Source of the DNA: a virus
Direction: 5' to 3' (one strand)
Virus record (IMG/VR): IMGVR_UViG_3300045988_052707
Location: 15,837 to 79,836 of that record
DNA length: 64,000 nucleotides
In this document: one piece after another, positions 1-64,000 of the stretch
How the letters are laid out: the number at the start of each line of letters is the position of its first letter
Numbering within the stretch: position 1 is the first letter of the stretch
Notes under the pieces: model-generated
The model's input: only the letters and a program-made list of their open reading frames with translations
Told to the model about the DNA's origin: nothing
The model's database searches: none
Made by a program: the position numbers and the translations under genes

Positions 1-353
1 AAGTTTTAGTTTTAAATGCTTCATATTTCTTAGGAGCAAGTTGTTCTCCAATATGAGCTAACATAAATTTAAACTTCTCAAAGTTGGACGGACTTTCACG
101 TTCAACTCCATTGTTAGAGCTTACTTGTCTTACATCATCTCCCTCTTTAGGACAGAATACTGTTTCTTCATAAACACCATTCTCATTCTCGAATGAAATT
201 CTCATGGTTTTGTACACTGCGTCAGGGTCTTTCTTACCCTTAAACTCATTAAATGTTATTCCCTTGAAGATAACATCGTGGATTTCCCATGGTTTCAGTC
301 TTGGTTTAATAGATGATGTACCGTTCGTGTTTGTTAAGTTGAAATTCATTGAC
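1..353 (-). CDS. hypothetical protein, partial (3' end truncated by window edge); ATG at 353
   Basis: Open minus-strand frame from ATG (revcomp of 351-353) to window start; translation MNFNLTNTNGTSSIKPRLKPWEIHDVIFKG... is protein-like. Confidence 0.4.
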
Positions 354-367
354 ATAGTTTATAAGTA

Positions 368-928
368 TTAAAGTTCAAAAGTTAATGGGTCAATCTCTTT
401 AGCTGACTCATCTCCAATCTCTGTGTCTAACGGCAAATCAATGTTGTCGCTTTCATCTTCTAATACCTCTATGTTATCTACTTCAGGCTCTTCCGGCCTT
501 TCAGCATTACCAACTAATACGAAGAGGTCGTCTTGACCTTTCATCGTAGTTACTGTAAATGTATCGCCATACTGACGTAGCATGTCATTAGCTTTACCTC
601 TACAGCTGACAGACAGACTCTTAGTAAGTTTGTTTCCACCTTTGGTTCCAAAGGCTTCATCAGTTCCTATAACGGGGAAAGTGATTCCGTCAATTTTCTG
701 ATATTTAATACTAAGTCTATCTTCCCAAGCAACTCCCATTAATTGGGCAGCTGCTTTATTAAGTATGTACTTGTTAGGGTCTAGGGTAATTTGCGGTTCA
801 GATGTCTCTGGAACCTCTTCCTTGACTGTTCTAGTCTTTACTTCTTCTTTGACAATTTCCTGCTTTAGAGATTTATACTCTCCAGTAGCTGGGTCAAAGT
901 CCAAAGTTAACAGCATTTTAACTATCAT
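368..928 (-). CDS. hypothetical protein with acidic C-terminus
   Basis: 186-aa ORF, tightly packed with neighbours on same strand. Confidence 0.5.
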   Translation of the reverse strand: MIVKMLLTLDFDPATGEYKSLKQEIVKEEVKTRTVKEEVPETSEPQITLDPNKYILNKAAAQLMGVAWEDRLSIKYQKIDGITFPVIGTDEAFGTKGGNKLTKSLSVSCRGKANDMLRQYGDTFTVTTMKGQDDLFVLVGNAERPEEPEVDNIEVLEDESDNIDLPLDTEIGDESAKEIDPLTFEL

Positions 929-1617
929 TCTCCGTATTCAAATTTATTGATTGTGTCAATCACCATCTTCATATTAGGTTCAACATATAAATCAGGGAAA
1001 CATCCTGCGGTACTTCTACAAGTATCTGGACCAAGTGACCTTGTTCTGAATTTATAGTCAACCTCTTCATCATTTACAATCTTCTCTGCATACAGCAAAT
1101 AATTAAACAGTCCATCTATATTAACAGACCTATCCAACATCTTTCCAGTAGTAAATAACTTATATTTAGGGTCATAGTCGTTACCGTCATTTACAATATG
1201 AGATATGAACACTACAATTAAATCCTCTCTAAGAGTCATAGCCTTCATTATTAAATCATAATAGTGCTTTGCAAAGTCAATATGCTTATCATATCCTTTC
1301 TCCGCACTTCTAGACATCACCTCTTGTGAAAGAAGATAATTACTATCGTCAATTACTAAGACCTTAATCTCTGGCATTTTAACATTAACTACATTCATGA
1401 TGTTCATCACTTTGGCAAATTCATTGCTGAAATACCAATTTCCAACATAGTTCTTGTCTTTGTCCTGAGTTAGCTTCTTGTAATTCTTCCTAAATCCTGG
1501 AATTGATAATTGTTTAGGAGTACAGCTAATGATAAATGTCTCCTTTGGGTTTAAATACTGTAGGGAACTAGACTTACCACTTCCCGAAAATCCTCCAAGT
1601 CCTATAATTTGGCTCAT
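925..1617 (-). CDS. P-loop NTPase (possibly RecA/Sak4-like recombination ATPase)
   Basis: Walker A GFSGSGKSS near N-terminus, Walker B-like VLVIDD; overlaps upstream gene by 4 nt (operon). Confidence 0.55.
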   Translation of the reverse strand: MSQIIGLGGFSGSGKSSSLQYLNPKETFIISCTPKQLSIPGFRKNYKKLTQDKDKNYVGNWYFSNEFAKVMNIMNVVNVKMPEIKVLVIDDSNYLLSQEVMSRSAEKGYDKHIDFAKHYYDLIMKAMTLREDLIVVFISHIVNDGNDYDPKYKLFTTGKMLDRSVNIDGLFNYLLYAEKIVNDEEVDYKFRTRSLGPDTCRSTAGCFPDLYVEPNMKMVIDTINKFEYGE

Positions 1618-1621
1618 TAAA

Positions 1622-2713
1622 TCATAATGTTATGGTTACGCGTAAATCATCTTTCTTAGTTCGTTCTATCTCGACTTCCCTGTCTGGGAAATCAATAATA
1701 GTCCAATCTGGATTCTTATACTTGTCATAATCATTGATTTCGGATGCAGACGGAAGCTCTTTAAAGATACCGCATCTACCATAAAATCCTACACCAATGG
1801 CTACGTCAGACGCACCAAATCTATTCTTAAGAACCAATAATGACCTGAAACCATCCTTTAGCTCTTTAATGCAATATCCTCTATATGTAGACAATTTGCT
1901 TCTAAATGGATTAAATAATACCAATACTACATTGGCATCCTCACTCGGAGAACCACTCTCTTTTAAATCTGACAAATCAGGTTCTTGCAAGCCTTGTTTT
2001 AGTCGTTCTGCATTATTAGCATTTCTATTGAACTGCATAATATTGATTGGAGATATCTTACATTTATTTCTAAATGAGACACCATATGCCGATATGGTAT
2101 CAATCTCCTCCTTCTTGCTCCGACCTAACTGCGGTCTTACTAGACCTAAGTGGTCAGTAATTACTGCGATAATTTGTTTCGGATTATTAAGTTCATAAGT
2201 ATCTTCATCAACAAAGGTTCCAAATTTCTTTAAATCCTCTATGATTAGAGACTTATACTTCTCTGAATTAAGAGTGCCGTCATGTATTATTAGTCTATCC
2301 TCTATAGATTCTAGCCATGGAATACATTCCTGTACTAACTCATAATCCTCATCAGAGAGTGTGGAGTCCTTGCCTCTAGACAATAATTCTTTAAAAGATA
2401 TTTGTTTACCATAAGTCTCATATATATGAAGAGAGAGCAATTTAGCAAGTAACTGCTCAGCACTCATCTCCAAAGAGAATATAATAAACTGAACATCCTT
2501 ATCAGAATCAGAGTCCAGTAGAGCCTTATATATAAAGGAGTGAAGCACGAAACTAGTCTTACCGTTACCAGTTCCTGCGGCAATCAGGTAATAGGTCTCT
2601 TGAGTTAATCCGTCAATTATATGCTCCAGCTTAGGCATTCCCAGTGATAATCCTTGATTGTCACCTTCTCTACCTCTTTTGATAAGTTCGATTAGTCTGC
2701 TAGTATATGTCAT
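1622..2713 (-). CDS. DnaB-like replicative helicase (RecA-fold C-terminal domain)
   Basis: Walker A AAGTGNGKTSF, SLEMS motif, overall DnaB C-terminal domain architecture. Confidence 0.6.
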   Translation of the reverse strand: MTYTSRLIELIKRGREGDNQGLSLGMPKLEHIIDGLTQETYYLIAAGTGNGKTSFVLHSFIYKALLDSDSDKDVQFIIFSLEMSAEQLLAKLLSLHIYETYGKQISFKELLSRGKDSTLSDEDYELVQECIPWLESIEDRLIIHDGTLNSEKYKSLIIEDLKKFGTFVDEDTYELNNPKQIIAVITDHLGLVRPQLGRSKKEEIDTISAYGVSFRNKCKISPINIMQFNRNANNAERLKQGLQEPDLSDLKESGSPSEDANVVLVLFNPFRSKLSTYRGYCIKELKDGFRSLLVLKNRFGASDVAIGVGFYGRCGIFKELPSASEINDYDKYKNPDWTIIDFPDREVEIERTKKDDLRVTITL

Positions 2714-3333
2714 AGTTCCGTCATAGTATCAAATACTAATTCTTCATATGTTCCATCTTTAAACTTCTCGATGCTTTCCCAAGCCTTAGACATTATAAAG
2801 TCAGCAATGTTGACATTTATCAGATTACATTTATTCTGCTTAGCCCAATTGACTAACTCTATCACTCTTTTATGATTCTCAAGTTTCCACCCTATATTCT
2901 TGCCATATCTAAAGAACATATCTTCCAAAGTGTTAAACTTCTTAGACCAGTTCTTTAAACTATACTCCCTACCATTAATAATGACAATATCTGGGTATGC
3001 TTCCCAGAACTCTCCTCCCAGGTCTCCGGAATACTTTCTATAATTCTTAATGAAGTTTTCATTAAAGATTACAGATTCAGGGTCAAACGTCTGACCCTCT
3101 GCGGGAATTTTATACTTCTTAGTAATGACTCCCTTCGCCTGTAGACTTAATAATACGTCTCTAAGGCGGGTTTTAGTTATTGGCATTCCCAGATATCGGA
3201 TGAGGGAGTCTTTATGTCCTTCTTCTGGTTGTGCCAAGAATAGCAACTCAATCATTAATAACTCCTCAGCAGTAAGCCTATACTGCTCCATTATTAACAA
3301 CTGATTCTCTATTGTTAAACTTAATTTCTCCAA
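2710..3333 (-). CDS. hypothetical replication-associated protein (possible helicase loader/initiator)
   Basis: 207-aa ORF translationally coupled to DnaB-like gene; no diagnostic motif. Confidence 0.3.
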   Translation of the reverse strand: MEKLSLTIENQLLIMEQYRLTAEELLMIELLFLAQPEEGHKDSLIRYLGMPITKTRLRDVLLSLQAKGVITKKYKIPAEGQTFDPESVIFNENFIKNYRKYSGDLGGEFWEAYPDIVIINGREYSLKNWSKKFNTLEDMFFRYGKNIGWKLENHKRVIELVNWAKQNKCNLINVNIADFIMSKAWESIEKFKDGTYEELVFDTMTEL

Positions 3334-3386
3334 GCGTACTGATTAATAAGTAAATAACTTACTAATCTATCAGCTGTGATACTTTG

Positions 3387-3611
3387 TTATTCTGATTTCT
3401 CAGTGTCCTCAATCACATAAGCTTCGCCTGCTACTTCGTAAGGAGCTATAAACTCTTTAAAGAGTTCTGTCTGCCTTGCTACCATAGCTTTGACGTCATA
3501 GATTCCACCTTCAAATTCAATTTCACCGTTTTCGTTGACACCACTAGCATGAATGATACTATCAAACGTGTTAGTAAGCATTACAAGTTCAAGCAATCTT
3601 TCAGTTGTCAT
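3387..3611 (-). CDS. hypothetical small protein
   Basis: 74-aa ORF in operon context. Confidence 0.4.
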   Translation of the reverse strand: MTTERLLELVMLTNTFDSIIHASGVNENGEIEFEGGIYDVKAMVARQTELFKEFIAPYEVAGEAYVIEDTEKSE

Positions 3612-3871
3612 GTAATTTTGACCGTTAAGGATTACAAAGATACGATAATCTTGTTACATTTCAAAACAAATCTACTTAAATTTCAGGCTCGTAATAAGAC
3701 TCTGCACATCTAGAGGGCTACGCTCTAAATGCACAGACATCATGCAAATACGATGCTCTGAATGCTTCTCTAACAGCTCTAATAGCTTAACAGCATCAAC
3801 ATCAGTAGATACTGTTGAAGTTCTATCAGGCTGCCCTTCAGCACCTATGTTGCAATATAACACTCTAAACA

Positions 3872-5146
3872 TTAGAACCTAAATATCATTTTAGTTTCTT
3901 TGTTCTTCTTAGGAGTAAATTCTCGCCCTTCTAGTAGATTTAATAAATCAGAATCGGCTATAGTGATATAATCCTTACTACCAGTACTCTTGCGAAACCA
4001 TTCTTCTTCAACGGTTCCCTTGATTACTAAAGTAAAGACTTCCGCTACTTTATTCTCTGCCTTTCTAATAACTCTACCTATTCTCTGCGTCTTAGACGTA
4101 GGACTGGAATCATATCCAAGAATAACGGCTACTGACAGTCCTGGTATGTCAGCTCCTTCATCTAACATCTTAGAAGTATTAAGTACTCCCACAGATGCTG
4201 ATTTAAACTCCTCTAAAGTCATCCTTCCCTTCTTCTTAGTTTCCTTACTAGATAGTACCTTACCATACTTGATTTGTTCGGCAATCTTGATTGTCTTACT
4301 AAAAGTAATACATTTCTTGTCTTGCCTATGCTCAAGTATCATATTTGTAAGTTCTATCTTTTTAGGATGTTCATAAATGAACTTCTTCCTTGCCTGTAAA
4401 GTCCTATTGAAACCCATAGCATGAATTAGAATGGTCTTATTAAGAGCTTTCCATTCATCTGGTTTCTTGTCAAAGTCGGGAAGCATAGTTTTAGCTAGCT
4501 CAATTCTCTTCTGCCATTTAGTAGCACAAGCCATAGCAAGTGTAAAATCATGACCGAAGAAAGCAAAATGCTCATAAAACTCTCTATTTAACTCATAGTA
4601 TTTGTCTAGATTGTCTACTTCTACCATGACTTTGTATTCTCTGTAAGGAGATAGCCAGCCTCTAGCAGTAGCTTCACTAACATCTACTCTATCAACTACT
4701 GGACAATACTTCTTGATATAACTATCCTTACCGTCTAGTCGTTCCATAGTTGCAGTTAAACCTAGAATTATTTTATACTTGACTACTTCAAATACCTTTC
4801 CAAACAGGTCGGAAGCATATTTATGACATTCATCAAGTACTAGCAAATCACATGTCCACTCATGTTTCACAACAGAGTTTATTATTAGTACCTCGTACAC
4901 CATTGGGACTTGCTGCTCTGTTAAATCACTAAGCCATTGTCTCTGTAGTGCATCAGTAGGTACTACTATTATAATTCTTCTACCAGGATTCTTAGCCAAG
5001 AATCTTTTCATACACATAATGGCAGTTCTAGTCTTACCGAAACCGGTACAATAGACTAAAGAACCACGCAACTTATTATCTACCCAACGTTGAACACCAA
5101 TTGCTTGGCGTTCATCTCTGCTTACGTTTCCGAATAAGTCTGCCAC
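3872..5146 (-). CDS. SF2 DEAD/DEAH-box DNA/RNA helicase
   Basis: Motif I GFGKT, motif II DECH, helicase C-terminal domain region (TLVIKGT...RIGRVIR). Confidence 0.7.
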   Translation of the reverse strand: MADLFGNVSRDERQAIGVQRWVDNKLRGSLVYCTGFGKTRTAIMCMKRFLAKNPGRRIIIVVPTDALQRQWLSDLTEQQVPMVYEVLIINSVVKHEWTCDLLVLDECHKYASDLFGKVFEVVKYKIILGLTATMERLDGKDSYIKKYCPVVDRVDVSEATARGWLSPYREYKVMVEVDNLDKYYELNREFYEHFAFFGHDFTLAMACATKWQKRIELAKTMLPDFDKKPDEWKALNKTILIHAMGFNRTLQARKKFIYEHPKKIELTNMILEHRQDKKCITFSKTIKIAEQIKYGKVLSSKETKKKGRMTLEEFKSASVGVLNTSKMLDEGADIPGLSVAVILGYDSSPTSKTQRIGRVIRKAENKVAEVFTLVIKGTVEEEWFRKSTGSKDYITIADSDLLNLLEGREFTPKKNKETKMIFRF

Positions 5147-5299
5147 TTGTTATAGGCTAAGCCCTTAATTAATAACTCATTTGAATCTATTACCTTGAAC
5201 CCTGTTATTTAATATTAGTAAATTCTCACAAGTTACGTTAAGTAGCTTATACCTACTACATAGTAATCTGGATTAACTGTGGTCAGCATCCAGAGTACA

Positions 5300-6142
5300 T
5301 TATAAAGTATAGCCTTTAGCATCACATACTAATTTAATTTGGTTCTTGCGAGTTTCCCACTGAGATATATGGAACTTCACTTCATCTTCCAAAGAATACA
5401 AGATTCTATTTCTAAGAACCTTTAATTGGTCAGTAGTTAGTTCTGTATACTTCTTACTCTTCAAATTAACCATAGAACGAAGCTGTGAATAGCTAAGTCC
5501 TTTAGGAGTAACATAAAGAGGCATTGTGGGCTTCAGACCTAGTCTTTCCTTCGCCACTTCAATCTTATCTCTTATCTGACCTGTCTTAGGGTCTTTCTCC
5601 ACTAAGTCCTTGCTCTCTTGAGCAGTGAACCATAGACCTTGCTTGAGAATAAATGTAAGAGTAATGTGTTGTTTGTTAAACTTTCCCAGTCTGTCCAAAC
5701 AACCTTCGCGTACTGTCTCTGTTGGAATATCTCCAAACTCTTTAGGACAGCCGCACATAGTTCCTTCAATTGGATACTCTTTCGGGTCTATACCGTCCTT
5801 ATTAATATCCAAGAAAGAGACTAACGCCTCTAGGAACTTAAACCTTGGCATATGCTGCTCCTGTTCTAACCAGCGCAAGAACAATTCTGCGTTACAACGC
5901 TGACGCTGGTCTTTAATAATGTCCAATAGAACATAACGACCAGGATAGTCCTTGTTAGTATTATAGAGCATAGAATCACAATGTGCATAGAAATTACGAA
6001 GTTCTTCTTCAGTACAATCAACCAAGCGTTTCTCCTCTTGTACTAAAGCTCCATTTACTTCTTGCTTACGACCCTTCCAAATGAAAGAGTTGATGTCATT
6101 ATTCTTTCTATCGATAGCTGATGCCAATTTCTCTCTGAACAT
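5300..6142 (-). CDS. hypothetical protein
   Basis: 280-aa ORF. Confidence 0.5.
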   Translation of the reverse strand: MFREKLASAIDRKNNDINSFIWKGRKQEVNGALVQEEKRLVDCTEEELRNFYAHCDSMLYNTNKDYPGRYVLLDIIKDQRQRCNAELFLRWLEQEQHMPRFKFLEALVSFLDINKDGIDPKEYPIEGTMCGCPKEFGDIPTETVREGCLDRLGKFNKQHITLTFILKQGLWFTAQESKDLVEKDPKTGQIRDKIEVAKERLGLKPTMPLYVTPKGLSYSQLRSMVNLKSKKYTELTTDQLKVLRNRILYSLEDEVKFHISQWETRKNQIKLVCDAKGYTL

Positions 6143-6198
6143 AGATATATCATATTAATTTTAGATAATGGTCTAATCTCGTTAATTTAGATAATCTT

Positions 6199-6504
6199 TT
6201 ACAGTATAATCTCACCTTCTGGTGGTTTCTCATAAACAAAGTCTTCGAAATATATATCGGTATATTTATACTTCTCAAAGGAGTCAGTGATGGGATTATA
6301 CCATGTGTCTTCCCCTGCATATACTTCCTTACATTTCAAATACCCGATGTCACCAACTCTTAAGAATGGACCTTCCCAGTTAGGACATCGGGTACACATT
6401 TTATATGTGCCGTTTGACAAATCTTTGAATGCATAGACTATATAACCACCAGCATCTTCCTTACTAGCTAGTAATTCAACGCGTATGGTATATTGAATCA
6501 TCAT
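6199..6504 (-). CDS. hypothetical protein
   Basis: 101-aa ORF overlapping next gene by 4 nt. Confidence 0.45.
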   Translation of the reverse strand: MMIQYTIRVELLASKEDAGGYIVYAFKDLSNGTYKMCTRCPNWEGPFLRVGDIGYLKCKEVYAGEDTWYNPITDSFEKYKYTDIYFEDFVYEKPPEGEIIL

Positions 6505-6707
6505 TCCGAGCCCACCAGCTCATTTTGTCGTTTATTAACCCCACCGTCTTTATAATGCACACAACCATACTTGGCGAAATCACAAACACTGCGCTCAATA
6601 CCTCTGAAACAGGGATATCTAGAACAGTCTTTGCAAGTTCTCTCGGGGTATTTGTACTTTACTCCATCTCTGTCCTTATCAAAACTGTCAGATAGTTTGT
6701 TCGCCAT
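6501..6707 (-). CDS. Cys-rich small protein (possible zinc-binding)
   Basis: CKDCSRYPC...CDFAKYGC cysteine pattern. Confidence 0.4.
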   Translation of the reverse strand: MANKLSDSFDKDRDGVKYKYPERTCKDCSRYPCFRGIERSVCDFAKYGCVHYKDGGVNKRQNELVGSE

Positions 6708-6736
6708 GTTCCGAATAGTAGTTTGCCAAGAATTTG

Positions 6737-7150
6737 CTATTTAATCAGTAAGGCTAATAATAAGCCTACACTGATAGCAAATCCTCCTATTGACAATGTA
6801 GTTAATCTCTTGTTCTTTTTGTTCATCTTAGCTATCTGCTCCCGTTGCTTACTAATAGCTTCATCATACATCTGCATTTGCAATTCTGCTCGTGCTAGTT
6901 GTTGAAGTCTTATACTATCAGTTTTAGCATAGTTAGCAGTTAGTAATTCATAAGATGTAAGCTGTTTATTGAGTTCAAACCTCTCTAGCTTAAGCTTCTT
7001 ATGCTCCAGAAATATAAGGTTACTAGCCTTTAATTGCTGTGGAGTAATCACAACTAAAGAGTCATCTACCAGCTTGGGATACATATTCTGCGAAGAAAGA
7101 TGCATCAGCGGCAATAGACTGATTAGTAATATCAATAAGCTCCTTTTCAT
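6737..7150 (-). CDS. secreted/membrane-anchored protein (signal peptide + C-terminal TM)
   Basis: N-terminal hydrophobic leader MKRSLLILLISLLPL, C-terminal TM GGFAISVGLLLALLI. Confidence 0.4.
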   Translation of the reverse strand: MKRSLLILLISLLPLMHLSSQNMYPKLVDDSLVVITPQQLKASNLIFLEHKKLKLERFELNKQLTSYELLTANYAKTDSIRLQQLARAELQMQMYDEAISKQREQIAKMNKKNKRLTTLSIGGFAISVGLLLALLIK

Positions 7151-7379
7151 ACCAATTATTAATAGTGTCTATCTTACCTTTAGAATTGGTAATGACACTA
7201 ATTAGACTGTCGTTAGTAATTTCTAACTTCCTTACTTCCTTATTGAGCGAGTCTATAGCTTGCTCATATTTAGTGTTGTCAGGAATAACTACTGTGTTTC
7301 TATCCTTGCAAGCCCATGCTATACCAAGGCATATAGCAGCAGCAATCATACCTCCAACGAAAGCATCCTTAAATTTCAT
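7062..7379 (-). CDS. putative lipoprotein
   Basis: N-terminus MKFKDAFVGGMIAAAICLGIAWAC resembles lipobox signal; overlaps 6737..7150 in another frame so one of the two may be shorter than shown. Confidence 0.3.
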   Translation of the reverse strand: MKFKDAFVGGMIAAAICLGIAWACKDRNTVVIPDNTKYEQAIDSLNKEVRKLEITNDSLISVITNSKGKIDTINNWYEKELIDITNQSIAADASFFAEYVSQAGR

Positions 7380-7903
7380 TTCTGAGACTGATAGTAGTTA
7401 TAGATATCATAGATAACATCCACTCTATCATTCTTAGAAGTTAATAAGGTATCCAAGCATGTACGTTCTTCATCAGATAGTGATGCTTCTAGTTCAACCA
7501 TTTTACGTCCTTCTTCATAGATAGCCTTAGCTGTATCATATCCTTTCAGATACTTGCCAGGGCATTGTTTGAAGAATGCTACTTCCTGGTCAAGAAGAGC
7601 ATTAACTACACCACGGTTAATCAATCCGGGGTCAGTGCTGTATAGAGCATGATTATGCAGTTTACGAGCCTTACCAAGAGCTATTTGAACTCCCATGTTC
7701 TCATCAAACTCATCTTCTGGTTGACATACAGACACGCCAATAGACAGACATTTATCACTTAAGAGTGCATCTTCATCCCAGTTCTCTGTATCTGGGTCAA
7801 TTTCAGCACATACTTCCTGTGACAATGCAACCATTACGAACTTACGTTCCATGCCAGTAAAATCAACAAAACTGCCAACTCTATACTCAACTCTTTCTTT
7901 CAT
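7376..7903 (-). CDS. hypothetical protein
   Basis: 175-aa ORF. Confidence 0.5.
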   Translation of the reverse strand: MKERVEYRVGSFVDFTGMERKFVMVALSQEVCAEIDPDTENWDEDALLSDKCLSIGVSVCQPEDEFDENMGVQIALGKARKLHNHALYSTDPGLINRGVVNALLDQEVAFFKQCPGKYLKGYDTAKAIYEEGRKMVELEASLSDEERTCLDTLLTSKNDRVDVIYDIYNYYQSQK

Positions 7904-7967
7904 AAACTTGTAGATTAAATGTTTCTAAATGTAATCTCTTTAGATAAGTTAATCTGATTATAGGCAA

Positions 7968-8609
7968 TTACTTGCGACCTAGACCATTATAGAAATCAAG
8001 TATTGCATTCTCTTTACGAAGCCAAGTAGCCTGTTCTTTAGCCATATCAAGAATAGTACGACTAATAGATTCTTCTTCTACTTGCTCTTTAACTAACATA
8101 CCTTCATCCTTATCCTCTCCATTCAACCATTGGAATGTAGCCCAATCACTCTCTTTTTGAGCTTGGTCTACAATCTTATTAATACCACGAGTAGTCTCAA
8201 TCTCCCTATCTACTGTGGCAGCAAAGGGCATGACTCTATCAGTGATTTCAACATTAATGGCTGGAACAGGCGGATATTGGAACAGAGCATCGTTAGTGGT
8301 TAGATATTCAAATATCCAAGAATGATGCAAATATTCTTCCTTAGCACGACCTCTCCAGTAAATACCTAGCTTTGGTAAACCCTCTACTTCAAAGTAATTG
8401 GCAAAGGTCATATACAGAGCATGGTTGGCAAGTTCGGCTGACATCTGTTTTACCAACATCTCAACCATTACAGTTGATAGTGGGCAAACACGTCTAGACT
8501 TATCAATCACCTGCTCTGTATACTTCATAGTAGGTTCAGCGCCTACGGTTTGAACTCCTTCGCTTGTCTTCTCCTGTATTGGATTTCCGTCTTTGTCTAG
8601 CATTCTCAC
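7968..8609 (-). CDS. ferritin-like iron-storage protein
   Basis: Helix-by-helix similarity to bacterial ferritin FtnA (LxxQMxxELxxxxxY, WRGRAKEEYLHHSWIFEYL ~ RRHAQEEMTHMQRLFDYL, FQWLNGE ~ LQWYVSEQ); true start probably an internal Met. Confidence 0.55.
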   Translation of the reverse strand: MRMLDKDGNPIQEKTSEGVQTVGAEPTMKYTEQVIDKSRRVCPLSTVMVEMLVKQMSAELANHALYMTFANYFEVEGLPKLGIYWRGRAKEEYLHHSWIFEYLTTNDALFQYPPVPAINVEITDRVMPFAATVDREIETTRGINKIVDQAQKESDWATFQWLNGEDKDEGMLVKEQVEEESISRTILDMAKEQATWLRKENAILDFYNGLGRK

Positions 8610-8833
8610 GTTCTAACACTTTAAAATTGTTGTTCATTAAATAATCTAGGGGAGCTGCTAGCCAAGTAATATACTTAGCACATGTAATCTCATCGTCGAC
8701 TTTAATAAACTGCGATTCCCTTACCTTAATAGGCTTATCAGTAGTATAGAACTTAGAACCTACACATTCTACCCTATCCTTCCTAATGAGGTATAGTTGT
8801 ACTTCATATAGAAAGGAAGGATATACTGTTAGT

Positions 8834-9292
8834 TTAACGTCCCCAGAATGGTAGACAGTCGGGGGCGTAGGTTTTGCCATTCCAAGAATATTTAGTAACC
8901 TGGGACTTCTCTGTCTTATATTTACTTAATAAGAAAGGGATGTCAGATTGAATACATTTATGGCTAAATGTGTTCTTTGGTATAGGTTTGTTGGTCTTTG
9001 GATTCATTTTACCAGTAGTAAAGTTACCACCCTTTACATACACGACCAGAGTTCCAGGAATAGGAATAGATTTGGCAGGAGCCGGCCATTGATAGCTTGG
9101 GGCAGGGAATCGTCTATAGCGTTTCCACAACTTACGTTCTTTAGGAGTTTTACTCCACACACTTGGGTCACGTGGTGTTACAGACGGCTGTCTTAAATGC
9201 TCTGCCACCATGAAAGCATCATCGGTCAAATCCTTGATTCTTAGTCTTTTGAATCTCTCCTCTGGAGTCTCTTTGATAGTTTCCTTCTTCAT
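8834..9292 (-). CDS. hypothetical basic protein
   Basis: 152-aa ORF, K/R-rich. Confidence 0.4.
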   Translation of the reverse strand: MKKETIKETPEERFKRLRIKDLTDDAFMVAEHLRQPSVTPRDPSVWSKTPKERKLWKRYRRFPAPSYQWPAPAKSIPIPGTLVVYVKGGNFTTGKMNPKTNKPIPKNTFSHKCIQSDIPFLLSKYKTEKSQVTKYSWNGKTYAPDCLPFWGR

Positions 9293-9326
9293 TACTGATA
9301 AGTTTAATGAGTTAAATATTAGTTAT

Positions 9327-9500
9327 TTACCACGTTTAGTATAAACTGCCCCACAGACATTACATTTATAAAGCCTGTTGTCATAATCGAACAGCGTGTG
9401 AGTAGTATCTCTACCACACCTTGCACAATTCATTAACTTAACAGATTCATACACCTTCTTCGGCTTATGAGGTGCCGTACCTTTCTTACGTGAAGCCATA
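9327..9500 (-). CDS. small zinc-ribbon protein (not in ORF track, <60 aa)
   Basis: MASRKKGTAPHKPKKVYESVKLMNCARCG...CNVCGAVYTKRGK: two CxxC pairs. Confidence 0.4.
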
Positions 9501-9502
9501 GC

Positions 9503-9775
9503 TTAAATTCCTTTAGTTAACTCTTCTAATCTAGTTACTTCTTGTTTGTAATCTTGAATATATTCTTTCAGAGACATGGCATCTGGGTGCTTACACTCTA
9601 TTCTATAATCCGCTATTCTTTGAAGACATGCAGATATGGGAAGTCCATAACCAATTACTTTAAACTCCTGACGTTCTCCGTCCTTAGATTTAATAGTCTT
9701 TAGTATAGATAGGTCCCAGAAGTGTAAATTGTCACCTACAGATTCCATTCTAAAGTCAGCTTCTTCAATAATCAT
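9503..9775 (-). CDS. hypothetical protein
   Basis: 90-aa ORF. Confidence 0.45.
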   Translation of the reverse strand: MIIEEADFRMESVGDNLHFWDLSILKTIKSKDGERQEFKVIGYGLPISACLQRIADYRIECKHPDAMSLKEYIQDYKQEVTRLEELTKGI

Positions 9776-9804
9776 ACTTGATTATCCGTAAAGTTAGTAT
9801 TAGT

Positions 9805-10017
9805 TTAATCTGATTGTTCTTCTAGCACCTTACCTATTAACCACAGATACAAAAATGGCGATATGACTGGACATGTCATCCACCAACCTACATCTTCTTC
9901 TACAACTTCCCAGAAGTATTCTTCATCTAGGTCATAATATGCAAGCATGTAGTTTAGTACAATGTTTAATAAGTAAGATACACCATATAGTGCAAGTACT
10001 ATTAATATTACAATCAC
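9805..10017 (-). CDS. small hydrophobic/membrane protein
   Basis: 70-aa ORF with TM-like N-terminus. Confidence 0.35.
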   Translation of the reverse strand: MIVILIVLALYGVSYLLNIVLNYMLAYYDLDEEYFWEVVEEDVGWWMTCPVISPFLYLWLIGKVLEEQSD

Positions 10018-10490
10018 AATTTCTCTTTCTCTACTCTAAATTGACAACATAGTTTCTGCAACTCGAGTATGACGGGTTCTAAGGTACTAACGCCCTTAAC
10101 CAACACTGCTCGTTGGTCTACCGTCCTTCTGGCTAAATGGGATTGGACGCTGGAAACAGCATCTTCATATCTCTTCTTAATAAGGTCTCTGTTCTCGAAA
10201 TACTTGGGAATCTTACCATGTAGATATATTAAAGCATCTAGTGCCTTAATAAGTTCCTTATGACTCATAGAAGTAGATATTCTGTCATAAATAAATACAT
10301 ATCTATCAACTCCGTCTGGAATGATATTTATATATTTATCAGTTTCAGTTCCTTCTCTTCCTACATGGTCTGCTAACCTCACAGTAGCAGAGAATCCATT
10401 TAATGTATAGTACTCCGAATCTCCCTTATAATTAGTAGAAGTAAACCCCTTCCTCTTTAGCCACGCTTTTAGTTTGCTCAACCCTCTCAT
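10014..10490 (-). CDS. hypothetical protein
   Basis: 158-aa ORF. Confidence 0.5.
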   Translation of the reverse strand: MRGLSKLKAWLKRKGFTSTNYKGDSEYYTLNGFSATVRLADHVGREGTETDKYINIIPDGVDRYVFIYDRISTSMSHKELIKALDALIYLHGKIPKYFENRDLIKKRYEDAVSSVQSHLARRTVDQRAVLVKGVSTLEPVILELQKLCCQFRVEKEKL

Positions 10491-10737
10491 CTTGTTTAAT
10501 CTTCTTTTCCACCTTTCGAAATATCAAGTCTCCGTCAAGTGGACATCTACACTCCATAGTACAGTCACTGGCTTTAAAGTAACAGCCAAAGCACGCGCAA
10601 CCACTGTCAACGATTTCTACCGGACTGCCGTTTACAGTGATAAGGTCTCCTGCCTGTAAAATGGGTATTAATTCATTGTCTTCGTACTTAAATTTCTGCA
10701 TATCTAAAGTTAAAAAAGAAGGGCCAAACCCAGACAA
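10432..10737 (-). CDS. Cys-rich small protein
   Basis: CACFGCYFKASDCTMECRC cysteine cluster. Confidence 0.4.
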   Translation of the reverse strand: MSGFGPSFLTLDMQKFKYEDNELIPILQAGDLITVNGSPVEIVDSGCACFGCYFKASDCTMECRCPLDGDLIFRKVEKKIKQDERVEQTKSVAKEEGVYFY

Positions 10738-10947
10738 TCACTAGAGTAGACCTTACCTCATTAGAAGTAAAGAATAATCTAATAACTAATCTGAATTTGA
10801 CCCTAAACGGCAGTACGAATATCGTTCTGCGCGATTAGCACTACATTAAATATAACGTAGCCTAAAGTCCGTTATCATAAACTGATAACAATAATGCCTA
10901 TACTTGGCATTAGGTGTGTTGCTAGGAGCAACGAAGAAGAGCCTACA

Positions 10948-10957
10948 CCCCCCCCCC
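10948..10957. repeat. C10 homopolymer tract in a 270-nt intergenic region upstream of gene starting at 10737
   Basis: Read directly: gcctacaCCCCCCCCCCagtg. Confidence 0.9.
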
Positions 10958-11010
10958 AGTGATATTCTGGCTGGAATGTCTATTCCATAACCTATCACCA
11001 TACATAAGAA

Positions 11011-11379
11011 CTATTCAAAGTAGTCTGGGAACTTATCTTTTAATATTTCAGATATGTCCACGCCAGTCAGTTCAGCCATAGATAATTCTTCCAACATTGC
11101 GTCTTCAGAATCGTCCACACTACCGTCAGCGCTATCAATAAGATTGAGCAGTAATTGAGCTTTCTCATCAGTCAGCCCGTCTTGCGCCCATTTACTTACT
11201 ACTTCTGCAAAGAATTCATCGAACTCATAAGAAGTTTGCTCATCTTCATCAGCGATTGCATTCTTCTTGGCAAACAGTTCTTTGATGTCTTCATCTGTAA
11301 TAGTTCCGGCTTTATCATAAGCCGCGTTCAATGACTCTATAAGAGAGTCTTGTTCATCGAATGTCATTGTTGTTAACAA
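11011..11379 (-). CDS. highly acidic protein (D/E-rich), unknown function
   Basis: 122-aa ORF, strongly acidic composition. Confidence 0.5.
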   Translation of the reverse strand: MLTTMTFDEQDSLIESLNAAYDKAGTITDEDIKELFAKKNAIADEDEQTSYEFDEFFAEVVSKWAQDGLTDEKAQLLLNLIDSADGSVDDSEDAMLEELSMAELTGVDISEILKDKFPDYFE

Positions 11380-11532
11380 TTAATGTTAAGAACATGTGAA
11401 TAGTCTATTCACACCAACCCTCAAGGGCTTAAGATAATGTATGGTAATCAAATCACCATTACAGCAGTGGGGACTGCTTAAACAGGCATTTCACTCTCAA
11501 TTATGCCTGTGGTTATGTTAGAATAAAGAAAT

Positions 11533-11895
11533 TCACTTCTTCCAGGATATGAATAGATATTCTCCAACTAAGCCAGGATATCCTTCTTTATCAATAACCT
11601 TAACGAAGAATCGTTTATCTTCGTAGTATTTAAGGATTTCATCCTTGGCTTTAGCTACATCATCATTCAAATCCATAACAAGACTAAAGTAATTGTTCTC
11701 ACTCTTAGCCTTAATAAGTTGGTCAGTAGTATCTAGAAACCTCTTAATTAGAGTTTCTTGTGTCACCACTTCATTGTAAGTGGCAACTGAATATGCCTCG
11801 TCCGCATTCATAGATTCACCTTCCAACAATTTACCAAAATTAAAGATATTCTTCATAATAACTAATAATTGGTTTGTGGTCCAGACGAGATTCAA
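11533..11895 (-). CDS. hypothetical protein
   Basis: 120-aa ORF. Confidence 0.5.
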   Translation of the reverse strand: MNLVWTTNQLLVIMKNIFNFGKLLEGESMNADEAYSVATYNEVVTQETLIKRFLDTTDQLIKAKSENNYFSLVMDLNDDVAKAKDEILKYYEDKRFFVKVIDKEGYPGLVGEYLFISWKK

Positions 11896-11948
11896 ACTCG
11901 TGACCTTCCCTTTAGGAGAGGGACGCTCTATTCTACTGAGCTACTAGA
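11875..11948 (-). tRNA. tRNA-Arg (anticodon CCT)
   Basis: Manual fold: acceptor GGTCTAG/CTGGACC, D-arm GCTC/GAGC, anticodon arm TCCCT-CTCCTAA-AGGGA, T-arm ACGAG-TTTGAAT-CTCGT. Confidence 0.6.
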
Positions 11949-11958
11949 CCCCTTTACG

Positions 11959-12291
11959 TTATACGTTAATACTCCCAGTATGTCTGCCTTGTACATTACC
12001 ACCAACCTCAATACTGTTAGCTTCTATAGAACCTCCCACATTGCCTTTAACTTTAACACTATTACCATGTACAGTAAATGCGTCTCCGTCAATATCACAT
12101 GTGTTGCAGTTAAGCTCTTTTACATTACCAGTAAAACTGATGTGTACACTATCCTTATTAGTTTCAGATATTAACTTACCATTTACGTAAATTTTACGCT
12201 TGATTTGTGAGATAGTGATATTGTCCTCTTCAATGTCATAGGACTCATTATCAATAAATAACTTATTCATGATTCTTTTTATCCAGTTCAT
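11959..12291 (-). CDS. bactofilin-like beta-helical repeat protein
   Basis: Repeated G-N-V/G-G-S-I motifs (VHGNSVKVKGNVGGSIEANSIEVGGNVQG). Confidence 0.4.
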   Translation of the reverse strand: MNWIKRIMNKLFIDNESYDIEEDNITISQIKRKIYVNGKLISETNKDSVHISFTGNVKELNCNTCDIDGDAFTVHGNSVKVKGNVGGSIEANSIEVGGNVQGRHTGSINV

Positions 12292-12890
12292 CTTCCTTCG
12301 TAATACTTAATCAGTTTATCAAATGCTTCAATCCTAGCATTGTGACCCTTCTCGTCATCGGGAGTCCACCAAAATGCCTTACCATACCTGTCTTTAGGTG
12401 CACCTAAGAACTCTCTATTGAACTCTGGAAACATAGCAACTACATCACGTTCATCATAGATGTTGATTCCTCTTTCTGTGCCAGCCATAGCATGTTCAAT
12501 GCAGAAACACATTCCCCAGTATTCTGAATGGTCTTCAAACAGCTTCTTAGCTTTTAGTAAGATAGTGTGCTTATTGATTCTTTCTGTGTACCAATGGATG
12601 AGTTTATCGAAGGCTATAAGCCTGTGTTTCTTCTCATCTACGGGCCACCAAAAGACCAGCCTAGCTACTTCTTCTCGTTTGACATTACCTCCTAGAAACT
12701 CTGGGTTAAACTCCGGAATTAATGCCACTAATTCATTATAAGAGGGAGGTATTCCTTCTTTAAACACTCCGTTGAATGCTTGCTTCATATAGTGGCACAT
12801 ACCACCATTCTTATCACTACCTGGCTTTGTATCTTTATCGTACAAGTCTTTAGCAGTCTTTAATCTTTTAATAATTTCTAAGTTAGTCAT
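12288..12890 (-). CDS. protein with internal tandem duplication (two ~45-aa repeats)
   Basis: FNPEFLGGNVKREEVARLVFWWPVDEKKHRLIAFDKLIHWY vs FNREFLGAPKDRYGKAFWWTPDDEKGHNARIEAFDKLIKYY. Confidence 0.55.
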   Translation of the reverse strand: MTNLEIIKRLKTAKDLYDKDTKPGSDKNGGMCHYMKQAFNGVFKEGIPPSYNELVALIPEFNPEFLGGNVKREEVARLVFWWPVDEKKHRLIAFDKLIHWYTERINKHTILLKAKKLFEDHSEYWGMCFCIEHAMAGTERGINIYDERDVVAMFPEFNREFLGAPKDRYGKAFWWTPDDEKGHNARIEAFDKLIKYYEGR

Positions 12891-12910
12891 CTCTTTCCTT
12901 ATTAAGTTAG

Positions 12911-12982
12911 TAGTCCCAGGCAGAGTCGAACTGCCATTTCAGGTTCCGTAGACCAGCGTTCTATCCATTGAACTATGGGACC
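12911..12982 (-). tRNA. tRNA-Arg (anticodon ACG)
   Basis: Acceptor GGTCCCA/TGGGACT, D-arm GTTC/GAAC, anticodon loop CTACGGA (one T-T mismatch in stem), T-arm GGCAG-TTCGACT-CTGCC. Confidence 0.55.
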
Positions 12983-13129
12983 ATACAGGAAGCAATTCCG
13001 ATTTAACGGCCGCCCTTGCCAGTATCACGTACTGGGCTTTTCACGTGGACGGTCTGTCAGCATAACTCACAGTATTACTTACATGCTTCCTTTAAAGTTT
13101 AGCCTCTTCCAGCGCAAGAGCACTTATAG

Positions 13130-13396
13130 TCACTCTTCGCCATAGTACATCAAGTATAGCACCTGCTGACGCAAACCATATCTACGTGTAACCACGTTAG
13201 CTTCCGCTCTCCTGGAAAGCGCAGCATTGATACTCCTCTTGAGTTTATCGGCATCAAATAGCAAACCAGTTACTCCTACTAATCCATTAGGCTCATCAGC
13301 GCAGATGTAATCTACTGCTTCAAAGAGCTGGGCTTTAGTTTCAGAACTGTTCACCTTCTGCCATTTCTTTATTTCTTTCTCAAAGTCCATAATCAA
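13130..13396 (-). CDS. hypothetical protein
   Basis: 88-aa ORF. Confidence 0.45.
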   Translation of the reverse strand: MIMDFEKEIKKWQKVNSSETKAQLFEAVDYICADEPNGLVGVTGLLFDADKLKRSINAALSRRAEANVVTRRYGLRQQVLYLMYYGEE

Positions 13397-13767
13397 TTAA
13401 GTGCTTCAAGTTCTTTAGCTAATTCTTCCAGAGATTTGCCTTCGAGTTCAGCGTCTTGTTTCTTAGCCATAAGGTCAAGAATCTTCTGACGCTTAGCTTT
13501 CTTCTCACTTTCAAGTAGACGGTCTTCCTGTTCTTGCAACTTAACATCAATAATGTGTTTTGCAATATTGAATTTCAGTTCAAGTTCGGTAGTGTCCTTA
13601 GTCCGGGTTTTGATGAAGCTTTCAGTTTTAGACTCTTGCAATTTCTTGTTAAGAGCAATTGCAATATTGTCAAGTTGAATTAAGGGTAAATCCCACAAGT
13701 CTTCAACAGAAAGAACTCCACGTTGCGTGTTAAAACGCAATTTCATTCTAGATGCTTTCTCAAACAT
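13393..13767 (-). CDS. hypothetical coiled-coil protein
   Basis: 124-aa ORF, K/E-rich heptad-like C-terminus. Confidence 0.45.
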   Translation of the reverse strand: MFEKASRMKLRFNTQRGVLSVEDLWDLPLIQLDNIAIALNKKLQESKTESFIKTRTKDTTELELKFNIAKHIIDVKLQEQEDRLLESEKKAKRQKILDLMAKKQDAELEGKSLEELAKELEALN

Positions 13768-13769
13768 AA

Positions 13770-14708
13770 TTATAGCATTAAATTGTTAATACGTTTATAT
13801 TCTTCAAACACCTTGTCCTCTGATTCTTCTCCCCACATACTGTGAATGAGAACACCGTAAGCACAAGGCTGGTACACAATAGGGTCTACTGCCTTCTTAG
13901 TGATTGTAACCTCTGGATTGTTTAATTGACCAGGAGGGCAAGCTACAAATAGCTCATTTCTACCTATCTTAACAGCATCAAAGGAAACTATGTTAGGATA
14001 GCTAAAACCCTTTACATTAGCAGGAAGACCAGGATTCTTGTTAACTATACTGGACAGCCTGAGTGTGCCTTCTATATCAGGACCAACAACTATATGATTA
14101 TGTGATTCTATGTATTTCTTCAGATTGTTCAACATAGTTTCGCTGTCATTATATCCATAGTTGATACCTGTAACATAATAATATGCTCCATTAGTACACT
14201 CCAACCCCAAATCAGAGAACATTGGTCCTTCACCATTAAGCTTGCGCTTAACTTTTATGATTTCTCTGATGTTGCGGTCAGGAATTACTCCAGTGTATTG
14301 TTTTAGTAGACCTTTGACAAGTTTATACTTCTTACAAACATCATCAAATTGTTTAGAGCCAACCAGAAGAGTACTCTCTCCGAATACCTCTCTTGCACGC
14401 TTTACGAAATTAAATAGGTTCTTAGCGCGCATGGCATCCAGAGCTATCTGATTATATTCAGATATTTTAGCTTGCAATAACCTAGCATTCTTCGAGTTCT
14501 CTAGTCCAGCGTTAACCAGTGTGTTGTATTCTCTTACTAACGTATCTCTGCCAGGGATATCAACTGGTGTCTTAGAAACAGAACGTAGATATTCCTCCAT
14601 ACATAAAGCAAGAGCCATAGCTATGTTGGACTGAACAGTCACCACTGGCATGTCAACCACTTCTGGAGTTATAACTTCAGAATCATTGCGTTTTAGAAAT
14701 CTAAACAT
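13770..14708 (-). CDS. member A of a three-gene paralog family (C-terminal I-x-S-x-W-G-E-E motif)
   Basis: C-terminus DPIVYQPCAYGVLIHSMWGEESEDKVFEEY aligns with ORFs 16725..17591 and 22326..23177. Confidence 0.6.
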   Translation of the reverse strand: MFRFLKRNDSEVITPEVVDMPVVTVQSNIAMALALCMEEYLRSVSKTPVDIPGRDTLVREYNTLVNAGLENSKNARLLQAKISEYNQIALDAMRAKNLFNFVKRAREVFGESTLLVGSKQFDDVCKKYKLVKGLLKQYTGVIPDRNIREIIKVKRKLNGEGPMFSDLGLECTNGAYYYVTGINYGYNDSETMLNNLKKYIESHNHIVVGPDIEGTLRLSSIVNKNPGLPANVKGFSYPNIVSFDAVKIGRNELFVACPPGQLNNPEVTITKKAVDPIVYQPCAYGVLIHSMWGEESEDKVFEEYKRINNLML

Positions 14709-16720
14709 CAGAAATTGACTTTTAAAGTTCTACTAAATGTTCCGTCCACTTTAACAATAACGGAATTACGCATAGTAGATGAGAATCCTAATCCACTCAA
14801 TTGATGTTCTTGGTAAGGAGTCTTCATCTTATCAGCTAGAACCTCAAATACCTTACGGTGAGGAGTTAGCTCACTGTTAAGATATTCGTTAAAGAATCCA
14901 CGAACAGGCTCCGGATTCTTGCAATCGTCCAACATAAAGAAGTAATGTTTATTGCCAATACCCTGCTCATCCCAATAATTGGGAGACATCATCATCACGT
15001 TCACCTTATGGAACTTGTTAGTATCAATATTCCATATGCCTATTGACGAATTGCTAGTACTGGGTATTAGCTCTCTTATTTGGATGCCTTTAGATTTACT
15101 GTAAGTAATCTCGGCAACCATGACATTCTCTTTATGTTTAACGGGTTTGTCATAGACAAATTGTCGAACTTCTCCGTTATATTCTATTTCCAATGTAAAG
15201 CCTGTGTCAACAGATTCTCTACAACAGAAGTTATTAACATATACGGTGTAATTGCCTTCAAGCATCTTACGTTCGTCAACCCATATGATGTTCTCAACGG
15301 GTTTACGAGTTTTGCCATATCCAGCATTTTCATCCACGTCTAGCTTACCGCCACTTTTACCAGTTCTGTTAGAATAGTAGATTTCGTTGTATGAAGGTTC
15401 AACGACATGCAAATCCAAGTCATCATAGTTAGACCATGCCAACGAACATCTTAAGAACCCTTCAGTCTGACCGCCAGCAGCTCTTACTTTCTCTTTAATA
15501 GAATCAGCTACTCCTCCATTATATGTCCAAGCAAAGTTGTTCGGCCATTTAAATAGATTCTTAGCATCCTTATTAACAGGAGCTGTAAGAGTTACTAAGT
15601 TATTAGACAGTCTACTTTCCATTAACACTTCTATGTTAGTGGCAGTAGGTACTACATTAGCAATGAAATCATCAATGCTAATTTCAGTTAACTTGTCAAA
15701 CTTCTTAGGATTGACTTTAGTGTCTGCGGCTAGTTCTTCGAATATATTTCCAGCCATTACCTTCTTGGCATCACGATTAGCGAATATAACATTGTTAACT
15801 GTTATATCCTCTAAGGCAGCATGTCTACGAGGTAGAGAATCCATAAGACCTAGTTCCTGCACTTTCTTCTGTGCTTCCTCAATCATTCTTTTAGTAACAA
15901 TTGACTTAGGTCTTTGATAGTTCTCTGGAGCCATGATACGTTCGTATGCAGTCACACAATCGTCCAATTCAAGTCCTGATGATATATTTACCAACAATGT
16001 ACCAATTGCCGTATTACGAATGCGTGCACATCCTACACGATTGAAGTTTGCCCAACACCAGTTGTCTTTCTCTTCATCAGGTAATGAATCATAGTGTCTT
16101 TTATGACCCAGGAATACACTTAAGTCATTTTTAAACTGTTCTCCTCTATATAAAGCATTCTGACCTATTAAGTCCAGAACTGTTTCTATAGAATCGACAG
16201 TTAATTCCTCCAGTGCACGTTTGAACACTTCCTTAGTTGTGCGTAAAGTCCCCATTACAGCAGATACGGATTCAGTTCCTGTATACACCAATTGATTTGG
16301 CATATGATAATAGAGATGATTCCAGGTAATTACTTTAGGACCTTGCAAACTGTCAATATAGACATTGTTTCTATCAATTCCTAGTTCATAATCACGAGTG
16401 ATAAAAACATCTACAACTGGTTTTGATTTCACTAATGCATCGAGATTTCTAGCTACAGTAGCATAAGGTTCATCCAACTGTAGGTTCTCCCACATGGTTA
16501 CTACTTTATTGTCTTTAATGGCGACAACTCTACCATAATGTCTGATATAATGTTTACAATTGTTGCAATTATGAGACTGTCTCTCTTCCTCCGGAAAGGA
16601 ATTAAGATAACAATCCCATAATGCATCCTTGTCTACATTAGTCAGAAAGAGCATGTCTGCACCAGCAGCTAGTCGATTAAACTGCGCATGGACTGCTCTT
16701 TTAAACTTGACAAATTCCAT
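14708..16720 (-). CDS. large hypothetical protein (670 aa) with N-terminal Cys/His cluster
   Basis: HNCNNCKHYIRHYG metal-binding-like cluster; start overlaps stop of downstream gene. Confidence 0.6.
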   Translation of the reverse strand: MEFVKFKRAVHAQFNRLAAGADMLFLTNVDKDALWDCYLNSFPEEERQSHNCNNCKHYIRHYGRVVAIKDNKVVTMWENLQLDEPYATVARNLDALVKSKPVVDVFITRDYELGIDRNNVYIDSLQGPKVITWNHLYYHMPNQLVYTGTESVSAVMGTLRTTKEVFKRALEELTVDSIETVLDLIGQNALYRGEQFKNDLSVFLGHKRHYDSLPDEEKDNWCWANFNRVGCARIRNTAIGTLLVNISSGLELDDCVTAYERIMAPENYQRPKSIVTKRMIEEAQKKVQELGLMDSLPRRHAALEDITVNNVIFANRDAKKVMAGNIFEELAADTKVNPKKFDKLTEISIDDFIANVVPTATNIEVLMESRLSNNLVTLTAPVNKDAKNLFKWPNNFAWTYNGGVADSIKEKVRAAGGQTEGFLRCSLAWSNYDDLDLHVVEPSYNEIYYSNRTGKSGGKLDVDENAGYGKTRKPVENIIWVDERKMLEGNYTVYVNNFCCRESVDTGFTLEIEYNGEVRQFVYDKPVKHKENVMVAEITYSKSKGIQIRELIPSTSNSSIGIWNIDTNKFHKVNVMMMSPNYWDEQGIGNKHYFFMLDDCKNPEPVRGFFNEYLNSELTPHRKVFEVLADKMKTPYQEHQLSGLGFSSTMRNSVIVKVDGTFSRTLKVNF

Positions 16721-16724
16721 AATC

Positions 16725-17591
16725 TTATAAAGGTTTAATATTGTCGAATATATTGTCTTCGGCTTCTACTCCCCATTTAGAGTGAATCATTACCCCTATT
16801 GGAGTTACTTGAAATACAAATGGGTCATTATTGATAGGAATAATCTTCCTTTCCGGAACTGTAAACTGCATCGTTTCATTCATTTCTTCAATAGGAGCGG
16901 CAATGAATAAGTCAGCACTGCTACATTCTTTTGAATCAGCAATGTTCACGTCATGTGCCTTGGCTTTATTAAGGATATGAAAGAATGGATATGCATTCAT
17001 TCTAGCCTTATTTCTACTCAAATACATAAGTCCAATATGGGAAGGTTCCTGCCTAATGAAGTACCTTCCAACCGGATAGGACATGCTATCAATAGGCATA
17101 GGGTGAGTAGCAACTTGCATACCAGTAACATACCGTAAAGGTGAACCGTTTCCGCTATAGTTAACATACTCATTTGCTTCAAGTGCTTGAGCAGTGGCCA
17201 TTACCTTAGAGATTTCATCAATGTTCTCGTCAGGTACAGAACCTTTATAAGCTGATAGTCTTCCAACAACTAATCCATACTTAACATTCAGATTAATGAA
17301 ATCCTCCTCCTTAAGTATCAATGAGCCAGGGAAATGTCTTTGCAAAAAGCTATAACATTTTAAGACTTTAAGGTCCTCTTCCGAAGTGATAGCATCACCT
17401 ACTTCTTTAGAATTAGTAAATCCTAAAGCTTTCAGTTTGACAGCCTTATCAACTAGTTGATGATTCGGATTCAGACCCTTAATAGTCTTCATGTACTCTA
17501 CAGCCATTAGAGTATAAGCTAATTGCACTTCTTGGGCTGTGAATCTCTTTGTGCCTACAGACGTATCTGTAGAAGGACTAAAATTGTTCAT
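16725..17591 (-). CDS. member B of the three-gene paralog family
   Basis: C-terminus DPFVFQVTPIGVMIHSKWGVEAEDNIFDNI; shared mid-region motifs (LKALGF / YKGSVPDENIDEI). Confidence 0.6.
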   Translation of the reverse strand: MNNFSPSTDTSVGTKRFTAQEVQLAYTLMAVEYMKTIKGLNPNHQLVDKAVKLKALGFTNSKEVGDAITSEEDLKVLKCYSFLQRHFPGSLILKEEDFINLNVKYGLVVGRLSAYKGSVPDENIDEISKVMATAQALEANEYVNYSGNGSPLRYVTGMQVATHPMPIDSMSYPVGRYFIRQEPSHIGLMYLSRNKARMNAYPFFHILNKAKAHDVNIADSKECSSADLFIAAPIEEMNETMQFTVPERKIIPINNDPFVFQVTPIGVMIHSKWGVEAEDNIFDNIKPL

Positions 17592-17711
17592 AATTACTTT
17601 TGTTTAACTGAACCTGGTCTGGTAGTAGCTCTCTTAAATGAATCAGATTGCTTATCCCACCAAGCCTGTCGGTCTTTAAGACGTTGTACTTTCTTCTTGT
17701 ATTTCATAGGT

Positions 17712-18185
17712 TTATCCTATTTCGTTACTAGCATTATAAGCAAGCTTGTCGGCTTCCTTATTATGTTCATCACTTGCGTGACCTTTACACCACTCAACAG
17801 ACACTACTTTATGCCTGTTCACAGCCTTATCAAGACGTTCCCACAAATCAGTATTGGCTTTCCTCTTCCACCCTTTAGTAAGAGTTCCTACAATATACAT
17901 AGAATCTGTTACTATTGTAATTTCAGAAGGTTCCTTTATGGATTCCAGGGCAACTATGACAGCCATTTGCTCCATTCGCTGATTGGTGCTGTTCTTATAC
18001 ATCTTACTGTATTGGAATATCTTCTTGTCCTCCTCTAAAATGACAAAGCCTATTCCCCCTTGATTTCTCGCAGGAGAATAGGCACCATCACAGTATATTC
18101 TGTACTTATGCGTCGGCATTAGGATTCTCAACAAAATCCTCATCATCCTCATCTTCTTCGGTTTCGGATATGACATCCTCATCAA
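17712..18185 (-). CDS. rnhA: ribonuclease H (RNase HI family); likely starts at internal Met
   Basis: IYCDGAYSP..NQGGIGFVI, MEQMAVIVALE, TDSMYIV, WCKGHASDEHNKEADKLA match RNase H catalytic motifs. Confidence 0.7.
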   Translation of the reverse strand: MMRMSYPKPKKMRMMRILLRILMPTHKYRIYCDGAYSPARNQGGIGFVILEEDKKIFQYSKMYKNSTNQRMEQMAVIVALESIKEPSEITIVTDSMYIVGTLTKGWKRKANTDLWERLDKAVNRHKVVSVEWCKGHASDEHNKEADKLAYNASNEIG

Positions 18186-18636
18186 TAAGATGCTTAACCC
18201 ACATACCTAAGATAAAGATGACATAGAATTTGTCTTCCTCCTGTTTGTAGTTAACCTTGTCAGAGACTTCATTAACTACATCTAACATTGTGAACTCCTC
18301 TTTAGCCATAGCATCATCAGCTATAGCAGACATTTCTTCTACATAAGGTCTAGCCTTCTGCATTGCTTCGTCAAAACTCTTTACTAAGGCTATGCCTTCA
18401 TCACCTCTAATTTGCATAGCAACAGATAGAGGTTGTTGCAATTCATCTCTAAAGAAGCCCAAATAGAAAGCTTTCTCTACATCTCCGTTTACGAAGTCAT
18501 TGAAAGATTTAGCTTTCATTACTTCCTCCACTTTGAAATCAATTTCTGATACGTCTCTGATTTTGTCCATAATGTTATGATAGCAGCCCACCAATCTTCT
18601 CGGCCATGGCTGTTGCTTTGTTAGAAACTGCTTCAA
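18106..18636 (-). CDS. hypothetical acidic protein
   Basis: 176-aa ORF, acidic C-terminal tail. Confidence 0.5.
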   Translation of the reverse strand: MKQFLTKQQPWPRRLVGCYHNIMDKIRDVSEIDFKVEEVMKAKSFNDFVNGDVEKAFYLGFFRDELQQPLSVAMQIRGDEGIALVKSFDEAMQKARPYVEEMSAIADDAMAKEEFTMLDVVNEVSDKVNYKQEEDKFYVIFILGMWVKHLIDEDVISETEEDEDDEDFVENPNADA

Positions 18637-18826
18637 GGTTTGCAGCTTCAGTTTGTAATTCGATAATCTCTTGTTCTCTAACCTCTTTCTCTGCTTGAGC
18701 TCTAGATGCTACCTCTTTAAGATTGGTAACAGCTTTCTCAAATACATCAATAATCTTAGCTGATTCCTCGGCTAGTGAGGTACTTGTTACTTTAGCCGGT
18801 TCGGCTGATTGTTTCTTTCCAAACAT
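18575..18826 (-). CDS. small coiled-coil protein
   Basis: 83-aa ORF. Confidence 0.4.
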   Translation of the reverse strand: MFGKKQSAEPAKVTSTSLAEESAKIIDVFEKAVTNLKEVASRAQAEKEVREQEIIELQTEAANLEAVSNKATAMAEKIGGLLS

Positions 18827-18857
18827 CTTATAGGATTAGAATTACAGGGTTCAGGGT

Positions 18858-18941
18858 GAGCGGCTGTCGGGAATCGAACCCAATCTATCACTTGTGCGCA
18901 TACTAAAATTAGTGATGTGCCCTCCTTTACACTACAACCGC
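18858..18941 (-). tRNA. atypical tRNA-like gene (about 18 nt enclosed by the anticodon-stem-like TCACT/AGTGA helix); anticodon undetermined
   Basis: Good acceptor (GCGGTTG/CAGCCGC), D-arm (GTGT/GCAC) and T-arm (TTGGG-TTCGATT-CCCGA), but the anticodon-stem-like helix TCACT/AGTGA encloses 18 nt instead of 7. Confidence 0.4.
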
Positions 18942-19208
18942 ATGGAGCAGTGGTTAGAATACTAATAGTCAAACACTAATAGTCATTCCTAAAGAGGTGT
19001 TCTGCAACCACCCCACAGTCAGCGCTAAACTGCACGTCTTATTACATACGCTCAACTCTGCTTTAGTTGTCATCGCTGGACTTTATTTAACCCAGATTCC
19101 AGCCTGGTCTATACTCGTTTCCTTTTAAGCTTACCACACTTGGAACATACTAGTAAGTATCTGTTACAATCAGTATAGCTAGTTTTTGCTATTATAGTCC
19201 ATTCATGC

Positions 19209-20402
19209 CTACATGCTAGTTTCTCTAGCCATTTCTTGAATAGTTCTTTCATAATCAATTCGTTTTACTAATGGATATAATTGCCCATAGCCGTGATTAA
19301 CTGTTATACACCTAGATGTTATAGACAGACGATAGTGAGCATTGTTAATTTCGTTAGTAAGATACTCCATAGTTACAGGAGTTACTCCGTCACTAAATGT
19401 AACAGTTATGCCCGCTTCTATATCTCCTACACTCTTAGTAAGAGCATCTAAGCTACTTTGAATTTCTGCATATCTAGGATTAGGAATCTGCTCCGTCTCT
19501 AAATGCATAAAATGCTTAGATGTTTCACCTATATAACCTCCTTTGCTACATGGAATCGGAAGATAAACCCAGTTGTTATCAAACTTAACAGCTTGTTCAT
19601 AAGCATGAGTTCCAGGTCTAAAGAGTTGCTGGTACGTATCGACTTTAACTACTTCTCTAGTCCCAGGAAGTCTGCCTTGCTTGCCGTCTAACCACCACCT
19701 TATATAGTCACGAGCATCACGCACATGATATACTGGCAACTCAACTGGAGTACCATTAACCATACACCAATAATGACCTAGCAACCTCGGTCTATAAAAG
19801 TCAGAGTCTGTTCCATTGGAGTCAGGATTAGAATTGGCAAATCCATAACAGTAATCATAATAGTCTGCTGCTTTATGAGGTTTAGCAATCTTACCAAACT
19901 TGGGCAAAGCATGATTCCTGTTCTCCTTCCATTGCTTAGTACTAATGTTGTATCGACGACCTCTAGGAGTCTGCTCAACAGATTGTACTAATCCATTATC
20001 ATCAACTCTAAAGAACGCCTGTCTCCACCTATAATCAGTGAAGTAGTCGTCTAGGTATTCAGTTTTGTCAGTATTCTTAATTGGCTTAATCCACTCATTC
20101 CAGGCTTTGGCTAGCTCTTTATAAGGCTTACCTACATACTTGGCTATGAATTTCACAATCCTAGATTCTTTAACGTATCCATAGCCGTGGTCCCAAGCTA
20201 TATAACAACTTTTGTCTAATACCTTTCTACCATATCCTCTCTGCGCTGCCACTTCTTTAGATACTCTCAAATTGAAATCAGCATCAAAATCAGCTAGCGT
20301 CACTTTAGTAAGGTGTCTAGGATAGTAGCTTGGATTACGAGTATGCTTGCTTTTACGTTTATACTCTTTCCTATGACCAAGTTTAAGTCTTCGTTCACTC
20401 AT
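19209..20402 (-). CDS. hypothetical protein (397 aa)
   Basis: Long ORF; ends with TAG followed two codons later by TGA. Confidence 0.55.
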   Translation of the reverse strand: MSERRLKLGHRKEYKRKSKHTRNPSYYPRHLTKVTLADFDADFNLRVSKEVAAQRGYGRKVLDKSCYIAWDHGYGYVKESRIVKFIAKYVGKPYKELAKAWNEWIKPIKNTDKTEYLDDYFTDYRWRQAFFRVDDNGLVQSVEQTPRGRRYNISTKQWKENRNHALPKFGKIAKPHKAADYYDYCYGFANSNPDSNGTDSDFYRPRLLGHYWCMVNGTPVELPVYHVRDARDYIRWWLDGKQGRLPGTREVVKVDTYQQLFRPGTHAYEQAVKFDNNWVYLPIPCSKGGYIGETSKHFMHLETEQIPNPRYAEIQSSLDALTKSVGDIEAGITVTFSDGVTPVTMEYLTNEINNAHYRLSITSRCITVNHGYGQLYPLVKRIDYERTIQEMARETSM

Positions 20403-20561
20403 GTTATAGTATTTTAGTTACTTTACCAAATACGGATTTGGTCCACCCATTAATCTTACCATGATTGTTGCCTATAAGAACTCCTCTGTCTCCCTTAGCT
20501 TTGACTAAGTGAGTATCTACCTTTAACTTTGCAGAATACTATATCACCTACCTCTACATCG

Positions 20562-21053
20562 CTAAGATTTATAGGACTCAAGACATGCTCTTGGCCAGAT
20601 TTGATTAGAGGAGTCATAGAGTTTCCCTTCTCTGAGGTTCTGAAGGATTTTCCTTCGGTCAGTAGTTTCTCCTTGTAATGCATCGGCTTTAGACATTAGA
20701 TATACAAAGTTTAATCTCTCTTCCATGGTAGAACCATTACTTATTCTTTCAAACAAGGTTAGTTCTTGCCCATTTTTGTAGTTATAGTAAGATATCAACT
20801 CATTATATCTGGCAGTTTTACTATTCAACGAAGCTATAGTCATTGGATATCTTCTTAGCACTACTCCCCTATATAAATCAACAAGTTCACCCAATGAGTT
20901 GGCAATCTTTAATAACCTAACTACATTGGGTGAACCGTGTTTCTTGTACCTAATAGCATAATTCTCCAGAGCAGCATCCCAATCATGGAACACGTGTTGA
21001 GCTTGAGTTAAATCAATCTCAACTATTTTACGCAGGAACTCTTCTATAGTCAT
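20562..21053 (-). CDS. hypothetical protein
   Basis: 163-aa ORF. Confidence 0.5.
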   Translation of the reverse strand: MTIEEFLRKIVEIDLTQAQHVFHDWDAALENYAIRYKKHGSPNVVRLLKIANSLGELVDLYRGVVLRRYPMTIASLNSKTARYNELISYYNYKNGQELTLFERISNGSTMEERLNFVYLMSKADALQGETTDRRKILQNLREGKLYDSSNQIWPRACLESYKS

Positions 21054-21256
21054 ATTAATTAGATATTGTAGGTGATGTTAACTTGTCAATTAGATTCTTC
21101 ATTGCTTCTTCACCAGCAGCAAAACCTTCAGAATATCCAATATTATATGCCTTCTCTATAGATACAGCAACAGCTTCCATGACGCTATTGCCCTCATACT
21201 GTTTCTTTAATTCTTCTAATAGTTCTTTCATAAATCCTCCTTCCTTTAATTATTAG

Positions 21257-21342
21257 TAGCTTGAGTGGGATTCGAACCCACACGTCCATTTCTGGACACC
21301 AGAGCTTAAATCTGGGGCGTCTACCAATTTCGCCATCAAGCC
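21257..21342 (-). tRNA. tRNA-Leu (anticodon TAA), type II with long variable arm
   Basis: Acceptor GGCTTGA/TCAAGCT, anticodon arm CCAGA-TTTAAGC-TCTGG, variable arm TGTCCAGAAATGGACGT, T-arm GTGGG-TTCGAAT-CCCAC. Confidence 0.6.
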
Positions 21343-21357
21343 ATACCCTTATACTGA

Positions 21358-21531
21358 CATCATGACCTTGATTGTAACTACAATTATCATTCCTATAGTA
21401 CTTATAGCAGCTATACTTAAGAATATCTTAACCCATTTAAAGTCACAATCCCATATAGTTAGTAACATAGCTATTAATGCAGCCACAAATGCAATGACTA
21501 CAGTAATCATTAATGCTGTTTCCATATCAAT
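21358..21531 (-). CDS. small membrane protein (not in ORF track)
   Basis: METALMITVVIAFVAALIAMLLTIW... two TM-like segments. Confidence 0.35.
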
Positions 21532-21997
21532 CTCTTACTAAGTCTATCCAATTAATTAGGATATGATACAACCACCTCATAATACGTAATCGCAATAAGT
21601 GTCAACAAAATCCTTAGCTTCTTTTAAACCACATTTAGCAGATTCTTTTACATGCTTAACTGCTTGCAGTTTGGAACCAGTCTGTACAAACTGTTTCATC
21701 TTAAAGAAGTCTTCACATGACAAATCAATTGTATTATTCCAACGCTTCCTGTATGCAAGCATTGCATCACTATACTCTTGAGGATGTTCTGTCCAGGTAA
21801 TTTGTTAGTCTAATATAACTGTACAAGTTCCATCAAGTATATCATATTCTCTAGATTCTACGGTGAATTTACCAGCTTCTAACACTACTATATCAGTAGG
21901 AAATGGAATCATCTCTGATGAGATTGATACTTCCTCTATTGTCTTATCATCTTTTACAAATTTTACAAACATAATCTTTAAGTATTAATTAATAACG

Positions 21998-22071
21998 TAG
22001 CGAGAAGGTGACTCGAACACCCAACCTTGCGATTATGAGTCGCACGCTCTAGCCAGTTGAGCTATCTCGCC
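21998..22071 (-). tRNA. tRNA-Met (anticodon CAT), copy 1 of 3 CAT tRNAs
   Basis: Acceptor GGCGAGA/TCTCGCT, D-arm GCTC-AACTGGCTA-GAGC, anticodon arm TGCGA-CTCATAA-TCGCA, T-loop TTCGAGT. Confidence 0.6.
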
Positions 22072-22325
22072 ATTAATAAGAACATAAAGCTCATCGTGTC
22101 TACATCGTTACCAATGCAACCTTAATACCTCCCGTTTGCTTCACTGCCGGCTAGTCTGGCTTTGTCTCCTTATGTTCTTATATATGAATAATCCGCCTGG
22201 CAGGGCTGCGAGCTGCCTTACCAATTATTGACGTCAGCTAATCTATGGAATAGCACGTCTGCTAAACTGAAATAGCCCTATAGTCATTTCTACACCTGCT
22301 CACATTTAAGTGGTGGATTACATGT

Positions 22326-23177
22326 TTATCGGTATTTATCGAACATGCTGTCTGATGCTTCTTCTCCCCACATAGACACGATAACAATACCTACTTTGGT
22401 AGCCCTAAATACTATTGGGTCTTCTAACCTTCTTTTACGGTCTTCTTCAGCTTTAGAGAAGATTTCTATGCGAATATTATTCTCCATAGTATCATAAGGC
22501 GCTGCAATTAGCCAAGTGTTATGGTCTAAATATGAGGTGCCAAGATGTAGGTAATCTTCCTCCTTATAACTTCCACCTATAGACCTCATGTACTGATAAC
22601 CACGGTCAATACCTTTGAATACAAATGGGAATCTAGAGAAATACTCAACAAGCCGTTTGGTCATGTCCTTAGACATTCTTGAATCTATTCTCGCAGCTTC
22701 AACCCAACTGACGTAGTTAAGATTTAAAGAGTTCAAAGCGTTAGAAGCCTTTGCTATTTGTGACACATTCTCACTTGGAATGAATCCGCTGAAGGTCGAT
22801 ATTGGACCACAATACAAATTGTACTTCTTCAGAATTGCAAAGAAATCCTCGTAAGTTACAACCAGTGCATCAGGATACGATTCTTTAATCCAGGATGTTA
22901 TTTCGTTAACCTTCTTCAGGTCTAATTTCTCTGGACCTAAAGCTGACTTATACTTCTTAGACTCGAGAATAGTCCTAAGGGTATCTGCATTCTTAGTTCC
23001 ACCCAGACCTGCTGCTTCCAACTTATCAAGCTCCTCTTTGATTTGCTCGGAATTGTCAAAGTCTTGATTGCCTTCTACGTACTTCTTATAGTACTCCATA
23101 GATGCTGTTACTAAGGCTAAACGTAACGCATCTGCACTCAATTTCTCCATACTATGATAAATGTTCTTTAATATCAA
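22326..23177 (-). CDS. member C of the three-gene paralog family
   Basis: C-terminus EDPIVFRATKVGIVIVSMWGEEASDSMFDKYR; LEAAGLGGTKNADTL and FSGFIPSENVSQI align to paralogs A/B. Confidence 0.6.
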   Translation of the reverse strand: MILKNIYHSMEKLSADALRLALVTASMEYYKKYVEGNQDFDNSEQIKEELDKLEAAGLGGTKNADTLRTILESKKYKSALGPEKLDLKKVNEITSWIKESYPDALVVTYEDFFAILKKYNLYCGPISTFSGFIPSENVSQIAKASNALNSLNLNYVSWVEAARIDSRMSKDMTKRLVEYFSRFPFVFKGIDRGYQYMRSIGGSYKEEDYLHLGTSYLDHNTWLIAAPYDTMENNIRIEIFSKAEEDRKRRLEDPIVFRATKVGIVIVSMWGEEASDSMFDKYR

Positions 23178-23610
23178 TCATGTATTTTATACCTTCAATT
23201 ATCACACATGCTAGCCCGCCAACGAGCATAATGAAGTATAATGCAACAATTAGTGGTTCCCAACCAGTCCCATAATCACTTCTATTAAGATTAAAGCTAA
23301 GCCTATTAGGCTTGTTATTAATAAGAGCTCTATCATAGGTTGGTTTGTCTACACGTAGTTTAAACTGATTGTCTCTACCGTCAGCTATTAGTGTAAGCTC
23401 ATATACAGTATGCGTCTGTTGATTAACTGTTTCGGTATAACAGTCCTTAGCAACTACTGTAGTCCACACAGGTTTGTCAATACAGGTTTCTTTAACTAGG
23501 TTAGATTTACATCCTCCTAGTCCTACTAAGCACACCACCAGCCATATTACTATCAAAGTTGCATGTCTGAAAGTGTTAGTTGACGGTCTCATATCAACAA
23601 TTGTTGGCAT
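23152..23610 (-). CDS. putative lipoprotein with C-terminal TM segment
   Basis: Lipobox-like LVGLGGC after hydrophobic leader; C-terminal hydrophobic helix. Confidence 0.45.
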   Translation of the reverse strand: MPTIVDMRPSTNTFRHATLIVIWLVVCLVGLGGCKSNLVKETCIDKPVWTTVVAKDCYTETVNQQTHTVYELTLIADGRDNQFKLRVDKPTYDRALINNKPNRLSFNLNRSDYGTGWEPLIVALYFIMLVGGLACVIIEGIKYMIDIKEHLS

Positions 23611-23789
23611 CCTCTGTCAGTAATTTAGTTGCTTTATCCATTCCTAACTCGTAAGCTTCAGCAATTAATACTGCTACGCTTGCTATTGAAAGCTTACCAC
23701 CGTTGTCCTCTGCTACGTTAGCTGCATTTTCAAGCAGCTCACTTAAAGTTTCTACCATAATTAAATACATTTAATAGTTAATAATCTAG

Positions 23790-23871
23790 TAGGGTAGGTG
23801 AGACTCGAACTCACACGCCCGAAGACACTTGGGCCTAAACCAAGCCTGTCTGCCAATTCCAGCACTACCCC
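23790..23871 (-). tRNA. tRNA-Leu (anticodon TAG), type II
   Basis: Acceptor GGGGTAG/CTACCCT, anticodon arm CTTGG-TTTAGGC-CCAAG, long variable arm, T-arm GTGAG-TTCGAGT-CTCAC. Confidence 0.6.
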
Positions 23872-23875
23872 ATTG

Positions 23876-24094
23876 TTACTTCATCAAATTGATAAATTCA
23901 TCTTCATGTCCCTTATAGTATCGCTGGAGATATGCAATATACACAGCTTCGTCCTTAACTATTTGAGGGAATTTAGATTCAAATTGTTCTACTTTCTCTT
24001 CTCCTACTATACTTACATGAAAGTCTCTAGGTGTAGTATCCACCTTAGTTGCAGACATTAATAAGACTAATAGGAATATCAATAAATGTCTCAT
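23876..24094 (-). CDS. small secreted protein (signal peptide)
   Basis: MRHLLIFLLVLLMSATKV leader. Confidence 0.4.
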   Translation of the reverse strand: MRHLLIFLLVLLMSATKVDTTPRDFHVSIVGEEKVEQFESKFPQIVKDEAVYIAYLQRYYKGHEDEFINLMK

Positions 24095-24141
24095 TTAGTT
24101 GTTAATAAAAGGAGAGCGAGATTACTCCCGCCCTCCAAGGT

Positions 24142-25599
24142 TTATTTGTTGTCCTTCTTCTCCGTAGAATAGTCCTTACGGTCGAGTTCCCACTGATACT
24201 CACACATCTGAGTGATTGCTTCAAGCTTCTCTGTACCCAGAACGAGTTTGAGAGCATTTACCAATCTTTCAGCCGGAGTTTCCACAACAGCTTTCTTGGA
24301 TGCGAGTCCAAGTTGACGTTGATAAGATTCAACGCTAGCTTTGATATGGAACGATGTTACATGGGTTTCTTCTGTAAAGATGAGTTTGGATTTGGTTGAT
24401 TCAACGATTTCAGCCATAAATGCCGGAGCAATTTCAGCTTCTTGAATGTAGTTACATACTTCACTCAAATCATCGTCGATTGTATATCCTTCTTCAGCGG
24501 TGAAGGTAGAACGGATGAATTTCTCCGCAGTTTCAGCGTCCAGGCAGTCCATAGTAATCACAGAACCAATTCTCTTACCTCTCAAGAAGGTAGGTTCAAT
24601 CAATTCAATGTGATTAGTAGTGAACAAGGTGATTACGTTCATATCTTTGGTATCACCACCGTCCAGAGTATTCAGGATGTCTTGCATTGCAGCATCTCTG
24701 TTACCTCTAGTTACTTGGTCAATATCTTCAACAAATACGACAACACCATGACCCGAACGGTCAACAACTTTACACATGCGCAGAGTTTCTGCAAGAAGAG
24801 AAGGATTCTTCAAATACACGAATGACCAGCCGTTCGTTACAGCATCTTTAGCCAGCTTAAATGCCAGCAAGGTCTTACCTGTACCATATTTACCTTCCAG
24901 CAAACAACCGTACTTCAATGGAATACCTTTAGCCAGACATTTCTCTGGATACAAGATTCTTGAACGTAGCGGTTGCAATTCAAATTCAGTCTTCTTAGAA
25001 AGAACCATGAATTGTTTCTCAATGCCGGCAAGCGTCATGATAGTAGGTTCAGACAGATTGCTGATTTCCAGTGCTTGATTCTTGTAGATAGATTCTGATG
25101 CCAACAGCTCTTTAGTTCTGTCAACAATATCATCAATCAATGACTGATATTTGAACTGGCATTGTCCTTTAATAAGGAGTAAATGACGGTCATTGTCATA
25201 GTTGATGTTGATTTCAGAATCTTCTCCCAATTCTTCAAGGCTGATTTTACCAAACGGAACCTTGGTACGAGAACCGTCTGCCAGAACAACGTCTACGGTA
25301 TCAATATTGCTGTTTCCAGAAGGACTGTTATCCTCCTTACTAACGGCAGAACCGAAGATTTCATTGATTGCTCTGTTCAACTGATATACACCGTCCGGTT
25401 TCCAACAAAGCAGCGAGTATTTGAAACTTGCCATTTTCTTGGACTGTTTGATTTCACCTTCGATGAATCCCAGAGCATCAGCATACTTCACATTGCTTTG
25501 GAGCACTTCAATCATTCTCTGTTTCTGAGTTTCCTCGTACTTGTTAACTCTCTGCTTAATAGCAGCTGTAGTTCCTTGCGGAATAATGTTCTTTGCCAT
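24142..25599 (-). CDS. AAA+ family ATPase (classic AAA, CDC48/FtsH-like P-loop)
   Basis: Walker A GKYGTGKTLLAFKLAK, Walker B VVVFVEDID, followed by sensor region; 250-aa unique N-domain. Confidence 0.7.
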   Translation of the reverse strand: MAKNIIPQGTTAAIKQRVNKYEETQKQRMIEVLQSNVKYADALGFIEGEIKQSKKMASFKYSLLCWKPDGVYQLNRAINEIFGSAVSKEDNSPSGNSNIDTVDVVLADGSRTKVPFGKISLEELGEDSEININYDNDRHLLLIKGQCQFKYQSLIDDIVDRTKELLASESIYKNQALEISNLSEPTIMTLAGIEKQFMVLSKKTEFELQPLRSRILYPEKCLAKGIPLKYGCLLEGKYGTGKTLLAFKLAKDAVTNGWSFVYLKNPSLLAETLRMCKVVDRSGHGVVVFVEDIDQVTRGNRDAAMQDILNTLDGGDTKDMNVITLFTTNHIELIEPTFLRGKRIGSVITMDCLDAETAEKFIRSTFTAEEGYTIDDDLSEVCNYIQEAEIAPAFMAEIVESTKSKLIFTEETHVTSFHIKASVESYQRQLGLASKKAVVETPAERLVNALKLVLGTEKLEAITQMCEYQWELDRKDYSTEKKDNK

Positions 25600-25602
25600 T
25601 AC

Positions 25603-25875
25603 TTAATTAGGTTTATTAATCTTATTTACTTCTTTAATGATTGCCTCACAATTCTCTCTTGTTGTAGTTAAACAACCAAGTTGAATAATAGAACCGTCTT
25701 GAGTGATAGTCAGGTTCTTCTCTTCGATTGTTTCCCTACATAGACCTCCTCTGATAATTCTTTTAATGAGTGGAAAGGGTAATATAGTATTCTTACAGAA
25801 TATCATATTCTTGCCTTCCACATAAATGACATCGTAGCCGTCAATGCTACCTACTACCTTACTCATTCGATTCAA
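25603..25875 (-). CDS. hypothetical protein
   Basis: 90-aa ORF. Confidence 0.4.
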   Translation of the reverse strand: MNRMSKVVGSIDGYDVIYVEGKNMIFCKNTILPFPLIKRIIRGGLCRETIEEKNLTITQDGSIIQLGCLTTTRENCEAIIKEVNKINKPN

Positions 25876-25887
25876 CTATTAACTGTG

Positions 25888-25961
25888 TGGGCCCGGCCGG
25901 ACTTGAACCGACAACCTCCTGATTATGAGTCAGTTTCTCTAACCGATTGAGATACGGGCCC
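25888..25961 (-). tRNA. tRNA-Met/fMet/Ile2 (anticodon CAT), copy 2
   Basis: Acceptor GGGCCCG/CGGGCCC, anticodon loop CTCATAA, T-arm GTCGG-TTCAAGT-CCGGC. Confidence 0.55.
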
Positions 25962-26056
25962 CGAACGCCCATGTTTACTCACAATTAACAGTTCTCAAAG
26001 AGTAGTGTTGTTAGTGACTTCATGATAAATTCTATTTTAACTGAAATAATTAGTAG

Positions 26057-26128
26057 TTGGGCTACCAGGATTCGAACCTGGGCTACAAGAGCCAAAACCT
26101 TGTGTGACTACCACTACACCATAGCCCA
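26057..26128 (-). tRNA. tRNA-Gln (anticodon TTG)
   Basis: Acceptor TGGGCTA/TAGCCCA, anticodon arm CAAGG-TTTTGGC-TCTTG, T-arm CCAGG-TTCGAAT-CCTGG. Confidence 0.55.
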
Positions 26129-26149
26129 GTAAAAGGAGTCCGAAGACTC

Positions 26150-27217
26150 CTAAACTAACTTATCGAATATCATGGGCTGTATCGACATCCATAGATTCGC
26201 TAGCATTTCTTGCTCTGCGTCAGATGCCTCATCCCAATGTGATACGTACAATTTCTCCGTTCGTTCATTCCTATAAGGAACTTTAAATGAACGGTTAATG
26301 CGTACACTGTGTGCGAATAGGTCTTTGTCGAAATCAATAGCCCTAAGCGTCTTCTGGAAATCGTTGAACTTATTATTAGGGTCATCGACATCCCTAACAG
26401 ACATTCCAGAAGGAAATGGGCCATTACCATGCCTTGTTATATAAGGACGAGTTACATAACAAGTTTGGATTTCTTTACGTATACCTGCTTTCCGCAACAG
26501 CTCGTAAGCGTTTTGTGAAGTTGTATTAGACGGAGTACAATAAGGCATTATGCCGAATCTTTGGTCAAGCAATATTCCCTGTGAACCTTCAAACACTAGG
26601 TTATCATAATTCAACAAGCAATCTTCATTAACCGTACCTGTATGTAAGAAATAAGCATGTGCTAACCTACACCAGTTGTCTAGGTCTATCGAAGGATATT
26701 TACTAGACATGTTGTAATAGTTATCCACTATGGCATTTAGTTTCTCACGCAGTATGTAAGGATTCATACAATCTACAACTGTTAAGCTGTATCCTGCCTT
26801 AACTCGGTCCAAACAAGCTTTAAACCCTGTACCTACAGTACCATGTCGTAAGTTCTCTTCGTTATTAACTTGGGAATAGACATCGAAGGGAATTACAACT
26901 TGGCAGTGAGGGTGATACTGAACAATGGGACGAACTCCCATTTTAGCTAAGTCTGCACCCTCTAACATAGAGGTAATTGGGTCTACAGTACAGTATTCGG
27001 ACCAATACGTCGGCACTCCAAGTAAGGTTCCGCTGCCAAAGTTACTAAAGGTGTGCATCATGTCTCCATGCTTTACAGTATGTCCTACTTGATGTCCACC
27101 ACTAAACCTGACTACTAACACAGACTCTCGCTTACCTATGTACTTGTTACATAAGTTGTGAACTGTCTGTCCCTTACCTTCGTCTCCAAAGAATGTTCCT
27201 AATACAATACTAATCAT
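26150..27217 (-). CDS. adenylosuccinate synthetase (PurA) family enzyme, short form; candidate PurZ-like (2-aminoadenine/Z-base pathway) enzyme
   Basis: N-terminal P-loop IVLGTFFGDEGKGQ (PurA GDEGKGK), VVRFSGGHQVGHT (PurA RYQGGHNAGHT), GTVGTGF, FEGSQGILLD...PSNTTS, TRHGNGPFP; only 355 aa and lacks the C-terminal guanine-specificity region of canonical PurA (about 430 aa). Confidence 0.6.
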   Translation of the reverse strand: MISIVLGTFFGDEGKGQTVHNLCNKYIGKRESVLVVRFSGGHQVGHTVKHGDMMHTFSNFGSGTLLGVPTYWSEYCTVDPITSMLEGADLAKMGVRPIVQYHPHCQVVIPFDVYSQVNNEENLRHGTVGTGFKACLDRVKAGYSLTVVDCMNPYILREKLNAIVDNYYNMSSKYPSIDLDNWCRLAHAYFLHTGTVNEDCLLNYDNLVFEGSQGILLDQRFGIMPYCTPSNTTSQNAYELLRKAGIRKEIQTCYVTRPYITRHGNGPFPSGMSVRDVDDPNNKFNDFQKTLRAIDFDKDLFAHSVRINRSFKVPYRNERTEKLYVSHWDEASDAEQEMLANLWMSIQPMIFDKLV

Positions 27218-27223
27218 TTCAGT

Positions 27224-28156
27224 TTAATAAAATTTGTCATTACTATCAGACGGCACATCTTGCCATTCCTGACTAACAGAAGCACTAGGAGCTAAGCCTT
27301 CAGTAGGCTCCTCATAGTTCTCTTTAATTGCGGTGACAATCACCTTGTCTACTTCTCCAGATGCACATGTCAATACATTCTGTCCAAGTAAAGTCTTCCA
27401 AGATTCAGCAACCCTTGAGCCATGACTGGCATTAGTAATGTGAATGTGGAATACATGGTACTGTTCCTTTGCTTTGTCAAGAGCTTCTTGACAAGTAATG
27501 GTTTTAGCACCTTTTTGATACCCTAGAACACGTTCTAAGTAACATCCCTCTACCTTATCGAGATTTGGTTCATCTCCAATAGTAAATAAGAATCCCTTAG
27601 TGTGTCTTTCAAACCAGGAATCAGTTTCAGTATGATAACCCGCTACGATGTGAGATAGTAGATAGCTTTCGCCTCTATTACCTCCTCCTCCACCTTCAAT
27701 CACGAACGATTGTAAAGTGTCAAGAATTTTAGCTGTATCAGACTCAAACTGCCCAATTTGAATTGGATATCGGTCATAAACGTGGTCCCCAACTGCCATA
27801 AACATGATTTGTGGGTCACGCACACCTAGTTGAATGAGAGAGTCCATAATCTTAGGGAATTGGTCTCTAATCATTTCATAAGGTGTGTCCATCATTGAAC
27901 CAGTAACGTCTAGAGCAATGATTATCGGAGTAGAGAAAGGATGTTCTTTAGAATCACGAGATTCACGAACACCCACGTTAACCATTTCTTGCCTTATCTG
28001 CGTGTTATACTGCCTAACATTGTTGTTAAGCGATGCAGCAGTATTACATGCATTAATGGCATGGCTACTAAAGAGTTCATCCCTAGTGGAGGTATATAAA
28101 CCCCTACTGCTGGCCTCTACATCATAAGCAATTCTAGAATAACTACCTGCTCCCAT
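27224..28156 (-). CDS. von Willebrand factor A (vWA) domain protein
   Basis: MIDAS motif IIIALDVTGSM, downstream T and D residues, Gly-rich GGGGGNRGESY loop. Confidence 0.65.
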   Translation of the reverse strand: MGAGSYSRIAYDVEASSRGLYTSTRDELFSSHAINACNTAASLNNNVRQYNTQIRQEMVNVGVRESRDSKEHPFSTPIIIALDVTGSMMDTPYEMIRDQFPKIMDSLIQLGVRDPQIMFMAVGDHVYDRYPIQIGQFESDTAKILDTLQSFVIEGGGGGNRGESYLLSHIVAGYHTETDSWFERHTKGFLFTIGDEPNLDKVEGCYLERVLGYQKGAKTITCQEALDKAKEQYHVFHIHITNASHGSRVAESWKTLLGQNVLTCASGEVDKVIVTAIKENYEEPTEGLAPSASVSQEWQDVPSDSNDKFY

Positions 28157-28159
28157 AAA

Positions 28160-28540
28160 TTACTCATTTACAATTGCAGCAGCGTCATCTTTCACGTCAT
28201 CCAAATTAATGGATTCTGATGCATCAGCGGGAAATTCTTCTGCATCGACTTGCATAGCTAGAGCAAGTTCAATCTTTGCAACACGCAGTTTACGTGCCAA
28301 TTCATGTCTCGTTCTTACCCATTCAGCCGGATTCAGTCCTTCTCCCGGATTCAAAGAGTCTCTTGATTTAACAGCCAGGTCGTTGTGTTTGTTGATTTCT
28401 CCCTGAATGCGAAGTACTTTCAACTTACAATCCTGAACGAATCTGTCTTCCTCGATTTTAGCCAATTCATACAGATTCTGCGCTCTTGCATCAAGTACAC
28501 TTTGTCCACTCTTACTTAATTTCTCTTTAAAACTGCTCAT
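28160..28540 (-). CDS. coiled-coil protein
   Basis: 126-aa ORF with heptad-like K/E/L pattern. Confidence 0.45.
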   Translation of the reverse strand: MSSFKEKLSKSGQSVLDARAQNLYELAKIEEDRFVQDCKLKVLRIQGEINKHNDLAVKSRDSLNPGEGLNPAEWVRTRHELARKLRVAKIELALAMQVDAEEFPADASESINLDDVKDDAAAIVNE

Positions 28541-28627
28541 TTACACTTACATTTAACATGTTAAATTCAATAAGCATCTCTGTGTGGTAATTTATAATCT
28601 AACTGTAATCATCTAGGATTACAATCG

Positions 28628-28700
28628 AGCCACCTTAGGGACTCGAACCCTAAACAGCCGCATTACAAGTGCGGTACTCTACCAATTGAGTTAAGGTGGC
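28628..28700 (-). tRNA. tRNA-Thr (anticodon TGT)
   Basis: Acceptor GCCACCT/AGGTGGC, anticodon arm CCGCA-CTTGTAA-TGCGG, T-loop TTCGAGT. Confidence 0.6.
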
Positions 28701-28758
28701 ATAAACAGGAGACGATGTTACCAAGTGTGCTGACATCTCCTTCGTAAATCAAAGAAAG

Positions 28759-28830
28759 CGGTGCATACGGGATTCAAACCCGTGGTCTCCTCATAGACAG
28801 TGAGGCATCCTATCACTGAACGAATGCACC
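28759..28830 (-). tRNA. tRNA-Asp (anticodon GTC)
   Basis: Acceptor GGTGCAT/ATGCACC, anticodon arm CCTCA-CTGTCTA-TGAGG, T-arm ACGGG-TTTGAAT-CCCGT. Confidence 0.5.
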
Positions 28831-29135
28831 ATGAAGCTTGCTTAACCTACCCTCTAAACCTATGCTTGGACTTGCAATCAGTTATTCAGGTATTGTCCCT
28901 TCCCGCTAGCTGAGTCATTCTCTTACTGTAACCGTGTGTCCAACTCACAATTACTATTCAGATGTGCCAAATGGGACATGGCAATTCATAGAAAGTGGGT
29001 GCTAGCCGTTTCTATCCCACCATTGCGTACTACAGTGCTAGCTACCGTCTAAGCTCCTATCCCTTACGTCGCCTTAGAGTGTACATGATTATTATTGCCT
29101 AACCAGTTACCTGATTGGAAGGATTATGTACGAGG

Positions 29136-29207
29136 TACTGCCAACGGGATTCGAACCCGTATTTTCAGTGTGAGAGACTGATTACCTAACCCTTAGTAGA
29201 TGGCAGT
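29136..29207 (-). tRNA. tRNA-Glu (anticodon CTC), tentative
   Basis: Acceptor ACTGCCA/TGGCAGT, anticodon arm TCAGT-CTCTCAC-ACTGA, T-arm ACGGG-TTCGAAT-CCCGT; D-arm weak. Confidence 0.45.
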
Positions 29208-29490
29208 GTGTTAAATAGTCGTGAGTAGTTAATTGCAACTATGACAAAATTAAGATTAAAGTCAAAGACCAGCCTATTGCTATCTAGGGCAAAGTCAAAG
29301 GAATTTTGTAACTTCGCAATAGACTGACAGGGTTTGAATTAATAATACTTAATTATGCTGGAAATCGTCCCTGTATGAAATACAGAACACGATTAATTTG
29401 TCGACAATGCATCGACTAGAGTCTTTGATGCAATTCATACTACTCACGCAAAGCTATGTTAGAATCCAATGAGATTCAAGACTATAGCAC

Positions 29491-38695: not shown

Positions 38696-38767
38696 TGCCC
38701 CATGTTGGACTCGAACCAACGCCATACAAGTTTAGAATTTGCTCTTCTACCACTGAAGTAATGGGGC
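38696..38767 (-). tRNA. suppressor-type tRNA, anticodon CTA (would decode amber UAG)
   Basis: Acceptor GCCCCAT/ATGGGGC, D-arm CTTC-AGTGGTA-GAAG, anticodon arm GCAAA-TTCTAAA-CTTGT (U33, A37; one A-C mismatch at loop-closing pair), T-arm GTTGG-TTCGAGT-CCAAC; 4 nt from the preceding CAT tRNA. Confidence 0.55.
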
Positions 38768-38804
38768 GACAGAGGGTTTTACGAGATTACCCACAACTCA
38801 TCAA

Positions 38805-39122
38805 CTATTCGATAATTTGATTCCACTGTTCAAGTGTAAGTTCCTTGACTACTATGCCATTTAGTTCAAATGGAGTATATTGGTTTCCATTCTCTTCTAC
38901 AAGGATTAACCATTCGTAGCCACGTTGTTTGCTATGAGTTCTAATAATCTCCTTAATGGTTTCGATGCCAAAAGGAGTTAGAATCTTCTGCCCTTCTCTG
39001 TAAAGATACCTCTTGTTGAGGTCTTTTAAATCCTCTAATGTGGTTAAATGAGGATTAGGGTTCTTAGTGATAACTACATGGTCATCTCCTACACTAACAT
39101 AATAATCTCGTTTGTATATCAT
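38805..39122 (-). CDS. hypothetical protein
   Basis: 105-aa ORF. Confidence 0.45.
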   Translation of the reverse strand: MIYKRDYYVSVGDDHVVITKNPNPHLTTLEDLKDLNKRYLYREGQKILTPFGIETIKEIIRTHSKQRGYEWLILVEENGNQYTPFELNGIVVKELTLEQWNQIIE

Positions 39123-39421
39123 TCTCTTACTAATTTAAGTTTCTTGAACATGCGACCGTCATCTTGTAATGCGATTGCTGTTAATTGATTGCCAAGGTCT
39201 GGTTCATAGAATGAAGAATAGTCCTTATTAACTAAGTCCAGTCTTACTTTCCATTTGTCTAAGTCTGCATATAAGTAGATTAAATAGCTATTATTCCACT
39301 CTTGATTAGGATGTTCTAATAACCACTGTGCTACTGCATGACCTCCTTGTACACAACCATAAACTGCATCAAGCTTCTGGTCTATCAGCACATACAATCT
39401 CTTCATCAGAATATGTATCAA
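39119..39421 (-). CDS. hypothetical protein
   Basis: 100-aa ORF, overlaps neighbours by 4 nt. Confidence 0.45.
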   Translation of the reverse strand: MIHILMKRLYVLIDQKLDAVYGCVQGGHAVAQWLLEHPNQEWNNSYLIYLYADLDKWKVRLDLVNKDYSSFYEPDLGNQLTAIALQDDGRMFKKLKLVRE

Positions 39422-39707
39422 TCAGTGAATCAACTCTTTCTCGGAAATACTTCTCTCCACTATACATCTTAGAATAACCACACCAACCTTGAGTTTCAAG
39501 TGATTTCCATTCTTTGATAACTTTAGCTAGATACTCATTTATAGCTTCTCCGATTAGTTTATGCTTTAATATGTAATAAGCTACATACATTGCATGTAAT
39601 CTTCCTCTGTTGTAATAAACTGATGAGCAGTCATTAATATTCTTAGCTGCTTTCTGTGCTTTTACTAAATTCGCGATTTCTTGTTTAAATTGTTTAATTG
39701 TTGCCAT
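39369..39707 (-). CDS. hypothetical protein
   Basis: 112-aa ORF. Confidence 0.45.
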   Translation of the reverse strand: MATIKQFKQEIANLVKAQKAAKNINDCSSVYYNRGRLHAMYVAYYILKHKLIGEAINEYLAKVIKEWKSLETQGWCGYSKMYSGEKYFRERVDSLIDTYSDEEIVCADRPEA

Positions 39708-39796
39708 GATAGTTAATTGTTAATAAGTTAATAAATAAATTGCCTTAATTAATAATCAACTATCTTATGGTGGCTTGTAAGTAATCTACCGCATAA

Positions 39797-40093
39797 TCAT
39801 TTCCCTTTAATTTGTTTACACATGTTAATAAACTCATCATCCGATTCACATATAATCGGATTCGTTTCCTTGAGATACATCTCCAGATAGGCTTCTTTAG
39901 ACAAATCGTCCACGTCATCCGGATACACACCATGTACATCATATGACATATGAGAACCCCAGCAACTAAGCCAATCAGCATCCTCAAATGTAGTACATAT
40001 ACACACACTTAACCCAGCATCCTCTAGTTTCTTACGAAGTTCTGGAGTATTCTTCTTAATAAGACAGTGTTCACTCATGGATTTAATACACAT
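39797..40093 (-). CDS. hypothetical protein
   Basis: 98-aa ORF (the overlapping 39760..40008 ORF in another frame is less protein-like). Confidence 0.4.
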   Translation of the reverse strand: MCIKSMSEHCLIKKNTPELRKKLEDAGLSVCICTTFEDADWLSCWGSHMSYDVHGVYPDDVDDLSKEAYLEMYLKETNPIICESDDEFINMCKQIKGK

Positions 40094-40413
40094 AAACCAC
40101 CTTTCTCGGAATCTCTAAGCACATACTTAATACCTGGAATACCAGGACCTGATACCTTATAAATGGTTAGTTCGTTAATAAATTCATACTGCACTCTGTT
40201 GATTTTATAATCTCCATTAGTAGCAGCAGACTCATTAATTGATGCTTTACTTGTGGTTGCAAATAATGCCAAGAAGGTAAATACTCCACATAATCCACCA
40301 ATAACACCTGCCTTAAATGATGTCTCTTTCATAATCTCATCTATTATTAATAATGAGCGGGATAACAGAATCGAACTGTCATCTTCAGCTTGGAAGGCTG
40401 TTATAATAACCAT
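40075..40413 (-). CDS. membrane-anchored hypothetical protein
   Basis: TM segment VIGGLCGVFTFLALFATT; 3' end abuts tRNA-Gly so true stop/start may differ. Confidence 0.35.
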   Translation of the reverse strand: MVIITAFQAEDDSSILLSRSLLIIDEIMKETSFKAGVIGGLCGVFTFLALFATTSKASINESAATNGDYKINRVQYEFINELTIYKVSGPGIPGIKYVLRDSEKGGLCVLNP

Positions 40414-40427
40414 TATACGAATCCCGC
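40356..40427 (-). tRNA. tRNA-Gly (anticodon TCC)
   Basis: Acceptor GCGGGAT/ATCCCGC, anticodon loop CTTCCAA, T-arm GACAG-TTCGATT-CTGTT. Confidence 0.55.
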
Positions 40428-40514
40428 AGTTTACTTCTACTATTCTCTCGAACCATAGAAGGGTTTGTCGAGTTTGACCTCAACAGATATTGTATTTAAT
40501 TATCGCAGTGTGAG

Positions 40515-40597
40515 TGGGCATGGTAGGATTCGAACCTACTCAGCCATAGGCAACGGTTTTACAGACCGCCCCAGCTCTCCAACTCTGGCGCATACCC
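40515..40597 (-). tRNA. tRNA-Tyr (anticodon GTA), type II
   Basis: Acceptor GGGTATG/CATGCCC, anticodon arm GCGGT-CTGTAAA-ACCGT, long variable arm TGCCTATGGCTGAG, T-arm GTAGG-TTCGAAT-CCTAC. Confidence 0.6.
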
Positions 40598-40847
40598 GAA
40601 TCACACAATCCATATTAACTGTGAATTGTGAGTGCAAAGGTAATGAATCTTTCCCACATATAAAAGTTAATATGTATTAAATACGATAGAAGTTTGCTCG
40701 ATATTAAACTAAGCTCACATATTCTCTCGAACCGATGAGCTTAGTAGTTATTCAACAATTGCAGATACTTTAACTCGTAATAATGACTATGAGTCGAGAT
40801 AGAAATGACACTGCATATGTTGAAAGAATCATATTAATAAAATGGTG

Positions 40848-40921
40848 TAGAGATAACCAGATTCGAACTGATGTTCTTCTAAAGATTGACTTTAGCTGTT
40901 CTACCACTGAACTATATCTCT
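40848..40921 (-). ncRNA. tRNA-like element with non-canonical anticodon arm (loop GTCAATC; CAA?) about 160 nt downstream of Ro60-like gene; tRNA or Y-RNA-like module
   Basis: Acceptor AGAGATA/TATCTCT, D-arm GTTC-AGTGGTA-GAAC, T-arm ATCAG-TTCGAAT-CTGGT all fine; anticodon region CTAAA-GTCAATC-TTTAG has pyrimidine at position 37 and a type-I scaffold inconsistent with Leu. Confidence 0.4.
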
Positions 40922-41084
40922 ATCCAGTCCCTATGGAATCATCCAATAAATTCCCACCTAGTATCACTAGATATGCACAAAGATTACTATACCAAATATG
41001 CGCTCTTCTCCATGCATAATGAAATCTATCTTCTATCCAATCAGAACATTAATTCAACTATTAAATAAATGGTGCGCGAAATAC

Positions 41085-42779
41085 TTAGGCCTTCACAGGC
41101 TTCTTCTGCACGCTTGCATTCTTCTTGACAACATCCTTCTCTAGAATCATCATATTAAGCAACTCTTGATTCATAGCATGCTTAAAAATGTCTCTGGTGG
41201 TTTTAGGCACCTGGAACCTCTTCTCTCCAGTAATAAATGAGGATGTTGAATTATTAAGTCCATTTACTAAGAAGCAATTTGACACTCCTGGAACCAAAGC
41301 TACATTAGGTCTTCCTTTATATGCTAAAGGAACTCTCCAAATAATAACTTTGAACGCCCTTACAAATTCCTTACTGAAATTTGCTTTAAGCAATCTCTGC
41401 TTAAATTCCACGAATGCTTGGTTGTTCAACTTGGTAAAATATGTATGGTTAGTAATTACCACACAACCTCTAGGGAACTCTCCTTCATCTACACCATAAC
41501 CTTCTTTCATTTTACATAACATTTCTGCTATATTAACAATAGAAGGATTCTGGCATAATGCTTCTTCTTTGTCAGATTTCCATTTCTCAATGACATTCTG
41601 ACCTTTGAACTTACGTAGAACCATGTTATCTTCTAACACGGCATAGGAGTTTTTGAATATTGTAGGAAGTAGTTCAGAGTGATATAAAGCATATGCTTTA
41701 CCCAAACTGTAAGCAGATGTTTCGCTATTCTCTATCTTACCATTAGCAGAATGGCTTATATCTCTTACTACCAACAACGGAGCTACTCTATTGCGTTTAG
41801 CATTATCAACGAATACGTTGAAACTTGCATTAATAGAAGTTTCCATAAATTCTGGAATCTCTTCGGCAATTTTATCCAATCCATATGGTTTGAATAAAGT
41901 ATGTAGAAATCCGCTATTAGAGGGCTTCTTACGGTTCTTTAACCAGTTCTGATACTTCTCTTTAAGACCTTGATGTTTGAGGAATTTAGAGCCTACTAGC
42001 TGTGCCAGCGCCTTTCCAGTAACAGTGTCAAAATCAATTTCCAAGAATTTCTTTTGACTGATTAACTGCTGCCATTGGGCAGCTTTCCCGCTATTCTTCA
42101 TCTTCCTATATTTACGATAGGTTGAATAGTCTCCTTCATCCTTAGGTTTACCATAAAGGCCTTCCGCCAAGAATTTGGCTACTATGTTACGTGCTTTTGC
42201 CTCATCTGTCTTACATGCAACACTGGAACGAACACGAGGAAGATACTTCTTTACTAAATCACATGTCTGACCGTTGGCAAGACCTGCGAATATGACTTTC
42301 TTGAAGAAGTCCCAATCCAATCTGTGCTTAAAGCCATGGAGTTGAACATCTAAAGCCATCATAGTAATGAAATCTTTCCAGCATCCAGCTGCTGCAAAAT
42401 AAGCAATGTTGGCATGGAATGTGGGTTTGTGATAGATTGCCAACCACAACATTCTCATTATACCTTCATTCTTCAAACCTTCTCCTTGCTGTGTATCAAG
42501 TTGTGTAACTCCTTCCGGGGTAGTTATTCTACATTTACGAGTTATCATTCTCGTATATGCAGTAAACTTGGTACATAGTAATGGATTAGCTTTCCATAAA
42601 GGATACATATCTTTAGCCACTTGCACGTAGGTACGTGGCTGAAGACATTTCTTAAGATTAACAAACTGGTCTATGAATAACTGATTATTATCCACAAACT
42701 TGGGTTTATTCTCATCCCGCCTTTGACGTGCGGCATTAGGGTAAGGCCTCCTTGGCCTTTGTGCTCCTTTCATTTCCAT
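41085..42779 (-). CDS. Ro60/TROVE-domain-like RNA-binding protein with C-terminal vWA/MIDAS region (Rsr-like)
   Basis: C-terminal block aligns with Ro60 vWA: LLVVRDISHSANG (DxSxS MIDAS), SYAVLEDNMV ~ SYVVAFSDEMV, GCVVITNHTYF ~ ADVFIVFTDNETF; 564 aa, similar to Ro60/Rsr size. Confidence 0.5.
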   Translation of the reverse strand: MEMKGAQRPRRPYPNAARQRRDENKPKFVDNNQLFIDQFVNLKKCLQPRTYVQVAKDMYPLWKANPLLCTKFTAYTRMITRKCRITTPEGVTQLDTQQGEGLKNEGIMRMLWLAIYHKPTFHANIAYFAAAGCWKDFITMMALDVQLHGFKHRLDWDFFKKVIFAGLANGQTCDLVKKYLPRVRSSVACKTDEAKARNIVAKFLAEGLYGKPKDEGDYSTYRKYRKMKNSGKAAQWQQLISQKKFLEIDFDTVTGKALAQLVGSKFLKHQGLKEKYQNWLKNRKKPSNSGFLHTLFKPYGLDKIAEEIPEFMETSINASFNVFVDNAKRNRVAPLLVVRDISHSANGKIENSETSAYSLGKAYALYHSELLPTIFKNSYAVLEDNMVLRKFKGQNVIEKWKSDKEEALCQNPSIVNIAEMLCKMKEGYGVDEGEFPRGCVVITNHTYFTKLNNQAFVEFKQRLLKANFSKEFVRAFKVIIWRVPLAYKGRPNVALVPGVSNCFLVNGLNNSTSSFITGEKRFQVPKTTRDIFKHAMNQELLNMMILEKDVVKKNASVQKKPVKA

Positions 42780-43160
42780 CTCTTTGTTTAAATTTATTGT
42801 TATGAGAGTCTTTCTTTATTCTAAACAATAAACAAGCGGCATTACGGCAATTGGACATGCGTTAATCCGCTCGCCACTTACAGACCGTAATGCACACTTG
42901 ACCAGGCAGGAAAGAGGTTTGCTTGGTGACCTATCTGCATGCTGATTATATAATGCAGACCGTGTAGATTCTCTCTTACACAATATCTATAGTAGATTTG
43001 CACTACTGTTTTCTGATGCTTAATCAGGCGAACTCTTACTGTTCGAATAGATACAGGTTTCAACTCTTTGATATAGCCTTTTAAGTCATAGACACACTCC
43101 GGAGTATGTCTACTGGTTCTTCAGACCAAGTTTTGCTACCACCATTCGTCAATAGTGGAT

Positions 43161-43856
43161 TTAAGGTATTAGATAGTCCACACGAAGGTCTACCGTCTCT
43201 TCGTTTGCTTCTAACACCACAGTCGTCGAAAGAATGTCAGGATTGTCAGCCGTAGTTATCATACTCACAATATCATGTGGGGATTCCAAGTATAAATAAC
43301 CTCTACCGTCCCAAGCTGGAACATATCCGCCTCGTAGAATGTTTCGAGACGGAATAGACTTATAATAATAGTGTGCTGGCCGGTAGTGAGCGAATGATAC
43401 GTTAATAGCTGATTGGTGTGTGCCTATGGTAAAACCACCCAGGACTGTTGCCAGTCTCATCACCTTACTAACGTATTTTGAATCGCCTACTACATCTAGT
43501 CTTATGTTCAAGCCTGGATAGTAGAATTTAGCAACTCTCCTACTTATATCCTTCAACGTTTGAAGAGATTGAAATTCAGCAACATCAACATAGTCTTTCT
43601 CCGATTCAGAACTACCGAAGATACAATTGATTGGTATTGGCTGATTAGCTTCAATACATTCTTCCAAAATAGTGATTGCTTCGGACGGAATAGCTTCATT
43701 ACCAAGTCTGATTCTCTTAGTCCCATATAAGATATGAGCTATAATCTGACTAAGTGGCAATGATAATTTCTCCTTGGCAAAGTTGCTTTCCAAATCATAT
43801 AGATATTGGCAAATGTGTGCACTGAATGGCGTGTTCCCTTGTACTGTAAACTTCAT
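43161..43856 (-). CDS. hypothetical protein
   Basis: 231-aa ORF. Confidence 0.5.
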   Translation of the reverse strand: MKFTVQGNTPFSAHICQYLYDLESNFAKEKLSLPLSQIIAHILYGTKRIRLGNEAIPSEAITILEECIEANQPIPINCIFGSSESEKDYVDVAEFQSLQTLKDISRRVAKFYYPGLNIRLDVVGDSKYVSKVMRLATVLGGFTIGTHQSAINVSFAHYRPAHYYYKSIPSRNILRGGYVPAWDGRGYLYLESPHDIVSMITTADNPDILSTTVVLEANEETVDLRVDYLIP

Positions 43857-44350
43857 ACTATCTGTTCAACTGTTATTAATTTAGTGATTCTGTAACCTCT
43901 TGATTTCAGGAATTTGATTGCTTCCATTTCAGCTTGTGTAATAGGAATCAGATGTTTGTCTTCTTCCGCTTCTGTAACAGCTTCCATTTCAGCTTGTGGC
44001 TTAGGTTTGGGAGGTGCTACATAAGTGCCAGCTTTAATAGCCATTCTCTTAGCATATGCATCTCTCTGTATCTTAGCCATTTCTTTCCTACTGATAGTTA
44101 TCAATTCAATGACTCTAGTCTTATACAAAGGGCCATGTTCTTTCCACATAAATCCTTTAGTATAGATAGCACCGTCAGGTTCAATCACTCCCTGCTTACG
44201 CAAAACAGCCATGAAGTTCTCTGGCCTTGGGAAGCCATTCTTCTTTAAATCCTTGACTACATCTGTAATCTTAAAAGGCCCAGGATTCATTGCCTTTACC
44301 GTGTTAAAAATCCGAACGATGTCATCGTCGGATATTGACCTCTTTCCCAT
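43853..44350 (-). CDS. hypothetical protein with Pro/Lys-rich linker
   Basis: 165-aa ORF, overlaps downstream gene by 4 nt. Confidence 0.5.
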   Translation of the reverse strand: MGKRSISDDDIVRIFNTVKAMNPGPFKITDVVKDLKKNGFPRPENFMAVLRKQGVIEPDGAIYTKGFMWKEHGPLYKTRVIELITISRKEMAKIQRDAYAKRMAIKAGTYVAPPKPKPQAEMEAVTEAEEDKHLIPITQAEMEAIKFLKSRGYRITKLITVEQIV

Positions 44351-44396
44351 AATTTCAATAACTTTTAGTGAAACAATTACTCTTTATATATTCTAA

Positions 44397-44650
44397 TTCG
44401 AGATTTACACAGATGTACACGCATTCGTTTAATCTCGGACAGAATCCAATTACGTCTGCATTGATGTAACCATGCAATTACATCCTCGTCAAATAATAAT
44501 TCTTGACCACAGTAGTATGTGCCACTGTAGTAAGTATCAAGCTTTGGTCTTAATATGTCATGAGGACTATCAGTAACTATGTATTGATAATCCTCACCCT
44601 TATTAATTTCAGCTTCTTTGACTCTTTACGAAGTTTCTTTAATAGCTTTA
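44397..44650 (-). pseudogene. disrupted small ORF (two frames: MKVKLLKKLRKESKKLKLIRVRIINT* then ...YIVTDSPHDILRPKLDTYYSGTYYCGQELLFDEDVIAWLHQCRRNWILSEIKRMRVHLCK)
   Basis: Protein-like translation continues in a different frame after an in-frame stop; no start codon in the longer frame. Confidence 0.3.
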
Positions 44651-44694
44651 CCTTCATTTTAGTAATTCCAATTAAGCGTTAATAATAGTGGACC

Positions 44695-44725
44695 ATCGCG
44701 GACTCGAACCGCGGTCTTCACAACT
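44695..44725 (-). other. tRNA 3'-fragment (perfect T-arm CGCGG-TTCGAGT-CCGCG + acceptor 3' strand ATGGTCC-A) without detectable 5' half
   Basis: No complementary GGACCAT or D-arm within 400 nt upstream; lies at the 3' end of a ~900-nt ORF-poor, hairpin-rich region. Confidence 0.35.
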
Positions 44726-45334
44726 CTAAATAACAAGATTACGTGTGTCTCTATTTTATTACATCAGCTGTTGAGTTCAGCATGTAGATAGTTTTACTAA
44801 GAAGCTGAGTGTTAATTCACCAATTACGTCTCCTCGTAAGGCTACGACTTAGTTGTTCACAAACTACCAAACTGGGCTTGACCGAACGGTCGCTCCACCA
44901 CTCCATTTACGTTGGAGAACGTCTATTTGTAACCCATAGCTAGGTAGTGGAGATTTCAGCTTACTAACTCTTAGAGTGTTCTGTTAATGACGTTTGTCAA
45001 TCCTCTTCTGTTTCTAGGTCTCTCCAATTAACCCGACTTAATCAATATAAATACTGATAAGCCAGCAGCTTAGGCTGCCATTCTTACTTCAGTGTTTCCA
45101 CTTAAAATTGTGCATCATTATTAAAGAGTTGGTGCCAACTCTACACGTCTTGCTACCCAGTCATCATGAATCAATTCCATGTATGGCCCATAAATGGCAT
45201 GATTATACTCTCATGCCAGGAGTCATTATGAATTTTAAAAATTTAGGGAGCACAAAATCACCAGTATCCTCCTGTGCCACATTGAGTGGCGTACCCATTG
45301 AGGACTTAGTAACTTATGAGCTATTTTGTTCCAT

Positions 45335-45688
45335 TTAAAATGGTAAGTTTCCTTCATGTTTCATCCAGCTATAAACTACAATTTCATAATCTGGGAAATC
45401 GTTAGCAAGTTTAACACAACTGTCAAACGATAACTCTGTTATGCATATAAGAGGGTAATCATTGTCAAGCCATTCTCTAATTACATCCTTATCAGGAATA
45501 TGCTCGTCCAATGACCATTTAAGCTCACGTTCAAGTCTTTCACGTACTGTATTCAATTTAATATGGTCATGCGTTCCATATATAACATTTAATATGTAAT
45601 ACAATAAATGGCTATTGAACTTATCAACATCGCTAATAAGAATATGCCTCTTGGCATTCCTTAAAGAATTAACTGCATTCTGATTCAT
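45335..45688 (-). CDS. hypothetical protein
   Basis: 117-aa ORF. Confidence 0.5.
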   Translation of the reverse strand: MNQNAVNSLRNAKRHILISDVDKFNSHLLYYILNVIYGTHDHIKLNTVRERLERELKWSLDEHIPDKDVIREWLDNDYPLICITELSFDSCVKLANDFPDYEIVVYSWMKHEGNLPF

Positions 45689-45755
45689 ACACTTATTAAT
45701 TAAAAGCCCAAGTGTGTTTCACAACATGACTGGGGCAAGCCTAAACTATACAAAA

Positions 45756-45836
45756 CTTTAAAATGATTGGGAGAGGATGGGAGATTCGAACTCCCACTAC
45801 TAGTTGTAACTAGCCTTCTACCATTAAACTAATCCT
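45756..45836 (-). tRNA. tRNA with encoded CCA; anticodon ambiguous (6-nt loop TTACAA between palindromic CTAG stems: TAC/Val or ACA)
   Basis: Acceptor AGAGGAT/ATCCTCT + discriminator C + CCA, T-arm GGGAG-TTCGAAT-CTCCC; Val is the only amino acid otherwise missing from the array. Confidence 0.45.
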
Positions 45837-45848
45837 CTCTTGGCATTA

Positions 45849-46469
45849 TTAACGCTTCACAGCTTCTTCAAAGTTCTTTACAATCTTCTCTGCCTTCTCA
45901 CGGGAACAGTCAAGCATGTGCATAGTAAGATGAATGCGCTGTTCACGCATCAAATCTTCTATGGCTCCTTCATTGCCTTCTCTAGCCTTGAGAGCTTTTA
46001 ATAGCTCTTCTGGCGTTTCAACACCTTCAACATCAGCACCGATAGCCTTAGATATATCCTTCAGAAACTCAAACAAAGCTTTTTCGCCTTCTTCGACTTT
46101 AAATGTAGAGCCTTGTCTTTGGTCTCTCATTTTCATAAGAATGTCAAAGATTTCACGGGCAGAAGCTTCGTCATCCTCATTCAGAGTGACAGCATGACGT
46201 TCATGAGGTTGCACACGAATAGATTCGTCTTTAACTTCCATAACGAGCAAGTCTTTACCGTCTCCACGAACAATGATAATTTCACGGTCTTTCCTTTCAT
46301 CATAACCGCCACCAACAGTGAAATTCTTGTAAGGAACTTCTTTGCCTTCAGCGGCATCGAGCACATGCCCAAGAATAGTTTCAGCTTCTTCTACGATAGA
46401 ATCATAGCATGGGTCTTTCTTTGGATTGAAATCAATACCAGCTTTCAGGCGTTCTTGTAATTTCTTCAT
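45849..46469 (-). CDS. hypothetical acidic protein
   Basis: 206-aa ORF. Confidence 0.5.
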   Translation of the reverse strand: MKKLQERLKAGIDFNPKKDPCYDSIVEEAETILGHVLDAAEGKEVPYKNFTVGGGYDERKDREIIIVRGDGKDLLVMEVKDESIRVQPHERHAVTLNEDDEASAREIFDILMKMRDQRQGSTFKVEEGEKALFEFLKDISKAIGADVEGVETPEELLKALKAREGNEGAIEDLMREQRIHLTMHMLDCSREKAEKIVKNFEEAVKR

Positions 46470-46510
46470 TTCCTTCTAAATTTAAAGAGTTTGATTTATT
46501 AATTATTTGA

Positions 46511-46672
46511 TTAATCTGGTAAGAACCAGACTCCTATGGCCGCAACAATACCTATAGCTCCGGCTACATATGTAAAATCGCCAGCTGTAGGTAACATGAT
46601 ATTAATAATTACTAATGCTCCAATAGCAGAACTAATTATTATATTGTCTTTCTTATTCTTAGTGAGTTTCAT
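46511..46672 (-). CDS. small membrane protein (not in ORF track)
   Basis: MKLTKNKKDNIIISSAIGALVIINIMLPTAGDFTYVAGAIGIVAAIGVWFLPD. Confidence 0.35.
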   Translation of the reverse strand: MKLTKNKKDNIIISSAIGALVIINIMLPTAGDFTYVAGAIGIVAAIGVWFLPD

Positions 46673-46781
46673 AATTACTAATATTGGTTAAGAGTGACTC
46701 CACCGTGACGTGCCAAATCATAGTGAAGTTTCGTCGTAATTTTCAACGACTCATCAGACTCTCTTTTAGACGGAAAGGAGA

Positions 46782-47024
46782 TTATGACATATAATTATCA
46801 ATAGAATCTCCAGTTGCTGCCCTAATCTGTTCCCATGGAATGTTCTCTTCTTCGCAAAGCTGTTTGGAGGACTGTATCCACTCCTTGGCGAAGTCTATAA
46901 AATCACCGCATTCTCTCTTAGCCATTACCATAGCTTCTTTGCAGCTGTAAGCGATGATTCCGGGAAGAAGAGATTTGTCATTGTTAATTGCATGTTTAAC
47001 TATAGGGCTGTTCTTTATATCCAT
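46782..47024 (-). CDS. hypothetical protein
   Basis: 80-aa ORF. Confidence 0.45.
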   Translation of the reverse strand: MDIKNSPIVKHAINNDKSLLPGIIAYSCKEAMVMAKRECGDFIDFAKEWIQSSKQLCEEENIPWEQIRAATGDSIDNYMS

Positions 47025-47034
47025 TGTTTAAAGG

Positions 47035-47268
47035 TTAGATTGTTGTTACACTGCTAATAATAGAATAATCAATAATAACTGAAAGCATGCCATTTAAATC
47101 AGATGTCTCATAGGGAACTTGATATTTGGCGATTTGTCTTTCGGCTTGCTGCATCATGGGCTGGTTAGTTCCAAACCCAAGAAGCAATTTACCTTCACGA
47201 GAAGTAATAGATTGATGATTGAGAGTACATGGTATTCTCTGTTTCCTAAACTGTATCTGCGATAACAT
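47035..47268 (-). CDS. hypothetical protein
   Basis: 77-aa ORF. Confidence 0.4.
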   Translation of the reverse strand: MLSQIQFRKQRIPCTLNHQSITSREGKLLLGFGTNQPMMQQAERQIAKYQVPYETSDLNGMLSVIIDYSIISSVTTI

Positions 47269-47270
47269 TG

Positions 47271-47615
47271 TTACTTAGTTAATAAGTTAGCAAATCCTTT
47301 CCAGAAGTAGCGAGGGAAGTGTCCAGTCAGTTGTACATAATTAACTCCTGCTGACACCTTATGTCTAGCTGTAACCTTATGTCCGTCAATGGACATTGTG
47401 ATTAAGCTACCAGAAACTGTCACATCACTATCTGACATATCATACAAATCTCCTAAGTCCTTAATAGGAATCCACTTAGATGTAGTTTCATCTTTGTAGC
47501 TATTAAGACGAGATTGTAGTTTGGCATCAGAAGGCTGGCCAGTTCTCATATCAATAACCTCACCCTCACAATCTGCAAGGATGAAGTTCTGTGTATAGTT
47601 AAAGTATAATTTCAT
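47271..47615 (-). CDS. hypothetical protein
   Basis: 114-aa ORF. Confidence 0.5.
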   Translation of the reverse strand: MKLYFNYTQNFILADCEGEVIDMRTGQPSDAKLQSRLNSYKDETTSKWIPIKDLGDLYDMSDSDVTVSGSLITMSIDGHKVTARHKVSAGVNYVQLTGHFPRYFWKGFANLLTK

Positions 47616-48151
47616 GTGTACTGAACTTTATATCTTTTAGTTCTTCTAGTTTGTAGATTAATAACATCTACCGAATCAGTACCTGCCTTTACGTAAACCT
47701 TACCAGATATCTCTTTGATAAAGTCATTCTCTGATTTACCTTCAAAAGTTCCGATAAGGCATAGTGTTACTCCATTGACAAGTACTTTGGTAAATTTATC
47801 AACCTGTATAGGAGCCAAAGGTATTCCTTCTTCTCTTACATGGTTAAATGCCTTAGTGTAGGCTCTATACCTCGCAAGACGATGTTCATAATTAGCACCT
47901 TTAGAGGGATAGCTGGCAAGTACTGAAGTATCCTTAATTACCACATACTCTTTACCAGGCAATCCACCTTCATACCATGATTTAGATATTACTTTGATAC
48001 CGGATTTTACTAATAACCATTTGTCTACAGCATCACATAAACGCTCTTTACCACATGTCTGTAACAATATGGGTATTAAGTTACGTTTAAGCTCTCTGTA
48101 TTCCTCTGCTAATTCATTAGTCATAGATAAGTTGGCAGTTAACCTACTCAC
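47612..48151 (-). CDS. hypothetical protein
   Basis: 179-aa ORF overlapping downstream gene by 4 nt. Confidence 0.5.
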   Translation of the reverse strand: MSRLTANLSMTNELAEEYRELKRNLIPILLQTCGKERLCDAVDKWLLVKSGIKVISKSWYEGGLPGKEYVVIKDTSVLASYPSKGANYEHRLARYRAYTKAFNHVREEGIPLAPIQVDKFTKVLVNGVTLCLIGTFEGKSENDFIKEISGKVYVKAGTDSVDVINLQTRRTKRYKVQYT

Positions 48152-48190
48152 TGCCAGGTTTTAAAATATGGAAATCTCACACTCCTTTGG

Positions 48191-48997
48191 TTACTTAAAG
48201 ATTATTGCAGACGTGATATTAACGCGGATGTTCTCTTTAGAAGAGATATATTTATTCCACAGGTCAGTCACAACCTTTTGTTTGTCCTGACCACGCACAG
48301 ACAGCAAACGATTACGACCACTCGTATACAACGGAAGTGTGCTTGTAGATACTTTGTTCCAGAAGTCGTCAAGAGTATCTAATTTATGCTTCTTATCAAG
48401 AACAAGATAAGCTGTTACACCACCAATCATAGATGCATGGAGTAATCCTTTAGTGTACTTCTTGTACTTGAGTGCAAGTCCTGTAACCTCATCAAAGGTA
48501 GTTTCATGCTTTCTGTACATGTTCAACAAATCTTGACGAGTCAGACCAGTCCCTCTAAGTCTGTGAAGAGCGCCAGCATCAGCCAAACCTTTCAAGCCCT
48601 TGGTCAAAGCGTAATATTTAGCCACAATGGAAGCTTTCTGGGTAGGATTAGTAATGCCCATGATTCCAAACACATCACCTGCACTTCTTGTTTTACCAGT
48701 ATCTATGGTAGTCCAAGTTTCGTGTTTAACACCTTCTATGAGCACAGTTTGAAATGGAACACCTGCCTGTATGCACGCTGCTAGACGATGATAGCCGTTA
48801 TCAGTAAGACCTTTATCATTTATAATGATTGCCTCACCGTTCAAATGCCATTTACCTTCAGACATTTGAATAGCATACTTGTTGATATTGTCTCTAGAAA
48901 TAGGCCGATTGTGCAAATACTTTGACAATAGTACTTCTGCATCTTTCGGTGTGATTTCTACTACACTGAACTTGAGAGATGATTTTAATGTCTTCAT
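48191..48997 (-). CDS. ParB-like nuclease domain protein
   Basis: N-terminal ParB/Srx-fold motif IIINDKGLTDNGYHRLAACIQAG (xDGxHRxxA). Confidence 0.5.
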   Translation of the reverse strand: MKTLKSSLKFSVVEITPKDAEVLLSKYLHNRPISRDNINKYAIQMSEGKWHLNGEAIIINDKGLTDNGYHRLAACIQAGVPFQTVLIEGVKHETWTTIDTGKTRSAGDVFGIMGITNPTQKASIVAKYYALTKGLKGLADAGALHRLRGTGLTRQDLLNMYRKHETTFDEVTGLALKYKKYTKGLLHASMIGGVTAYLVLDKKHKLDTLDDFWNKVSTSTLPLYTSGRNRLLSVRGQDKQKVVTDLWNKYISSKENIRVNITSAIIFK

Positions 48998-49322
48998 AAT
49001 TAATCTAATGAGTTACCTATACACTCACGAGGTTTTAGTGAAACGTTAATAAAGAACTAATTAGTTTCAGTCTATTGACTTACTTATAGCATCGCTACGT
49101 AAAGGCTTAGTCATGATGCCACTCCCGTCACGGGAGGATAATGAATAAAAATATAATTTCATTAAAAGAATCCACCTTCCTGTGCCACACTCCTTTGCCT
49201 TATCTCACGATAAGACATCTCTCCAGTATTAAAGGAGGATACTGTTTGGTATAAGAGATGCTCTGCATTAGTCTCCGGGCGTACCCATTATGGTGGAAGA
49301 TTATATCATTTCTGTAAAAATA

Positions 49323-49622
49323 TCAAACAATGGTTTTACATTTACGCACCTTTAAGATGAGTTCTTGGTCTTCAGGGTCTTTCTCTAACTGACGTTCCAG
49401 TCCTTTCATGTAATTGGAACGTTCATAGCTAGTAAGACTAAATCCTTGCCAGCTCTCCAGACACCATGCTACATAGAATGGATTAAAGTAACAGACGTCT
49501 TTCACTTTCTGATTCTTGTATTTGCCAATGTTAAAGAATCTCCACACGCTCATTCCTATAGCTGTGGTATATTTATTGTCAACTCTATGACAATCATCGT
49601 ATTTACTCATAACTATGTACAC
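49323..49622 (-). CDS. hypothetical protein
   Basis: 99-aa ORF. Confidence 0.45.
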   Translation of the reverse strand: MYIVMSKYDDCHRVDNKYTTAIGMSVWRFFNIGKYKNQKVKDVCYFNPFYVAWCLESWQGFSLTSYERSNYMKGLERQLEKDPEDQELILKVRKCKTIV

Positions 49623-49880
49623 TTTACCTATTCAGTGTGAGGTTTTGATTAGTGGCTCTTTGTACGCATTACTTGGCAGAGGAGCCATACCAAAACCCAC
49701 AAACAATGTAGGACGCTGTTTAAAACTTAAAGATTAACTTAAATTAAAACTAAAACAATCATAGTGGACTCCTGCTTTAACGCGTGAAGCAGGAACGTCT
49801 TAATTTGGGCATTATGTCCATTTTGCATGTAAAGGATTCTAAGCATTTGCAACTACTTAGAAGAGCTAAACCCTGTGATG

Positions 49881-50198
49881 TTATCGGTGCGAGGAATAGA
49901 TGTCTATAATCTCTTTGTAAAAGTCTCTGCGACCTACGAGATAGTCATCTCCCCAATACTCTACTACCTTCTTAAGACCTTCAATTACTTGATACATAGT
50001 AGCACCATTACTAAAGCATGTCAATAGCTCTAGATGTCCATGTATGTCCTCTTTACACAAATGCATCCATTCGTTGCCAATTGGATTGTAAATGCATAAT
50101 ATGCTGTTAGTCAAAGGTCTAGCCGGACGTAGTTTAATTCCGCTTGGATGAATGTATTCGAATACCATAAATGTGCGCATGGTTAACCTGTACACCAT
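49881..50198 (-). CDS. hypothetical protein
   Basis: 105-aa ORF. Confidence 0.45.
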   Translation of the reverse strand: MVYRLTMRTFMVFEYIHPSGIKLRPARPLTNSILCIYNPIGNEWMHLCKEDIHGHLELLTCFSNGATMYQVIEGLKKVVEYWGDDYLVGRRDFYKEIIDIYSSHR

Positions 50199-50215
50199 GA
50201 GGTTTTAATTGTTAT

Positions 50216-50470
50216 TTACTTCCAGATAAGTTTAGAGCCTTTGGAATATGCTACATAAGATTCATCATTAAGTACTACATATAATGAATCAAAGTCGTCT
50301 TTGCTTTCATTAAATGCATCTTCAATGTCCTTCTTATTGTCAGCTTCCTTGACTATTGTCTCTTCGTCTGGGTCAAAGTTCTCTCCTATTAAAGTGTACC
50401 AAGTACTTGGTAATTTCCCACAAACTGCATCAATTAGAGCATCTGTGAAATCGTCTTCGATGTAGTCCAT
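50216..50470 (-). CDS. hypothetical acidic protein
   Basis: 84-aa ORF. Confidence 0.45.
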   Translation of the reverse strand: MDYIEDDFTDALIDAVCGKLPSTWYTLIGENFDPDEETIVKEADNKKDIEDAFNESKDDFDSLYVVLNDESYVAYSKGSKLIWK

Positions 50471-50867
50471 AAATATATATTATTATTGTCAACTCAAACA
50501 AAAGGTGAGTATGCATATCTATCACAGACCTACATACTCTTAATAATATTCATTTTACACATTCAAACGGTCTGAACTACGTACTTTAGTACTTTATATC
50601 TCGTCCCACTCCAAGTGGAGATTTGTTCAAGCAAATAATAGCCTACTGCTTCCTCAAACAGAGGATTTGTCAGTTTATACATTATACCATTATTTGCATG
50701 AATTGCATCGTTCCGATTACGTCCAAATACAGTTCTTAATTTTGATTTCTTCGCTTTCATTTCACTATTCAGCTAACTACATACTAACAAATATATCTGA
50801 ATAAGCATGATAAAAAGAAAGACACAAATAGACTTTCTAAATGTGCCTTTCAATAAGAAGTACTTTG

Positions 50868-51350
50868 TTATTCCTTGCAATATGCAATAACATTGACGTT
50901 CATTTGTGAACCGTCCCTTGCGACGCTTTCAAACGTTTCTATCGCCTTTGCGGTTACTTCCGTACCTTGTAAATCTGCAAGACATTCCGCTATTGTCTTA
51001 TTTTCAAACATATTGAAAATGCATTTGTCTTTGTCCGCCTCTGGGAGAATGTCAACCGGTGTAATACGCTTGTTGTTTTCACGGTCGTTGAAAGACCGGA
51101 ACAAAGAGTTTATAGATACGTTTCTTGCCACTCCATTGACCTCAACGGCAACTTGAAAGAACGTATTGCCATTTACAACGCCCTTTGTGATTGTTCCGTT
51201 AAATTCGTTAATTTCAGCGGGAAACTTCAATTTGTCGCCTACCTTGATAGAATCAGGATTCACACCTAAACGGTTTAAAGCCGCCGCAATTTCGTTTTTG
51301 CTTGCTTTCGGTAACTTCTTGTTAACTTCTTGTAATTCTGCTAAATTCAT
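50868..51350 (-). CDS. hypothetical protein; locally GC-richer gene
   Basis: 160-aa ORF; visibly higher G+C (many GCG/CCG/CGG codons) than flanking AT-rich genes. Confidence 0.5.
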   Translation of the reverse strand: MNLAELQEVNKKLPKASKNEIAAALNRLGVNPDSIKVGDKLKFPAEINEFNGTITKGVVNGNTFFQVAVEVNGVARNVSINSLFRSFNDRENNKRITPVDILPEADKDKCIFNMFENKTIAECLADLQGTEVTAKAIETFESVARDGSQMNVNVIAYCKE

Positions 51351-51589
51351 AGTTTAATAATTTATTAGTGAAACAATATAGAACGGACTTATTTGCCCGT
51401 TCTGATTAGCTTTTAAATTAGATTTGCTTTAATTTCTTCACATTCTTCACGTGTGATTATACAACGCGTAGCATTAACTAAAACATAACCGTTTGAAAGA
51501 TAAGTAAACATAACTCTAATAATTTTAAAATGAATATTATAAAGCAAAACCAAATGATATAAATCTTTTGATTTTCTCCAAACATGGGT

Positions 51590-51876
51590 GAGGGGTGTGA
51601 GGGGTAACACGACTGTCGTATCCGCAATATACACAAATCTTGCAATATTCACCCAGCATCCGAGTTGGCAATATATAATATGACAACCCACCCCGGGAGT
51701 GGGAGGGGTGTGATTTTGAGCACCCGTACTTGTAAGTTGGCAATATATATTAATTTCTATTCATCTTACTAATTGCAAGCAAGCCCCGAAGGGGCGCAGA
51801 TTGCCACAGCACGTCATGAAGTTCCGAGTTGGCAATATACTTAATATTAACTGTGAATTTGAGTTGGCAATATATA
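51590..51876 (+). promoter_or_regulatory. divergent regulatory hub: 4 direct copies of (G)AGTTGGCAATATA (51662, 51735, 51826, 51861) plus partial GCAATAT copies, G-tract runs and GC-rich hairpins
   Basis: Read directly; hairpins CACCCC-gggagtggga-GGGGTG (51690-51712) and GCCCC-gaa-GGGGC (51783-51795); G-tracts GGGTGAGGGGTGTGAGGGG (51592-51610). Confidence 0.6.
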
Positions 51877-51929
51877 ATATATATTAATAATTATATTACC
51901 ATTTGGTAATATTGAAATATATAACTAAT

Positions 51930-51962
51930 TTTGTATTGTCAAATTAAATAGTAATATATTTG
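51930..51962 (+). promoter_or_regulatory. Bacteroidetes-type promoter candidate (−33 TTTG, 21-nt spacer, −7 TATATTTG) upstream of plus-strand block
   Basis: ttTTTGtattgtcaaattaaatagtaaTATATTTGcgaac about 45 nt upstream of ATG at 52007. Confidence 0.4.
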
Positions 51963-52006
51963 CGAACTTAAATCGCAGAATTTAATAACAATTAAAATTT
52001 ATAACA

Positions 52007-52261
52007 ATGGCTAAAGAAGTTAAAGACTTAACAAGTAAAGAAGTAGATGAAGTAAAAATATTAAAGACTAGTTTGTCAGAATGTCCAGTAAATACTGATT
52101 TAGGATGTAATGAATCAAAGGCAACTAACTGGGTGAAGTTAGACAATAAAACAACAGATGTAAAATTAGAATTATTAAATAAATTGCAAGACGGACTAGC
52201 TAATGGAGCTGGTATTGAATATTTAATGCAACTATCTTGCATTTATAATAACATTCGCTAA
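52007..52261 (+). CDS. hypothetical small protein (first gene of plus-strand cassette)
   Basis: 84-aa ORF. Confidence 0.5.
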   Translation: MAKEVKDLTSKEVDEVKILKTSLSECPVNTDLGCNESKATNWVKLDNKTTDVKLELLNKLQDGLANGAGIEYLMQLSCIYNNIR

Positions 52262-52263
52262 TA

Positions 52264-52638
52264 ATGAGACATATTGATAGAATTAATAAGCAGTATGAAG
52301 AGAAGGAAGTTAAATTGCTATACGATAAAGCTGTAGCATTAATGAATCTTCTTAGTGATGAGGAATATGAACAAGTAATTACAGATAATGCAGATATATT
52401 TAAATTAGCATCTCATCCCGAGAAGGGTGAGTTCTATTTGCAAGATAAGCACAACTTAGTCCAGATTGTAGATATATTTAGTAAATTTATCAAAACTAAA
52501 GGTCTATCTAAGGACGAATTTAAAATAATGACTCTAGATGAAGTTAAAGAGTATATGGTTGATGTTATTAATGATATCACATCATTCGAACCAGATGAGC
52601 TATTCACGATAGTAAAGAACTTAGAGAAACTTCAATGA
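52264..52638 (+). CDS. hypothetical protein
   Basis: 124-aa ORF starting 2 nt after previous stop. Confidence 0.5.
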   Translation: MRHIDRINKQYEEKEVKLLYDKAVALMNLLSDEEYEQVITDNADIFKLASHPEKGEFYLQDKHNLVQIVDIFSKFIKTKGLSKDEFKIMTLDEVKEYMVDVINDITSFEPDELFTIVKNLEKLQ

Positions 52639-52946
52639 AACTAGAACAGATACCAGGTGATTATGATAATGTAGACCAGAGAGCTCTAGAATTATTAGAG
52701 ACTAATGACTATAAATTAGCAGAGTATATGAGGGACTATATAAAGGAATTATATGCTAACATACATATGAGAGACTTCTATATTAGAAACCTTAAGGATG
52801 AAATACTTCATACACTCAAACATAGAGACTCTATAAGTGGTGAGGAGCTACTACAAATACTAAATAAGGTAGCTCCATGGGATATGGAATATGATGGCAG
52901 ATGGCAAACTAGAGACTATTTAGCAAGAGCAAAGGCTAATCAATGA
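52635..52946 (+). CDS. hypothetical protein
   Basis: 103-aa ORF, ATGA start/stop overlap. Confidence 0.5.
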   Translation: MKLEQIPGDYDNVDQRALELLETNDYKLAEYMRDYIKELYANIHMRDFYIRNLKDEILHTLKHRDSISGEELLQILNKVAPWDMEYDGRWQTRDYLARAKANQ

Positions 52947-53016
52947 TAACACAAGAAGTAGAATTAGTAGAAGAAGCATTATATAGGAATGCGTACATAT
53001 ATCCAGGCTGGAAGTA

Positions 53017-53286
53017 TTGCCTACCTGGATTACTAAAGACAATATATTTATGACAGGAGAAGAAATTATAGTAACATTTAAAGAGCCTTGGTATAATGAT
53101 TATACCAGACGATTATACACTCAATTATCTGAACAAATGATTAGAGAAGAGATTGAGAGAGTGCGTAAAGAACCAATCATTACTAATACTGCATTTGATA
53201 TAGCAGTAGACAAGGCTTTCTTAGAGTTACTGCATGACAACAAGGATTTAATTAATATTACAGAACGATACAAGAACCATGAGTAA
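53017..53286 (+). CDS. hypothetical protein
   Basis: 89-aa ORF. Confidence 0.5.
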   Translation: MPTWITKDNIFMTGEEIIVTFKEPWYNDYTRRLYTQLSEQMIREEIERVRKEPIITNTAFDIAVDKAFLELLHDNKDLINITERYKNHE

Positions 53287-53925
53287 AATAGCAACAGAAT
53301 TAGAAGCTAAGACTATGGGGGGGGGACTCTCTCGGTAATTGATAATAAGTGCTGTACTAAAGCTAGAGCACTTGAATTAGGATGTCAGATTAAAAGTGGA
53401 TTTAGTTATACTGATAATCAGTTAGTAGAGTTAGAAGGTATAGAGGCAGCTATAACTGCTCCAAATGTAATCCTTCATTATGGTTGGCAGGATATGCCAA
53501 TTAATAATATACAGCAATTTAGAGTACGTTTCTCATTTGTTAATGAGAGTTCAGTGAATGGAGAGCCGTTTAAGTATTCTGATAATACTACTTACTTTAC
53601 AATTACTCCAAGATTAGAGCAGGGAGAACAAACATATACTAAAACTCTGGCAAATCCTCTTAAATATTACTTAGAGAAACTAGCACTTCCTAACCAAGAC
53701 CCATATAATACACCTGTTTGGATACGTTTTGAGGGATATATGATGCTTAGGCAAGTGTCTCAAATTACATTAGCAGTAGATTCTCAATCTGAGAATTGGG
53801 CAGAAGGAGTAACATTCCCTTCATCTGGAAGGTGGGTCAAAATGAATAATTCTGGTAGAGTATTTAGATTTACTGGTGGGGAAATAGACCTAAACATAGA
53901 ACTGTATACAGCGTCAGCGCAATGA
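53279..53925 (+). CDS. hypothetical protein interrupted by a G9 tract (53317-53325): N-terminal MSKIATELEAKTMGGG in one frame, remaining ~200 aa in the -1 frame
   Basis: ATG at 53279 overlaps previous stop (ATGAGTAA); frame of ORF 53494..53925 is open and protein-like back to the G-run (DYGGGTLSVIDNKCCTKARALELGCQIKSGF...) with no start codon; one extra G would fuse the frames. Confidence 0.45.
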
Positions 53926-54119
53926 TTAAAGTAACTGATAATAAAGAAGTAAAGGAAACAGTCCTAGCAGGACTTAAAAGGAATAAAGAGAAGTATGGTA
54001 AGAAGTATTGTCCATGCTCTTTAGTAAGAGATGAAGATACAGTATGTATGTGTAAAGAGTTTAGGGAAATGGAAGAAGGGACTTGCCATTGCCAACTTTA
54101 TGTTAAAACTAAAGACTAA
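53922..54119 (+). CDS. small Cys4 zinc-binding protein
   Basis: CPCSLVRDEDTVCMC...CHCQ. Confidence 0.45.
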   Translation: MIKVTDNKEVKETVLAGLKRNKEKYGKKYCPCSLVRDEDTVCMCKEFREMEEGTCHCQLYVKTKD

Positions 54120-54125
54120 TAATTA

Positions 54126-54284
54126 TGGATGAATTAAAGAACCAATTAGCACAGTATTTATGTAGCCAAATTCATAATGGTACTAAAGATTTGATTGAAT
54201 TAATTGAATCGGAAGACCTTATTAATGAACAGTGGTATAAGAACTGGAAGGAAGAGATGAGAATCTTACTACAGGAGAAGTAAT
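54126..54284 (+). CDS. small hypothetical protein (not in ORF track)
   Basis: MDELKNQLAQYLCSQIHNGTKDLIELIESEDLINEQWYKNWKEEMRILLQEK. Confidence 0.35.
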
Positions 54285-54285
54285 T

Positions 54286-54525
54286 ATGATAATACTTAGT
54301 GGAAATTGTCCTAGGCATCATAATGCCATTATGTTGGAACTTACAGACTTTGACGACAGTAAAATTTCCTATCTAGCTAGAATATCTAGAGGACATCATG
54401 TTGACACTCTATTAGTTCCGAGAGAATATAAAGATACATTTGAATCTACAGAACTACACAAGATGTTGCTACCTAATATTAGCATAGGTGATATACAATT
54501 TGCTAAAATATATTATTATGATTGA
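54286..54525 (+). CDS. hypothetical protein
   Basis: 79-aa ORF. Confidence 0.45.
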   Translation: MIILSGNCPRHHNAIMLELTDFDDSKISYLARISRGHHVDTLLVPREYKDTFESTELHKMLLPNISIGDIQFAKIYYYD

Positions 54526-54748
54526 TGTTAGAAGGACATTAGAGAATTTACATCAGATACTTCCAAACTTATCAATAGAGGACTTATTTAGAGTTCTTGA
54601 TAATATAGTAGAAGTTCCACAATTCAACATAGGACAGACAACTACTATACGTAGAGATGATAGTGGCTGGAGACCATATGATCCAGGTACATTTATATCT
54701 TATGCTAGTAATGGAATAACACTTAGTGATGAAGGAACTTGTAAATAA
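54488..54748 (+). CDS. hypothetical protein
   Basis: 86-aa ORF overlapping previous by 38 nt. Confidence 0.4.
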   Translation: MIYNLLKYIIMIDVRRTLENLHQILPNLSIEDLFRVLDNIVEVPQFNIGQTTTIRRDDSGWRPYDPGTFISYASNGITLSDEGTCK

Positions 54749-54935
54749 CTGGAATGAGAAGCATCCCGAATACGTATTGGTACACGGGATGTATTCTTAT
54801 GTAGACAATGGACAATCTAAGGATATGCACATGCTTACTATCTTTAATAAGGATAATGAATGTGTATGTGAATATAAAGGAGAAGATTTTATTAAATTAT
54901 ATAATACATTAGAAGAAGAATGGGAAGATGCTTAA
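54726..54935 (+). CDS. hypothetical protein
   Basis: 69-aa ORF. Confidence 0.4.
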   Translation: MMKELVNNWNEKHPEYVLVHGMYSYVDNGQSKDMHMLTIFNKDNECVCEYKGEDFIKLYNTLEEEWEDA

Positions 54936-54959
54936 TGTTAATATAATAGTAAGTGAATT

Positions 54960-55245
54960 ATGGAGAATAAATTAAACGTACCAAAGCTGGAATATAAAAC
55001 AGGAGAGCCTATGTGGGTTCATTGGGATAATAGATACGTATTGCGTGGAGGACATATACTAGGAAAATGCCCCAGATGAGAATTTGATAACCACAGTGGG
55101 CTACTTGGCATATATGGACGACAAATCAATAATATTGGGAAGAGGTATTGAGAATCATTGTGATGAGGACGGTACTCGCAGAGTAAAAGATACAATACAC
55201 ATACCAATGAGCTTAGTAGCTAGTTTTGGAAGTTTTGATTGATGA
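54960..55245 (+). CDS. small gene(s) split across two frames (MENKLNVPKLEYKTGEPMWVHWDNRYVLRGGHILGKCPR* then ...MDDKSIILGRGIENHCDEDGTRRVKDTIHIPMSLVASFGSFD*)
   Basis: Two ~40-aa plus-strand ORFs in adjacent frames not reported in ORF track; junction at gaaaatgccccagatga. Confidence 0.3.
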
Positions 55246-55248
55246 ACT

Positions 55249-56103
55249 ATGACAAATGAGGAGTATAATAAATGGCTAATCCTTTACTTTGATATGCAAT
55301 CTATAAACTTACAGTTCAATTGTAATGATATAGCATCATCACTAAAGGCACAAAGAGATAAGATAAAACAATTCTGTATTGACTGTCTAACAGGAGTAAA
55401 ACATCAGGCTGACAGCTTTCTATTTGACACAAATGCTTGCATATTCTCTACTTCTGAAACTAGAGAGCTATTGTTCTCGCATGAAGAATATCTCATTCTT
55501 GAGGCTGATACTACTAAAGTAGTTGACGGAAAGTATCCCTTAGACTACGCTAATGAAATAGTAGAATCTAATTTGGACACTATTATTGACTATATAGTAC
55601 AGTCAGGAACAGAAACATACAATGATAGAACCAGTAGAGGATTTGGGAATAGGTGGAGTCCTTATAATGAGGAGGAACGTAAACAAGTAATTAAACTGTT
55701 TAACTCTGGAACTTGGTATGATACACTTGGGTCCTTAAAGCATTTATATTATGAAAGAACCCCCAAAGGTTTAAGAATGTGTAACCTGACTGGCAAACCC
55801 TTACAAGCCAATGTTCTAGAACATATAGAAGATATTATTTTAAATATAAAAGACCGTTATGAAACATTTGCCGTTGTTCCTAGAGGTAAATCTAAATTAC
55901 AAGTTTATATGACAATTAGCAATGGAACAAATGGGGCTGAAGGATGTATTATTAATTCTATGGAAGATGTTCTAAATGTGCTTAAAAACTTAAGGAAATG
56001 CAAAGGAGTAACTTGGTCACAGCTACTGGAAGTTGGGATAGATAATGCAGATGATTTATATTGGTGGTATGTAACATTCTCAATAGACACAACAGCTATA
56101 TGA
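55249..56103 (+). CDS. hypothetical protein (284 aa)
   Basis: Largest ORF of plus-strand cassette. Confidence 0.55.
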   Translation: MTNEEYNKWLILYFDMQSINLQFNCNDIASSLKAQRDKIKQFCIDCLTGVKHQADSFLFDTNACIFSTSETRELLFSHEEYLILEADTTKVVDGKYPLDYANEIVESNLDTIIDYIVQSGTETYNDRTSRGFGNRWSPYNEEERKQVIKLFNSGTWYDTLGSLKHLYYERTPKGLRMCNLTGKPLQANVLEHIEDIILNIKDRYETFAVVPRGKSKLQVYMTISNGTNGAEGCIINSMEDVLNVLKNLRKCKGVTWSQLLEVGIDNADDLYWWYVTFSIDTTAI

Positions 56104-56345
56104 CTAATGAACAATTAAATCAATACTATAGTAAGGATGCAGATAAGAAGCAGTGTTGGGTAAGTAAAGACCATAACTGTCCATTAAAGGAACAATGTAA
56201 TGGACTTGTTAAGCCAGAATGTAAAGAGCATATAGACAATGAAGACGCCTGCCATGCTATTGATAAGATGATAGAATGGTATTACCAAGTAGAAGAACCT
56301 GAATTTCTAAAGTTCTATAATTGTCACTTAGAGATGATTAAGTAA
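56061..56345 (+). CDS. Cys-rich small protein
   Basis: CWVSKDHNCPLKEQCNGLVKPECKEH...DACH. Confidence 0.45.
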   Translation: MVVCNILNRHNSYMTNEQLNQYYSKDADKKQCWVSKDHNCPLKEQCNGLVKPECKEHIDNEDACHAIDKMIEWYYQVEEPEFLKFYNCHLEMIK

Positions 56346-56365
56346 CTTTACATACTAAATAAAAG

Positions 56366-56391
56366 AAGCAACCCGTTTTACATCTGGGTTG
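56366..56391 (-). terminator. hairpin GCAACCC-N11-GGGTTGC followed by T-rich tract on minus strand (terminator for leftward transcripts)
   Basis: Minus strand reads GCAACCCAGATGTAAAACGGGTTGC then TTCTTTTATTTAG. Confidence 0.5.
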
Positions 56392-56509
56392 CCAGTAGAT
56401 GCTAGGCACAAAGCCTAAGATAGTTTTTTACATCTTCGTCTTGGTGGTCTACGCCAGTGTGCTCTGATGTATTCCCACTTACCGAGACGGAATCTCATTA
56501 TAAACAACA

Positions 56510-56552
56510 AAGCCCGAACTTAGTTTAATTACTAGGCTCGGGCTTTATTATA
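56510..56552 (+). terminator. hairpin AAGCCCGA-N20-TCGGGCTT followed by TTATTAT (terminator for plus-strand cassette)
   Basis: 8-bp GC-rich stem then T-rich run at the convergent gene junction. Confidence 0.5.
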
Positions 56553-56560
56553 TCAACCTG

Positions 56561-57645
56561 TTATGTATTAATTTTAATTACTTGTCTAGAATAGTCAGGC
56601 AAGTCAAGTATTTTATTACTTTGGTCAAATGTAGAAGCTGTATTCTGCAATAGGAGTCTTTTAGTTCCATTCGAACCAATTGCATACCAATTTGAATCTA
56701 CATATATTAAATCAGTAAGAGTATATTCACCTAGTGTAGATGTAGTCCAATTATTACCCCTATCTGTAGACACACTCTTCATATTATTTCCTATAAGCAT
56801 AAATGTATTAGTCCCAGCTTCATTTGCATACAAACCTTTAGTCAAAGCAGTTAGTTGTGGTCTAGTGGTTGCAGCAGTCCATTGAGTTCCAGTTGGGTTA
56901 GTACTAACGTATGTATAATTACTAGTAGTGCTATATACTACACTTTTTGGCGAAGAATGAAACCCTTGTATTACTGCACTTGGTGTAAACATTCCTGGAG
57001 TATAATAAGTAAGAGAATCTGGTACAGATGTAGCCAAGAAGGTATATATTCTAGCTCCTCCCTGATATGATGTCCCAACACAGCAGTAATCATAAGGCCC
57101 AGTTGATATGCTACTGACTGGACCTACAACACTACGCTCCTTTACTGTACCGTCATCATACACTATAATAACATAGTTCTTACCGTCTCCTCCTGCTCCC
57201 TTATAAAATACCCAGCCAGTAGAGAACCTAGCCAAGTAAGCATAACCATAAGCTCTTACAGTATCTTTGTATTTTAATTCCCACTGTTTGGTAGACTGAT
57301 TAACTACATACAATCCTCCAAGTATAGACAATGCTCCAATTGCTTCACCTCCTCCAGCTATGTATATAAAATCCTCATGGCCGTCTATAGCTGGAATTTG
57401 AGCATAGGTACCATCGCCAGCAAAGTATAAACTACCTGTCTCCGCATTAATAAGGAATAAGTCTTTATTTACAACTATATCTTCTTCTTTAACTAGTTGA
57501 TTCGGTTGGTAGTTACTAGATGCAACTATATCACCCCAGAGACCGATTATGGTTTGGTAATGAGGACAATACCCCCCCCCCTTCCCGTAATTATTGACAT
57601 TCCAGTCAATTCATTCAGTTTGTCTTGTGTTACTATTTTACTCAT
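56561..57645 (-). CDS. tail-fibre/receptor-binding-like protein (S/T/G/Y/N-rich) interrupted near its 5' end by a C10 (G10 on coding strand) tract at 57572-57581
   Basis: ATG at 57645 gives MSKIVTQDKLNELTGMSIITGRGGG then stop; downstream frame is open and protein-like for ~100 codons before its first possible start (TTG at 57331); one extra G would restore a continuous ~360-aa ORF. Confidence 0.5.
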
Positions 57646-57860
57646 TATTATATTTAGATTTGATGTTAATCATACAAGACTAATACATCATGTTAAGATT
57701 AATTATCTACTTGCTATATTAATAATAATCTGTATATTTGTGATATGTTTAACCATTAAATTATAAGATTATGCCATTAGTAACAATTCCACTCCGATTA
57801 TTTGGTAAATCTCTCTCTCTAGCCTTAGCTGCTTTCTCTGCCTTACCTGGTATAGAATGA

Positions 57861-60497
57861 TTAGCTGCTGTTCTTGGATTGCCTAGGTCCCCAACCTACG
57901 TTGTTAGGTAGCATATTATTAGGAGTAGCTAAATGCTTAGATTGCCTTTTAAACTCCTTACCAACTACACGTTTAGCCATTTGTTTACTTGCATATCTAC
58001 CTGCCATAGATGCACCTTTACTAAGTAAACTACCTAATCCTGTTGCTAGTGTAGCATAGTCTGTAAAGGTAAGGAATCCATTTAAATTATGCAAACCTTC
58101 TTCATACTTCTTAGCTTGCATATAATCATCATATCCTTTACTAGCTGCTTCATGTGCTTGTTGATGTTGCCAAGGACTTTTAGTATCAGAAGTTACTATA
58201 GGTTGTTCAGATTGACCATATATGTTTATCATGGACTGAATATGTTCAGCAGGAGTAGCCCTTCTAATTCTATTCGGAATATTGGGTCTGTAGTCTCTAA
58301 TTGCATCACGTCTATTAATAGGTTGTGCAGGTTCTTGATATTTAATAATCATACCATTCTCACCTTTAGGAATACCATTATATACTCCAGTAAGTACTTT
58401 AGCATAATTAGTAGCTTCTGCATATCTTCTCTTACCTTTATTAGAACCAGTAAGCTTAGCTACAAACTTATTAATATCATCATTCTCATCAAAGTCATAT
58501 AGTCTCTTTAAGAATTGTATCTTATCTGCTGCATACTCATCCATAGAATTATAAGACCTAAACTTCTGCTTAATAGCTTCACCTTTAGCATTCTTATCAT
58601 TACCAGTTACATAATCACCTTTCCATGAACTACCAGTAGTTAAATTGCCAAAGTTGTACTTACCTTGTGCAGACTTACCCCAACTAGATTCTAATGCGTC
58701 TTGTGCTAATAGCATTCTAATTGCATTATCATTAGTAATACCTGCCTTCTTATAGGCATTAATAAGTTCTGTAGACCATTGCTTTCTGTTAGTATATGGA
58801 CTCTTCCAAGTTGAGTTGGCAGTTTTAGTAACAGGTTTATCGGTAACAGATTTACTAGCTACTGACTTATTAATTACTGGCTCTACTGTAGGATTATTAG
58901 CTACTACATCAGGTTCATTAGTATCTCTTACTGGTACTACTAAAGCCTCTGGTTTATCGTAAGTTGTGTTGTAATTATACTCACTAAATGGATTAATAGG
59001 ATTAGTAATGTCCTTGTAATTTATTGTAGGATTACTTACTGGATTATAACTAACAAATCTCATTCCTGTTTGTCCTTTACGAATACGTTTCTTATATGTT
59101 GGGCGACTTGATTTGATGAACTTCTTACGCATATCCCTTTTACCGTTAATCTCCTCTTGTTTCTTTAACAGAGGGGACTTCTTAAAATCAAATCTTCCAC
59201 CATGTGCCATAGTTACCAATTCCGGATTTCTAACAGACTTACCTTCAATCCATATAGGATTAGATTGCTGTAATATGAAAGGACGACCTACTTTATCCAT
59301 TAATGCAGCTTGTTTAGTAAGCCTAACTTGGTTAGCAGTATTAGGAGAATCATTCCACTTCTTAGCATAGTCAGCAGGATTAAATTTCCACATATCTTGA
59401 GAAGTCTGTCTTAATTTACCTTTGTTCATTTGAAACTTAACCAAGTGTCCAGTAACATCATCAATAGGACCTATATAATCAGTTCCTGGCTGCCTAAAGG
59501 TCATGAACTCTTTATCTCCCATACGCATTACTGGTTCAGCTTCCTTACCAATAATTTTACCAATCGGATTCTTTCCTGCGTATTCTGTAAATTCAGAAGC
59601 TTCTTGAAATTTCAATGGCCTACCAGAGGGTACTACTGCACTCATTTCGTATCTTCTGTTATGAACTCCAGGATAAAGCTGCTCATATCTATCCCCATGA
59701 CTAAATCCTCTCCTTGCTTCATTACGGCTAATAGGTTTGATATTACTAGTAGCTTTATTAAAGAACATTCTTTTAACTACTGGATTCTCGTCAAATATAT
59801 ATTTAGCTAATAGATTCCTACCTTCTAAATTTCCTCCACCTAGTATTGAAGAACCTGTGTAGTCGGCTGGCATTGTTTTTATATCTTGCAAACTTACTGA
59901 TGCATTACCGTTAGTTCTCTTGGCAGCTTTATAAGCAGCCACTTTTAATGGTAATTTCTCTACCTTAGATAGAAATGGAGCAACTCTGTTAGTTGCAGCC
60001 ATTACTAAGTTAGTAGGGGTTCTGGCTTCTTTGTTAAAAACCCAATGGTTCTTGTTAATAGGATTCCAAGCTCCTGGATTAGTATAAACTCCAATTTCGG
60101 ACGGAATGCCAGTTTTATCTTCCAACCAGTTACCCCAGCCCCCAGTAAGCTTATCCACAGTCATATTACCTAAAGCTCCTCCTACAACAGCGGCTGGAGT
60201 TGTTACTAATGCAGCACCAGCTGCTGAAGGAAGTATAGTTCTTTCTATTCCAACTAGAGGATTAGTCTCGTTGGACATGGAAGCTTTGAATCTGGCTTTA
60301 GCTCCTTTAATAGGATGCCAATAGTCTCTATTTCTTTCAGCAGCTGACCTGGTATCATTAGAAGGTTCTCCACCTAAATCTACAATGGAATACTGTTTAG
60401 GTTTAGCTTTAATAGGTTCATGAATTTCTGGCCTAACTACTTTAGTATTATCGGACTCTATGGTGTTTCCTTGTTGTAGTTTAGGTATTACTTTCAT
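57861..60497 (-). CDS. large virion-associated protein (878 aa) with glucosaminidase (GH73/FlgJ-like) peptidoglycan hydrolase domain
   Basis: Region NAIRMLLAQDALESSWGKSAQGKYNFGNLTT matches the AQAALESGWG...NNLFG core of mannosyl-glycoprotein endo-beta-N-acetylglucosaminidase domains. Confidence 0.6.
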   Translation of the reverse strand: MKVIPKLQQGNTIESDNTKVVRPEIHEPIKAKPKQYSIVDLGGEPSNDTRSAAERNRDYWHPIKGAKARFKASMSNETNPLVGIERTILPSAAGAALVTTPAAVVGGALGNMTVDKLTGGWGNWLEDKTGIPSEIGVYTNPGAWNPINKNHWVFNKEARTPTNLVMAATNRVAPFLSKVEKLPLKVAAYKAAKRTNGNASVSLQDIKTMPADYTGSSILGGGNLEGRNLLAKYIFDENPVVKRMFFNKATSNIKPISRNEARRGFSHGDRYEQLYPGVHNRRYEMSAVVPSGRPLKFQEASEFTEYAGKNPIGKIIGKEAEPVMRMGDKEFMTFRQPGTDYIGPIDDVTGHLVKFQMNKGKLRQTSQDMWKFNPADYAKKWNDSPNTANQVRLTKQAALMDKVGRPFILQQSNPIWIEGKSVRNPELVTMAHGGRFDFKKSPLLKKQEEINGKRDMRKKFIKSSRPTYKKRIRKGQTGMRFVSYNPVSNPTINYKDITNPINPFSEYNYNTTYDKPEALVVPVRDTNEPDVVANNPTVEPVINKSVASKSVTDKPVTKTANSTWKSPYTNRKQWSTELINAYKKAGITNDNAIRMLLAQDALESSWGKSAQGKYNFGNLTTGSSWKGDYVTGNDKNAKGEAIKQKFRSYNSMDEYAADKIQFLKRLYDFDENDDINKFVAKLTGSNKGKRRYAEATNYAKVLTGVYNGIPKGENGMIIKYQEPAQPINRRDAIRDYRPNIPNRIRRATPAEHIQSMINIYGQSEQPIVTSDTKSPWQHQQAHEAASKGYDDYMQAKKYEEGLHNLNGFLTFTDYATLATGLGSLLSKGASMAGRYASKQMAKRVVGKEFKRQSKHLATPNNMLPNNVGWGPRQSKNSS

Positions 60498-60739
60498 TAT
60501 TTATTCGATTTATCGTTATTGGTGAATCTCTTCCATATTCCTGTTACTGAATCTATACCAAGCAATCCCATACAACACAACAGGACTGTGTCTATCATTA
60601 ATGGGGCTTGAATTACGTTTATTGCACAGTATATTAACACTCCCAAGCAGACAAACCACCCTACTACTCCGCAGAGTCTCTTAGATGATATGCCAGAGTG
60701 GGATGTGAATACTTGCTTTAAGAATGTTACAAACTTCAT
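60497..60739 (-). CDS. small membrane protein
   Basis: Two TM-like segments (LCGVVGWFVCLGVLIYCAI / MIDTVLLCCMGLLGI); start overlaps stop of upstream gene. Confidence 0.45.
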   Translation of the reverse strand: MKFVTFLKQVFTSHSGISSKRLCGVVGWFVCLGVLIYCAINVIQAPLMIDTVLLCCMGLLGIDSVTGIWKRFTNNDKSNK

Positions 60740-61281
60740 TATATAATTACATTTATAGAAATATTAGCTGTGTTACCTCCTATATATGCCTGATTTATTG
60801 GTATTTCAGTAGTTACCCCAGATTGGCATACTGCGTTATTTGTTACACTATCTGCATCTACAGTCACCCTGTATGTACTGAAATATCCAGTGAACAATAA
60901 TTTAGAGACATTAGTTAAATCAGTTGGTAAATCAAAGTGGAAGTTTCTGTCAAAGAAAGTTGCCCCTTGATAGTCTAGAGTTCCAGACCTAGGAATTGTT
61001 ATAAACCCGTCTGGAACTCCATCTATGTAAACATCTGCTACAAAGTCATAGGATTTAGACGTAAGCCCAGAGTTAGTTATTGAAACATGTATATTGAAGT
61101 TATACTGGAATGTTGACAACTGTATATCCTCTTCCTTAACTAACTGATTATTAGCGTAATTATCGTTAGTTTCAAGTCCGAAGAACTCTACTCTATCTCT
61201 AGTGGCACACTTGGTTGGAGTATTTGTACCTCCACCAGCTAAATTAATTAAATATTGTTCTGTTGCAATTTTATTTGTCAT
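60739..61281 (-). CDS. structural-like protein (tail/fibre module)
   Basis: 180-aa ORF rich in T/N/G/Y, in structural operon. Confidence 0.45.
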   Translation of the reverse strand: MTNKIATEQYLINLAGGGTNTPTKCATRDRVEFFGLETNDNYANNQLVKEEDIQLSTFQYNFNIHVSITNSGLTSKSYDFVADVYIDGVPDGFITIPRSGTLDYQGATFFDRNFHFDLPTDLTNVSKLLFTGYFSTYRVTVDADSVTNNAVCQSGVTTEIPINQAYIGGNTANISINVII

Positions 61282-61293
61282 TTTAAATACTTG

Positions 61294-61785
61294 CTATGTA
61301 TTGTTTATACACATAACGGCAAGTAGACTCTGTACTGGTAAATTCTGATTAGTTCCTATAACAAGTCTATCTGTTTCATAATTAGAATAGTGATTCATAT
61401 TCTTTGCATTATTTAATAGGAATGCTACGTAAATATTACTTCCAATCACACTATTGCCAAACAAAGCTACATTTCTTATAACACCTGCTATAGGGTATAC
61501 CACCATAGATGAAGCAGGAATATCTGGTGTAGCCGATGTGCTTTGACCATACATATCTGTGATTGATATACCCATTGTAGTGTCTGTAGTAGTGTTATTA
61601 AAGAATATTAGGGTGCTGCCGCTTAGTGAACCGTTTAATAAATCTATAGCGTCAGCAATACCCCCCGACGGTAGGTTATCATTGAACTGTTGCTTAGTAA
61701 TGCATCTATTGTTCGCAACTCCGTCTAAGCTCAAGCCTTCTGCTCTGGCTTCAGCTGCTGTTACTAATTCATTAGTGCTTTCCAT
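61294..61785 (-). CDS. structural-like protein
   Basis: 163-aa S/T/N-rich ORF. Confidence 0.45.
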   Translation of the reverse strand: MESTNELVTAAEARAEGLSLDGVANNRCITKQQFNDNLPSGGIADAIDLLNGSLSGSTLIFFNNTTTDTTMGISITDMYGQSTSATPDIPASSMVVYPIAGVIRNVALFGNSVIGSNIYVAFLLNNAKNMNHYSNYETDRLVIGTNQNLPVQSLLAVMCINNT

Positions 61786-61988
61786 TATTCTTGATATTCT
61801 CTTAAATTACCAATTGTTACTTCAAATTCATCTGATTTCATGTAGGGTGATACATCTGCATCTTTAGCAGCTTCGTTCAAACAGAACATGTCTGAAGGAA
61901 ACGATAGTGCCTTTACCCTTATTTGCTTAAGTAGTCTGGAGTGTTTGGCTTTAGACCAAACCCAGACGTCAAATATAAAATTTCTCAT
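61785..61988 (-). CDS. hypothetical small protein
   Basis: 67-aa ORF. Confidence 0.35.
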   Translation of the reverse strand: MRNFIFDVWVWSKAKHSRLLKQIRVKALSFPSDMFCLNEAAKDADVSPYMKSDEFEVTIGNLREYQE

Positions 61989-62019
61989 ACTGCGATTAAT
62001 GTACTTTAATTCTTAAATG

Positions 62020-62358
62020 TTAAGAATTACTAAGTGTAGAAGCAATCCACTTTTGATTGAAGTCTTTGTCAAGGCTAAAGTGCTGTAAACCACCTTGACT
62101 TACATTTACGTATAATGTGAACAAATTAACTATTGGAATTCCGATTATTGTCACACTAATACATGTTGGCGTATTATTAGATACTCCATAATACAGTAAC
62201 TGAAATGGGACCATGTCTGTCATATTAGACTTCACAATCTCCATTACAGCACTATCAGCACTGTTAACCTCTATATTACTACTTCTACCTGGATAAATCA
62301 AATCTTGTGTTGTTAAAACTAGGGTCTGAACCCCCCCCCATAGACTTGAGTGCGTCAT
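62020..62358 (-). CDS. hypothetical protein with G9 tract in its first codons (MTHSSLWGGV...)
   Basis: In-frame as sequenced; an upstream ATG at 62410 (MALIQNDDNKCPTTKQVNDALKSMGGG...) is in the +1 frame and would fuse if the run were one G shorter. Confidence 0.45.
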   Translation of the reverse strand: MTHSSLWGGVQTLVLTTQDLIYPGRSSNIEVNSADSAVMEIVKSNMTDMVPFQLLYYGVSNNTPTCISVTIIGIPIVNLFTLYVNVSQGGLQHFSLDKDFNQKWIASTLSNS

Positions 62359-62417
62359 TCACTTGTTTAGTGGTAGGGCATTTGTTGTCGTCGTTTTGTA
62401 TTAAAGCCATAATAGTT

Positions 62418-62582
62418 ATTATTTGATTATTCTACGTTTAATTTGCATACCCCTATTAGCCATTAACATACCGCTACTTCTTTTGTTATTGGTATTACTA
62501 GCGAATGTATTATGGTAAGTGGCAATTTCATCATCTGTAAGAGTGTTAAATCCCGTAGGGATAATAGCACCTTTAGCTCTCA
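62418..62582 (-). CDS. small hypothetical protein (not in ORF track)
   Basis: MRAKGAIIPTGFNTLTDDEIATYHNTFASNTNNKRSSGMLMANRGMQIKRRIIK. Confidence 0.3.
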
Positions 62583-62644
62583 TCTCTTGTATGTCAGTAC
62601 CCTTTAATTGTCTGTTGGGATCCCTCTTCCTTTAGTTGAGATTC

Positions 62645-63025
62645 TCATAATATCCATTTAAACCAGCCATAGCTGAAAGTCTTCCTCTCGTATTCAGGAT
62701 GTTCAGCCGCGTATCTAGCTTCTCTTTCAAATGATATGTTTCTATAGGCAGTGTGAGCATTGCCACTAGCTAGTAATTTAATAAACCACTCTATTACATA
62801 CCATAAATAGAAGAATACTATTCCCATTTCTAACATCTGTTTTGTGTGAGTCTTCTCATGTGTAACTGTAGCTTGAGTCATTCTCTTTATATAATCCTCA
62901 CTTCTAGTAAACATAATAGCACAAATATTCATAAATGAATATCCTTTTACCGGAAGTAACGGATTGATAAAGAATAGCAATCCTTTAGATTTGTCGTACT
63001 TAAATTTCATAGTTAATGCTTCCAT
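62645..63025 (-). CDS. small HExxH-motif protein (putative zinc metallopeptidase-like)
   Basis: VTHEKTHTKQ contains HExxH; hydrophobic segment GIVFFYLWYVIEWFI. Confidence 0.4.
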   Translation of the reverse strand: MEALTMKFKYDKSKGLLFFINPLLPVKGYSFMNICAIMFTRSEDYIKRMTQATVTHEKTHTKQMLEMGIVFFYLWYVIEWFIKLLASGNAHTAYRNISFEREARYAAEHPEYERKTFSYGWFKWIL

Positions 63026-63312
63026 TTAGCGGCATTTCTAGCGAAATTAGCTCTCTTCTTCTGTAACGGAGTCGCATTAGGATTGTTAAGTACAGACCTG
63101 GCATGTTCTTGAACACTCTGTCCAGCTTTCTTAGCTGATGCCGTAAATTTGCCGCGATTCTTCTTCTTAATATGAATCTTGCTTCCACTTTTATCTTTCC
63201 TTACTAACTTGTTACCACATCTAAACATAGGAACCTCTTCTAGGTCCGCATCATCGAGTAACTCTTTCAGAGCCTCATTAATTCTTGATAATTCCTCTGC
63301 GTTAAATTCCAT
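63013..63312 (-). CDS. basic hypothetical protein
   Basis: 99-aa K/R-rich ORF, first gene of the minus-strand structural block. Confidence 0.45.
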   Translation of the reverse strand: MEFNAEELSRINEALKELLDDADLEEVPMFRCGNKLVRKDKSGSKIHIKKKNRGKFTASAKKAGQSVQEHARSVLNNPNATPLQKKRANFARNAAKWKH

Positions 63313-63550
63313 AATTAAATTACATGTTAAATCACTTTTTTATTCACAAAGGTATTGCTAAATTTGCACATTATCAAACAAATCAGATGAATTAATGATT
63401 TAAGGTGTCAATGTAAATAAGTAATAAAGAAACTAAACTATTATTAATCTCTAACCTTTAAATCAATAGATTAATGTTATTGGGCATACTAAAAGAGGTG
63501 TACAGGTGGATTGACAGTTGGAGTTCTGGTGTTAAGACGATAGTCATTAT

Positions 63551-64000
63551 AATGCTTGCATTCTTGATGGTAGAGCTTCATTTCTCTTCACACACTAAAG
63601 CTATTTTAGAAGATTATAGACAGGCAGCTGTTACGGAGAAGGTATTAGCTGAGAAATATACAGAGATGATTACTCCACAAGTTAACGAGCACATAGAGCA
63701 TATTCTTATGGAAGATAAGGATGCGTCGAATGTCTTGTTATTGAATTACCATAATACCTTACAAAGTACACATGGTTTATCATATCGCTATTTAACAGCT
63801 CTTACAGAGAAGAGAAGAGGGTATGAAACTAAGGCAACTATTAAGATATGGAAAGAGTTGGAGTATATTAACTACGGTGATGAGCTTGAAAGGATTAATG
63901 ACAATCAATTCATCAGAATGGATACTATTGAGAACTATCGTAGAACGTTCCCTAATTTAGTAGCTTTATTAGAGGACTCTGGGGCAAAATCTGCTGCGAT
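63551..64000 (+). CDS. hypothetical protein, partial (runs off window end)
   Basis: Open plus-strand frame MLAFLMVELHFSSHTKAILEDYRQAAVTEKVLAEKY... to position 64000; start uncertain. Confidence 0.35.

Follow-up and report, generated by a model that had tools for sequence, protein, structure and literature searches.

It is not yet understood how crAss-like phages and their relatives, which rank among the most abundant viruses in the human gut, persist beside hosts whose capsules are phase-variable. In the genome segment analyzed here, are long runs of G that interrupt reading frames a variation system of the phage, or are they errors, relics or sites of slippage during expression? The source of the window (the whole 64,000-nt stretch of DNA that was analyzed) is an uncultured human-gut phage that is a distant relative of this group: its TerL is ~30% identical to those of crAss-like phages, and the TerL matches listed are to crAss-like phages or uncultured relatives, with none to Campylobacter phages. 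In a nucleotide search of INPHARED, only MT835470.1 was closely related, and only over positions 58313-64000 of the window.

Poly-G tracts and the paralogous genes that contain them

The window, with a G+C content of 37.4%, contains exactly four G/C runs of ≥9 nt, in agreement with the initial annotation, compared to 0.0 expected from order-1 and order-3 Markov simulations, and in every case the sense strand carries the G (Table 1). Apart from these, a single G/C run exceeds 5 nt, a C6 at 61661-61666, with G on the minus strand, inside gene D. Other homopolymers are depleted, with 3 A/T runs of ≥6 nt in the window versus ~47 expected from the dinucleotide content and no A/T runs of ≥7 nt at all across 665 kb of the close clade. 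Given that GGG is the rarest glycine codon (6%) and that the paralogous gene E spells its Gly-Gly-Gly linker GGT GGA GGT (61227-61236), the tracts are not a by-product of codon usage.

Table 1 Poly-G runs, paralogous genes and adjacent features of the window
Feature	Coordinates	Strand	Description
Structured intergenic region	10738..11010	-	Predicted hairpin chain ending in a long hairpin and U-run
Run C10	10948-10957		Non-coding; G on minus strand
Inverted repeat, left arm	53279..53299	+	Shared 5' end, gene A; ATGAGTAAAATAGCAACAGAA
Gene A	53279..53925	+	N-module paralog; MSKIATELEAKTM-GGG-TLSVIDNKCCTK...YTDNQLV...
Run G9	53317-53325	+	Poly-G tract of gene A
Gene B	56561..57645	-	N-module paralog; all-beta C-terminal part with Asp-box-like STDRGNNW motif
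Run C10	57572-57581		G10 on minus strand; tract of gene B
Inverted repeat, right arm	57625..57645	-	Shared 5' end, gene B; ATGAGTAAAATAGTAACACAA
878-aa protein	57861..60497	-	Glucosaminidase domain, Pfam PF01832, E 1.1e-08
Gene E	60739..61281	-	Constitutive paralog, 180 aa
Gene D	61294..61785	-	N-module paralog, in frame in the window, 163 aa
Fifth tract site	61661..61666	-	Gene D; G6 in the window, part of SGG
Gene C	62020..62410	-	Short N-module paralog; MALIQNDDNKCPTTKQVNDALKSM-GG-VQTL...
Run C9	62331-62339		G9 on minus strand; tract of gene C

Two of the tracts were initially described as breaking the frame 35-70 nt past an ATG, and this is what we find: the tract lies 38 nt downstream of ATG 53279 in gene A, where the G9 of the window leads to TAA after 19 codons, and 64 nt downstream of ATG 57645 (minus strand) in gene B, where, at G10, a TAA closes the frame after 32 codons. 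One extra G repairs either gene, as proposed, such that G10 (or G7) yields a 215-aa ORF ending at 53925 in A, and G11 (or G8) yields a 361-aa ORF ending at 56561 in B. The relatives require G10 or G7 in B, the different requirement in the window being due to an extra 1-nt deletion just upstream of the tract. The body frames were also thought to lack an alternative start for ~100 codons, which is an overestimate, the first one being ATG 53494 in A, 56 codons past the tract, and TTG 57331 in B, 80 codons past it. In gene C, the tract spans codons 7-10 of ORF 62020..62358, and at G9, the frame that starts at the upstream ATG 62410 (minus strand) is closed after 41 codons by TAG, with TAA three codons further on; the predicted fusion upon loss of one G does occur, given that G8 (129 aa), as well as G11, joins this ATG to the ORF. 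Recoding of TAG was considered as a means of frame rescue and rejected: a suppressor tRNA(CUA) is encoded in the window, but it cannot rescue the frames of A, B or C because TAA stops close all three.

Genes A-E are five paralogs that share an N-terminal module (N-module). The tracts of A, B and C lie within the first 13-25 codons, and that of D is at codons 41-42; relative to the KC.TK motif of the module, the tract is located upstream in A and B and downstream in C and D, which indicates independent tract origins. The broader N-module family consists of 119 clusters with variable C-termini, and three of its members contain BACON domains. A search with the repaired A, B and C along with D and E against PHROGs, Pfam, NCBIfam and PDB sequences produced nothing useful. 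The AlphaFold model of B, built from a shallow alignment, has a pLDDT of 39 and was left out of the fold search, and the predicted model of E is an adhesin/pilin-like beta-sandwich. Taken with the BACON domains in family members and the diversifying substitutions in D (see below), this model suggests a host-interaction role, and the products of A-E are probably virion-surface or host-binding proteins. Gene A belongs to a small-gene block on the opposite strand, outside any obvious tail module.

Tract length and reading frame among related genomes

Relatives were identified using the 878-aa glucosaminidase-domain protein as the anchor, which gave 75 related loci, and the tracts were compared across some 25 genomes of relatives that originate from independent metagenomes (12-25 genomes per tract site), with assemblies taken from IMG/VR, GenBank, ENA and Logan. 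At the five orthologous tract sites, the runs vary from 6 to 12 G between nearly identical 30-nt flanks, these being differences between consensus assemblies of different samples. The tract is 7-10 G long in gene A, 8-10 G in gene B, 7, 8, 9, 10 or 11 G in gene C and G7-G11 in gene D (6-11 overall), and the non-coding tract has 6-12 G in 23 relatives. In-frame and out-of-frame copies exist for each of A, B, C and D, the in-frame state being present in 7 of 17 genomes for A, 3 of 12 for B, 5 of 25 for C and 13 of 25 for D (at G6 or G9), that is, 28 of 79 copies overall (35%). This is the fraction expected from random length drift, and the commonest length at every tract is G9, whatever the frame, so no selection on the frame is visible. 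Tract states do not match relatedness, the closest pairs (~1% diverged) being different, and by our tally, at least 9 in- and out-of-frame combinations of A, B, C and D occur among 17 genomes.

Every copy has an open gene body, over 199 codons in A, 334-337 in B, 101-105 in C and 121 in D, with no stop codon and no further frameshift in ~79 bodies. Judging from pN/pS values of 0.30 and 0.37, respectively, the bodies of A and B are under purifying selection; the value is 0.60 for the body of C and 2.3 for D, in which amino-acid replacements are recurrent and multi-allelic. Full-length in-frame homologs are present in public data, namely, a 215-aa homolog of A (P0241) and abundant homologs of B from independent assemblies (P0001-P0120), among which P0001, at 94% identity, has 1289 member sequences. 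The in-frame B proteins vary in the number of glycines (KGGY, KGGGY and KGGGGY, equivalent to tracts of 7, 10 and 13), and some have a substituted tract (KGGEY and KGRGY). Interrupted alleles of the gene A tract are A+G9, G9+A and G6AG3, and G9+T is another interrupted allele among the relatives. Taken as a group, A+G9, G9+T, G6AG3, KGGEY and KGRGY attest to genuine evolution of the tract sequence.

These alleles bear on the possibility, raised in the initial annotation, that homopolymers were systematically under-called, so that the true genomes would have fixed in-frame tracts. Homopolymers of 9-10 nt are error-prone on several platforms, and this window is known from assembly alone. Nevertheless, the corrections required are opposite, +1 for A and B and -1 or +2 for C, and tract lengths range from 6 to 12 G across independent IMG/VR, GenBank, ENA and Logan assemblies, for which reasons we reject under-calling as the sole cause. 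Furthermore, the relatives have clean G6, G7 and base-substituted alleles that cannot be miscalls, and gene callers reported both in-frame and truncated products many times. A sequencing or assembly artefact thus appears very improbable.

Out of frame is the majority state in A, B and C, gene B is deleted in three genomes (L005, L014 and L024), orphan 5' stubs are found in four (L003, L007, L012 and L024), and the non-coding tract is equally variable without any frame constraint. All these observations would be compatible with neutral hot spots, that is, tracts that expanded by chance in dispensable or decaying genes and drift toward pseudogenes, with no adaptive switching. We nevertheless consider this scenario quite unlikely in view of the uninterrupted bodies, the low pN/pS of A and B, and the abundance of in-frame B proteins. 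Moreover, the tracts persist at four positions in a clade purged of A/T runs of ≥7 nt, which implies that they are retained and not merely tolerated.

Slippage could also occur at expression, with RNA polymerase stuttering on G9-G10 or ribosomes shifting frame on a run of the rare GGG codon, in which case some in-frame product would always be made, at a constitutive low level and unswitched. The in-frame fraction of about one third and the prevalence of G9 irrespective of frame look as if the frame were irrelevant, the bodies remain conserved despite being out of frame in the majority of consensus genomes, and the G of every tract is on the sense strand. However, programmed sites are normally conserved in length, whereas the tracts here are not, and known bacterial transcriptional slippage involves A/T runs, G/C runs being less prone to slip. 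The interrupted in-frame alleles (KGGEY, KGRGY and G6AG3) should be less slippery, yet are kept in frame, which suggests that the DNA frame does matter. Slippage at expression is an unlikely explanation of the tracts, although transcriptional or ribosomal slippage may add to the DNA variation. The tracts do not fit programmed transcriptional slippage or ribosomal frameshift sites, given the variable tract length and the out-of-frame products, which are stubs of 19-41 aa.

We favor the interpretation of the poly-G runs as slipped-strand contingency loci that switch adhesin-like proteins, with a probability of roughly 0.7, because chance falls far short of explaining the tracts in a genome otherwise stripped of homopolymers, and their lengths vary over near-identical flanks while the bodies stay open and full-length A and B proteins exist. 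The in-frame fraction, as expected from random drift, and the position of gene A outside any obvious tail module count against it. Slipped-strand phase variation, as suggested originally, is supported by the same length polymorphism, the occurrence of both frame states, the full-length proteins and the conserved bodies.

Proposed switching mechanism and known phase-variable systems

Under the contingency-locus scenario, slipped-strand mispairing during phage DNA replication would cause a run to gain or lose G. In A-D, where the run falls within the first 13-42 codons, inside or just past the conserved N-terminal module, each change of ±1 G would bring the variable C-terminal domain into frame or take it out, and the population would be a mix of genotypes expressing different subsets of the small adhesin-like family. 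We infer that the tracts change by replication slippage, that switching within one population occurs at a high rate, and that the A-E proteins mediate host recognition. If so, the frame-switching tracts would represent the phages' own stochastic variation system, which is testable in existing metagenomic reads. In most assemblies, the tract genes can be expected to appear as fragments or pseudogenes, which calls for annotation that takes the tracts into account.

Among phages, hypermutable 7-11 G tracts are found in the receptor-binding protein genes of Fletchervirus, which infect Campylobacter, according to the account of Sorensen et al. (2021, Cell Rep 35:109214) given in PMC12633550 and PMC12823448. 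As in Fletchervirus, the coding strand of several genes has a G run close to the 5' end, and a change in length switches the frame, which in Fletchervirus is accompanied by subpopulations with different surface proteins. By analogy with the Fletchervirus hosts, the likely hosts here, Bacteroidota, would have phase-variable surface polysaccharides. Unlike in Fletchervirus, the tract genes here are members of one family of five paralogs that share the N-module, a non-coding tract is present in addition, and the phage is known from genomes alone. The phage lineages are unrelated (TerL ~30% identical to crAss-like phages), as are the proteins, with no PHROG family in common: A-E matched no PHROG or Pfam family, and homology to Fletchervirus receptor-binding proteins was not found. 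Thus, the resemblance is one of mechanism, not ancestry, and the putative poly-G switch is best read as a further case of the type known from the Fletchervirus tracts.

The contingency loci of Campylobacter jejuni, Haemophilus and Neisseria are likewise of the poly-G/C type, with lengths of about 7-12 and 9 the commonest. They resemble the tracts here in shifting the frame, in lying early in surface-related genes and in occurring now and then in a promoter or leader. With the instability threshold for G/C repeats taken as about 7-8, the tracts here are repeats above the threshold (in gene D, in relatives) in an ORF or a promoter/leader, as expected of a contingency locus. Unlike the bacterial loci, they are virus-borne and replicated by phage or host machinery, and the rest of the genome in the close clade is purged of A/T homopolymers. 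In T-even and other coliphages, homopolymer slippage produces reversible frameshift variants, interpreted as bet-hedging, and the scan in that work, for homopolymers of ≥6 bp, covered genes of all functional classes (Gomez, Barrick & Waters 2025 preprint, PMC12633550). The common feature is homopolymer slippage in phage genes; unlike the coliphage loci, those here are long G runs, concentrated in a single protein family, and homopolymers are rare in the rest of the genome. In the literature collection that we searched, no publication linked crAss-like phages or Crassvirales with poly-G or homopolymeric tracts, slipped-strand mispairing or contingency loci.

The non-coding tract and the A-B segment

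The fourth tract (10948..10957, G10 on the minus strand) was correctly placed outside genes: it lies 54 nt past the stop codon of ORF 11011..11379 and is located between this ORF and ORF 10432..10737. Its effective lengths, that is, the tract plus adjacent substituted or inserted bases in a hand tally, are distributed 8/8/8 over the three frames, with no frame preference. In 20 genomes with 90-98% identity elsewhere, the tract has 7 length alleles, and no other site in the ~5.3 kb that align well has many, the remaining indels being few and mostly two-state. The surrounding intergenic region has an RNA fold z-score of -8.7, and in 19 relatives, the changes in this region map to loops or are GC<->GU. 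A search of Rfam with this region gave no credible match, and RNAalifold on the 19 relatives yielded zero compensatory double changes, the sequences being too similar, so the proposal of a structured RNA is based on the folding energy and the location of the changes. In such a structured intergenic RNA or leader, the run would pair as one arm of a predicted hairpin, and changes in its length would alter structure or spacing rather than a reading frame.

The 5' ends shared by genes A and B form 21-nt inverted repeats on either side of the A-B segment, which occurs in both orientations, between genomes only, with positions 53278-57649 inverted in L006, L026 and L100-L102. In this respect, as well as in the apparent aim of obtaining alternative host-binding proteins from one genome, the locus resembles the Mu G segment and the P1 C segment, and the latter similarity extends to diversity-generating retroelements. 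Unlike these systems, it would rely on frame switching, not on C-terminus exchange or mutagenic retrohoming, and the inversion differs from that of Mu and P1 in being seen only between genomes and in that no invertase was found in or beside the segment, nor was a reverse transcriptase. Given that a domain search detected no recombinase among the segment proteins, we treat the inversion as an evolutionary rearrangement and not as a demonstrated programmed switch. On the same grounds, a Gin/Cin/Hin-type invertible tail-fibre segment was rejected, the inverted repeats and both orientations notwithstanding. In L100, a 1085-aa product that weakly matches the SLT family takes the place of the 878-aa protein.

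A broader scenario that combines these elements is possible but, in our view, doubtful. Replication would be slippage-prone, with other homopolymers removed and at least 5 poly-G tracts kept, serving as a combinatorial switch of virion adhesins that tracks the phase-variable capsules of Bacteroidota; the fifth tract would be a length-tunable element of a regulatory RNA, and the A-B cassette a second layer. If this were the case, four tracts would allow up to 16 combinations of the adhesin family, and the cassette, recombining or invertible, would add further variation. The clade-specific loss of A/T homopolymers, combined with the kept G tracts, is a hint of unusual replication fidelity.

Long G tracts and interrupted reading frames

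The window (64 kb, 37.4% G+C) contains exactly four G/C runs of at least 9 nt, as stated in the initial annotation, against an expectation of 0.0 in Markov simulations of both order 1 and order 3. Such simulations also indicate that this genome avoids homopolymers in general, with 3 A/T runs of at least 6 nt compared to about 47 expected from the dinucleotide content. In all four long tracts, the sense strand of the local genes carries the G residues, including in gene A, which is oriented oppositely to the others.

In gene A, the start codon is followed by MSKIATELEAKTM and the G9 tract, and the frame ends at TAA after 19 codons; at G10 or G7, a 215-aa ORF opens. The G10 tract of gene B lies 64 nt downstream of the ATG, with TAA after 32 codons, and G11 or G8 yields a 361-aa product. 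The frame of gene C stops after 41 codons, and G8 or G11 joins its ATG to the downstream ORF. Thus, the frame breaks originally noticed in A and B are indeed mended by one additional G, and loss of one G produces the proposed fusion in C, but the assertion that no alternative start exists for about 100 codons does not hold, the nearest ones being 56 (A) and 80 (B) codons past the tract. Frame rescue by the suppressor tRNA(CUA) encoded in the window is ruled out for all three genes because the post-tract stop is TAA in A and B, and the TAG of gene C is followed by TAA three codons on.

Features of the window, with tract lengths among relatives
Feature	Position	Strand	In the window	Lengths (commonest)
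Intergenic tract	10948-10957		C10	6-12 G in 23 relatives
Gene A tract	53317-53325		G9	7-10 (9)
Gene B tract	57572-57581		C10	8-10 (9)
Gene C tract	62331-62339		C9	7-11 (9)
Gene D site	61661-61666		C6, next longest G/C run	6-11 (9)
Gene A	53279 (ATG)-53925	+	ORF end at G10 or G7	
Gene B	57645 (ATG)	-		
Gene C	62410 (ATG); ORF 62020..62358	-		
Gene D	61294-61785	-		
Gene E	60739-61281	-		
A-B segment	53278-57649		4.4 kb	
Cys-rich protein	53922-54119	+	65 aa	
Glucosaminidase-domain neighbor	57861-60497	-		
Structured intergenic region	10738-11010	-	~270 nt	
tRNAs	11876-45838		~29	
CUA-anticodon (amber suppressor-type) tRNA	38695-38767			
RAGATH-34 RNA	43050-43158			
tmRNA	44686-45189			
phrog_1735 protein	14708-16720	-	670 aa	
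phrog_1211 protein	26150-27217	-	355 aa	

Tract length variation among relatives

Using the neighboring 878-aa glucosaminidase-domain protein as the anchor, we retrieved 75 IMG/VR loci; GenBank MT835470.1 is 96% identical to the window over positions 58313-64000. Orthologous tracts in some 25 close relatives differ in length, with the 30-nt flanks nearly constant. The window has G6 at the D site, where MT835470.1 has G9; this is therefore a fifth tract site, invisible to the initial annotation. Direct translation shows both states for each gene (in frame in 7 of 17 genomes for A, 3 of 12 for B, 5 of 25 for C, and 13 of 25 for D), and by our own count, at least nine combinations of A-D states occur among 17 genomes. 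The tract states do not track relatedness, given that even genome pairs with a divergence of about 1% have different tracts. Independent assemblies from ENA, Logan, and JGI contain many in-frame, full-length B proteins, whose 2, 3, or 4 glycines reflect tracts of 7, 10, or 13 G; one homologous cluster, P0001 (1289 member sequences), shares 94% identity with the repaired B. Similarly, the reconstructed gene A product agrees with an existing 215-aa in-frame A protein. Alleles interrupted by substitutions occur in A (A+G9, G9+A, and G6AG3) and in B (G9+T), as do KGGEY and KGRGY proteins.

These observations contradict systematic under-calling as the sole cause, and we consider a pure sequencing artefact highly improbable: the required corrections run in opposite directions, the lengths range from 6 to 12 G over four data sources, and interrupted alleles exist. 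That the tracts are neutral hot spots in decaying genes is improbable as well, considering that the approximately 79 gene bodies are each an uninterrupted ORF of constant length, and that the mean pN/pS is below 1 for A (0.30), B (0.37), and C (0.60). Hence the genes are maintained although A, B, and C are out of frame in most consensus genomes. In gene D, replacements recur at roughly 12 positions, of which several have three or four alleles, and synonymous change is low (mean pN/pS 2.3, from small counts), a pattern characteristic of diversifying selection on surface proteins.

With each gene in and out of frame among relatives, slipped-strand variation at contingency loci, as originally proposed, is the best-supported reading, the variation being that between consensus assemblies, the level at which tract lengths were compared. 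Transcriptional or ribosomal slippage, which would render the DNA frame unimportant, accords with the pooled in-frame fraction of 35% and with G9 being the commonest length whatever the frame, but appears rather unlikely.

Receptor-binding protein genes of Campylobacter Fletchervirus carry 7-11 G tracts (Sorensen et al. 2021, as cited in PMC12633550 and PMC12823448) with the same frame-switch logic, which is also that of bacterial poly-G phase variation. In a PHROG comparison, A-E are not homologous to the Fletchervirus proteins, so the likeness is in mechanism, not in family. The contingency-locus concept has already been established in Campylobacter phages and, by a 2025 preprint, in T-even phages (PMC12633550). 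In full-text searches, no paper connected poly-G or other homopolymeric tracts, slipped-strand mispairing, or contingency loci with crAss-like phages or Crassvirales.

The A-E family and inversion of the A-B segment

The products of A-E share an N-terminal module (consensus KIATE..EA..GG....NKC(C/P)TK.RA..LG.....Y..NQLV...D(I/L)) followed by mutually unrelated C-terminal domains. An exhaustive profile search located the module at residues ~15-65 in 119 protein clusters, mostly of 150-350 aa, with variable C-termini. Neither the module nor A-E match Pfam, PHROG, NCBIfam, or PDB sequences, and the structure model of B is poor (pLDDT 39). Three bona fide family members contain BACON, a putative carbohydrate-binding domain typical of Bacteroidota, and the adhesin-like folds in the family, being generic, suggest rather than demonstrate a binding role. 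Codon usage does not account for the homopolymers: for the same Gly-Gly-Gly linker, paralog E uses GGT GGA GGT, and among glycine codons GGG is the rarest (6%). Relative to the KC.TK motif, the tract comes earlier in A and B and later in C and D, which points to independent origins.

The A-B segment runs from the 5' end of one gene to that of the other, and the 5' sequence common to both genes, ATGAGTAAAATAG(C/T)AACA, flanks it in inverted copies. It is inverted in loci L006 and L026 and in the abundant P0001 lineage (L100-L102); both orientations thus exist in natural genomes, such that the upstream contexts of A and B are swapped. In loci L009 and L034, B alone is flipped; three genomes lack B, and four contain orphan 'MSKIVTQ' stubs. 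No recombinase domain was detected among the proteins of the segment, one of which, the Cys-rich protein, has a hit to PF02943 (ferredoxin-thioredoxin reductase catalytic beta chain, E 1.5e-13). In the P0001 lineage, the counterpart of the large glucosaminidase-domain neighbor (L100, 14639-17896) has 1085 aa, and its sole family hit, a weak one, is to SLT (lytic transglycosylase), suggesting a possible domain swap in this probable cell-wall-degrading protein.

The intergenic tract, the clade, and other genes

Effective lengths of the intergenic tract, with adjacent substituted or inserted bases included, are split 8/8/8 over the three frames in our own tally, which fits a non-coding site. Over the well-aligned ~5.3 kb of the alignment, this tract has seven length alleles in 20 genomes, and no other site has many. 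The surrounding region (folding z = -8.7 versus shuffled controls) is predicted to form a chain of hairpins, the final one long and terminator-like with a U-run; the region is conserved among relatives, where changes fall in loop positions or exchange GC and GU pairs, including U-to-C changes facing the G run. No Rfam family matches the region, a candidate small RNA or structured leader in which the first hairpin would include the G run. In a separate, distantly related group of loci (L056, L059-L061, L063, and L064; ~16.0-18.2 kb in each locus), non-coding C9-C12 tracts of varying length adjoin a conserved ATTAT(A/T)TTTAAGTACC motif.

The terminase adjoining the locus in the related genome L002 shows ~30% identity to those of crAss-like phages, with matches at a similar level to Bacteroides phage crAss001-type isolates, Flavobacterium phages, and an Azobacteroides phage. 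Together with the absence, as read by eye, of a Shine-Dalgarno motif before the start codons of A, B, and C, these relationships make a Bacteroidota host likely. A/T homopolymers have been purged only in the clade with G tracts, where no A/T run of at least 7 nt occurs in 665 kb and runs of at least 6 nt number 11 per 100 kb, compared to 59-152 in more distant relatives, which have almost no long G/C runs.

The window encodes a CUA-anticodon tRNA, and part of the genome may use TAG as a recoded codon. The window also encodes helicases. The phrog_1211 match ('2-aminooxy adenylosuccinate synthetase', E 2e-46), which we take to correspond to PurZ-like enzymes, hints that 2-aminoadenine might replace adenine in the phage DNA. 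The phrog_1735 match is full-length (E 4e-262), and this protein shares ~46-47% identity with proteins from ~130-160 kb phages of Bacillus, Serratia, Salmonella, and Klebsiella.

Follow-up and report, generated by a model that had tools for sequence, protein, structure and literature searches.

tRNA Gene Blocks of Zeta crAss-Like Phages

The zeta_9 group of crAss-like phages was described as having genomes of 176-186 kb, code 11, a Sup CTA tRNA and Bacteroides xylanisolvens as the predicted host (Yutin et al., 2021, Nat Commun, PMC7886860, Supplementary Data 1). Clade 8 of the Zeta phages was reported to encode 17-29 tRNAs and a CTA suppressor, with no suppression (Int J Mol Sci, 2025, PMC12386605, Table 1), and its subgroup with a GC content of 36.7-36.9% encodes 27-29 tRNAs. 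These papers give isotypes and counts only, and a tmRNA, a tRNA-like gene with an 18-nt loop, a 6-nt-loop allele and the absence of Val are unmentioned in them (PMC7886860; PMC12386605).

The window analyzed here, a stretch of 64,000 nucleotides of viral DNA, most likely comes from a very common Zeta crAss-like phage infecting Bacteroides of the human gut, and carries its tRNA gene block. The tRNA order from 45838 to 11876 is the same, tRNA for tRNA, as in the published zeta_9 lists, the nearest named relatives of TerL and DnaB are crAss-like phages, and related contigs measure 171-186 kb and come from the human gut, which bears out the large Bacteroidetes phage suggested in the initial annotation. 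Judging from the match in gene order and genome features, not from phylogeny, the phage probably belongs to zeta_9, which would correspond to clade 8, the subgroup with 27-29 tRNAs being the nearest fit. The window shares with these blocks the CTA suppressor without recoding, the lack of Val, the GC content of about 37%, the genome size (164-188 kb) and the predicted human-gut Bacteroides host (PMC7886860; PMC12386605), and no substantial difference from them was seen. The tRNA gene set is real and conserved, but not new, having already been tabulated for zeta_9 crAss-like phages.

Composition of the Block

ARAGORN made 30 calls, 29 of which are tRNA genes on the minus strand (11876-45838; Table 1), the strand carrying the replication genes, with small ORFs interspersed. 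The initial annotation had given ~28 genes dispersed over 34 kb. Rfam RF00005 gave 27 tRNA matches at the gathering score (43-76.7 bits); permissive filters added Ser-GCT and the tRNA-like gene at 18859-18941 (gathering score 29). The 30th ARAGORN call (30819-30895, plus strand, "Arg-TCG") is spurious, being an antisense image of Ser-GCT with several non-standard pairs and no RF00005 match. So large a set on one strand cannot have arisen by chance. Also located in the block are a tmRNA, a RAGATH-34 RNA, a gene for a Ro60-like protein and the tRNA-like gene, whose loop is oversized.

Table 1. Features of the tRNA gene block (window coordinates).
Feature	Coordinates	Strand	Evidence
tRNA-Arg(CCT)	11876..11950	-	ARAGORN; Rfam 64.9 bits
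tRNA-Arg(ACG)	12910..12982	-	ARAGORN; Rfam 60.8 bits
tRNA-like gene	18859..18941	-	Rfam tRNA 38.5 bits, permissive filters only
tRNA-Leu(TAA), type II	21256..21342	-	ARAGORN; Rfam 55.2 bits
tRNA-Met(CAT), elongator	21997..22071	-	ARAGORN; Rfam 65.7 bits; syntenic "Met" in zeta_9 lists
tRNA-Leu(TAG), type II	23789..23871	-	ARAGORN only; "Leu" at same position in published lists
tRNA CAT, probable tRNA-Ile2 (lysidine)	25887..25961	-	ARAGORN; Rfam 66.9 bits; syntenic "Ile2" in zeta_9 lists
tRNA-Gln(TTG)	26056..26128	-	ARAGORN; Rfam 60.5 bits
tRNA-Thr(TGT)	28627..28700	-	ARAGORN; Rfam 68 bits
tRNA-Asp(GTC), T at position 37	28758..28830	-	ARAGORN; Rfam 55.9 bits
tRNA-Glu(CTC), A1:U72	29134..29207	-	ARAGORN; Rfam 59.1 bits
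tRNA-Glu(TTC), A1:U72, T at position 37	30413..30486	-	ARAGORN; Rfam 58.2 bits
tRNA-Ser(GCT), type II	30834..30922	-	ARAGORN; Rfam 53.8 bits (permissive filters)
tRNA-Phe(GAA)	33535..33607	-	ARAGORN; Rfam 67.9 bits
tRNA-His(GTG), encoded G-1 (33980) opposite C73	33906..33980	-	ARAGORN; Rfam 59.7 bits; sequence
tRNA-Ala(TGC), G3:U70	35295..35367	-	ARAGORN; Rfam 64.2 bits
tRNA-Arg(TCT)	35872..35945	-	ARAGORN; Rfam 64.9 bits
tRNA-Ser(TGA), type II	37041..37127	-	ARAGORN; Rfam 57.6 bits
tRNA-Trp(CCA)	37137..37210	-	ARAGORN; Rfam 63.8 bits
tRNA-Asn(GTT)	37324..37396	-	ARAGORN; Rfam 76.7 bits
tRNA-Lys(TTT)	37821..37893	-	ARAGORN; Rfam 52.8 bits
tRNA-Cys(GCA)	37976..38048	-	ARAGORN; Rfam 54.4 bits
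tRNA-Pro(TGG)	38272..38346	-	ARAGORN; Rfam 64.8 bits
tRNA-Ile(GAT)	38448..38521	-	ARAGORN; Rfam 69.3 bits
tRNA CAT, initiator-like	38622..38693	-	ARAGORN; Rfam 57.9 bits; syntenic "fMet" in zeta_9 lists
Amber suppressor tRNA(CTA), A31xC39 mismatch	38695..38767	-	ARAGORN; Rfam 62.7 bits; "Sup CTA" in published lists
tRNA-Gly(TCC)	40355..40427	-	ARAGORN; Rfam 58.5 bits
tRNA-Tyr(GTA), type II	40514..40597	-	ARAGORN; Rfam 43 bits
tRNA anticodon CAA, loop GT[CAA]TC with T37, A1:U72	40847..40921	-	ARAGORN; Rfam 52.5 bits; "Undet" in published lists
Ro60/TROVE-like + vWA protein gene, 564 aa	41085..42779	-	Inside tRNA block
RAGATH-34 structured RNA	43050..43158	-	Rfam RF03103 113.7 bits (gathering score 60.7)
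tmRNA	44686..45189	-	Rfam RF00023 66.6 bits (gathering score 47); sequence
tRNA with 6-nt anticodon loop TTACAA, encoded CCA	45768..45838	-	ARAGORN; Rfam 48.6 bits; orthologue alignment

The anticodons cover 19 amino acids (Arg with three tRNAs; Leu, Glu and Ser with two each; Gln, Thr, Asp, Phe, His, Ala, Trp, Asn, Lys, Cys, Pro, Ile GAT, Gly and Tyr; and three CAT tRNAs), and beyond this set there are the CTA tRNA, a type-I tRNA with anticodon CAA and the tRNA with a 6-nt anticodon loop. No tRNA-Val was found among the window tRNA genes with ARAGORN and Rfam, and no relative of the same lineage carries one, in agreement with the initial annotation, in which 19 amino acids were recovered and Val was not securely assigned. 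The His tRNA with G-1, the CTA suppressor and three CAT tRNAs (initiator, elongator and Ile-lysidine candidates) had also been recognized there, and all are present. This split of the CAT trio agrees with the tRNAscan-SE labels fMet, Ile2 and Met at the syntenic positions (PMC7886860, Supplementary Data 1). It also agrees with the sequences of two of the genes: the one at 38622 shows A11:U24 and, at the foot of its anticodon stem, three G:C pairs, and the acceptor stem of the one at 25887 has C4:G69 and C5:G68. Position 1:72 of the gene at 38622 is a U:A pair, not a mismatch, and an extra G follows position 7. The elongator gene shows 37 compensated pair cells among its variants. The CAA tRNA has a short variable arm, which is not Leu-like, and is identical at 34 loci, with one further variant carrying a compensated stem pair.

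Codon Coverage and Role in Translation

Every covered four-codon box has a U34 tRNA only, except Arg CGN, which is read by the ACG tRNA; two-codon boxes have G34 or U34 tRNAs, and Ile2, initiator and elongator Met are added to these. Because U34 tRNAs stand alone in the four-codon boxes even though NNT codons are the most used there (GCT 48%, ACT 51%, GGT 42%), the pattern is best explained as a minimal set with one tRNA per codon box, not as a top-up of a few rare codons. Assuming that U34 reads NNU and NNC, essentially every sense codon except GUN (Val) could be read without the host pool. Because Val makes up 6.6% of codons and has no phage tRNA, the phage would still depend on at least one host tRNA, so that the strong translational autonomy proposed initially goes too far.

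The block is most likely a nearly self-sufficient decoding and RNA-quality-control module, and on balance we favor, as the explanation of the whole, a Zeta crAss-like decoding module that keeps phage translation running. Its RNAs would be transcribed along with the early and middle genes, the tRNAs excised by host RNase P and RNase Z and charged by host synthetases, and CCA added by the host enzyme except at 45768, the only gene to encode it. Ribosomes that stall would be released by the tmRNA, and RNA that is damaged or misfolded would be dealt with by the Ro60-like protein. Phage translation could be sustained in this way against a poor match of the host tRNAs, their depletion or their cleavage by anticodon-nuclease defenses. 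Large tRNA sets that are thought to lessen translational dependence on the host also occur in T5, Vibrio phage KVP40, cluster C mycobacteriophages such as Bxz1 and huge phages from metagenomes; they number tens of genes, a tmRNA is frequently present as well, and cluster C mycobacteriophages also carry a Ro-like protein. The window differs from these phages in lineage and host phylum, and its tRNA genes are scattered across 34 kb, with small ORFs between them, instead of being packed. In L204, a more distant Zeta phage, 18 tRNAs are packed in 4.5 kb.

The classical explanation of phage tRNAs is compensation for codon usage, by which this phage (37% GC) would favor A/T-ending codons over its Bacteroides host and its tRNAs would top up only those that are scarce in the host. 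The AT-rich window (GC 0.33-0.405) and the predominance of U34 anticodons, which read A-ending codons, are what this explanation would predict, but we consider it unlikely, though it is the most serious competitor: the set spans almost all codon boxes, the NNT codons that lead the four-codon boxes are unread by U34 under standard wobble, no phage tRNA serves the Val codons GTA and GTT despite their abundance, and the tmRNA and Ro60-like gene would be left unexplained.

Conservation of the tRNA Genes

Among equal-length orthologue variants, the changed stem-pair cells were compensated on both sides in 218 cases and on one side in 55, and were broken in 31. Because 273 of these 304 pairs are still paired in relatives, the genes are, on this comparative evidence, functional rather than pseudogenes. 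The CTA suppressor shows 12 compensated pair cells in diverged relatives. The large tRNA set proved real, and rejection of most members as pseudogenes, named at the outset as the outcome that would count against it, did not occur with ARAGORN.

It is highly improbable that the block is dead weight, i.e., a decaying or selfish collection of pseudogenes and homing endonuclease landing sites with no role in translation. Two members are malformed (18-nt and 6-nt loops), some tRNA genes of relatives are split by insertions of 450-820 nt with HNH-type ORFs, and an HNH-like ORF lies between tRNA-His and tRNA-Ala of the window; against this, 27 genes score 43-77 bits with the tRNA model, the stem pairs are maintained as described above, and the order and content of the block are kept in relatives whose neighboring proteins are only 44-69% identical.

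In the first malformed member (18859-18941), the acceptor, D and T arms are normal, and an ATCACT/AGTGAT stem encloses exactly 18 nt in place of the 7-nt anticodon loop, as had been read from the sequence initially (18858-18941). ARAGORN calls this gene with the intron option only, as "Val-CAC with a 13-nt intron," leaving A33. Twenty-two close relatives carry it unchanged, and relatives of ~62% identity lack it. The second, the odd tRNA initially placed at 45756-45836, is present at 45768-45838. The anticodon loop of its orthologues in 52 related contigs is TTGCGAA in 46, TTACAA in five and TTGTTA in one, so that, judging from this alignment, most strains have Arg(GCG) with a normal 7-nt loop at this gene and the window holds a minority allele with a 6-nt loop. 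The Val-TAC identity once considered for it was rejected on the grounds of these 46 Arg-GCG orthologues and the absence of tRNA-Val from relatives of the same lineage.

Anticodon Arms and Anticodon Nucleases

It has been proposed that phage tRNAs resist host anticodon nucleases (van den Berg et al., 2023, eLife, PMC10264068; see also Azam et al., 2024, PMC11555353). The window and its relatives resemble such tRNAs in having T37 (Asp, Glu-TTC and the CAA tRNA), C33 alleles (Cys, Asn and Sup tRNAs of relatives) and a fast-changing anticodon arm, with anticodon-stem columns varying at 15% vs 5% elsewhere. These non-canonical loops and the rapid change would fit that hypothesis, as a lead only. 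The anticodon stem may merely be the least constrained part of the tRNA, so that little weight can be put on its greater variability. The window yielded no RNA-repair enzyme, and we know of no anticodon nuclease of the host.

The CTA Suppressor

The CTA suppressor is not used for recoding in this lineage, because a close relative has, immediately to the right of the window, a terminase gene (762 aa) and a portal gene (at least 734 aa) that are both intact in code 11, and TAG terminates 11 of the 90 window ORFs. These 11 ORFs lack a back-up stop close by (median 21 codons vs 8 in controls), and the long window ORFs gained no length when in-frame TAG was read as sense. Code 15 phages (other Zeta and Delta crAss-like phages, Lak) also encode a tRNA(CTA); in this lineage, by contrast, there is no in-frame TAG in terminase, portal or window genes, and TAG is an ordinary terminator. 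Although the CTA tRNA is well formed and conserved and TAG is recoded in other Zeta crAss-like clades, these observations, together with the reported lack of suppression in clade 8 and zeta_9 (PMC12386605; PMC7886860), leave almost no room for the idea that it reads in-frame TAG in late genes (code 15) with the rest of the set backing the switch. It may serve instead for readthrough of host genes, or be a retained precursor of recoding.

tmRNA, RAGATH-34, and the Ro60-Like Gene

The tmRNA, the RAGATH-34 RNA and the Ro60-like gene inside the block were absent from the initial annotation. The tmRNA, which ARAGORN did not call, looks functional: the acceptor is GGGCCAT/ATGGTCC with G3:U70, the T arm is present, and the tag frame (GGA..GCC TAA) would encode GNTEVRMAA. 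The pseudoknot region contains a 148-nt insertion. In relatives, the tag alleles stay in frame and still end in RMAA at the C terminus.

A Ro60-like fold is supported for the product of 41085..42779, which has no detectable sequence similarity to TROVE proteins. RAGATH-34 lies directly upstream of this gene, and is found at the same position in L204 (80.5 bits). The arrangement resembles the Ro60-Y RNA systems of bacteria and phages (Chen et al., 2014, PMC4201824; Ro60 of Thermus phage phiLo, PMC12135203) in that a protein with a Ro60-like fold adjoins a conserved structured RNA, here among tRNA genes, and differs from them in that the adjoining RNA is RAGATH-34, not a recognized Y RNA, and in the lack of TROVE similarity. 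No YrlA-like element was found in the window itself with Rfam under permissive filters, whereas the related phage L204 has a permuted, YrlA-like tRNA mimic. The order of tmRNA, RAGATH-34, Ro60-like gene and tRNA array recurs in a relative in which the Ro60-like protein shares only 44% identity with that of the window.

tRNA Gene Complement

The window appears to encode a nearly complete decoding set, and this is the best-supported reading of its function. Aided by a tmRNA and a Ro60-like protein, such a set would free phage translation from most of its need for host tRNAs, Val excepted. ARAGORN called 30 tRNA genes in the window, 29 of them on the minus strand within 11876-45838. Rfam RF00005 gave 27 tRNA matches at the gathering score (43-76.7 bits), and permissive Rfam filters recovered two extra, Ser-GCT (53.8 bits) and a tRNA-like gene with an 18-nt loop (38.5 bits), while Leu-TAG was called by ARAGORN only. 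A plus-strand 'Arg-TCG' call was discarded as the antisense image of tRNA-Ser(GCT), with several non-standard pairs and no RF00005 match. The window anticodons cover 19 amino acids, with Val absent, and the set has four odd members: one tRNA with anticodon CTA, one of 75 nt with anticodon CAA that lacks a long variable arm, one whose anticodon loop has 6 nt, and the 18-nt-loop element. In 25 of the 29 genes the anticodon loop has 7 nt, with U33 and a purine at 37, the exceptions being Asp, Glu-TTC and the CAA tRNA (all T37), and the 6-nt-loop gene. G-1 of tRNA-His is encoded, as a G at 33980 that can pair with C73. The description of about 28 dispersed genes in the initial annotation was thus accurate, odd members included, and was borne out by the ARAGORN and Rfam calls, the G-1 of tRNA-His and the 18-nt loop.

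Features of the window and of related phage loci (prefix L, loci fetched for comparison; other positions are those of the window)
Feature	Position	Strand	Remarks
Ferritin-like protein	7968-8609	-	
RNase H	17712-18185	-	
18-nt-loop tRNA-like element	18859-18941	-	
tRNA-Met (CAT), elongator	21997-22071	-	
tRNA-Leu (TAG)	23789-23871	-	
AAA ATPase	24142-25599	-	
tRNA-Ile2 (CAT), probable	25887-25961	-	
Adenylosuccinate-synthetase homologue	26150-27217	-	355 aa
tRNA-Asp	28758-28830	-	T37
tRNA-Glu (TTC)	30413-30486	-	T37
'Arg-TCG', discarded call	30819-30895	+	
SPFH/Band 7 protein	31010-32971	-	653 aa
HNH-like ORF	34574-35206	-	between tRNA-His and tRNA-Ala
Gap between tRNA-Cys and tRNA-Lys	37894-37975		
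tRNA (CAT), initiator candidate	38622-38693	-	
CTA suppressor tRNA	38695-38767	-	
CAA tRNA	40847-40921	-	T37
Ro60-like protein	41085-42779	-	564 aa; matches PHROG 'RNA-binding protein'
RAGATH-34 RNA			113.7 bits; directly upstream of Ro60-like gene; adjoins this gene in two diverged phages
tmRNA	44686-45189	-	Rfam RF00023, 66.6 bits (gathering score 47); missed by ARAGORN
6-nt-loop tRNA	45768-45838	-	
Only plus-strand ORF block	52000-56400	+	GC 33%
ORF, 180 aa	60739-61281	-	
ORF, 163 aa	61294-61785	-	
TerL and portal	L060 1-4715	opposite to window	about 5-9 kb past the right end of the window
Permuted tRNA-like element	L204 11826-11894		between tRNA-Cys and tRNA-Lys
Split tRNA genes	L113 4555-5458; L091 1191-2003, 11186-11891; L083 4701-5562; L101, L104, L105, L108		

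Three tRNAs carry the CAT anticodon. In the initiator candidate, the anticodon stem ends in three G:C pairs at its base and A11:U24 is present, which are hallmarks of bacterial initiators (E. coli tRNA-fMet), but two features depart from the canonical form: U1 pairs with A72, where a C1xA72 mismatch would be usual, and an additional G follows position 7. The second, the Ile2 candidate, has C4:G69 and C5:G68, which the lysidine synthetase TilS of E. coli uses as determinants. In the published list for the subgroup zeta_9, the syntenic tRNAs are labelled fMet, Ile2 and Met for the genes at 38622, 25887 and 21997, respectively (PMC7886860), and the earlier division into initiator, Ile-lysidine and elongator candidates is reasonable, since published labels and sequence features concur.

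Identity of the Phage

The DnaB-like protein of the window has an exact copy in 3729 blocks of a public assembly collection, most of the contigs concerned being 50-200 kb long, and a metagenome scan returned related human-gut contigs of 171,154 to 186,005 bp. Among GenBank phages the tRNA region has no close relative at the DNA level, and exact look-up of the 878-aa protein found no record. The nearest named relatives of DnaB are crAss-like phages at ~30% identity, as are those of TerL from L060, a near-identical relative (~30% identity, E about 1e-55); this TerL matches phrog_6681 and the portal PHROG 6547. TerL and portal follow just to the right of the window, on the opposite strand, so its right end is near the boundary of the replication/tRNA arm and the structural arm.

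Zeta phages have the largest genomes among crAss-like phages (145-192 kb), with many tRNAs and suppressor tRNAs, and Supplementary Data 1 of the same study gives the tRNAscan-SE calls per genome in order (Yutin et al., 2021; PMC7886860). In the direction from 45838 to 11876, the window tRNA order is exactly that of the lists of OGTB01000008, OLRX01000007, OJPU01000022, and OWII01000011. The zeta_9 genomes are 176-186 kb, use code 11, carry Sup CTA, and have Bacteroides xylanisolvens as the predicted host (PMC7886860), and clade 8 of a later Zeta study, which is the same group, comprises genomes of 156-188 kb with 17-29 tRNAs, polA, and a predicted host that is mostly Bacteroides (PMC12386605). 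The clade 8 genomes at GC 36.7-36.9%, of which 7 of 8 have 27-29 tRNAs (PMC12386605), are the closest match to the window (GC 37.4%). The window would accordingly belong to a zeta_9/clade 8 Zeta crAss-like phage, a placement made from gene order and genome features, not from phylogeny. Because the window order equals the published zeta_9 lists, the tRNA complement of this phage group is already catalogued, and the set itself adds nothing to the published record. The tmRNA, the Ro60-like gene with RAGATH-34, the lineage-wide absence of tRNA-Val and the fast-changing anticodon arms may be worth following up; none of them is mentioned in PMC7886860 or PMC12386605.

Composition of the Set and Anticodon Arms

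Each covered four-codon box has a single U34 tRNA (TAG, TGA, TGG, TGT, TGC, and TCC), with the exception of Arg CGN (ACG), and the two-codon boxes have one G34 or U34 tRNA each; the additional members are Glu (CTC) and Arg (CCT), plus Ile2, the initiator, and the elongator Met. This looks like a minimal, general-purpose set, not a top-up for a few rare codons. Compensation for codon usage is a live alternative to which we give a clearly minor share of belief. In the four-codon boxes, NNT are the most used codons in window ORFs, and NNT is read by U34 only via extended wobble. In a single scan of genome contigs with the phage RNase H, all matches came from candidate-phyla and soil genomes, none from Bacteroides. 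Since this phage ranks among the commonest of the human gut, a near-self-sufficient decoding kit in it is relevant to the takeover of Bacteroides by crAss-like phages and to the ways in which these phages might withstand tRNA-targeting defences.

T37 occurs in the three window tRNAs named above, and C33 replaces the near-universal U33 in relatives, namely in the majority allele of Cys (16 loci), in an allele of Asn (3 loci), and in an allele of the suppressor tRNA (6 loci). When orthologues of at least 85% identity are compared, 15% of the columns in the anticodon stem are variable vs. 5% elsewhere. Phage tRNAs are proposed to evolve escape from host anticodon nucleases (PMC10264068). T37, C33, and the variable anticodon stems would agree with this idea, as a fit and not as proof.

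tmRNA, Ro60-Like Protein, and RAGATH-34

The tmRNA has tRNA-Ala-like ends, which form an acceptor stem carrying G3:U70, and it has a T arm. The tag frame encodes GNTEVRMAA before its stop codon, and the gene contains a 148-nt insertion. Three tag alleles occur in relatives (GNTEVRMAA, GNTTYRMAA, and AEIDYNRMAA), with the frame and the C-terminal RMAA kept. No SmpB match was found among the scanned window proteins, and presumably the host SmpB serves the phage tmRNA.

The 564-aa protein encoded nearby is described as Ro60-like on the basis of its predicted fold, a helical-repeat ring followed by a vWA domain, for which Foldseek ranked Ro60 at the top, weakly (E 0.019). The AF2 model required a 21-sequence alignment, the single-sequence model being useless (pLDDT 36). 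Pfam gave only DUF2828 (E=0.012) and no TROVE match, and no PDB match was obtained by single sequence or profile; homologues of the protein carry DUF2828 and DUF7788. From its adjacency to the gene, RAGATH-34 is a candidate Y RNA partner of the Ro60-like protein. The order tmRNA, RAGATH-34, Ro60-like gene, tRNA array recurs in L204, a more distant Zeta phage, whose protein is 44% identical. L204 also has a tRNA-like element in which the arms are permuted (in the order T arm, closed acceptor hairpin, D arm), and which scored 40.1 bits against Rfam YrlA (Y RNA-like), below the gathering score, with a Y-RNA-like fold. The Cys-Lys gap of the window was considered as a Y RNA and rejected, with only a 9-bp hairpin (z = -0.69).

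Absence of tRNA-Val and the Two Aberrant tRNA Genes

No tRNA-Val (NAC in a 7-nt loop) was called by ARAGORN in the window, nor was one found in ~140 loci of lineage relatives, and Val-TAC is present in more distant Zeta phages. Val makes up 6.6% of the codons in window ORFs (GTA 41%, GTT 35%), and the host is therefore needed for Val.

The gene at 45768-45838 had been proposed in the initial annotation as a possible Val-TAC, for which we find no support, its orthologues on 52 contigs being mostly Arg-GCG. The acceptor, D, and T arms of these orthologues are invariant, and the 3' half of the anticodon arm takes three forms: TTGCGAA (7 nt) on 46 contigs, read as Arg-GCG by ARAGORN and as 'Arg' in published lists; TTACAA (6 nt) on five contigs including the window, with no reading; and TTGTTA (6 nt) on a single contig, also with no reading, where the T stem has a compensated change as well. 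The window copy is thus a minority allele, the usual form of this gene being Arg-GCG. One published zeta_9 genome is listed with 'Undet, Undet' at the first two positions (PMC7886860), and this 'Undet' may be the 6-nt-loop allele.

In the 18-nt-loop element, covariance-model alignment places 18 nt where the 7-nt anticodon loop would be. ARAGORN called it only with introns allowed, as 'Val-CAC with a 13-nt intron', a reading that fits the missing amino acid and is suggestive but weak. Removal of the 13 nt leaves A at position 33, no bulge-helix-bulge motif is found at 37/38, the loop is open in the minimum-free-energy fold, and the extra 11-13 nt are far below the size of group I introns. Among close relatives, 22 carry an identical copy and another differs by one SNP, whereas the element is absent from relatives whose neighboring protein is ~62% identical. 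An intron-bearing tRNA-Val is given only a low probability, because U33 is missing, the insert is below the known size of bacterial introns, there is no bulge-helix-bulge, and the element is almost invariant in relatives. The element could be either a damaged tRNA of recent origin or a mimic of a tRNA.

A more far-reaching possibility is that this element and the 6-nt-loop alleles are, instead of tRNAs in decay, non-decoding tRNA mimics which, with the Ro60-like protein, RAGATH-34, and the tmRNA, would form an RNA-surveillance or decoy module. Such a module might titrate anticodon nucleases of the host, for instance, or provide adaptors resembling Y RNAs; in a narrower version, the 18-nt-loop element would be processed into the missing tRNA-Val. 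We regard this proposal as a long shot.

Conservation of the Cloverleafs

Decay of the block into pseudogenes was weighed with ~140 related loci taken from IMG/VR and metagenomes, in which equal-length orthologue variants were set against the ARAGORN structure of each window tRNA. There were 304 stem-pair cells differing from the window, counted as sequences and not as independent events, and in 218 of them both sides had changed and remained paired, in 55 one side had changed and remained paired, and 31 were broken. Leu-TAG holds 17 of the 31 broken cells, probably owing to a register shift. The suppressor tRNA has 12 compensated pair cells among its variants, and the CAA tRNA, with one compensated pair, is otherwise identical in 34 loci. 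Because most changed stem pairs stay paired in relatives, the window tRNAs are best regarded as working genes, not pseudogenes. Nor did the predictors reject most of the genes as pseudogenes, an outcome that the initial annotation had allowed for: ARAGORN retained 29 and Rfam 27 plus two. Pseudogene decay in this lineage is therefore very improbable.

Suppressor tRNA and Stop Codons

Recoding of TAG, TGA, or TAA was rejected from the ORF coverage under four stop sets, the list of in-frame TAG codons, and the late genes of a relative, and we consider it hardly credible in this lineage. Reading TAG or TGA as sense did not lengthen the long window ORFs, and in a close relative the terminase (762 aa) and the portal (at least 734 aa) are uninterrupted in the standard code. 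The 90 window ORF-derived genes end in TAA (53), TGA (26), and TAG (11). The CTA suppressor is thus present without a recoded genome, concurring with the literature on the clade, in which all genomes but one have the CTA suppressor and none shows suppression (PMC12386605). Downstream of the TAG-ended genes, the median distance to a TAA or TGA is 21 codons vs. 8 in controls, so that there is no nearby back-up stop. If active, the CTA suppressor would extend these 11 proteins as well as host proteins.

The 163- and 180-aa ORFs are in the same frame, separated by TAG and 12 nt, and an active CTA suppressor would fuse them (60739-61785). Programmed readthrough at this TAG was rejected in favor of an ordinary stop, spacer, and ATG, the junction being invariant in relatives.

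Insertions and Other Genes in the tRNA Block

In relatives, insertions of 450-820 nt with HNH-type endonuclease ORFs interrupt the Leu-TAA, Arg-TCT, Pro-TGG, Ser, and Ile2 genes within the anticodon loop or close to it. These insertions are probably mobile introns; they gave no Rfam Intron_gpI match at gathering, and some of the split-tRNA calls may be two paralogous tRNAs flanking an ORF. The window has a free-standing ORF with weak matches to HNH endonucleases (E about 1e-3), which fits with homing endonucleases spreading tRNA genes apart in this lineage. L204 has 18 tRNAs in 4.5 kb, whereas those of the window extend across 34 kb.

Enzymes of tRNA processing or RNA repair were not found among the window genes. 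Both GC and AT skew are inverted and GC is reduced in the only plus-strand ORF block, whose ORFs have no Pfam match. The adenylosuccinate-synthetase homologue, which is short, matches PHROG 1211, the family to which the PurZ-type enzyme of phages with 2-aminoadenine (Z-base) is assigned, and its best PDB sequence matches are ordinary adenylosuccinate synthetases (PurA).

What the first reader, a model, noticed from the sequence alone, without database searches (positions are those of the whole stretch)
13770..23177. Three divergent paralogs sharing a conserved C-terminal I-x-S-x-W-G-E-E motif
Three ORFs of ~285-310 aa share several collinear blocks: ORFs 13770..14708, 16725..17591 and 22326..23177. 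The blocks are L-x-AGL-x-x-KN near residue 60, YxGxIPxxNIxEI in the middle, and a C-terminal DP(I/F)V(Y/F)...G(V/I)xI(H/V)S(M/K)WG(E/V)E..D..F. Identity is otherwise low. Triplicated, rapidly diverging phage genes of unknown function are typical of host-interaction or anti-defence families. No known domain was recognised.
Basis: seen in the sequence. Interest (0 to 1): 0.55.

Follow-up and report, generated by a model that had tools for sequence, protein, structure and literature searches.

The report
Undescribed three-copy gut-phage protein family
The three genes are real, anciently diverged copies of a large protein family found almost only in uncultured phages, with no known domain or detectable fold relative; they are dispensable accessory genes of a very common human-gut phage, and their function is still unknown.

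Summary
Three minus-strand genes (par1 13770..14708, par2 16725..17591, par3 22326..23150) are full-length homologs (BLASTP E 5e-16 to 3e-19, about 25% identity), and a family HMM finds no fourth copy in the window. The family is large (2,202 clusters at 50% identity) and almost entirely metagenomic. It has no Pfam, PHROG, NCBIfam, PADLOC or PDB-sequence match. A confident AlphaFold model (pLDDT 85) has no neighbour in PDB or BFVD. The "rapidly diverging triplication" reading is not supported. The three copies lie in three deep clades and are under purifying selection (dN/dS 0.08-0.15), so they are old co-resident subfamilies. They lie in a tRNA-rich, deletion-prone accessory region of what is probably a Zeta-type crAss-like Bacteroidales phage. 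Natural variants delete or fuse them, so they are dispensable. Each is translationally coupled to a different upstream gene: a two-TM membrane protein, a 37-aa peptide, and DUF8224. Two rigid conserved blocks flank a variable 81-137-residue centre. My best guess, at low confidence, is a cytoplasmic adaptor or scaffold used in host takeover or counter-defence. Interest is moderate: a new, abundant orphan family with no mechanism yet.

The parts
13770..14708 (-). par1, 312 aa, family member (par1-type clade). Its start overlaps the stop of the DUF8224 gene (ATGA).
   Evidence: HMM E 1.7e-122; AF2 pLDDT 85; dN/dS 0.15, dS 0.19
16725..17591 (-). par2, 288 aa, family member (par2-type clade). The exact sequence is seen on at least 1000 public contigs.
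   Evidence: E 4.9e-69; dN/dS 0.08
   Evidence: E 1.3e-85; dN/dS 0.13
23152..23610 (-). 152-aa protein with an N-terminal TM/lipobox-like segment and a C-terminal TM. Its stop is 1 nt from the par3 ATG. This pairing is conserved in L026, L044/L045 and the distant L054.
   Evidence: (E 3e-8 in L054)
17594..17707 (-). 37-aa basic peptide ORF whose stop is 2 nt from the par2 ATG. It is conserved upstream of family members in L027, L044 and L120.
14708..16720 (-). 670-aa DUF8224 / phrog_1735 protein between par2 and par1. Not a family member, but a recurrent neighbour.
   Evidence: (E 4e-262)
13393..13767 (-). 124-aa coiled-coil protein, the conserved partner of DUF8224 in many phages. It starts 2 nt after the par1 stop.
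   Evidence: (E 2e-30 and 1e-26 in phages Marshall and Kioshi)
13798..13839 (.). DNA encoding the par1 C-terminal WGEE motif, the reference copy of the only 3-copy repeat (other copies at 16738-16779 and 22333-22374)
13300..23600 (.). Deletion- and insertion-prone accessory region that contains all three paralogs
24142..25599 (-). Context: classical AAA ATPase (485 aa), followed by the only strong minus-strand terminator-like site (24111-24136). AAA genes recur next to family members in distant lineages.
31010..32971 (-). Context: SPFH/flotillin-like protein (653 aa). A homolog lies two genes downstream of the family member in the distant lineage L002.

Best explanation
SHOWN: par1, par2 and par3 are members of a large, previously unannotated protein family that is almost entirely restricted to phages. 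They represent three anciently separated subfamilies co-resident in one genome. They encode soluble proteins of about 275-310 aa with no signal peptide or TM segment. The predicted structure has an N-terminal helical part (including a 37-residue helix) followed by an alpha/beta domain. Two rigid conserved blocks, KYxL..G..YTGxIPxxN and FIAAP...DPIVF..G..I.S.WGEE.ED, flank a poorly conserved central segment of 81-137 residues. The genes are under purifying selection, yet natural strains often delete them. They lie in the tRNA-rich early/replication half of a very common human-gut phage, probably a Zeta-type crAss-like Bacteroidales phage. Each is translationally coupled to a different upstream gene. 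INFERRED (low confidence): they are cytoplasmic adaptor or scaffold proteins, not enzymes. In this reading the conserved blocks form the fold and a shared docking surface, and the variable centre and subfamily-specific partners (the two-TM envelope protein for par3, the 37-aa peptide for par2, DUF8224 and its coiled-coil partner for par1) set the target. Their job would be conditionally useful host takeover or counter-defence, which would explain both the purifying selection and the frequent loss.
For: Paralogy and exactly three copies. Family size and phage restriction: 2,202 clusters at E<=1e-3; IMG/VR loci; only four hits in GTDB genomes, all Bacteroidales-type MAG bins; one cultured phage among 50,697 records. 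No annotation anywhere. Confident model without structural neighbours. Ancient subfamilies: with lineage copy-number pattern. Purifying selection. Dispensability and plastic region: a 3,035-nt deletion fusing par2 to par1 at a TCTAAA microhomology on 22 contigs, many other in-frame deletions and truncations, and large deletions confined to 13.3-23.6 kb in same-species loci. Architecture. The invariant positions are mostly Gly, Pro and hydrophobic residues; only D275, E295 and Y128 are polar. Operon coupling. Conserved TM152-par3 pairing. Independent tandem duplication in a 353-kb phage contig: (L130).
Against: No result here demonstrates any function. There is no positive-selection signal of the kind often seen in arms-race proteins. 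No neighbour is universal across the family: TM-protein adjacency is not enriched family-wide (9/33 against 22% expected, p=0.30), and DUF8224 with its coiled-coil partner occurs in 543 cultured-phage records, with no family member beside it in the two I inspected. Conserved D275, E295, Y128, K127 and N146 could still form an active site. I could not inspect the model coordinates or search the AlphaFold database, so fold novelty is only shown against PDB and BFVD.
Confidence: 0.35

Rival explanations
1. Cytoplasmic component of a membrane-associated phage module (small envelope lipoprotein or TM protein, family member, AAA ATPase, flotillin) that remodels or guards the host envelope, for example in superinfection exclusion.
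For: par3 is coupled to a two-TM protein, and this pairing persists in four dereplicated lineages including the distant L054. In one gut lineage a 75-83-aa protein with a lipobox (LLVSC) sits immediately upstream and an AAA ATPase downstream, followed by flotillin in L002. The window also encodes an AAA ATPase and a flotillin-like protein nearby.
Against: Family-wide, TM neighbours are not enriched (9/33 against 22% expected, p=0.30). par1 and par2 have no such partner. The two kinds of upstream envelope protein are not detectably homologous. The AAA proteins of the two lineages are only remotely related (E 1e-4).
Confidence: 0.2
2. Enzyme or binding protein acting on tRNA or other RNA, for example protecting or repairing the translation apparatus, and encoded within the phage's tRNA arrays.
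For: The window has about 29 tRNA genes, a tmRNA and a suppressor tRNA around the paralogs. tRNA or tmRNA genes lie directly beside the family gene or its small upstream partner in L001, L027, L029, L031, L033, L044, L026 and L065. A few polar residues (D275, E295, Y128, K127, N146) are conserved. There are weak hints to the GatB/YqeY helical domain.
Confidence: 0.12
3. Accessory or specificity subunit of the conserved DUF8224 plus coiled-coil protein module.
For: Family genes flank DUF8224 on both sides in the window with overlapping or 4-nt junctions. They sit upstream of it in L044/L120, downstream in L026, and two genes upstream in L002, L029, L030, L032 and L047.
Against: DUF8224 occurs in 543 cultured-phage records. 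In the two neighbourhoods I inspected (Marshall, Kioshi) it is paired with the coiled-coil protein and has no detectable family member beside it. Most diverse family loci lack DUF8224. par3 is never next to it.
Confidence: 0.1
4. Selfish mobile genes (homing-endonuclease-like) that spread between phage genomes.
For: Presence/absence polymorphism and multiple copies. A Y-x9-YTG spacing superficially recalls GIY-YIG.
Against: No GIY-YIG or other nuclease Pfam hit appears in the top-25 recurrent families among 119 members at E<=1. The motif lies in a helix-strand context, not a beta-hairpin. Synteny is conserved and the subfamilies are deep. Selection is purifying.
Confidence: 0.03

Closest known systems
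Uncharacterised accessory gene families in plastic regions of large phages (my own knowledge: for example the hyperplastic regions of T4-like phages and anti-defence gene clusters)
   Same: Located among early, replication and tRNA genes. Dispensable, with frequent natural deletions and insertions. Multi-copy and lineage-variable in copy number. No recognisable domain.
   Different: Here the copies are ancient, individually conserved subfamilies under purifying selection and of 275-310 aa, not small fast-evolving ORFs. No anti-defence activity has been shown.
DUF8224 (PF26675) / phrog_1735 plus its ~124-aa coiled-coil partner
   Same: Recurrent, translationally coupled neighbour of par1 and par2 in several gut-phage lineages.
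   Different: Not homologous to the family. It is widespread in cultured phages, and the two inspected (Marshall, Kioshi) have no family member beside it. Its own function is unknown.
Thoeris anti-defence protein Tad1 (PDB 8kbb) and GatB/YqeY helical domains (PDB 1ng6, 8xje)
Zeta crAss-like phages (proposed Echekviridae; PMC12386605), as the probable genome of origin
   Same: Contigs carrying these exact proteins are 175-188 kb. The window has about 29 tRNAs, a CTA suppressor tRNA, and GC of 33-40.5% in 2-kb windows, matching the Bacteroides-associated group in the paper's Table 1. The helicase's nearest annotated relatives are crAss-like phages.
   Different: The defining TerL and capsid markers are outside the window and were not tested. 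The paper does not mention paralogs, flotillin/SPFH or tmRNA (term search).

Membership tests
The new family itself (defined here by alignment A5 / its HMM) | Full-length collinear match to the family profile, including the KYxL..YTGxIPxxN and FIAAP...DPIVF...WGEE blocks | tested here: met
   HMM E 1.7e-122 (par1), 4.9e-69 (par2), 1.3e-85 (par3), covering nearly the whole profile; pairwise BLASTP E 5e-16 to 3e-19
Any Pfam-A family | Score at or above a family's gathering threshold, or a weak hit that recurs across members | tested here: not met
   No hit for the three proteins except RIF2_lid at E 0.024, below its cutoff. Among 119 diverse members no family recurs in more than 4.
Any PHROG (families of cultured and reference phage proteins) | HMM match at E<=1e-3 | tested here: not met
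   0 of 119 members match. The three window proteins have no significant hit.
GIY-YIG homing endonucleases | GIY...YIG beta-hairpin followed by conserved Arg, Glu and Asn; match to the Pfam GIY-YIG model | tested here: not met
   No GIY-YIG family among the top-25 recurrent Pfam hits at E<=1 across 119 members. The Y128/Y138 segment is predicted as helix end plus short strand.
GatB/YqeY tRNA-binding helical domain | Match to PF02637 above cutoff, or a structural superposition with low rmsd | tested here: not met
Anti-defence proteins | Demonstrated inhibition of a host defence system, or homology to a known inhibitor | not testable with these tools
   No homology to anything known. Only dispensability and location are consistent. 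No anti-defence HMM library was available.
Anti-phage defence system components (PADLOC) | HMM match to a PADLOC model | tested here: not met
   No hit for the three paralogs, DUF8224, the 124-aa protein or the 152-aa protein. Only the AAA ATPase has weak IetA-like hits.
Zeta crAss-like phage genome (context, not the proteins) | TerL and capsid phylogeny within Crassvirales; genome of 155-190 kb with many tRNAs | tested here: inconclusive
The helicase's closest annotated hits are crAss-like phages at 27-31% identity. TerL and MCP are not in the window.

The most novel reading that the evidence does not exclude
The family is a new protein fold that large phages, including some of the most prevalent human-gut phages, use as a modular adaptor. 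A conserved two-block core would dock to a common partner, and an exchangeable central module with subfamily-specific operon partners (envelope protein, 37-aa peptide, DUF8224 module) would direct it against different host defence or takeover targets. Keeping three ancient subfamilies in one genome would then broaden the range of hosts or defences the phage can handle.
Probability: 0.2. Interest if true: 0.65.

Novelty: new member of a known kind. Interest (0 to 1): 0.4.

Why it matters
The exact par2 protein occurs on at least 1,000 public contigs, and the three paralogs belong to 90%-identity clusters of 1,559-2,008 member sequences, so they belong to a very prevalent human-gut phage. The family spans more than 2,000 sequence clusters in large phages from many environments, yet it is absent from Pfam and PHROGs and has no detectable relative among PDB structures. 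Only one of 50,697 phage records carries it, a cultured cyanophage. That makes it a clear gap in phage protein annotation and a candidate new Pfam family, possibly a new fold. Natural deletion variants exist, so its contribution to infection could be tested by comparing strains. If it proves to be a counter-defence or takeover adaptor of crAss-like Bacteroides phages, it would bear on how these dominant gut phages persist. On present evidence it is a well-delimited orphan family, not a new mechanism.

Tried and rejected
1. A fourth paralog in the window: none; the next best HMM E-value is 0.57.
2. Known domains: Pfam, PHROGs, NCBIfam and PADLOC gave nothing for the three proteins or for 119 diverse members, including a relaxed scan at E<=1 looking for recurrent weak hits.
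3. Solved structures: a profile search of PDB sequences gave nothing.
5. Domain fusions: the long family members are larger central inserts or deletion chimeras, not informative fusions.
6. Marshall_85 (290 aa), near DUF8224 in a cultured phage, as a diverged family member: not detected.
7. Family-wide association with membrane proteins: not significant.
8. GatB/YqeY and Tad1 resemblance: too weak.
9. GIY-YIG-like motif: rejected.
10. Positive or diversifying selection in par1, including its central segment: not seen.
11. Long DNA repeats that could drive homologous deletions: none. The junction examined is a 6-nt microhomology.
12. Literature: nothing for DUF8224, Lbo-JY46 or RAGATH-34 in the held library.
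13. Two context look-ups (P0121, P0151) landed on contigs under 2 kb and gave no information.
Full report
OBSERVATION. They align collinearly from end to end. BLASTP gives E 5e-16 (par1-par2), 4e-17 (par1-par3) and 3e-19 (par2-par3), at 25-26% identity. A profile HMM built from the family scores them 1.7e-122, 4.9e-69 and 1.3e-85. The next best stop-to-stop ORF in all six frames of the window scores E 0.57, so there are exactly three copies in these 64 kb. The only three-copy DNA repeat between 13 and 24 kb is the 42-nt stretch that encodes the C-terminal WGEE motif.

There are two corrections. First, par3 almost certainly starts at the ATG at 23150 (MEKLS..., 274 aa), one base after the stop codon of the upstream gene, as its relatives do. 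Second, the motifs as quoted are approximate. Across 119 diverse members the nearly invariant positions are G68, F121, Y128, L130, G140, P143, I255, P258, D275, P276, G285, W292, G293 and E295.

HOW BIG AND HOW KNOWN IS THE FAMILY. A word-indexed search of 5.8 billion proteins returned 99 hits. All come from metagenome assemblies, and none has a functional name. An exhaustive HMMER search of 1.84 billion cluster representatives found 2,202 proteins at E<=1e-3 and 1,265 at E<=1e-10. The exact par2 sequence is on at least 1,000 contigs, and GenBank calls it 'MAG: hypothetical protein [Bacteriophage sp.]'.

No library recognises the family:
- The three window proteins have no significant Pfam or PHROG hit.
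- None of the 119 diverse members matches a PHROG, and one has a single isolated Pfam hit at E<=1e-3 (HAT_PRP39_N).
- Even at E<=1 no Pfam family recurs in more than 4 of the 119 members.
- NCBIfam and PADLOC give nothing.
- A profile search of all PDB sequences gives only helix-level noise (best E 0.026).
- Among 50,697 phage records, tblastn with par1, par2 and par3 finds nothing. More distant members find a single record, the cultured Leptolyngbya phage Lbo-JY46, where the gene is annotated as hypothetical.
- In one genome per GTDB species there are four hits. All are Bacteroidales, Prevotella or Bacteroides MAG bins, and one is a 201-kb contig, so these are most simply phage contigs binned with their host.

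STRUCTURE. With 34 sequences AlphaFold2 gave pLDDT 72. With 119 sequences it gave pLDDT 85 and pTM 0.77, with the same topology. The model has an N-terminal helical part, including a 37-residue helix (73-109), followed by an alpha/beta domain (114-311) that ends in a beta-hairpin (DPIVYQ...GVLIHSM), the WGEE turn and a C-terminal helix.

The block F121...N146 has an invariant length (24 residues between the two positions). The block D275...E295 has 19 +/- 0.3 residues. The segment between N146 and I255 ranges from 81 to 137 residues and has the lowest information content. Longer family members simply have larger central inserts and carry no informative fusions.

AGE AND SELECTION. In a neighbour-joining tree of 119 members, the three paralogs lie in three deep clades, each with many other representatives. 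Synteny agrees with this:
- The window's species has AAA - TM152 - par3 ... RNase H - 37-aa peptide - par2 - DUF8224 - par1 - cc124.
- A sister lineage (L044-46, L120) lacks par1.
- Another lineage (L026) lacks par2.
- A distant gut lineage (L002, L029-L038, L047) shows one par1-type copy within the fetched flanks.
- A 353-kb environmental contig (L130) has its own tandem pair.

Within the species, dN/dS is 0.15 (par1), 0.08 (par2) and 0.13 (par3), similar to neighbouring genes. piN/piS is 0.10-0.16 in every part of par1, although variable sites are denser in the central segment (18 of 90 against 3 of 62 in the C-terminal core). par1 has unusually high dS (0.19 against 0.02-0.11), which suggests allele exchange and not fast protein evolution. 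So 'rapidly diverging triplication' is not what the data show. These are old, maintained subfamilies.

DISPENSABILITY. Many database entries are deletion products. They include in-frame internal deletions of par1, N-terminal truncations, par2-N/par1-C chimeras, DUF8224/par fusions, and par3 fused to the L12-like ORF.

I checked one of these in detail. P0020 is carried on 22 contigs from independent samples. It results from a 3,035-nt deletion (window 17393 to 14357) at a TCTAAA microhomology, at non-equivalent positions of par2 and par1, and it removes the whole DUF8224 gene.

In 27 same-species loci, nearly all large deletions fall between 13.3 and 23.6 kb. They hit par1, par2, par3, DUF8224, cc124 and p397. 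The equally covered flank at 5.8-11.9 kb is almost untouched, apart from replacements near 11.3-12.15 kb in L005 and L010. Two of the four loci recovered through par3 alone lack par1 (L041, L042). The region is therefore a plastic accessory region, and the genes are non-essential in nature.

CONTEXT. The window carries about 29 tRNA genes, a CTA suppressor tRNA, a tmRNA and a RAGATH-34 RNA. It also carries helicases, RNase H, an adenylosuccinate-synthetase-like gene, an AAA ATPase and a flotillin-like protein.

The genome is probably a Zeta-type crAss-like Bacteroidales phage. Contig sizes (175-188 kb), tRNA number, GC content and a CTA suppressor without amber recoding match the Bacteroides group in Table 1 of PMC12386605. 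The DnaB-like helicase's nearest annotated relatives are crAss-like phages. The TerL and capsid markers were not available, so this remains probable and not tested.

All three paralogs are translationally coupled to their upstream gene: TAG-T-ATG for TM152-par3, TAA-TT-ATG for the 37-aa peptide and par2, and an ATGA overlap for DUF8224-par1. The only strong minus-strand terminator-like site in 12.8-25.8 kb follows the AAA gene.

TESTS OF FUNCTIONAL ASSOCIATIONS.
(a) Membrane partner. par3-type genes are always preceded by a 146-157-aa two-TM protein, including in the distant L054 (E 3e-8). One gut lineage has a 75-83-aa lipobox protein immediately upstream and an AAA ATPase downstream. Family-wide, however, after dereplication to 33 lineages, TM neighbours are not enriched (9/33 against 22% expected, p=0.30).
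(b) DUF8224 and cc124. This pair is a recurrent neighbour in gut lineages. But DUF8224 is found in 543 cultured-phage records (Ackermannviridae, Herelleviridae, phiCbK-like, N4-like and others). In the two neighbourhoods I inspected (Marshall, Kioshi) it is paired with the cc124 homolog, and no family member lies beside it.
(c) tRNA and tmRNA genes. These lie directly beside the family gene in several lineages, but about half of the diverse loci have none nearby.

None of these associations is universal. They look subfamily-specific.

INTERPRETATION. What is shown is a new, large family that is almost entirely phage-restricted. It has three ancient subfamilies in one genome. The proteins are soluble, with a conserved two-block core and a variable centre. 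The genes are under purifying selection but are often lost, they lie in a plastic tRNA-rich early region, and each is wired to a different upstream partner.

What I infer, at about 0.35 confidence, is a non-enzymatic adaptor or scaffold role in conditionally useful host takeover or counter-defence. Two things favour this: the invariant positions are mostly structural (Gly, Pro, hydrophobic), and the mix of purifying selection with presence/absence variation fits a niche-dependent benefit.

The rivals are a membrane-module component (0.2), an RNA- or tRNA-directed activity (0.12), a DUF8224 accessory subunit (0.1) and a selfish gene (0.03). The remaining probability is 'something else'.

VERDICT. 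This is a genuine annotation gap and a candidate new Pfam family, possibly a new fold, in a highly prevalent gut phage. Nothing here reveals a new mechanism, so interest is moderate (0.4).

Noticed in passing
window 38695-38767 (-), 44686-45189 (-), 43050-43158 (-), 45768-45838 (-): Suppressor tRNA with anticodon CTA (reads UAG), a phage-encoded tmRNA (Rfam RF00023, 66.6 bits), a RAGATH-34 sRNA (113.7 bits) and an odd tRNA with an irregular anticodon loop. About 29 tRNA genes are spread over 11.8-45.8 kb. tmRNA genes also sit just upstream of family members in L029, L031 and L033.
   Followed up: partly
window 14708-16720 (-) and 13393-13767 (-): The 670-aa DUF8224/phrog_1735 protein (N-terminal CxxC motif) is about 44% identical across 543 phage records from very different families. 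In the two cultured phages inspected (Marshall, Kioshi) and in the gut lineages it is followed by a ~124-aa coiled-coil protein. This is a conserved two-gene module of unknown function that some records mislabel as RNA polymerase.
   Followed up: partly
window 21577-21762 (-): A 61-aa ORF matches the ribosomal protein L7/L12 C-terminal domain (PF00542, E 6e-6, just above the cutoff). Natural deletion variants fuse it to the N-terminus of par3 (P0095, P0099).
   Followed up: partly
window 31010-32971 (-) and 24142-25599 (-): A phage-encoded flotillin/SPFH protein (653 aa, with an N-terminal TM) and a classical AAA ATPase (proteasomal/CDC48/FtsH-like). In a distant lineage (L002) an AAA gene and a flotillin gene are adjacent. 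The arrangement recalls (my own knowledge) SPFH-AAA pairs such as HflK/C-FtsH.
   Followed up: partly
window 12288-12890 (-): The 200-aa protein appears to be an internal duplication: two ~95-aa halves share (I/F)PEFN(P/R)EFLG...FWW...AFDKLI motifs. A half-size homolog (103 aa) directly follows the family member in L027.
   Followed up: no
window near 27194-27217, 21307, 18100 (relative to L039/L042, L012, L016): Strain-specific insertions of 758, 816 and 571 nt relative to the window, possibly mobile elements or homing endonuclease genes. An HNH endonuclease ORF lies at 34574-35206.
   Followed up: no
window 52000-56000: A short block of plus-strand genes in which GC skew and AT skew flip sign and GC drops to 0.33, inside an otherwise minus-strand window.
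   Followed up: no
window 7968-8609 (-), 11959-12291 (-), 26150-27217 (-), 57861-60497 (-): Auxiliary-looking genes: a ferritin-like protein (PF00210), a weakly bactofilin-like 110-aa protein, an adenylosuccinate-synthetase-like protein (PF00709), and an 878-aa protein with a glucosaminidase domain. The last is 90% identical to the unannotated human-faecal contig MT835470.1.
   Followed up: no
L124 3109-4674 and L133 (Leptolyngbya phage Lbo-JY46): In two environmental or cyanophage lineages the family gene lies next to, or a few kb from, a nicotinamide/nicotinate phosphoribosyltransferase-like gene (by N-terminal sequence in L124; annotated PncB in Lbo-JY46). This may be coincidence.
   Followed up: no

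Follow-up and report, generated by a model that had tools for sequence, protein, structure and literature searches.

Two conserved and mutually unrelated gene sets adjoin each other on the minus strand of the window, the whole 64-kb stretch of viral DNA that we analyzed. Set 1 (28540 to 26150) is an uncharacterized set comprising a small helical protein, a vWA/MIDAS protein and a divergent adenylosuccinate-synthetase-like (PurA-family) enzyme, which form one operon-like unit; many phages carry it, as do the core chromosomes of many bacteria. Set 2 (25875 to 24142) comprises a 90-aa protein and a classic AAA ATPase and travels independently of set 1. The explanation that we favor overall, and to which we give slightly better than an even chance, treats the two sets as independent and assigns to set 1 a PurA-type chemistry carried out with a vWA partner in an NAD+-related role. 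No description of a module of this small helical protein, vWA protein and PurA-like enzyme was found in the searchable literature.

Results

Linkage of the vWA and PurA-like genes

A first-pass annotation had grouped the vWA, PurA-family and AAA genes with two tRNAs, and its ORFs, motifs and both tRNAs were all confirmed at the positions it gave. The proposed link between the vWA and PurA-family genes stands, as the two are adjacent and co-oriented in nearly every phage and bacterial locus, while the AAA gene as a third member does not. In the window, the gene for the 310-aa vWA-fold protein (27224..28156, minus) precedes that for the 355-aa PurA-family enzyme (26150..27217, minus). The PurA-like gene comes directly after the vWA gene in 82 of 82 testable IMG/VR viral loci, down to 31-38% identity, and the same order occurs in three cultured phage lineages out of three (Vibrio phage Va1, Rhizobium phage RHph_Y65 and Mycobacterium phage Rizal) and in two more jumbo-phage contigs. 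Adjacency also holds in 79 of 80 bacterial chromosomal loci from Bacteroidota, Actinobacteria, Clostridia and Proteobacteria, with carriers that include Flavobacterium, Chryseobacterium, Micromonospora, Actinoplanes, Streptomyces, Nocardia, Clostridium and proteobacteria. In a phage database, the two families match nearly identical records (220 vs 238; Mycobacterium 201/202, Rhizobium 10/10, Vibrio 6/6), and the two genes are frequently translationally coupled. No natural vWA-PurA fusion was found among the best 150 family representatives; a single fused ORF (locus L053) lacks the P-loop start and resembles a deletion. The near-constant adjacency and shared orientation support a functional link between the PurA-family gene and the vWA protein.

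Upstream of the vWA gene, the window encodes the small helical protein o126 (126 aa; 28160..28540, minus), a conserved partner found directly at this position in 31 of 39 diverse viral loci and 31 of 80 bacterial loci (mostly Flavobacteriia), and for which Pfam, PHROG, NCBIfam, PADLOC and PDB gave no match. A J-domain pseudokinase holds the upstream position in 41 of the 80 bacterial loci and in Rizal (gp250), with an invariant HPD in its J-domain and HGA instead of HRD in its kinase part. The two proteins share no homology, although they occupy the same position.

The vWA protein

The annotated vWA protein with a MIDAS motif was borne out: D83-V-T-G-S87 is present and the 310-aa protein has a Rossmann-like vWA fold. 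The DxTxS variant of the MIDAS (D83, T85, S87) is kept in 146-147 of 147 sequences, T176 in 144 and D195 in all 147; the assignment of the MIDAS threonine is putative. Further motifs are a glycine-rich loop (E154-GGGGG-N..E163-S-Y165), G194-D195-E196 and an N-terminal Met-Gly, which opens the protein in 161 of 163 loci from at least four phyla at an overall identity of only 33-40%. In the predicted structure, the first 60 residues pack against the domain. Neither Pfam nor NCBIfam matched the protein at E <= 0.01, curated vWA models included, and none of 120 homologues carries a precomputed Pfam domain. No PADLOC defence-system model matched the vWA protein, the PurA-like enzyme or o126.

The PurA-like enzyme has a remodeled substrate pocket

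The enzyme matches PF00709 at 120.7 bits (cut-off 27), and carries the P-loop GDEGKG (27170-27187) together with Asp13, His41 and Gln224, as expected of a PurA-family protein. Its scores on the NCBIfam PurA models are 3-4 fold under every equivalog cut-off (NF002223, 100.7 bits vs 402; TIGR00184, 92.7 vs 395.6), and bacterial family members reach 115-158 bits on these models. Across 148 unique family sequences, the catalytic core is kept (Asp13 in 146, Lys16 in 148, His41 in 148, Gln224 in 146, Thr239 in 144, Asp333 in 139). The residues Thr300, Thr301, Arg303 and Arg305 (E. coli PurA numbering), which we take from the structural literature to be the L-aspartate ligands, are altered in 143-148 of the 148: Thr300 is Phe, Tyr or Trp (143), Thr301 is Gln (146), Arg303 is deleted (148) and the Arg305 position is Leu or Phe, so that the aspartate loop TTGRRRR becomes a family-specific [FYW]-Q-[GK]-x-[LF]-[RK] loop. 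Among the four IMP 5'-phosphate ligands, three are changed (Asn38 to Gln in 147, Thr129 to Cys or Val in 141, and the partner-subunit Arg143, which is not kept) and Thr239 is retained; Val273 is His in 146. New invariant residues stand where PurA ligands are lost. Judged from sequence, the aspartate pocket and part of the IMP-phosphate pocket are remodeled, and the enzyme is neither a PurA equivalog nor PurZ.

The enzyme had been labeled PurZ-like, and both PHROG 1211, which it matches, and RefSeq entries of related phages carry a PurZ-type name. Were it PurZ or PurZ0, the phage DNA would carry 2-aminoadenine for adenine, which we consider extremely improbable. The likeness to PurZ/PurZ0 of Z-genome phages is that of a short (about 340-360 aa), phage-borne PurA paralogue. 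PurZ is accompanied by the dATP/dGTP-clearing enzymes DatZ, MazZ/DUF550 or DutZ/DmtZ, and often by DpoZ. Within the 64 kb of the genome that the window covers, no DatZ, MazZ or DpoZ neighbors were detected, and tblastn with phiVC8 DatZ and DpoZ gave no match. The phiVC8 PurZ itself aligns across 34 aa only (E = 0.005), no PurZ chain lies below E = 0.001 among the solved relatives of the enzyme, which are ordinary PurA, and the enzyme forms a sequence group of its own, from which tblastn with the window protein reaches no PurZ phages. All of 147 phage PurZ/PurZ0 proteins (100%) have Ser in place of Asp13 (PMC12884076), and changing this Ser to Asp abolishes selectivity (bioRxiv 10.1101/2025.10.22.683976). 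As the window family keeps Asp13 and the enzyme scores 22.2 bits on the NCBIfam PurZ model NF038379 (cut-off 300), we rejected PurZ membership and withdrew the label.

The AAA ATPase belongs to a separate gene set

Set 2 encodes s90 (90 aa; 25603..25875, minus), which has no family match, and the 485-aa ATPase (24142..25599, minus). The s90 gene lies directly upstream of the AAA gene in 25 of 26 close loci and 38 of 52 more distant loci. The ATPase is a classic AAA protein, as had been annotated, with GKYGTGKT (Walker A), VVVFVEDID (Walker B) and FLRGKR; PF00004 scores 52 bits (cut-off 21.2), and other P-loop NTPase Pfam matches are weaker and sub-threshold. Its best PDB matches are to p97/Cdc48 D2 (6e-14), with proteasomal Rpt subunits also near, while NCBIfam gave only weak PAN/CDC48/FtsH matches and PADLOC only weak IetA-like ones. 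Like the classic unfoldases (p97/Cdc48, PAN/Rpt, FtsH), it has Walker A, Walker B and the second-region arginines (R340, R343), but it differs in having a single AAA module behind an N-terminal region of ~220 aa with no assigned fold, and a 90-aa partner of its own. It belongs to the phage family phrog_10440, labeled function unknown. Two ARAGORN-predicted tRNA genes intervene between the sets, tRNA-Gln (TTG; 26056..26128, minus), a member of a 30-tRNA array that lies outside both modules, and tRNA-Met (CAT; 25887..25961, minus). Many related loci carry the vWA/PurA-like pair without any tRNA within 10 kb.

Partnerships between AAA and vWA proteins are well established and common, and the first-pass annotation had read the two proteins as a MoxR/vWA-type chaperone or metal-insertion machine serving the nucleotide-modification enzyme encoded between them. 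Gene order in the window agrees with this reading, since the three genes are co-oriented and near each other here and in 25 of the 26 closest relatives. A scan found only one weak terminator-like hairpin between set 1 and the AAA block (5-bp stem, 25850-25834, within s90); a second, strong hairpin, detected by consensus scan only, follows the AAA gene directly (24111..24136, minus; 11-bp stem, 7 G-C pairs, T run). A single transcript may cover set 1 and the AAA block in the lineage of the window, and a lineage-specific functional link may exist. Against a shared machine, the pair lies within 10 kb of only 4 of 52 AAA loci below 85% identity, where it is 5-8 kb distant, with variable spacing and on either side. 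The AAA gene is absent from all 79 bacterial vWA-PurA loci, from every viral locus below ~70% vWA identity except one (L050), and from the Va1, Rhizobium-phage and Rizal loci, and neither a vWA nor a PurA gene neighbors the AAA homologues of N4-like, PhiW-14, Stenotrophomonas and huge phages. Co-conservation of the three genes, which the annotation had itself named as the deciding test, therefore fails for AAA, although the pair is co-conserved. We also rejected placement in the MoxR/AAA_3/AAA_5 clade, as PF00004 is the only significant Pfam match and p97/Cdc48 and Rpt are nearest. Because the ATPase is a classic AAA protein, the analogy with MoxR/RavA-ViaA, CobS/CobT and NorQ/NorD does not apply, and unlike in these pairs or BchI-BchD, it is not co-conserved with the vWA protein. 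We consider the machine very unlikely and conclude that the ATPase, with its own conserved partner, is an unrelated neighbor outside the vWA/PurA-like unit.

Genomic context suggests a possible link to NAD+ and ADP-ribose metabolism

An NrtR-type Nudix regulator (ADP-ribose-sensing) adjoins the unit in 63 of 80 bacterial loci; this is co-location, which does not by itself prove co-regulation. Flavobacterial operons with the unit also hold Prs-like, Nampt, NADAR, Tpt1/KptA, ADP-ribosylglycohydrolase and metallophosphatase genes. Housekeeping genes (rho, feoB, glnD, acs) border the bacterial operon, which therefore does not represent a prophage or a defence island. Individual phage loci carry NADAR (Va1), Nampt (L070), Nudix (L071) or Prs-like and Nampt genes (L079), and the Rhizobium phage locus holds NMNAT/Nudix and PRTase genes. 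As Pfam scans detected no NrtR, Nampt, Prs-like, NADAR, Tpt1 or ARG gene in the 64-kb window, and roughly half of the diverse viral loci have no NAD gene within 10 kb, the NAD link leans mainly on the bacterial context.

Discussion

For the catalysis, substrates, physical complex and biological role of set 1, we infer the following model. The PurA-like subunit would catalyze GTP-dependent phosphorylation of the 6-oxo group on a hypoxanthine-type nucleotide, which an amine would then replace, and at least one substrate would differ from those of ordinary PurA, IMP and L-aspartate. The vWA protein would be a dedicated partner for regulation, substrate binding or active-site completion, and the third protein an adaptor, with the J-domain pseudokinase of other lineages recruiting DnaK. 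Because bacterial copies adjoin NrtR and genes for NAD+ rebuilding and ADP-ribose processing, the unit most likely aids in restoring adenine-nucleotide or NAD+-related pools during NAD+ breakdown. Carried by a phage, it could have an auxiliary or counter-defence function.

Since its catalytic core is intact, the enzyme may instead be an adenylosuccinate synthetase of the ordinary kind whose aspartate pocket is unusual. The gene would then be a plain auxiliary metabolic gene that raises AMP synthesis in infection, with the vWA protein merely a regulator or stabilizer. This reading is possible but somewhat unlikely. It draws on the strong PF00709 match, true PurA as the best solved relatives, conservation of Asp13, Lys16, His41, Gln224 and the guanine-specifying Asp333, the name 'PurA-like adenylosuccinate synthetase' used by SEA-PHAGES annotators, and the compatibility of AMP supply with an NAD+-rebuilding context. 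It sits poorly, however, with the replacement or deletion of all four aspartate holders, the invariant residues that replace IMP-phosphate ligands, and scores far below the PurA equivalog cut-offs. Bacteria that carry the pair are also expected to own a normal purA, and PurA is not known to be obligatorily paired with a vWA protein plus a third partner.

The losses in the aspartate pocket, where an aromatic residue, Gln and His stand instead of the residues that bind the aspartate carboxylate, also fit a covalent nucleotide tag, in which the enzyme would take a protein amine in place of free aspartate and join a purine nucleotide via C6 to the vWA N-terminal glycine or to a protein presented by the vWA subunit. 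The widespread Met-Gly start and the constant adjacency and frequent translational coupling of the two genes agree with this idea, but it is purely inferential, natural fusions are lacking among the representatives surveyed, and to our knowledge no C6 ligation of a purine nucleotide to a protein amine has been described. The conserved N-terminus may moreover be structural, as it packs on the domain in the predicted structure. We consider such a tag quite unlikely. More broadly, and still unlikely, the two proteins could form a hetero-complex that is controlled by ADP-ribose (NrtR) and applies PurA-type chemistry to a non-canonical substrate pair; one version would ligate a hypoxanthine nucleotide via C6 to the vWA N-terminal glycine, and another would turn a hypoxanthine-containing dinucleotide back into an NAD+/ADP-ribose-type molecule. 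If true, either version would represent a new enzymatic reaction and bring a new player into the phage-bacteria NAD+ conflict.

The reading that we prefer, PurA-type chemistry with a vWA partner, can be set against several known systems. PurA of E. coli and H. pylori shares with the window enzyme the PF00709 fold family, GDEGKG, Asp13, His41, Gln224, Thr239 and guanine-binding Asp333, but the aspartate loop, Asn38, Thr129 and Arg143 are replaced here, the window copy lacks the C-terminal ~25 residues of PurA, and the family is always vWA-paired. NARP1, a phage pathway of NAD+ reconstitution, consists of the Prs-like Adps and the Nampt-like Namat (bioRxiv 10.1101/2024.02.11.579819). Copies of the unit in bacteria and in some phages resemble NARP1 and NrtR-regulated NAD+ salvage operons in adjoining NrtR, Prs-like and Nampt genes, whereas no such genes were detected in the window, and the searched literature on NARP1, NARP2 and NARP3 mentions no PurA-like or vWA component. 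Iyer et al. 2022 (PMC9503650, section 3.8) predicted ADP-ribose systems that are centered on ARG, regulated by Nudix/WYL proteins and equipped with a vWA 'peptide-binding chaperone'; as described, these contain no PurA-family enzyme, J-domain pseudokinase or small helical partner. Their neighborhoods, like that of our unit, combine ADP-ribosylglycohydrolase, NADAR and a calcineurin-like phosphatase with a Nudix transcription factor and some vWA protein.

Gene order in the window

The genes under study lie on the minus strand of a large, tRNA-rich phage with 30 predicted tRNAs. Read from 28540 to 24111, they comprise o126, a 126-aa ORF (28160-28540); the vWA protein, a 310-aa ORF (27224-28156); the PurA-like enzyme, a 355-aa ORF matching PF00709, adenylosuccinate synthetase (26150-27217); tRNA-Gln (26056-26128) and tRNA-Met (25887-25961); s90, a 90-aa ORF (25603-25875); the AAA ATPase, a 485-aa ORF matching PF00004 (24142-25599); and a strong terminator-like hairpin (24136-24111). 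The motifs cited in the first-pass annotation were confirmed at the expected residues. A DNA search of the phage collection found no near-identical relative of this region; close relatives of the window are many metagenomic viral contigs of 90-270 kb. The vWA gene ends in TAA, with the PurA-like start two codons on and in frame (27218-27226). Because this stop codon is TAA, we rejected the idea that the phage's amber-suppressor tRNA reads through it.

That suppressor candidate, with anticodon CTA, lies at 38695-38767 inside a tRNA array spanning 11876-45838, and a related phage locus (L057) also has one CTA-anticodon tRNA, which hints that stop codons may be reassigned or suppressed in late genes. 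Two tRNA calls overlap on opposite strands (30819-30895, plus; 30834-30922, minus) and another has a two-base anticodon (45768-45838); at least one call is probably artefactual in each case. Elsewhere, a 653-aa protein (31010-32971) combines an N-terminal SPFH/Band_7 (flotillin-like) domain with ~400 residues of Ala/Glu/Lys-rich repeats. Three ORFs (13770-14708, 16725-17591 and 22326-23177), each about 280-310 aa long, are paralogues, since they form one similarity cluster, and none has a Pfam or PHROG match. A 670-aa protein (14708-16720) matches phrog_1735, a strongly conserved family, end to end (873 bits), and genes for a ferritin-like protein and an RNase H lie at 7968-8609 and 17712-18185. 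A 564-aa protein (41085-42779) matches phrog_850 ('RNA-binding protein') and has no Pfam match. Bxz1-type phages encode a Ro-like protein and share with the window both large tRNA sets and the vWA/PurA-like genes; by analogy, the phrog_850 protein may be comparable to the Bxz1 Ro-like protein.

The vWA and PurA-like genes are a fixed pair

Directly after the vWA gene, on the same strand, comes the PurA-like gene, and the stop codon of the former often overlaps the start codon of the latter. We found this order at 82/82 viral loci with downstream DNA present, in Vibrio phage Va1, Rhizobium phage RHph_Y65 and Mycobacterium phage Rizal (Bxz1-type), in two further jumbo-phage contigs, and at 79/80 bacterial chromosomal loci. 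Bacterial carriers include Flavobacterium, Chryseobacterium, Cellulophaga, Tenacibaculum, Micromonospora, Actinoplanes, Streptomyces, Nocardia, Nakamurella, Clostridium, Oscillospiraceae, Dyella, Hyphomicrobiaceae and others, and at least 567 loci were confirmed among bacterial species representatives. In a curated phage collection, searches with the vWA and PurA-like proteins hit nearly the same records (220 against 238; Mycobacterium 201/202, Rhizobium 10/10, Vibrio 6/6), the surplus PurA matches coming mostly from bacterial-looking records. As identity between pair-carrying lineages is only 31-45%, recent common descent does not account for the adjacency. The first-pass annotation had linked an AAA ATPase, a vWA protein and a PurA-family gene; the latter two do belong together, and the AAA gene is not part of the link.

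The vWA family comprises 1845 clusters at 50% identity (E <= 0.001). The best 150 of these clusters are all single-domain proteins of about 190-410 aa, and no natural vWA-PurA fusion was found among their representatives. At one locus (L053, 10001-11731), vWA residues 1-247 and PurA-like residues 14-330 are joined in a 576-aa ORF. As the beginning of the PurA P-loop is missing, this ORF probably reflects a deletion or an assembly error and not a natural fusion.

In gut-phage lineages the pair sits inside tRNA arrays. We dropped tRNA association as a defining link, as about 14/33 diverse loci have no tRNA within 10 kb. tmRNA genes lie close to the pair at three loci (L057, 15249-15590; L061, 4592-5100; L062, 9163-9671) and Thg1 and RlaP genes at another (L249); in these phages, genes for RNA repair and translation tend to be grouped in one part of the genome. 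A Band_7 gene lies ~4 kb from the pair in an unrelated 250-kb phage contig (L248, 15177-16025).

Two kinds of protein occupy the position upstream of vWA

All-against-all clustering of ORFs in the loci revealed that o126 is conserved. It lies directly upstream of vWA at 31/39 diverse viral loci and at 31/80 bacterial loci, mostly in Flavobacteriia and other Bacteroidota. Members of the family are helical, ~115 aa long and share a conserved DLSP..SL loop; no relatives were detected, and the o126 profile had no PDB match.

Another protein takes this position at 41/80 bacterial loci (Actinobacteria, Clostridia, Proteobacteria) and in Rizal. Its N-terminus is a J-domain with an invariant HPD tripeptide and its body has a protein-kinase fold, with HGA instead of HRD; as the catalytic Asp of HRD is replaced, we refer to it as a pseudokinase. 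Its profile matched DnaJ J-domains (2e-7) and Ser/Thr kinases (1e-8), and the Pfam DnaJ and Pkinase models matched 8/10 and 6/10 members. Examples directly upstream of vWA are found at L139 (6969-7976) and in Rizal (L004, 4652-5782), where the protein, gp250, is annotated plainly as a 'kinase' in phage records. Homology between o126 and the J-domain pseudokinase was ruled out by profile comparison.

The AAA ATPase pairs with s90

We retrieved 80 viral loci via the vWA protein and, in the reverse search, 78 loci via the AAA protein. Among the former, an AAA gene lies near vWA only in the closest relatives of the window (vWA identity at least 70%) and at one other locus (L050), 6 kb off. It is absent from all other viral lineages, from the Va1, Rhizobium-phage and Rizal loci, and from all of the bacterial vWA loci (0 of 80). 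At AAA loci below 85% AAA identity, vWA/PurA genes were found within 10 kb in 4/52 cases, 5-8 kb off and on either side. The AAA homologues of Erwinia phage Frozen, Delftia phage PhiW-14, Stenotrophomonas phage BUCTxx99 and a 462-kb uncultured phage lie amid replication genes, with no vWA or PurA neighbour. s90 is directly upstream of the AAA gene at 25/26 close loci and 38/52 more distant loci, and the two genes are a conserved pair of their own. In the 462-kb uncultured phage, a 92-aa ORF takes the position of s90 upstream of AAA.

Among solved structures, the ATPase is closest to the p97/Cdc48 D2 ring and to proteasomal Rpt subunits (6e-14). NCBIfam gave weak PAN/CDC48/FtsH matches, PF00004 was the sole Pfam match above cut-off, and no MoxR-type model was among the Pfam matches. 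The protein falls in the classic AAA clade. Its AlphaFold2 model was of low quality (pLDDT 40.7, pTM 0.26) because the usable homologues are all at least 87% identical. The proposal of a MoxR/CobS/NorQ-type AAA+/vWA machine is contradicted by this clade assignment and by the 4/52 co-occurrence: across related loci, AAA is not co-conserved with vWA and PurA.

The PurA-like enzyme is neither PurZ nor a canonical PurA

In every phage PurZ or PurZ0, Ser replaces the catalytic Asp13 of PurA (PMC12884076), and reverting this Ser to Asp in PurZ abolishes substrate selectivity (bioRxiv 10.1101/2025.10.22.683976). The window protein has the P-loop GDEGKG, and Asp13 is present in 146/148 unique family members. 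The NCBIfam PurZ model scored 22 bits against a cut-off of 300, phiVC8 PurZ aligned over 34 residues only, and no PurZ chain was among the solved relatives, which are bona fide PurA (e.g. H. pylori 7pvo, 7e-22). These observations are incompatible with the earlier label "PurZ-like". The PurA equivalog models scored 93-101 bits against cut-offs near 400.

Residue by residue (148 unique family sequences, E. coli PurA numbering), Lys16 and His41 are kept throughout (148/148 each), as are Gln224 (146/148), Thr239 (144/148) and Asp333 (139/148) in most members. Asn38 is replaced by Gln (147/148), Thr129 by Cys or Val (141/148), Val273 by His (146/148), Thr300 by an aromatic residue (143/148) and Thr301 by Gln (146/148); Arg303 is deleted (148/148), and Arg143, from the partner subunit, is not conserved. 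In E. coli PurA, the altered positions are those that bind L-aspartate and most of those that bind the IMP 5'-phosphate. This pattern suggests that GTP-dependent activation chemistry is kept and at least one substrate is different, and by sequence these proteins form a distinct paralogue family with intact catalytic residues.

The vWA protein carries many invariant polar residues

The MIDAS pattern is present at 161/163 vWA loci, a family partly chosen by that pattern. Across 147 unique sequences, conservation is 94-100% at MIDAS D83-V-T-G-S-M, G123-D124, Q136-F-E138, the glycine-rich loop E154-GGGGG-[NQ]..E163-S-Y165, T176, D179 and G194-D195-E196. Judged from this alignment, the invariant polar residues would far exceed the needs of a simple adhesion-type vWA domain. 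At the same 161 loci, in all phyla, the protein begins Met-Gly and has [G/T] at position 4 and an aromatic side chain at position 6.

Bacterial units are linked to ADP-ribose and NAD+ genes

At 63/80 bacterial loci, the unit (o126 or the J-domain pseudokinase, vWA and PurA-like) has an NrtR-type regulator (Nudix domain and NrtR winged helix) no more than about 2 kb away, usually upstream and on the same strand. The compact order in Actinobacteria, Clostridia and Proteobacteria is NrtR, J-domain pseudokinase, vWA, PurA-like. In Flavobacterium, a co-oriented row runs NrtR, Prs-like phosphoribosyltransferase, (x), o126, vWA, PurA-like, NADAR, ADP-ribosylglycohydrolase, Tpt1/KptA, metallophosphatase and Nampt. 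In annotations, NARP1, a phage pathway for NAD+ reconstitution, is recognised by its pair of Prs-like and Nampt-like genes (bioRxiv 10.1101/2024.02.11.579819). Among viruses, NADAR lies just upstream of the unit in Va1, Prs-like and Nampt genes directly upstream at L079, Nampt near it at L070, a Nudix gene near it at L071, and NMNAT/Nudix and phosphoribosyltransferase genes near it in the Rhizobium phage. No recognisable NAD gene was found within the 64-kb window, nor within 10 kb at about half of the diverse viral loci. The bacterial evidence points to a consistent linkage of the unit to ADP-ribose/NAD+ genes.

The bacterial units are flanked by housekeeping genes (rho, feoB, glnD, acetyl-CoA synthetase), so we excluded a prophage or defence-island origin for these copies. 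PADLOC models matched no protein of the unit.

Discussion

Taken together, our data very probably describe two independent units: a triad of vWA protein, PurA-like enzyme and adaptor, and the s90-AAA pair. The first-pass finding therefore survives in the pairing of vWA with a PurA-family gene and is withdrawn for the AAA ATPase and for PurZ.

From the observed gene linkage, folds, residue patterns and context, we infer catalysis, complex formation and a role for the triad. In this model, the vWA protein and the PurA-like enzyme would act jointly with o126 or the J-domain pseudokinase. Driven by GTP, the enzyme would aminate a 6-oxopurine nucleotide by PurA-type chemistry, using a non-canonical substrate, and the vWA protein would be its dedicated binding or regulatory subunit, possibly standing in for the second PurA subunit that normally donates Arg143. 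Once ADP-ribose signals NAD+ breakdown, the unit might restore adenine-nucleotide or NAD+-related pools, and in a phage it could have an auxiliary or counter-defence function. We put forward this NAD+/adenylate-recovery role tentatively, as a candidate that may well prove wrong.

A plain adenylosuccinate synthetase with a regulator would agree with the bona fide PurA relatives and the kept catalytic residues; set against the rebuilt ligand positions and the low equivalog scores, it seems rather unlikely. A covalent link to the vWA protein at its N-terminal glycine would make use of the conserved Met-Gly start; we consider it improbable. The motifs behind an AAA/vWA machine are real and the genes are neighbours in the window, and given the loci at which the two genes occur apart, such a machine is very improbable. 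PurZ shares PF00709 with the window protein, and with Asp13 in place this reading is scarcely credible. The NAD+/adenylate-recovery role remains our working proposal.

A description of the unit (PurA-like plus vWA, in NrtR, Bxz1 or NARP contexts) was not found in open-access full texts, nor is there any mention of it in the papers on NARP1/2 and NARP3. It is apparently a widespread, undescribed set of three genes of known protein kinds, with a remodelled PurA active site. A published count gives 481 phage PF00709 proteins, of which 147 are PurZ/PurZ0 and the remainder were not discussed (PMC12884076). By subtraction from these counts, some two thirds of the phage PurA homologues are not PurZ, and databases often give them a PurZ-type name. 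As that name wrongly implies a 2-aminoadenine genome, our analysis corrects an annotation error and also removes a false AAA/vWA pairing. What emerges is a PurA-like family locked to a vWA/MIDAS protein and a third partner; at least 567 bacterial species representatives have the unit in their core chromosome, as an operon next to NrtR, the ADP-ribose sensor. We regard the unit as a candidate, open to testing, for a new reaction step in the metabolism of purine/NAD+ nucleotides, and it might also help phages to counter NAD+-depleting immunity; tractable models are available in Bxz1-type mycobacteriophages, Flavobacterium johnsoniae and Micromonospora.

Compared with known systems, the analogy to MoxR-ViaA, CobS-CobT and NorQ-NorD fails on both defining features, because the window ATPase is a classic AAA protein and is not co-conserved with the vWA gene. 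Iyer et al. (2022) predicted Nudix- or WYL-regulated, ADP-ribosylglycohydrolase-centred systems that sometimes include a vWA 'peptide-binding chaperone' (PMC9503650, section 3.8). Those systems have neither a PurA-family enzyme nor a J-domain protein.

Follow-up and report, generated by a model that had tools for sequence, protein, structure and literature searches.

Amber-suppressor tRNAs of gut phages have been described in connection with a changed genetic code. They accompany TAG recoding in code-15 crAss-like and other gut phages (Borges et al.; Peters et al., PMC9523058), and 96% of the genomes that carry a suppressor tRNA linked to a theta ribozyme are recoded (Kienbeck et al., PMC10879173). 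The closest described case is clade 8 of the Zeta crAss-like phages, a group with genomes of 172–188 kb, a GC content of 35.4–36.9%, polA, 20–29 tRNAs and Bacteroides hosts, for which the suppressor anticodon CTA was listed together with no suppression (PMC12386605, Table 1). In that 2025 report the CTA suppressor tRNAs without suppression were called apparently inactive, and the authors argued against the idea of an early stage of recoding, favouring instead a weakening of the host. Here we describe a CTA tRNA gene in 64,000 nt of viral DNA (positions 15,837 to 79,836 of IMG/VR record IMGVR_UViG_3300045988_052707), referred to below as the window.

ARAGORN called a tRNA with anticodon cta at 38695..38767 on the minus strand, and Rfam matched the same place to RF00005 with 62.7 bits (E=3e-11; gathering score 29). 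Direct reading of the gene (5'->3', GCCCCAT-TA-CTTC-AGTGGTA-GAAG-A-GCAAA-TTCTAAA-CTTGT-ATGGC-GTTGG-TTCGAGT-CCAAC-ATGGGGC-A) placed C34-U35-A36 in a seven-nucleotide loop between U33 and A37, with A73 as the discriminator and no encoded CCA end. The anticodon and its two neighbours are thus as given in the first-pass annotation, which named no strand; ARAGORN returned cta and no other anticodon. The 7-bp acceptor, 4-bp D stem, 5-bp T stem, T-loop TTCGA and D-loop GG of an RF00005 elongator tRNA were all present, and the amber-suppressor anticodon CUA was unchanged in all 96 loci carrying the CTA tRNA. A full 5-bp anticodon stem with U33 was not a constant feature: positions 31 and 39, an A x C mismatch in the window copy that had previously been missed, were unpaired in every variant, and position 33 was C in two of the four. 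The name Pyl that ARAGORN attached to the gene is its default for any CTA anticodon. tRNA-Pyl has a 6-bp anticodon stem, a 3-nt variable loop and a small D-loop without GG, and this identity is ruled out by the 4–5-bp anticodon stem, 5-nt variable loop and 7-nt D-loop with GG of the CTA tRNA.

Table 1. Features of the window, with positions counted from its first nucleotide
Feature	Coordinates	Strand	Remarks
CUA tRNA (amber-suppressor type)	38696..38767	minus	class I, 72 nt, G1-C72, A73, A31xC39 mismatch; ARAGORN, Rfam, direct reading, covariation
CAT-anticodon tRNA	38622..38693	minus	starts 2–3 nt after the CUA tRNA; ARAGORN and Rfam
Array of about 27 further tRNA genes with interspersed small ORFs	11876..40921	minus	ARAGORN, Rfam
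tRNA-Ile(gat), tRNA-Pro(tgg) and CAT tRNA	38272..38693	minus	very different alleles among strains
Small ORF, 105 aa, directly upstream of the CUA tRNA	38805..39122	minus	TAG stop; next in-frame stop TAA 5 codons on
tRNA-Arg(tcg) call	30819..30895	plus	antisense to tRNA-Ser(gct); probably an artefact
tRNA-Ser(gct)	30834..30922	minus	
tRNA-like gene	40847..40921	minus	flanks the 564-aa protein gene
564-aa protein gene	41085..42779	minus	
RAGATH-34 RNA	43050..43158	minus	113.7 bits
Phage tmRNA	44686..45189	minus	Rfam RF00023, 66.6 bits, 504 nt; uncalled by ARAGORN
tRNA-like gene	45768..45838	minus	flanks the 564-aa protein gene; aberrant 6-nt anticodon loop
Gene ending in TAG	19209..20402		
PurZ-like gene	26150..27217	minus	TAG stop; next in-frame stop also TAG
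Gene ending in TAG	29491..30384		
Plus-strand ORF island	52000..56100	plus	GC 33%
TAG read-through candidate	60739..61806	minus	163 aa, TAG, 4 codons, 180 aa; junction at 61294

The CTA tRNA gene lies within an array of tRNA genes (Table 1). ARAGORN made 30 calls in the window, and the array of about 28 tRNAs previously described is what remains when a call taken as an antisense artefact and the aberrant tRNA-like gene with a 6-nt anticodon loop are set aside. The former, tRNA-Arg(tcg), had no Rfam support and recurs in related loci. The array spans 19 amino acids and lacks tRNA-Val, while a Val(tac) is present in relatives without the CTA tRNA; ARAGORN found both a normal tRNA-Arg(UCU) and a normal tRNA-Arg(CCU) in the phage. 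None of the extracted array tRNA genes encodes CCA, the sole CCA ending belonging to the aberrant tRNA-like gene.

The CAT tRNA adjoins the CTA tRNA gene on its downstream side, as the first-pass annotation had stated, and in every relative a CAT tRNA or CAT tRNA-like gene occupies the same place beside the suppressor, beginning 2–3 nt after A73 in all clades. Rfam gave no ribozyme family at or above the gathering score, and with the next tRNA this close, a theta ribozyme, an HDV-like element that cuts within about 5 nt of the tRNA 3' end, was rejected. Two alleles of the CAT tRNA occur within the species, and together with tRNA-Ile(gat) and tRNA-Pro(tgg) it is represented by very different alleles among the strains (loci L105-L120), a divergence (pi 0.2–0.29) that suggests allele replacement within the array. 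The CAT tRNA-like gene of the sister clades is interrupted by ORF-bearing elements (L124 13857..14755, L125 13934..14829, L182 13935..15582). One insertion is in the 3' part and comes with a duplicated tRNA end, and L182 has a second in the anticodon loop; these elements may be group I introns or homing-endonuclease cassettes.

Close to the array lies a 564-aa protein gene whose homologues carry Pfam PF11443 (DUF2828) and PF25043, and which PHROGs label 'RNA-binding protein'. A RAGATH-34 RNA was found just upstream of it, and a tRNA-like gene flanks it on either side. Across relatives the two flanking genes show aberrant or hypervariable anticodon loops, among them caa with T37, a 6-nt loop, 'ct', 'ttag', aga, cgc and cta. 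The protein, the two tRNA-like genes and the RAGATH-34 RNA may together form a Ro/Y-RNA-like RNA-repair or decoy module.

A circular genome of about 181 kb (181,141 nt, GC 36.8%) was rebuilt from the window, GenBank record MT835470.1 and a bridging contig, the circle being a composite of three strains that are 97–99% identical. MT835470.1, an unannotated 117-kb record from human faeces, overlaps the window at 58312..64000 and runs 109.5 kb past its right end, and contigs fetched with the leftmost window protein connect back to the far end of this record, closing the circle and recovering the remaining ~117 kb of the genome. All matching contigs came from the human gut. The late module, with terminase, portal, tail-fibre-like proteins and giant ORFs, occupies the plus strand from ~63.4 to 141.6 kb. 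Its portal protein shows a distant relationship to those of crAss-like phages, the genome encodes a DNA polymerase of family A (DNA_pol_A match, 1.5e-47), and Shine-Dalgarno sites were absent at 73 of 77 starts. These three properties, with the genome size and GC content, place the phage in its family; since the 28 tRNAs and a CTA tRNA without suppression likewise agree with what is listed for clade 8 of the Zeta crAss-like phages, it is, judged on matching properties, very probably a member of that clade.

Two further observations concern the genome as a whole. The terminase large subunit is a single 758-aa ORF in some strains (L019/L021 2110..5383 vs L020 3104..5380), and in others it is split into 584 aa, a LAGLIDADG-type ORF with faint Pfam matches and 196 aa, which indicates a mobile intron or intein. 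Within the minus-strand early region, an island of plus-strand ORFs (Table 1) has inverted GC and AT skew; its ORFs gave no PHROG matches, and several public contigs end near it.

To evaluate recoding, we took as coverage the fraction of the genome in open frames of at least 450 nt. Over the whole circle this was 0.780 with code 11, 0.798 with TAG read as sense and 0.805 with TGA read as sense; the gain with TAG was no larger than that with TGA, which argues that TAG is not recoded. As a positive control, a relative with 65% portal identity (L084, contig IMGVR_UViG_3300045988_083600) rose from 0.31 to 0.90 when TAG was read as sense. The portal gene of this relative contains 20 in-frame TAGs, mostly aligned to Gln in relatives, and its late genes are fully recoded from TAG to Gln. 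A CTA tRNA was not seen in the 12.5 kb retrieved from the tRNA-array region of this relative (L151). In the window phage, terminase, portal, tail fibres and ORFs of up to 2967 aa were intact under the standard code, as were all 46 late genes, and over the whole ~181 kb there was neither in-frame TAG in conserved genes nor a coverage gain of the kind that marks code 15. The family thus contains code-15 members, and the window phage is not among them.

These results agree with the earlier statement that TAG is not obviously recoded within the window, where both genes cited as ending in TAG (Table 1) do so, and the recoded relative shows that the phage belongs to a Bacteroidota-phage lineage with TAG-to-Gln recoded members. 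The suggestion that the suppressor might serve recoded late or structural genes beyond the window did not hold, because every late gene in the recovered remainder was intact in the standard code; the two analyses proposed to check it, a comparison of coding density on the whole genome and a search for in-frame TAG in late genes, likewise gave no sign of recoding. The results speak neither for nor against the other suggestion, an action on host genes that end in TAG, a hypothesis that PMC12386605 had put forward before.

Stop-codon usage was then compared between gene classes. TAG terminates 21 of 211 called genes (~10%). The PurZ-like gene is one of these, and 18 belong to the 143 early genes. 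No late gene ends in TAG (0/46 vs 18/143 early genes, Fisher p=0.008), and TGA was equally depleted (p=0.011), which points to a general preference for TAA; as zero TAG among the 5 non-TAA late stops is expected ~17% of the time, TAG-specific avoidance in late genes was rejected. Backup stops were not closer after TAG than after the other stop codons, the median in-frame extension being 7.5 codons after TAG, 7 after TAA and 6.5 after TGA. Among late-strand ORFs, TAG stops made up ~15% in sister-clade phages with the CTA tRNA and 2% in a clade without it, and across clades late-gene TAG use does not track the presence of this tRNA. In all, no adaptation of stop-codon usage to the suppressor was detected. 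A link with the phage tmRNA through rescue of read-through ribosomes was considered and discarded, since the tmRNA is also present in relatives without the CTA tRNA. The PurZ-like gene is an adenylosuccinate synthetase homologue (PHROG '2-aminooxy adenylosuccinate synthetase', 2e-46; presumably the PurZ family), which hints at a 2-aminoadenine (Z) genome.

The CTA tRNA sequence was identical in 18 IMG/VR contigs of the same species. Two scans of viral contigs, a single-protein locus search and a D-arm pattern, returned this species only, and diverged relatives were gathered by an alignment-based locus search. It yielded CTA orthologues in two sister clades, whose copies of the neighbouring 564-aa protein are 68% and 63% identical to that of the window; the tRNA occupies the same slot in both, between Gly(tcc) and CAT-tRNA/Ile(gat). 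A metagenome collection was then scanned with no constraint on any part of the anticodon arm or on most stem positions; this added 54 further contigs, giving four sequence variants in total. Across these, CTA and the AAC that follows were unchanged, and all 21 pairs were 100% paired, with no broken pair. Double-sided changes had occurred at 8 pairs, in all four stems and including the tertiary pair G19:C56 -> A19:U56, as compared with 0 double-sided pairs in slid controls; the A19:U56 pair was also found in other isotypes of the same phage. The 31x39 mismatch was itself conserved (A.C, C.C, A.C). Within the species there were 0 segregating sites in the CTA tRNA, as against pi=0.026 in the adjacent ORFs and 0.2–0.29 in the adjacent Ile, Pro and CAT tRNAs. 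In two contigs of one sister clade a deletion removes the gene, which is therefore dispensable, at least in that clade. Taken together, the compensatory changes and the invariance within the species indicate purifying selection and not drift, and we conclude with high confidence that the tRNA gene is genuine and under selection, in a phage that is not recoded; 'non-functioning' is thus probably the wrong description for it.

To place the body of the tRNA, we scored it, with the anticodon masked, against profiles made from ~450 class I tRNAs of the phage family (leave-one-out accuracy 89%). Arg gave the top score for all three orthologues, a result that concerns the body and does not tell what charges the tRNA. 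The nearest neighbours of the orthologues were Arg(tct) tRNAs, with 66–72% identity, and the Arg(tct) tRNA of L139 matched the sister-clade suppressors almost exactly over a segment (GTTC-A.CG.ATA-GAAC-A-GTAGC) that begins with the D-stem and ends with the 5' half of the anticodon stem. The anticodon loops are CTTCTAA in Arg(UCU) and TTCTAAA in the suppressor. A20 and C35 are the main determinants for ArgRS in E. coli, and the suppressor has neither. The profile scores and the Arg(tct) neighbours, at ~70% identity between short RNAs, tentatively point to descent from a duplicated phage tRNA-Arg(UCU) whose identity has changed, an origin that we hold possible and somewhat short of an even chance. 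BLAST of the CTA tRNA against phage records gave only weak matches, to Lys, Arg and Asn tRNAs. The CTA tRNAs of other family members (L157, L160/L166, L172) have bodies unrelated to it, so suppressors have arisen more than once in the family.

The reading that we favour, and consider somewhat better than an even bet as a whole, is a selectively maintained CUA tRNA derived from tRNA-Arg(UCU), with modest read-through of UAG and a benefit outside the decoding of the phage's own genes. Its expression, charging, strength of suppression and benefit we infer as follows. A duplicated tRNA-Arg(UCU) would have changed its loop from CTTCTAA to TTCTAAA and lost the ArgRS determinants A20 and C35. The product would be transcribed with the array, its 3' side would be freed when RNase P cuts the adjoining CAT tRNA, and CCA addition would complete it. 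A host synthetase keyed on U35 would then charge it, most likely GlnRS, since TAG means Gln in the recoded relatives and Borges et al. argue along the same line, with LysRS as the alternative. The outcome would be modest UAG read-through in the infected cell, the tRNA probably being a weak reader: the conserved 31x39 mismatch speaks against efficient decoding, and the C33 of two of the four variants would be unusual in a tRNA that decodes efficiently. We put the chance that it reads UAG in vivo at about even. Since in-frame TAG is absent from the phage, its genes can be translated without the tRNA, and the benefit would therefore probably lie outside phage decoding, in disturbed gene expression of the host or of competing phages, or in a standing capacity for evolving code 15, which has evolved in a related lineage.

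Among the alternatives, the gene might be an evolutionary way-station of little present function and little harm, either pre-adapting the phage to TAG-to-Gln recoding or left over from it. A fully TAG-recoded relative belongs to the same family, acquisition of a suppressor before recoding has been proposed (Borges et al., bioRxiv 10.1101/2021.08.26.457843), there are variants in which the gene is deleted, and the stop codons show no adjustment to the tRNA. However, the gene has been retained in three diverged clades, its anticodon invariant and all four stems showing compensatory changes, and within the species it has not changed while neighbouring tRNAs turn over; the same argument was made against the early-recoding idea in PMC12386605. 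The unrelated bodies of the CTA tRNAs in L157, L160/L166 and L172 further indicate that the gene was not simply inherited from those lineages. We therefore consider this explanation unlikely.

A more pointed version of the favoured reading holds that a tRNA-Arg(UCU) was turned into a deliberately weak reader of UAG, by a one-nucleotide shift of the loop register with loss of A20 and C35, and kept as a weapon. The 31x39 mismatch would account for the weakness, and the targets would be TAG-gated late or lysis genes of co-infecting code-15 phages, which would be mistimed, or TAG-terminated host defence genes, which would be blunted. In this specific form we rate it as rather improbable.

The tRNA might also not be an amber suppressor. 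An effective 9-nt loop (N-TTCTAAA-C) could read AGA/AGG through UCU/CCU or a quadruplet (UAGA), or the RNA could have a non-translational role. The 31x39 positions are unpaired in all variants, and position 33 varies between T and C in two lineages, which is odd for U33 and ordinary for the wobble position of (U/C)CU; moreover, the body resembles that of tRNA-Arg(UCU), whose loop also contains the hexamer TTCTAA, and other tRNA-like genes of this genome have anticodon loops of abnormal length. In contrast, both ARAGORN and Rfam fitted a canonical 7-nt loop, the invariant CTAAAC is better explained as positions 34–39 of a CUA tRNA, the ArgRS determinant A20 is apparently lost, and the phage already has normal tRNA-Arg(UCU) and tRNA-Arg(CCU). 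tRNAscan-SE, too, gave CTA for clade 8 (PMC12386605). A shifted register of this kind, or a role outside translation, is accordingly a distinctly poor prospect.

Still less probable is a programmed read-through in which the tRNA serves to produce one particular phage protein in a form lengthened at its C-terminus. The candidate is a fusion of 163 and 180 aa (Table 1), the only coding-strand place in the whole genome where TAG read-through joins two sizeable ORFs; 12 nt separate its in-frame TAG junction, which 13 loci share in identical form, from the next start codon. In addition, the sister-clade orthologues found for the 105-aa ORF that precedes the tRNA also end in TAG. With ~20 TAG-terminated genes, however, one in-frame neighbour is expected by chance, and the joinable pair is probably coincidental: the hypervariable cassette holding both ORFs has been lost or exchanged in other strains and in the tRNA-carrying sister clades, no homologue was found with a sense codon at the junction, and the 13 loci are all close relatives, which makes their identity uninformative. 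Finally, a decayed pseudogene or prediction artefact, as the 31x39 mismatch, the missing CCA and the dispensability in two contigs might suggest, is hardly credible for a gene with 62.7 bits, 21 pairs intact in four variants with 8 compensatory pairs, and no variation within its species, set among array tRNA genes that likewise encode no CCA.

Compared with the clade 8 Zeta crAss-like phages (PMC12386605), the window phage shows no difference in kind and by appearance belongs to the same group; the phenomenon, very probably in the same clade, was thus already published, and the present analysis adds confirmation and details. Where that report spoke of apparently inactive tRNAs, the covariation and the invariance within the species show an RNA under selection. 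The additions include a closed genome with a negative test for recoding and a positive control, as well as the conserved 31x39 mismatch, the variation between U33 and C33, the suggested origin from Arg(UCU), the deletion variants and the unadapted stop-codon usage. The suppressors of code-15 crAss-like and gut phages (Borges et al.; Peters et al., PMC9523058) share the anticodon, the host phylum and the wider phage lineage with this tRNA, whereas the window phage is without in-frame TAG and the body of its tRNA is unrelated to those of the other CTA tRNAs in the family. The theta-ribozyme-associated tRNA-Sup (Kienbeck et al., PMC10879173) is likewise a viral amber-suppressor tRNA of human-gut phages; unlike it, the tRNA described here is followed by a CAT tRNA and not by a ribozyme, so that its 3' end would come from RNase P cutting the neighbour, and its phage is not among the recoded majority.

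A tRNA that reads a stop codon and is unused for the phage's own genes bears on how genetic codes change, and such phages raise the question of suppressor tRNAs acting on the host or on rival phages; the window phage is a clear case of this with its genome fully rebuilt, and its recoded relative provides the contrast. The amber suppressors constructed from E. coli tRNAs by Normanly, Kleina, Abelson and Miller, with CUA on non-Gln bodies, were reportedly charged with Gln or Lys as a rule because U35 dominates recognition. The tRNA described here likewise bears CUA on a non-Gln body and differs from these laboratory suppressors in being natural, phage-borne and found in Bacteroides.
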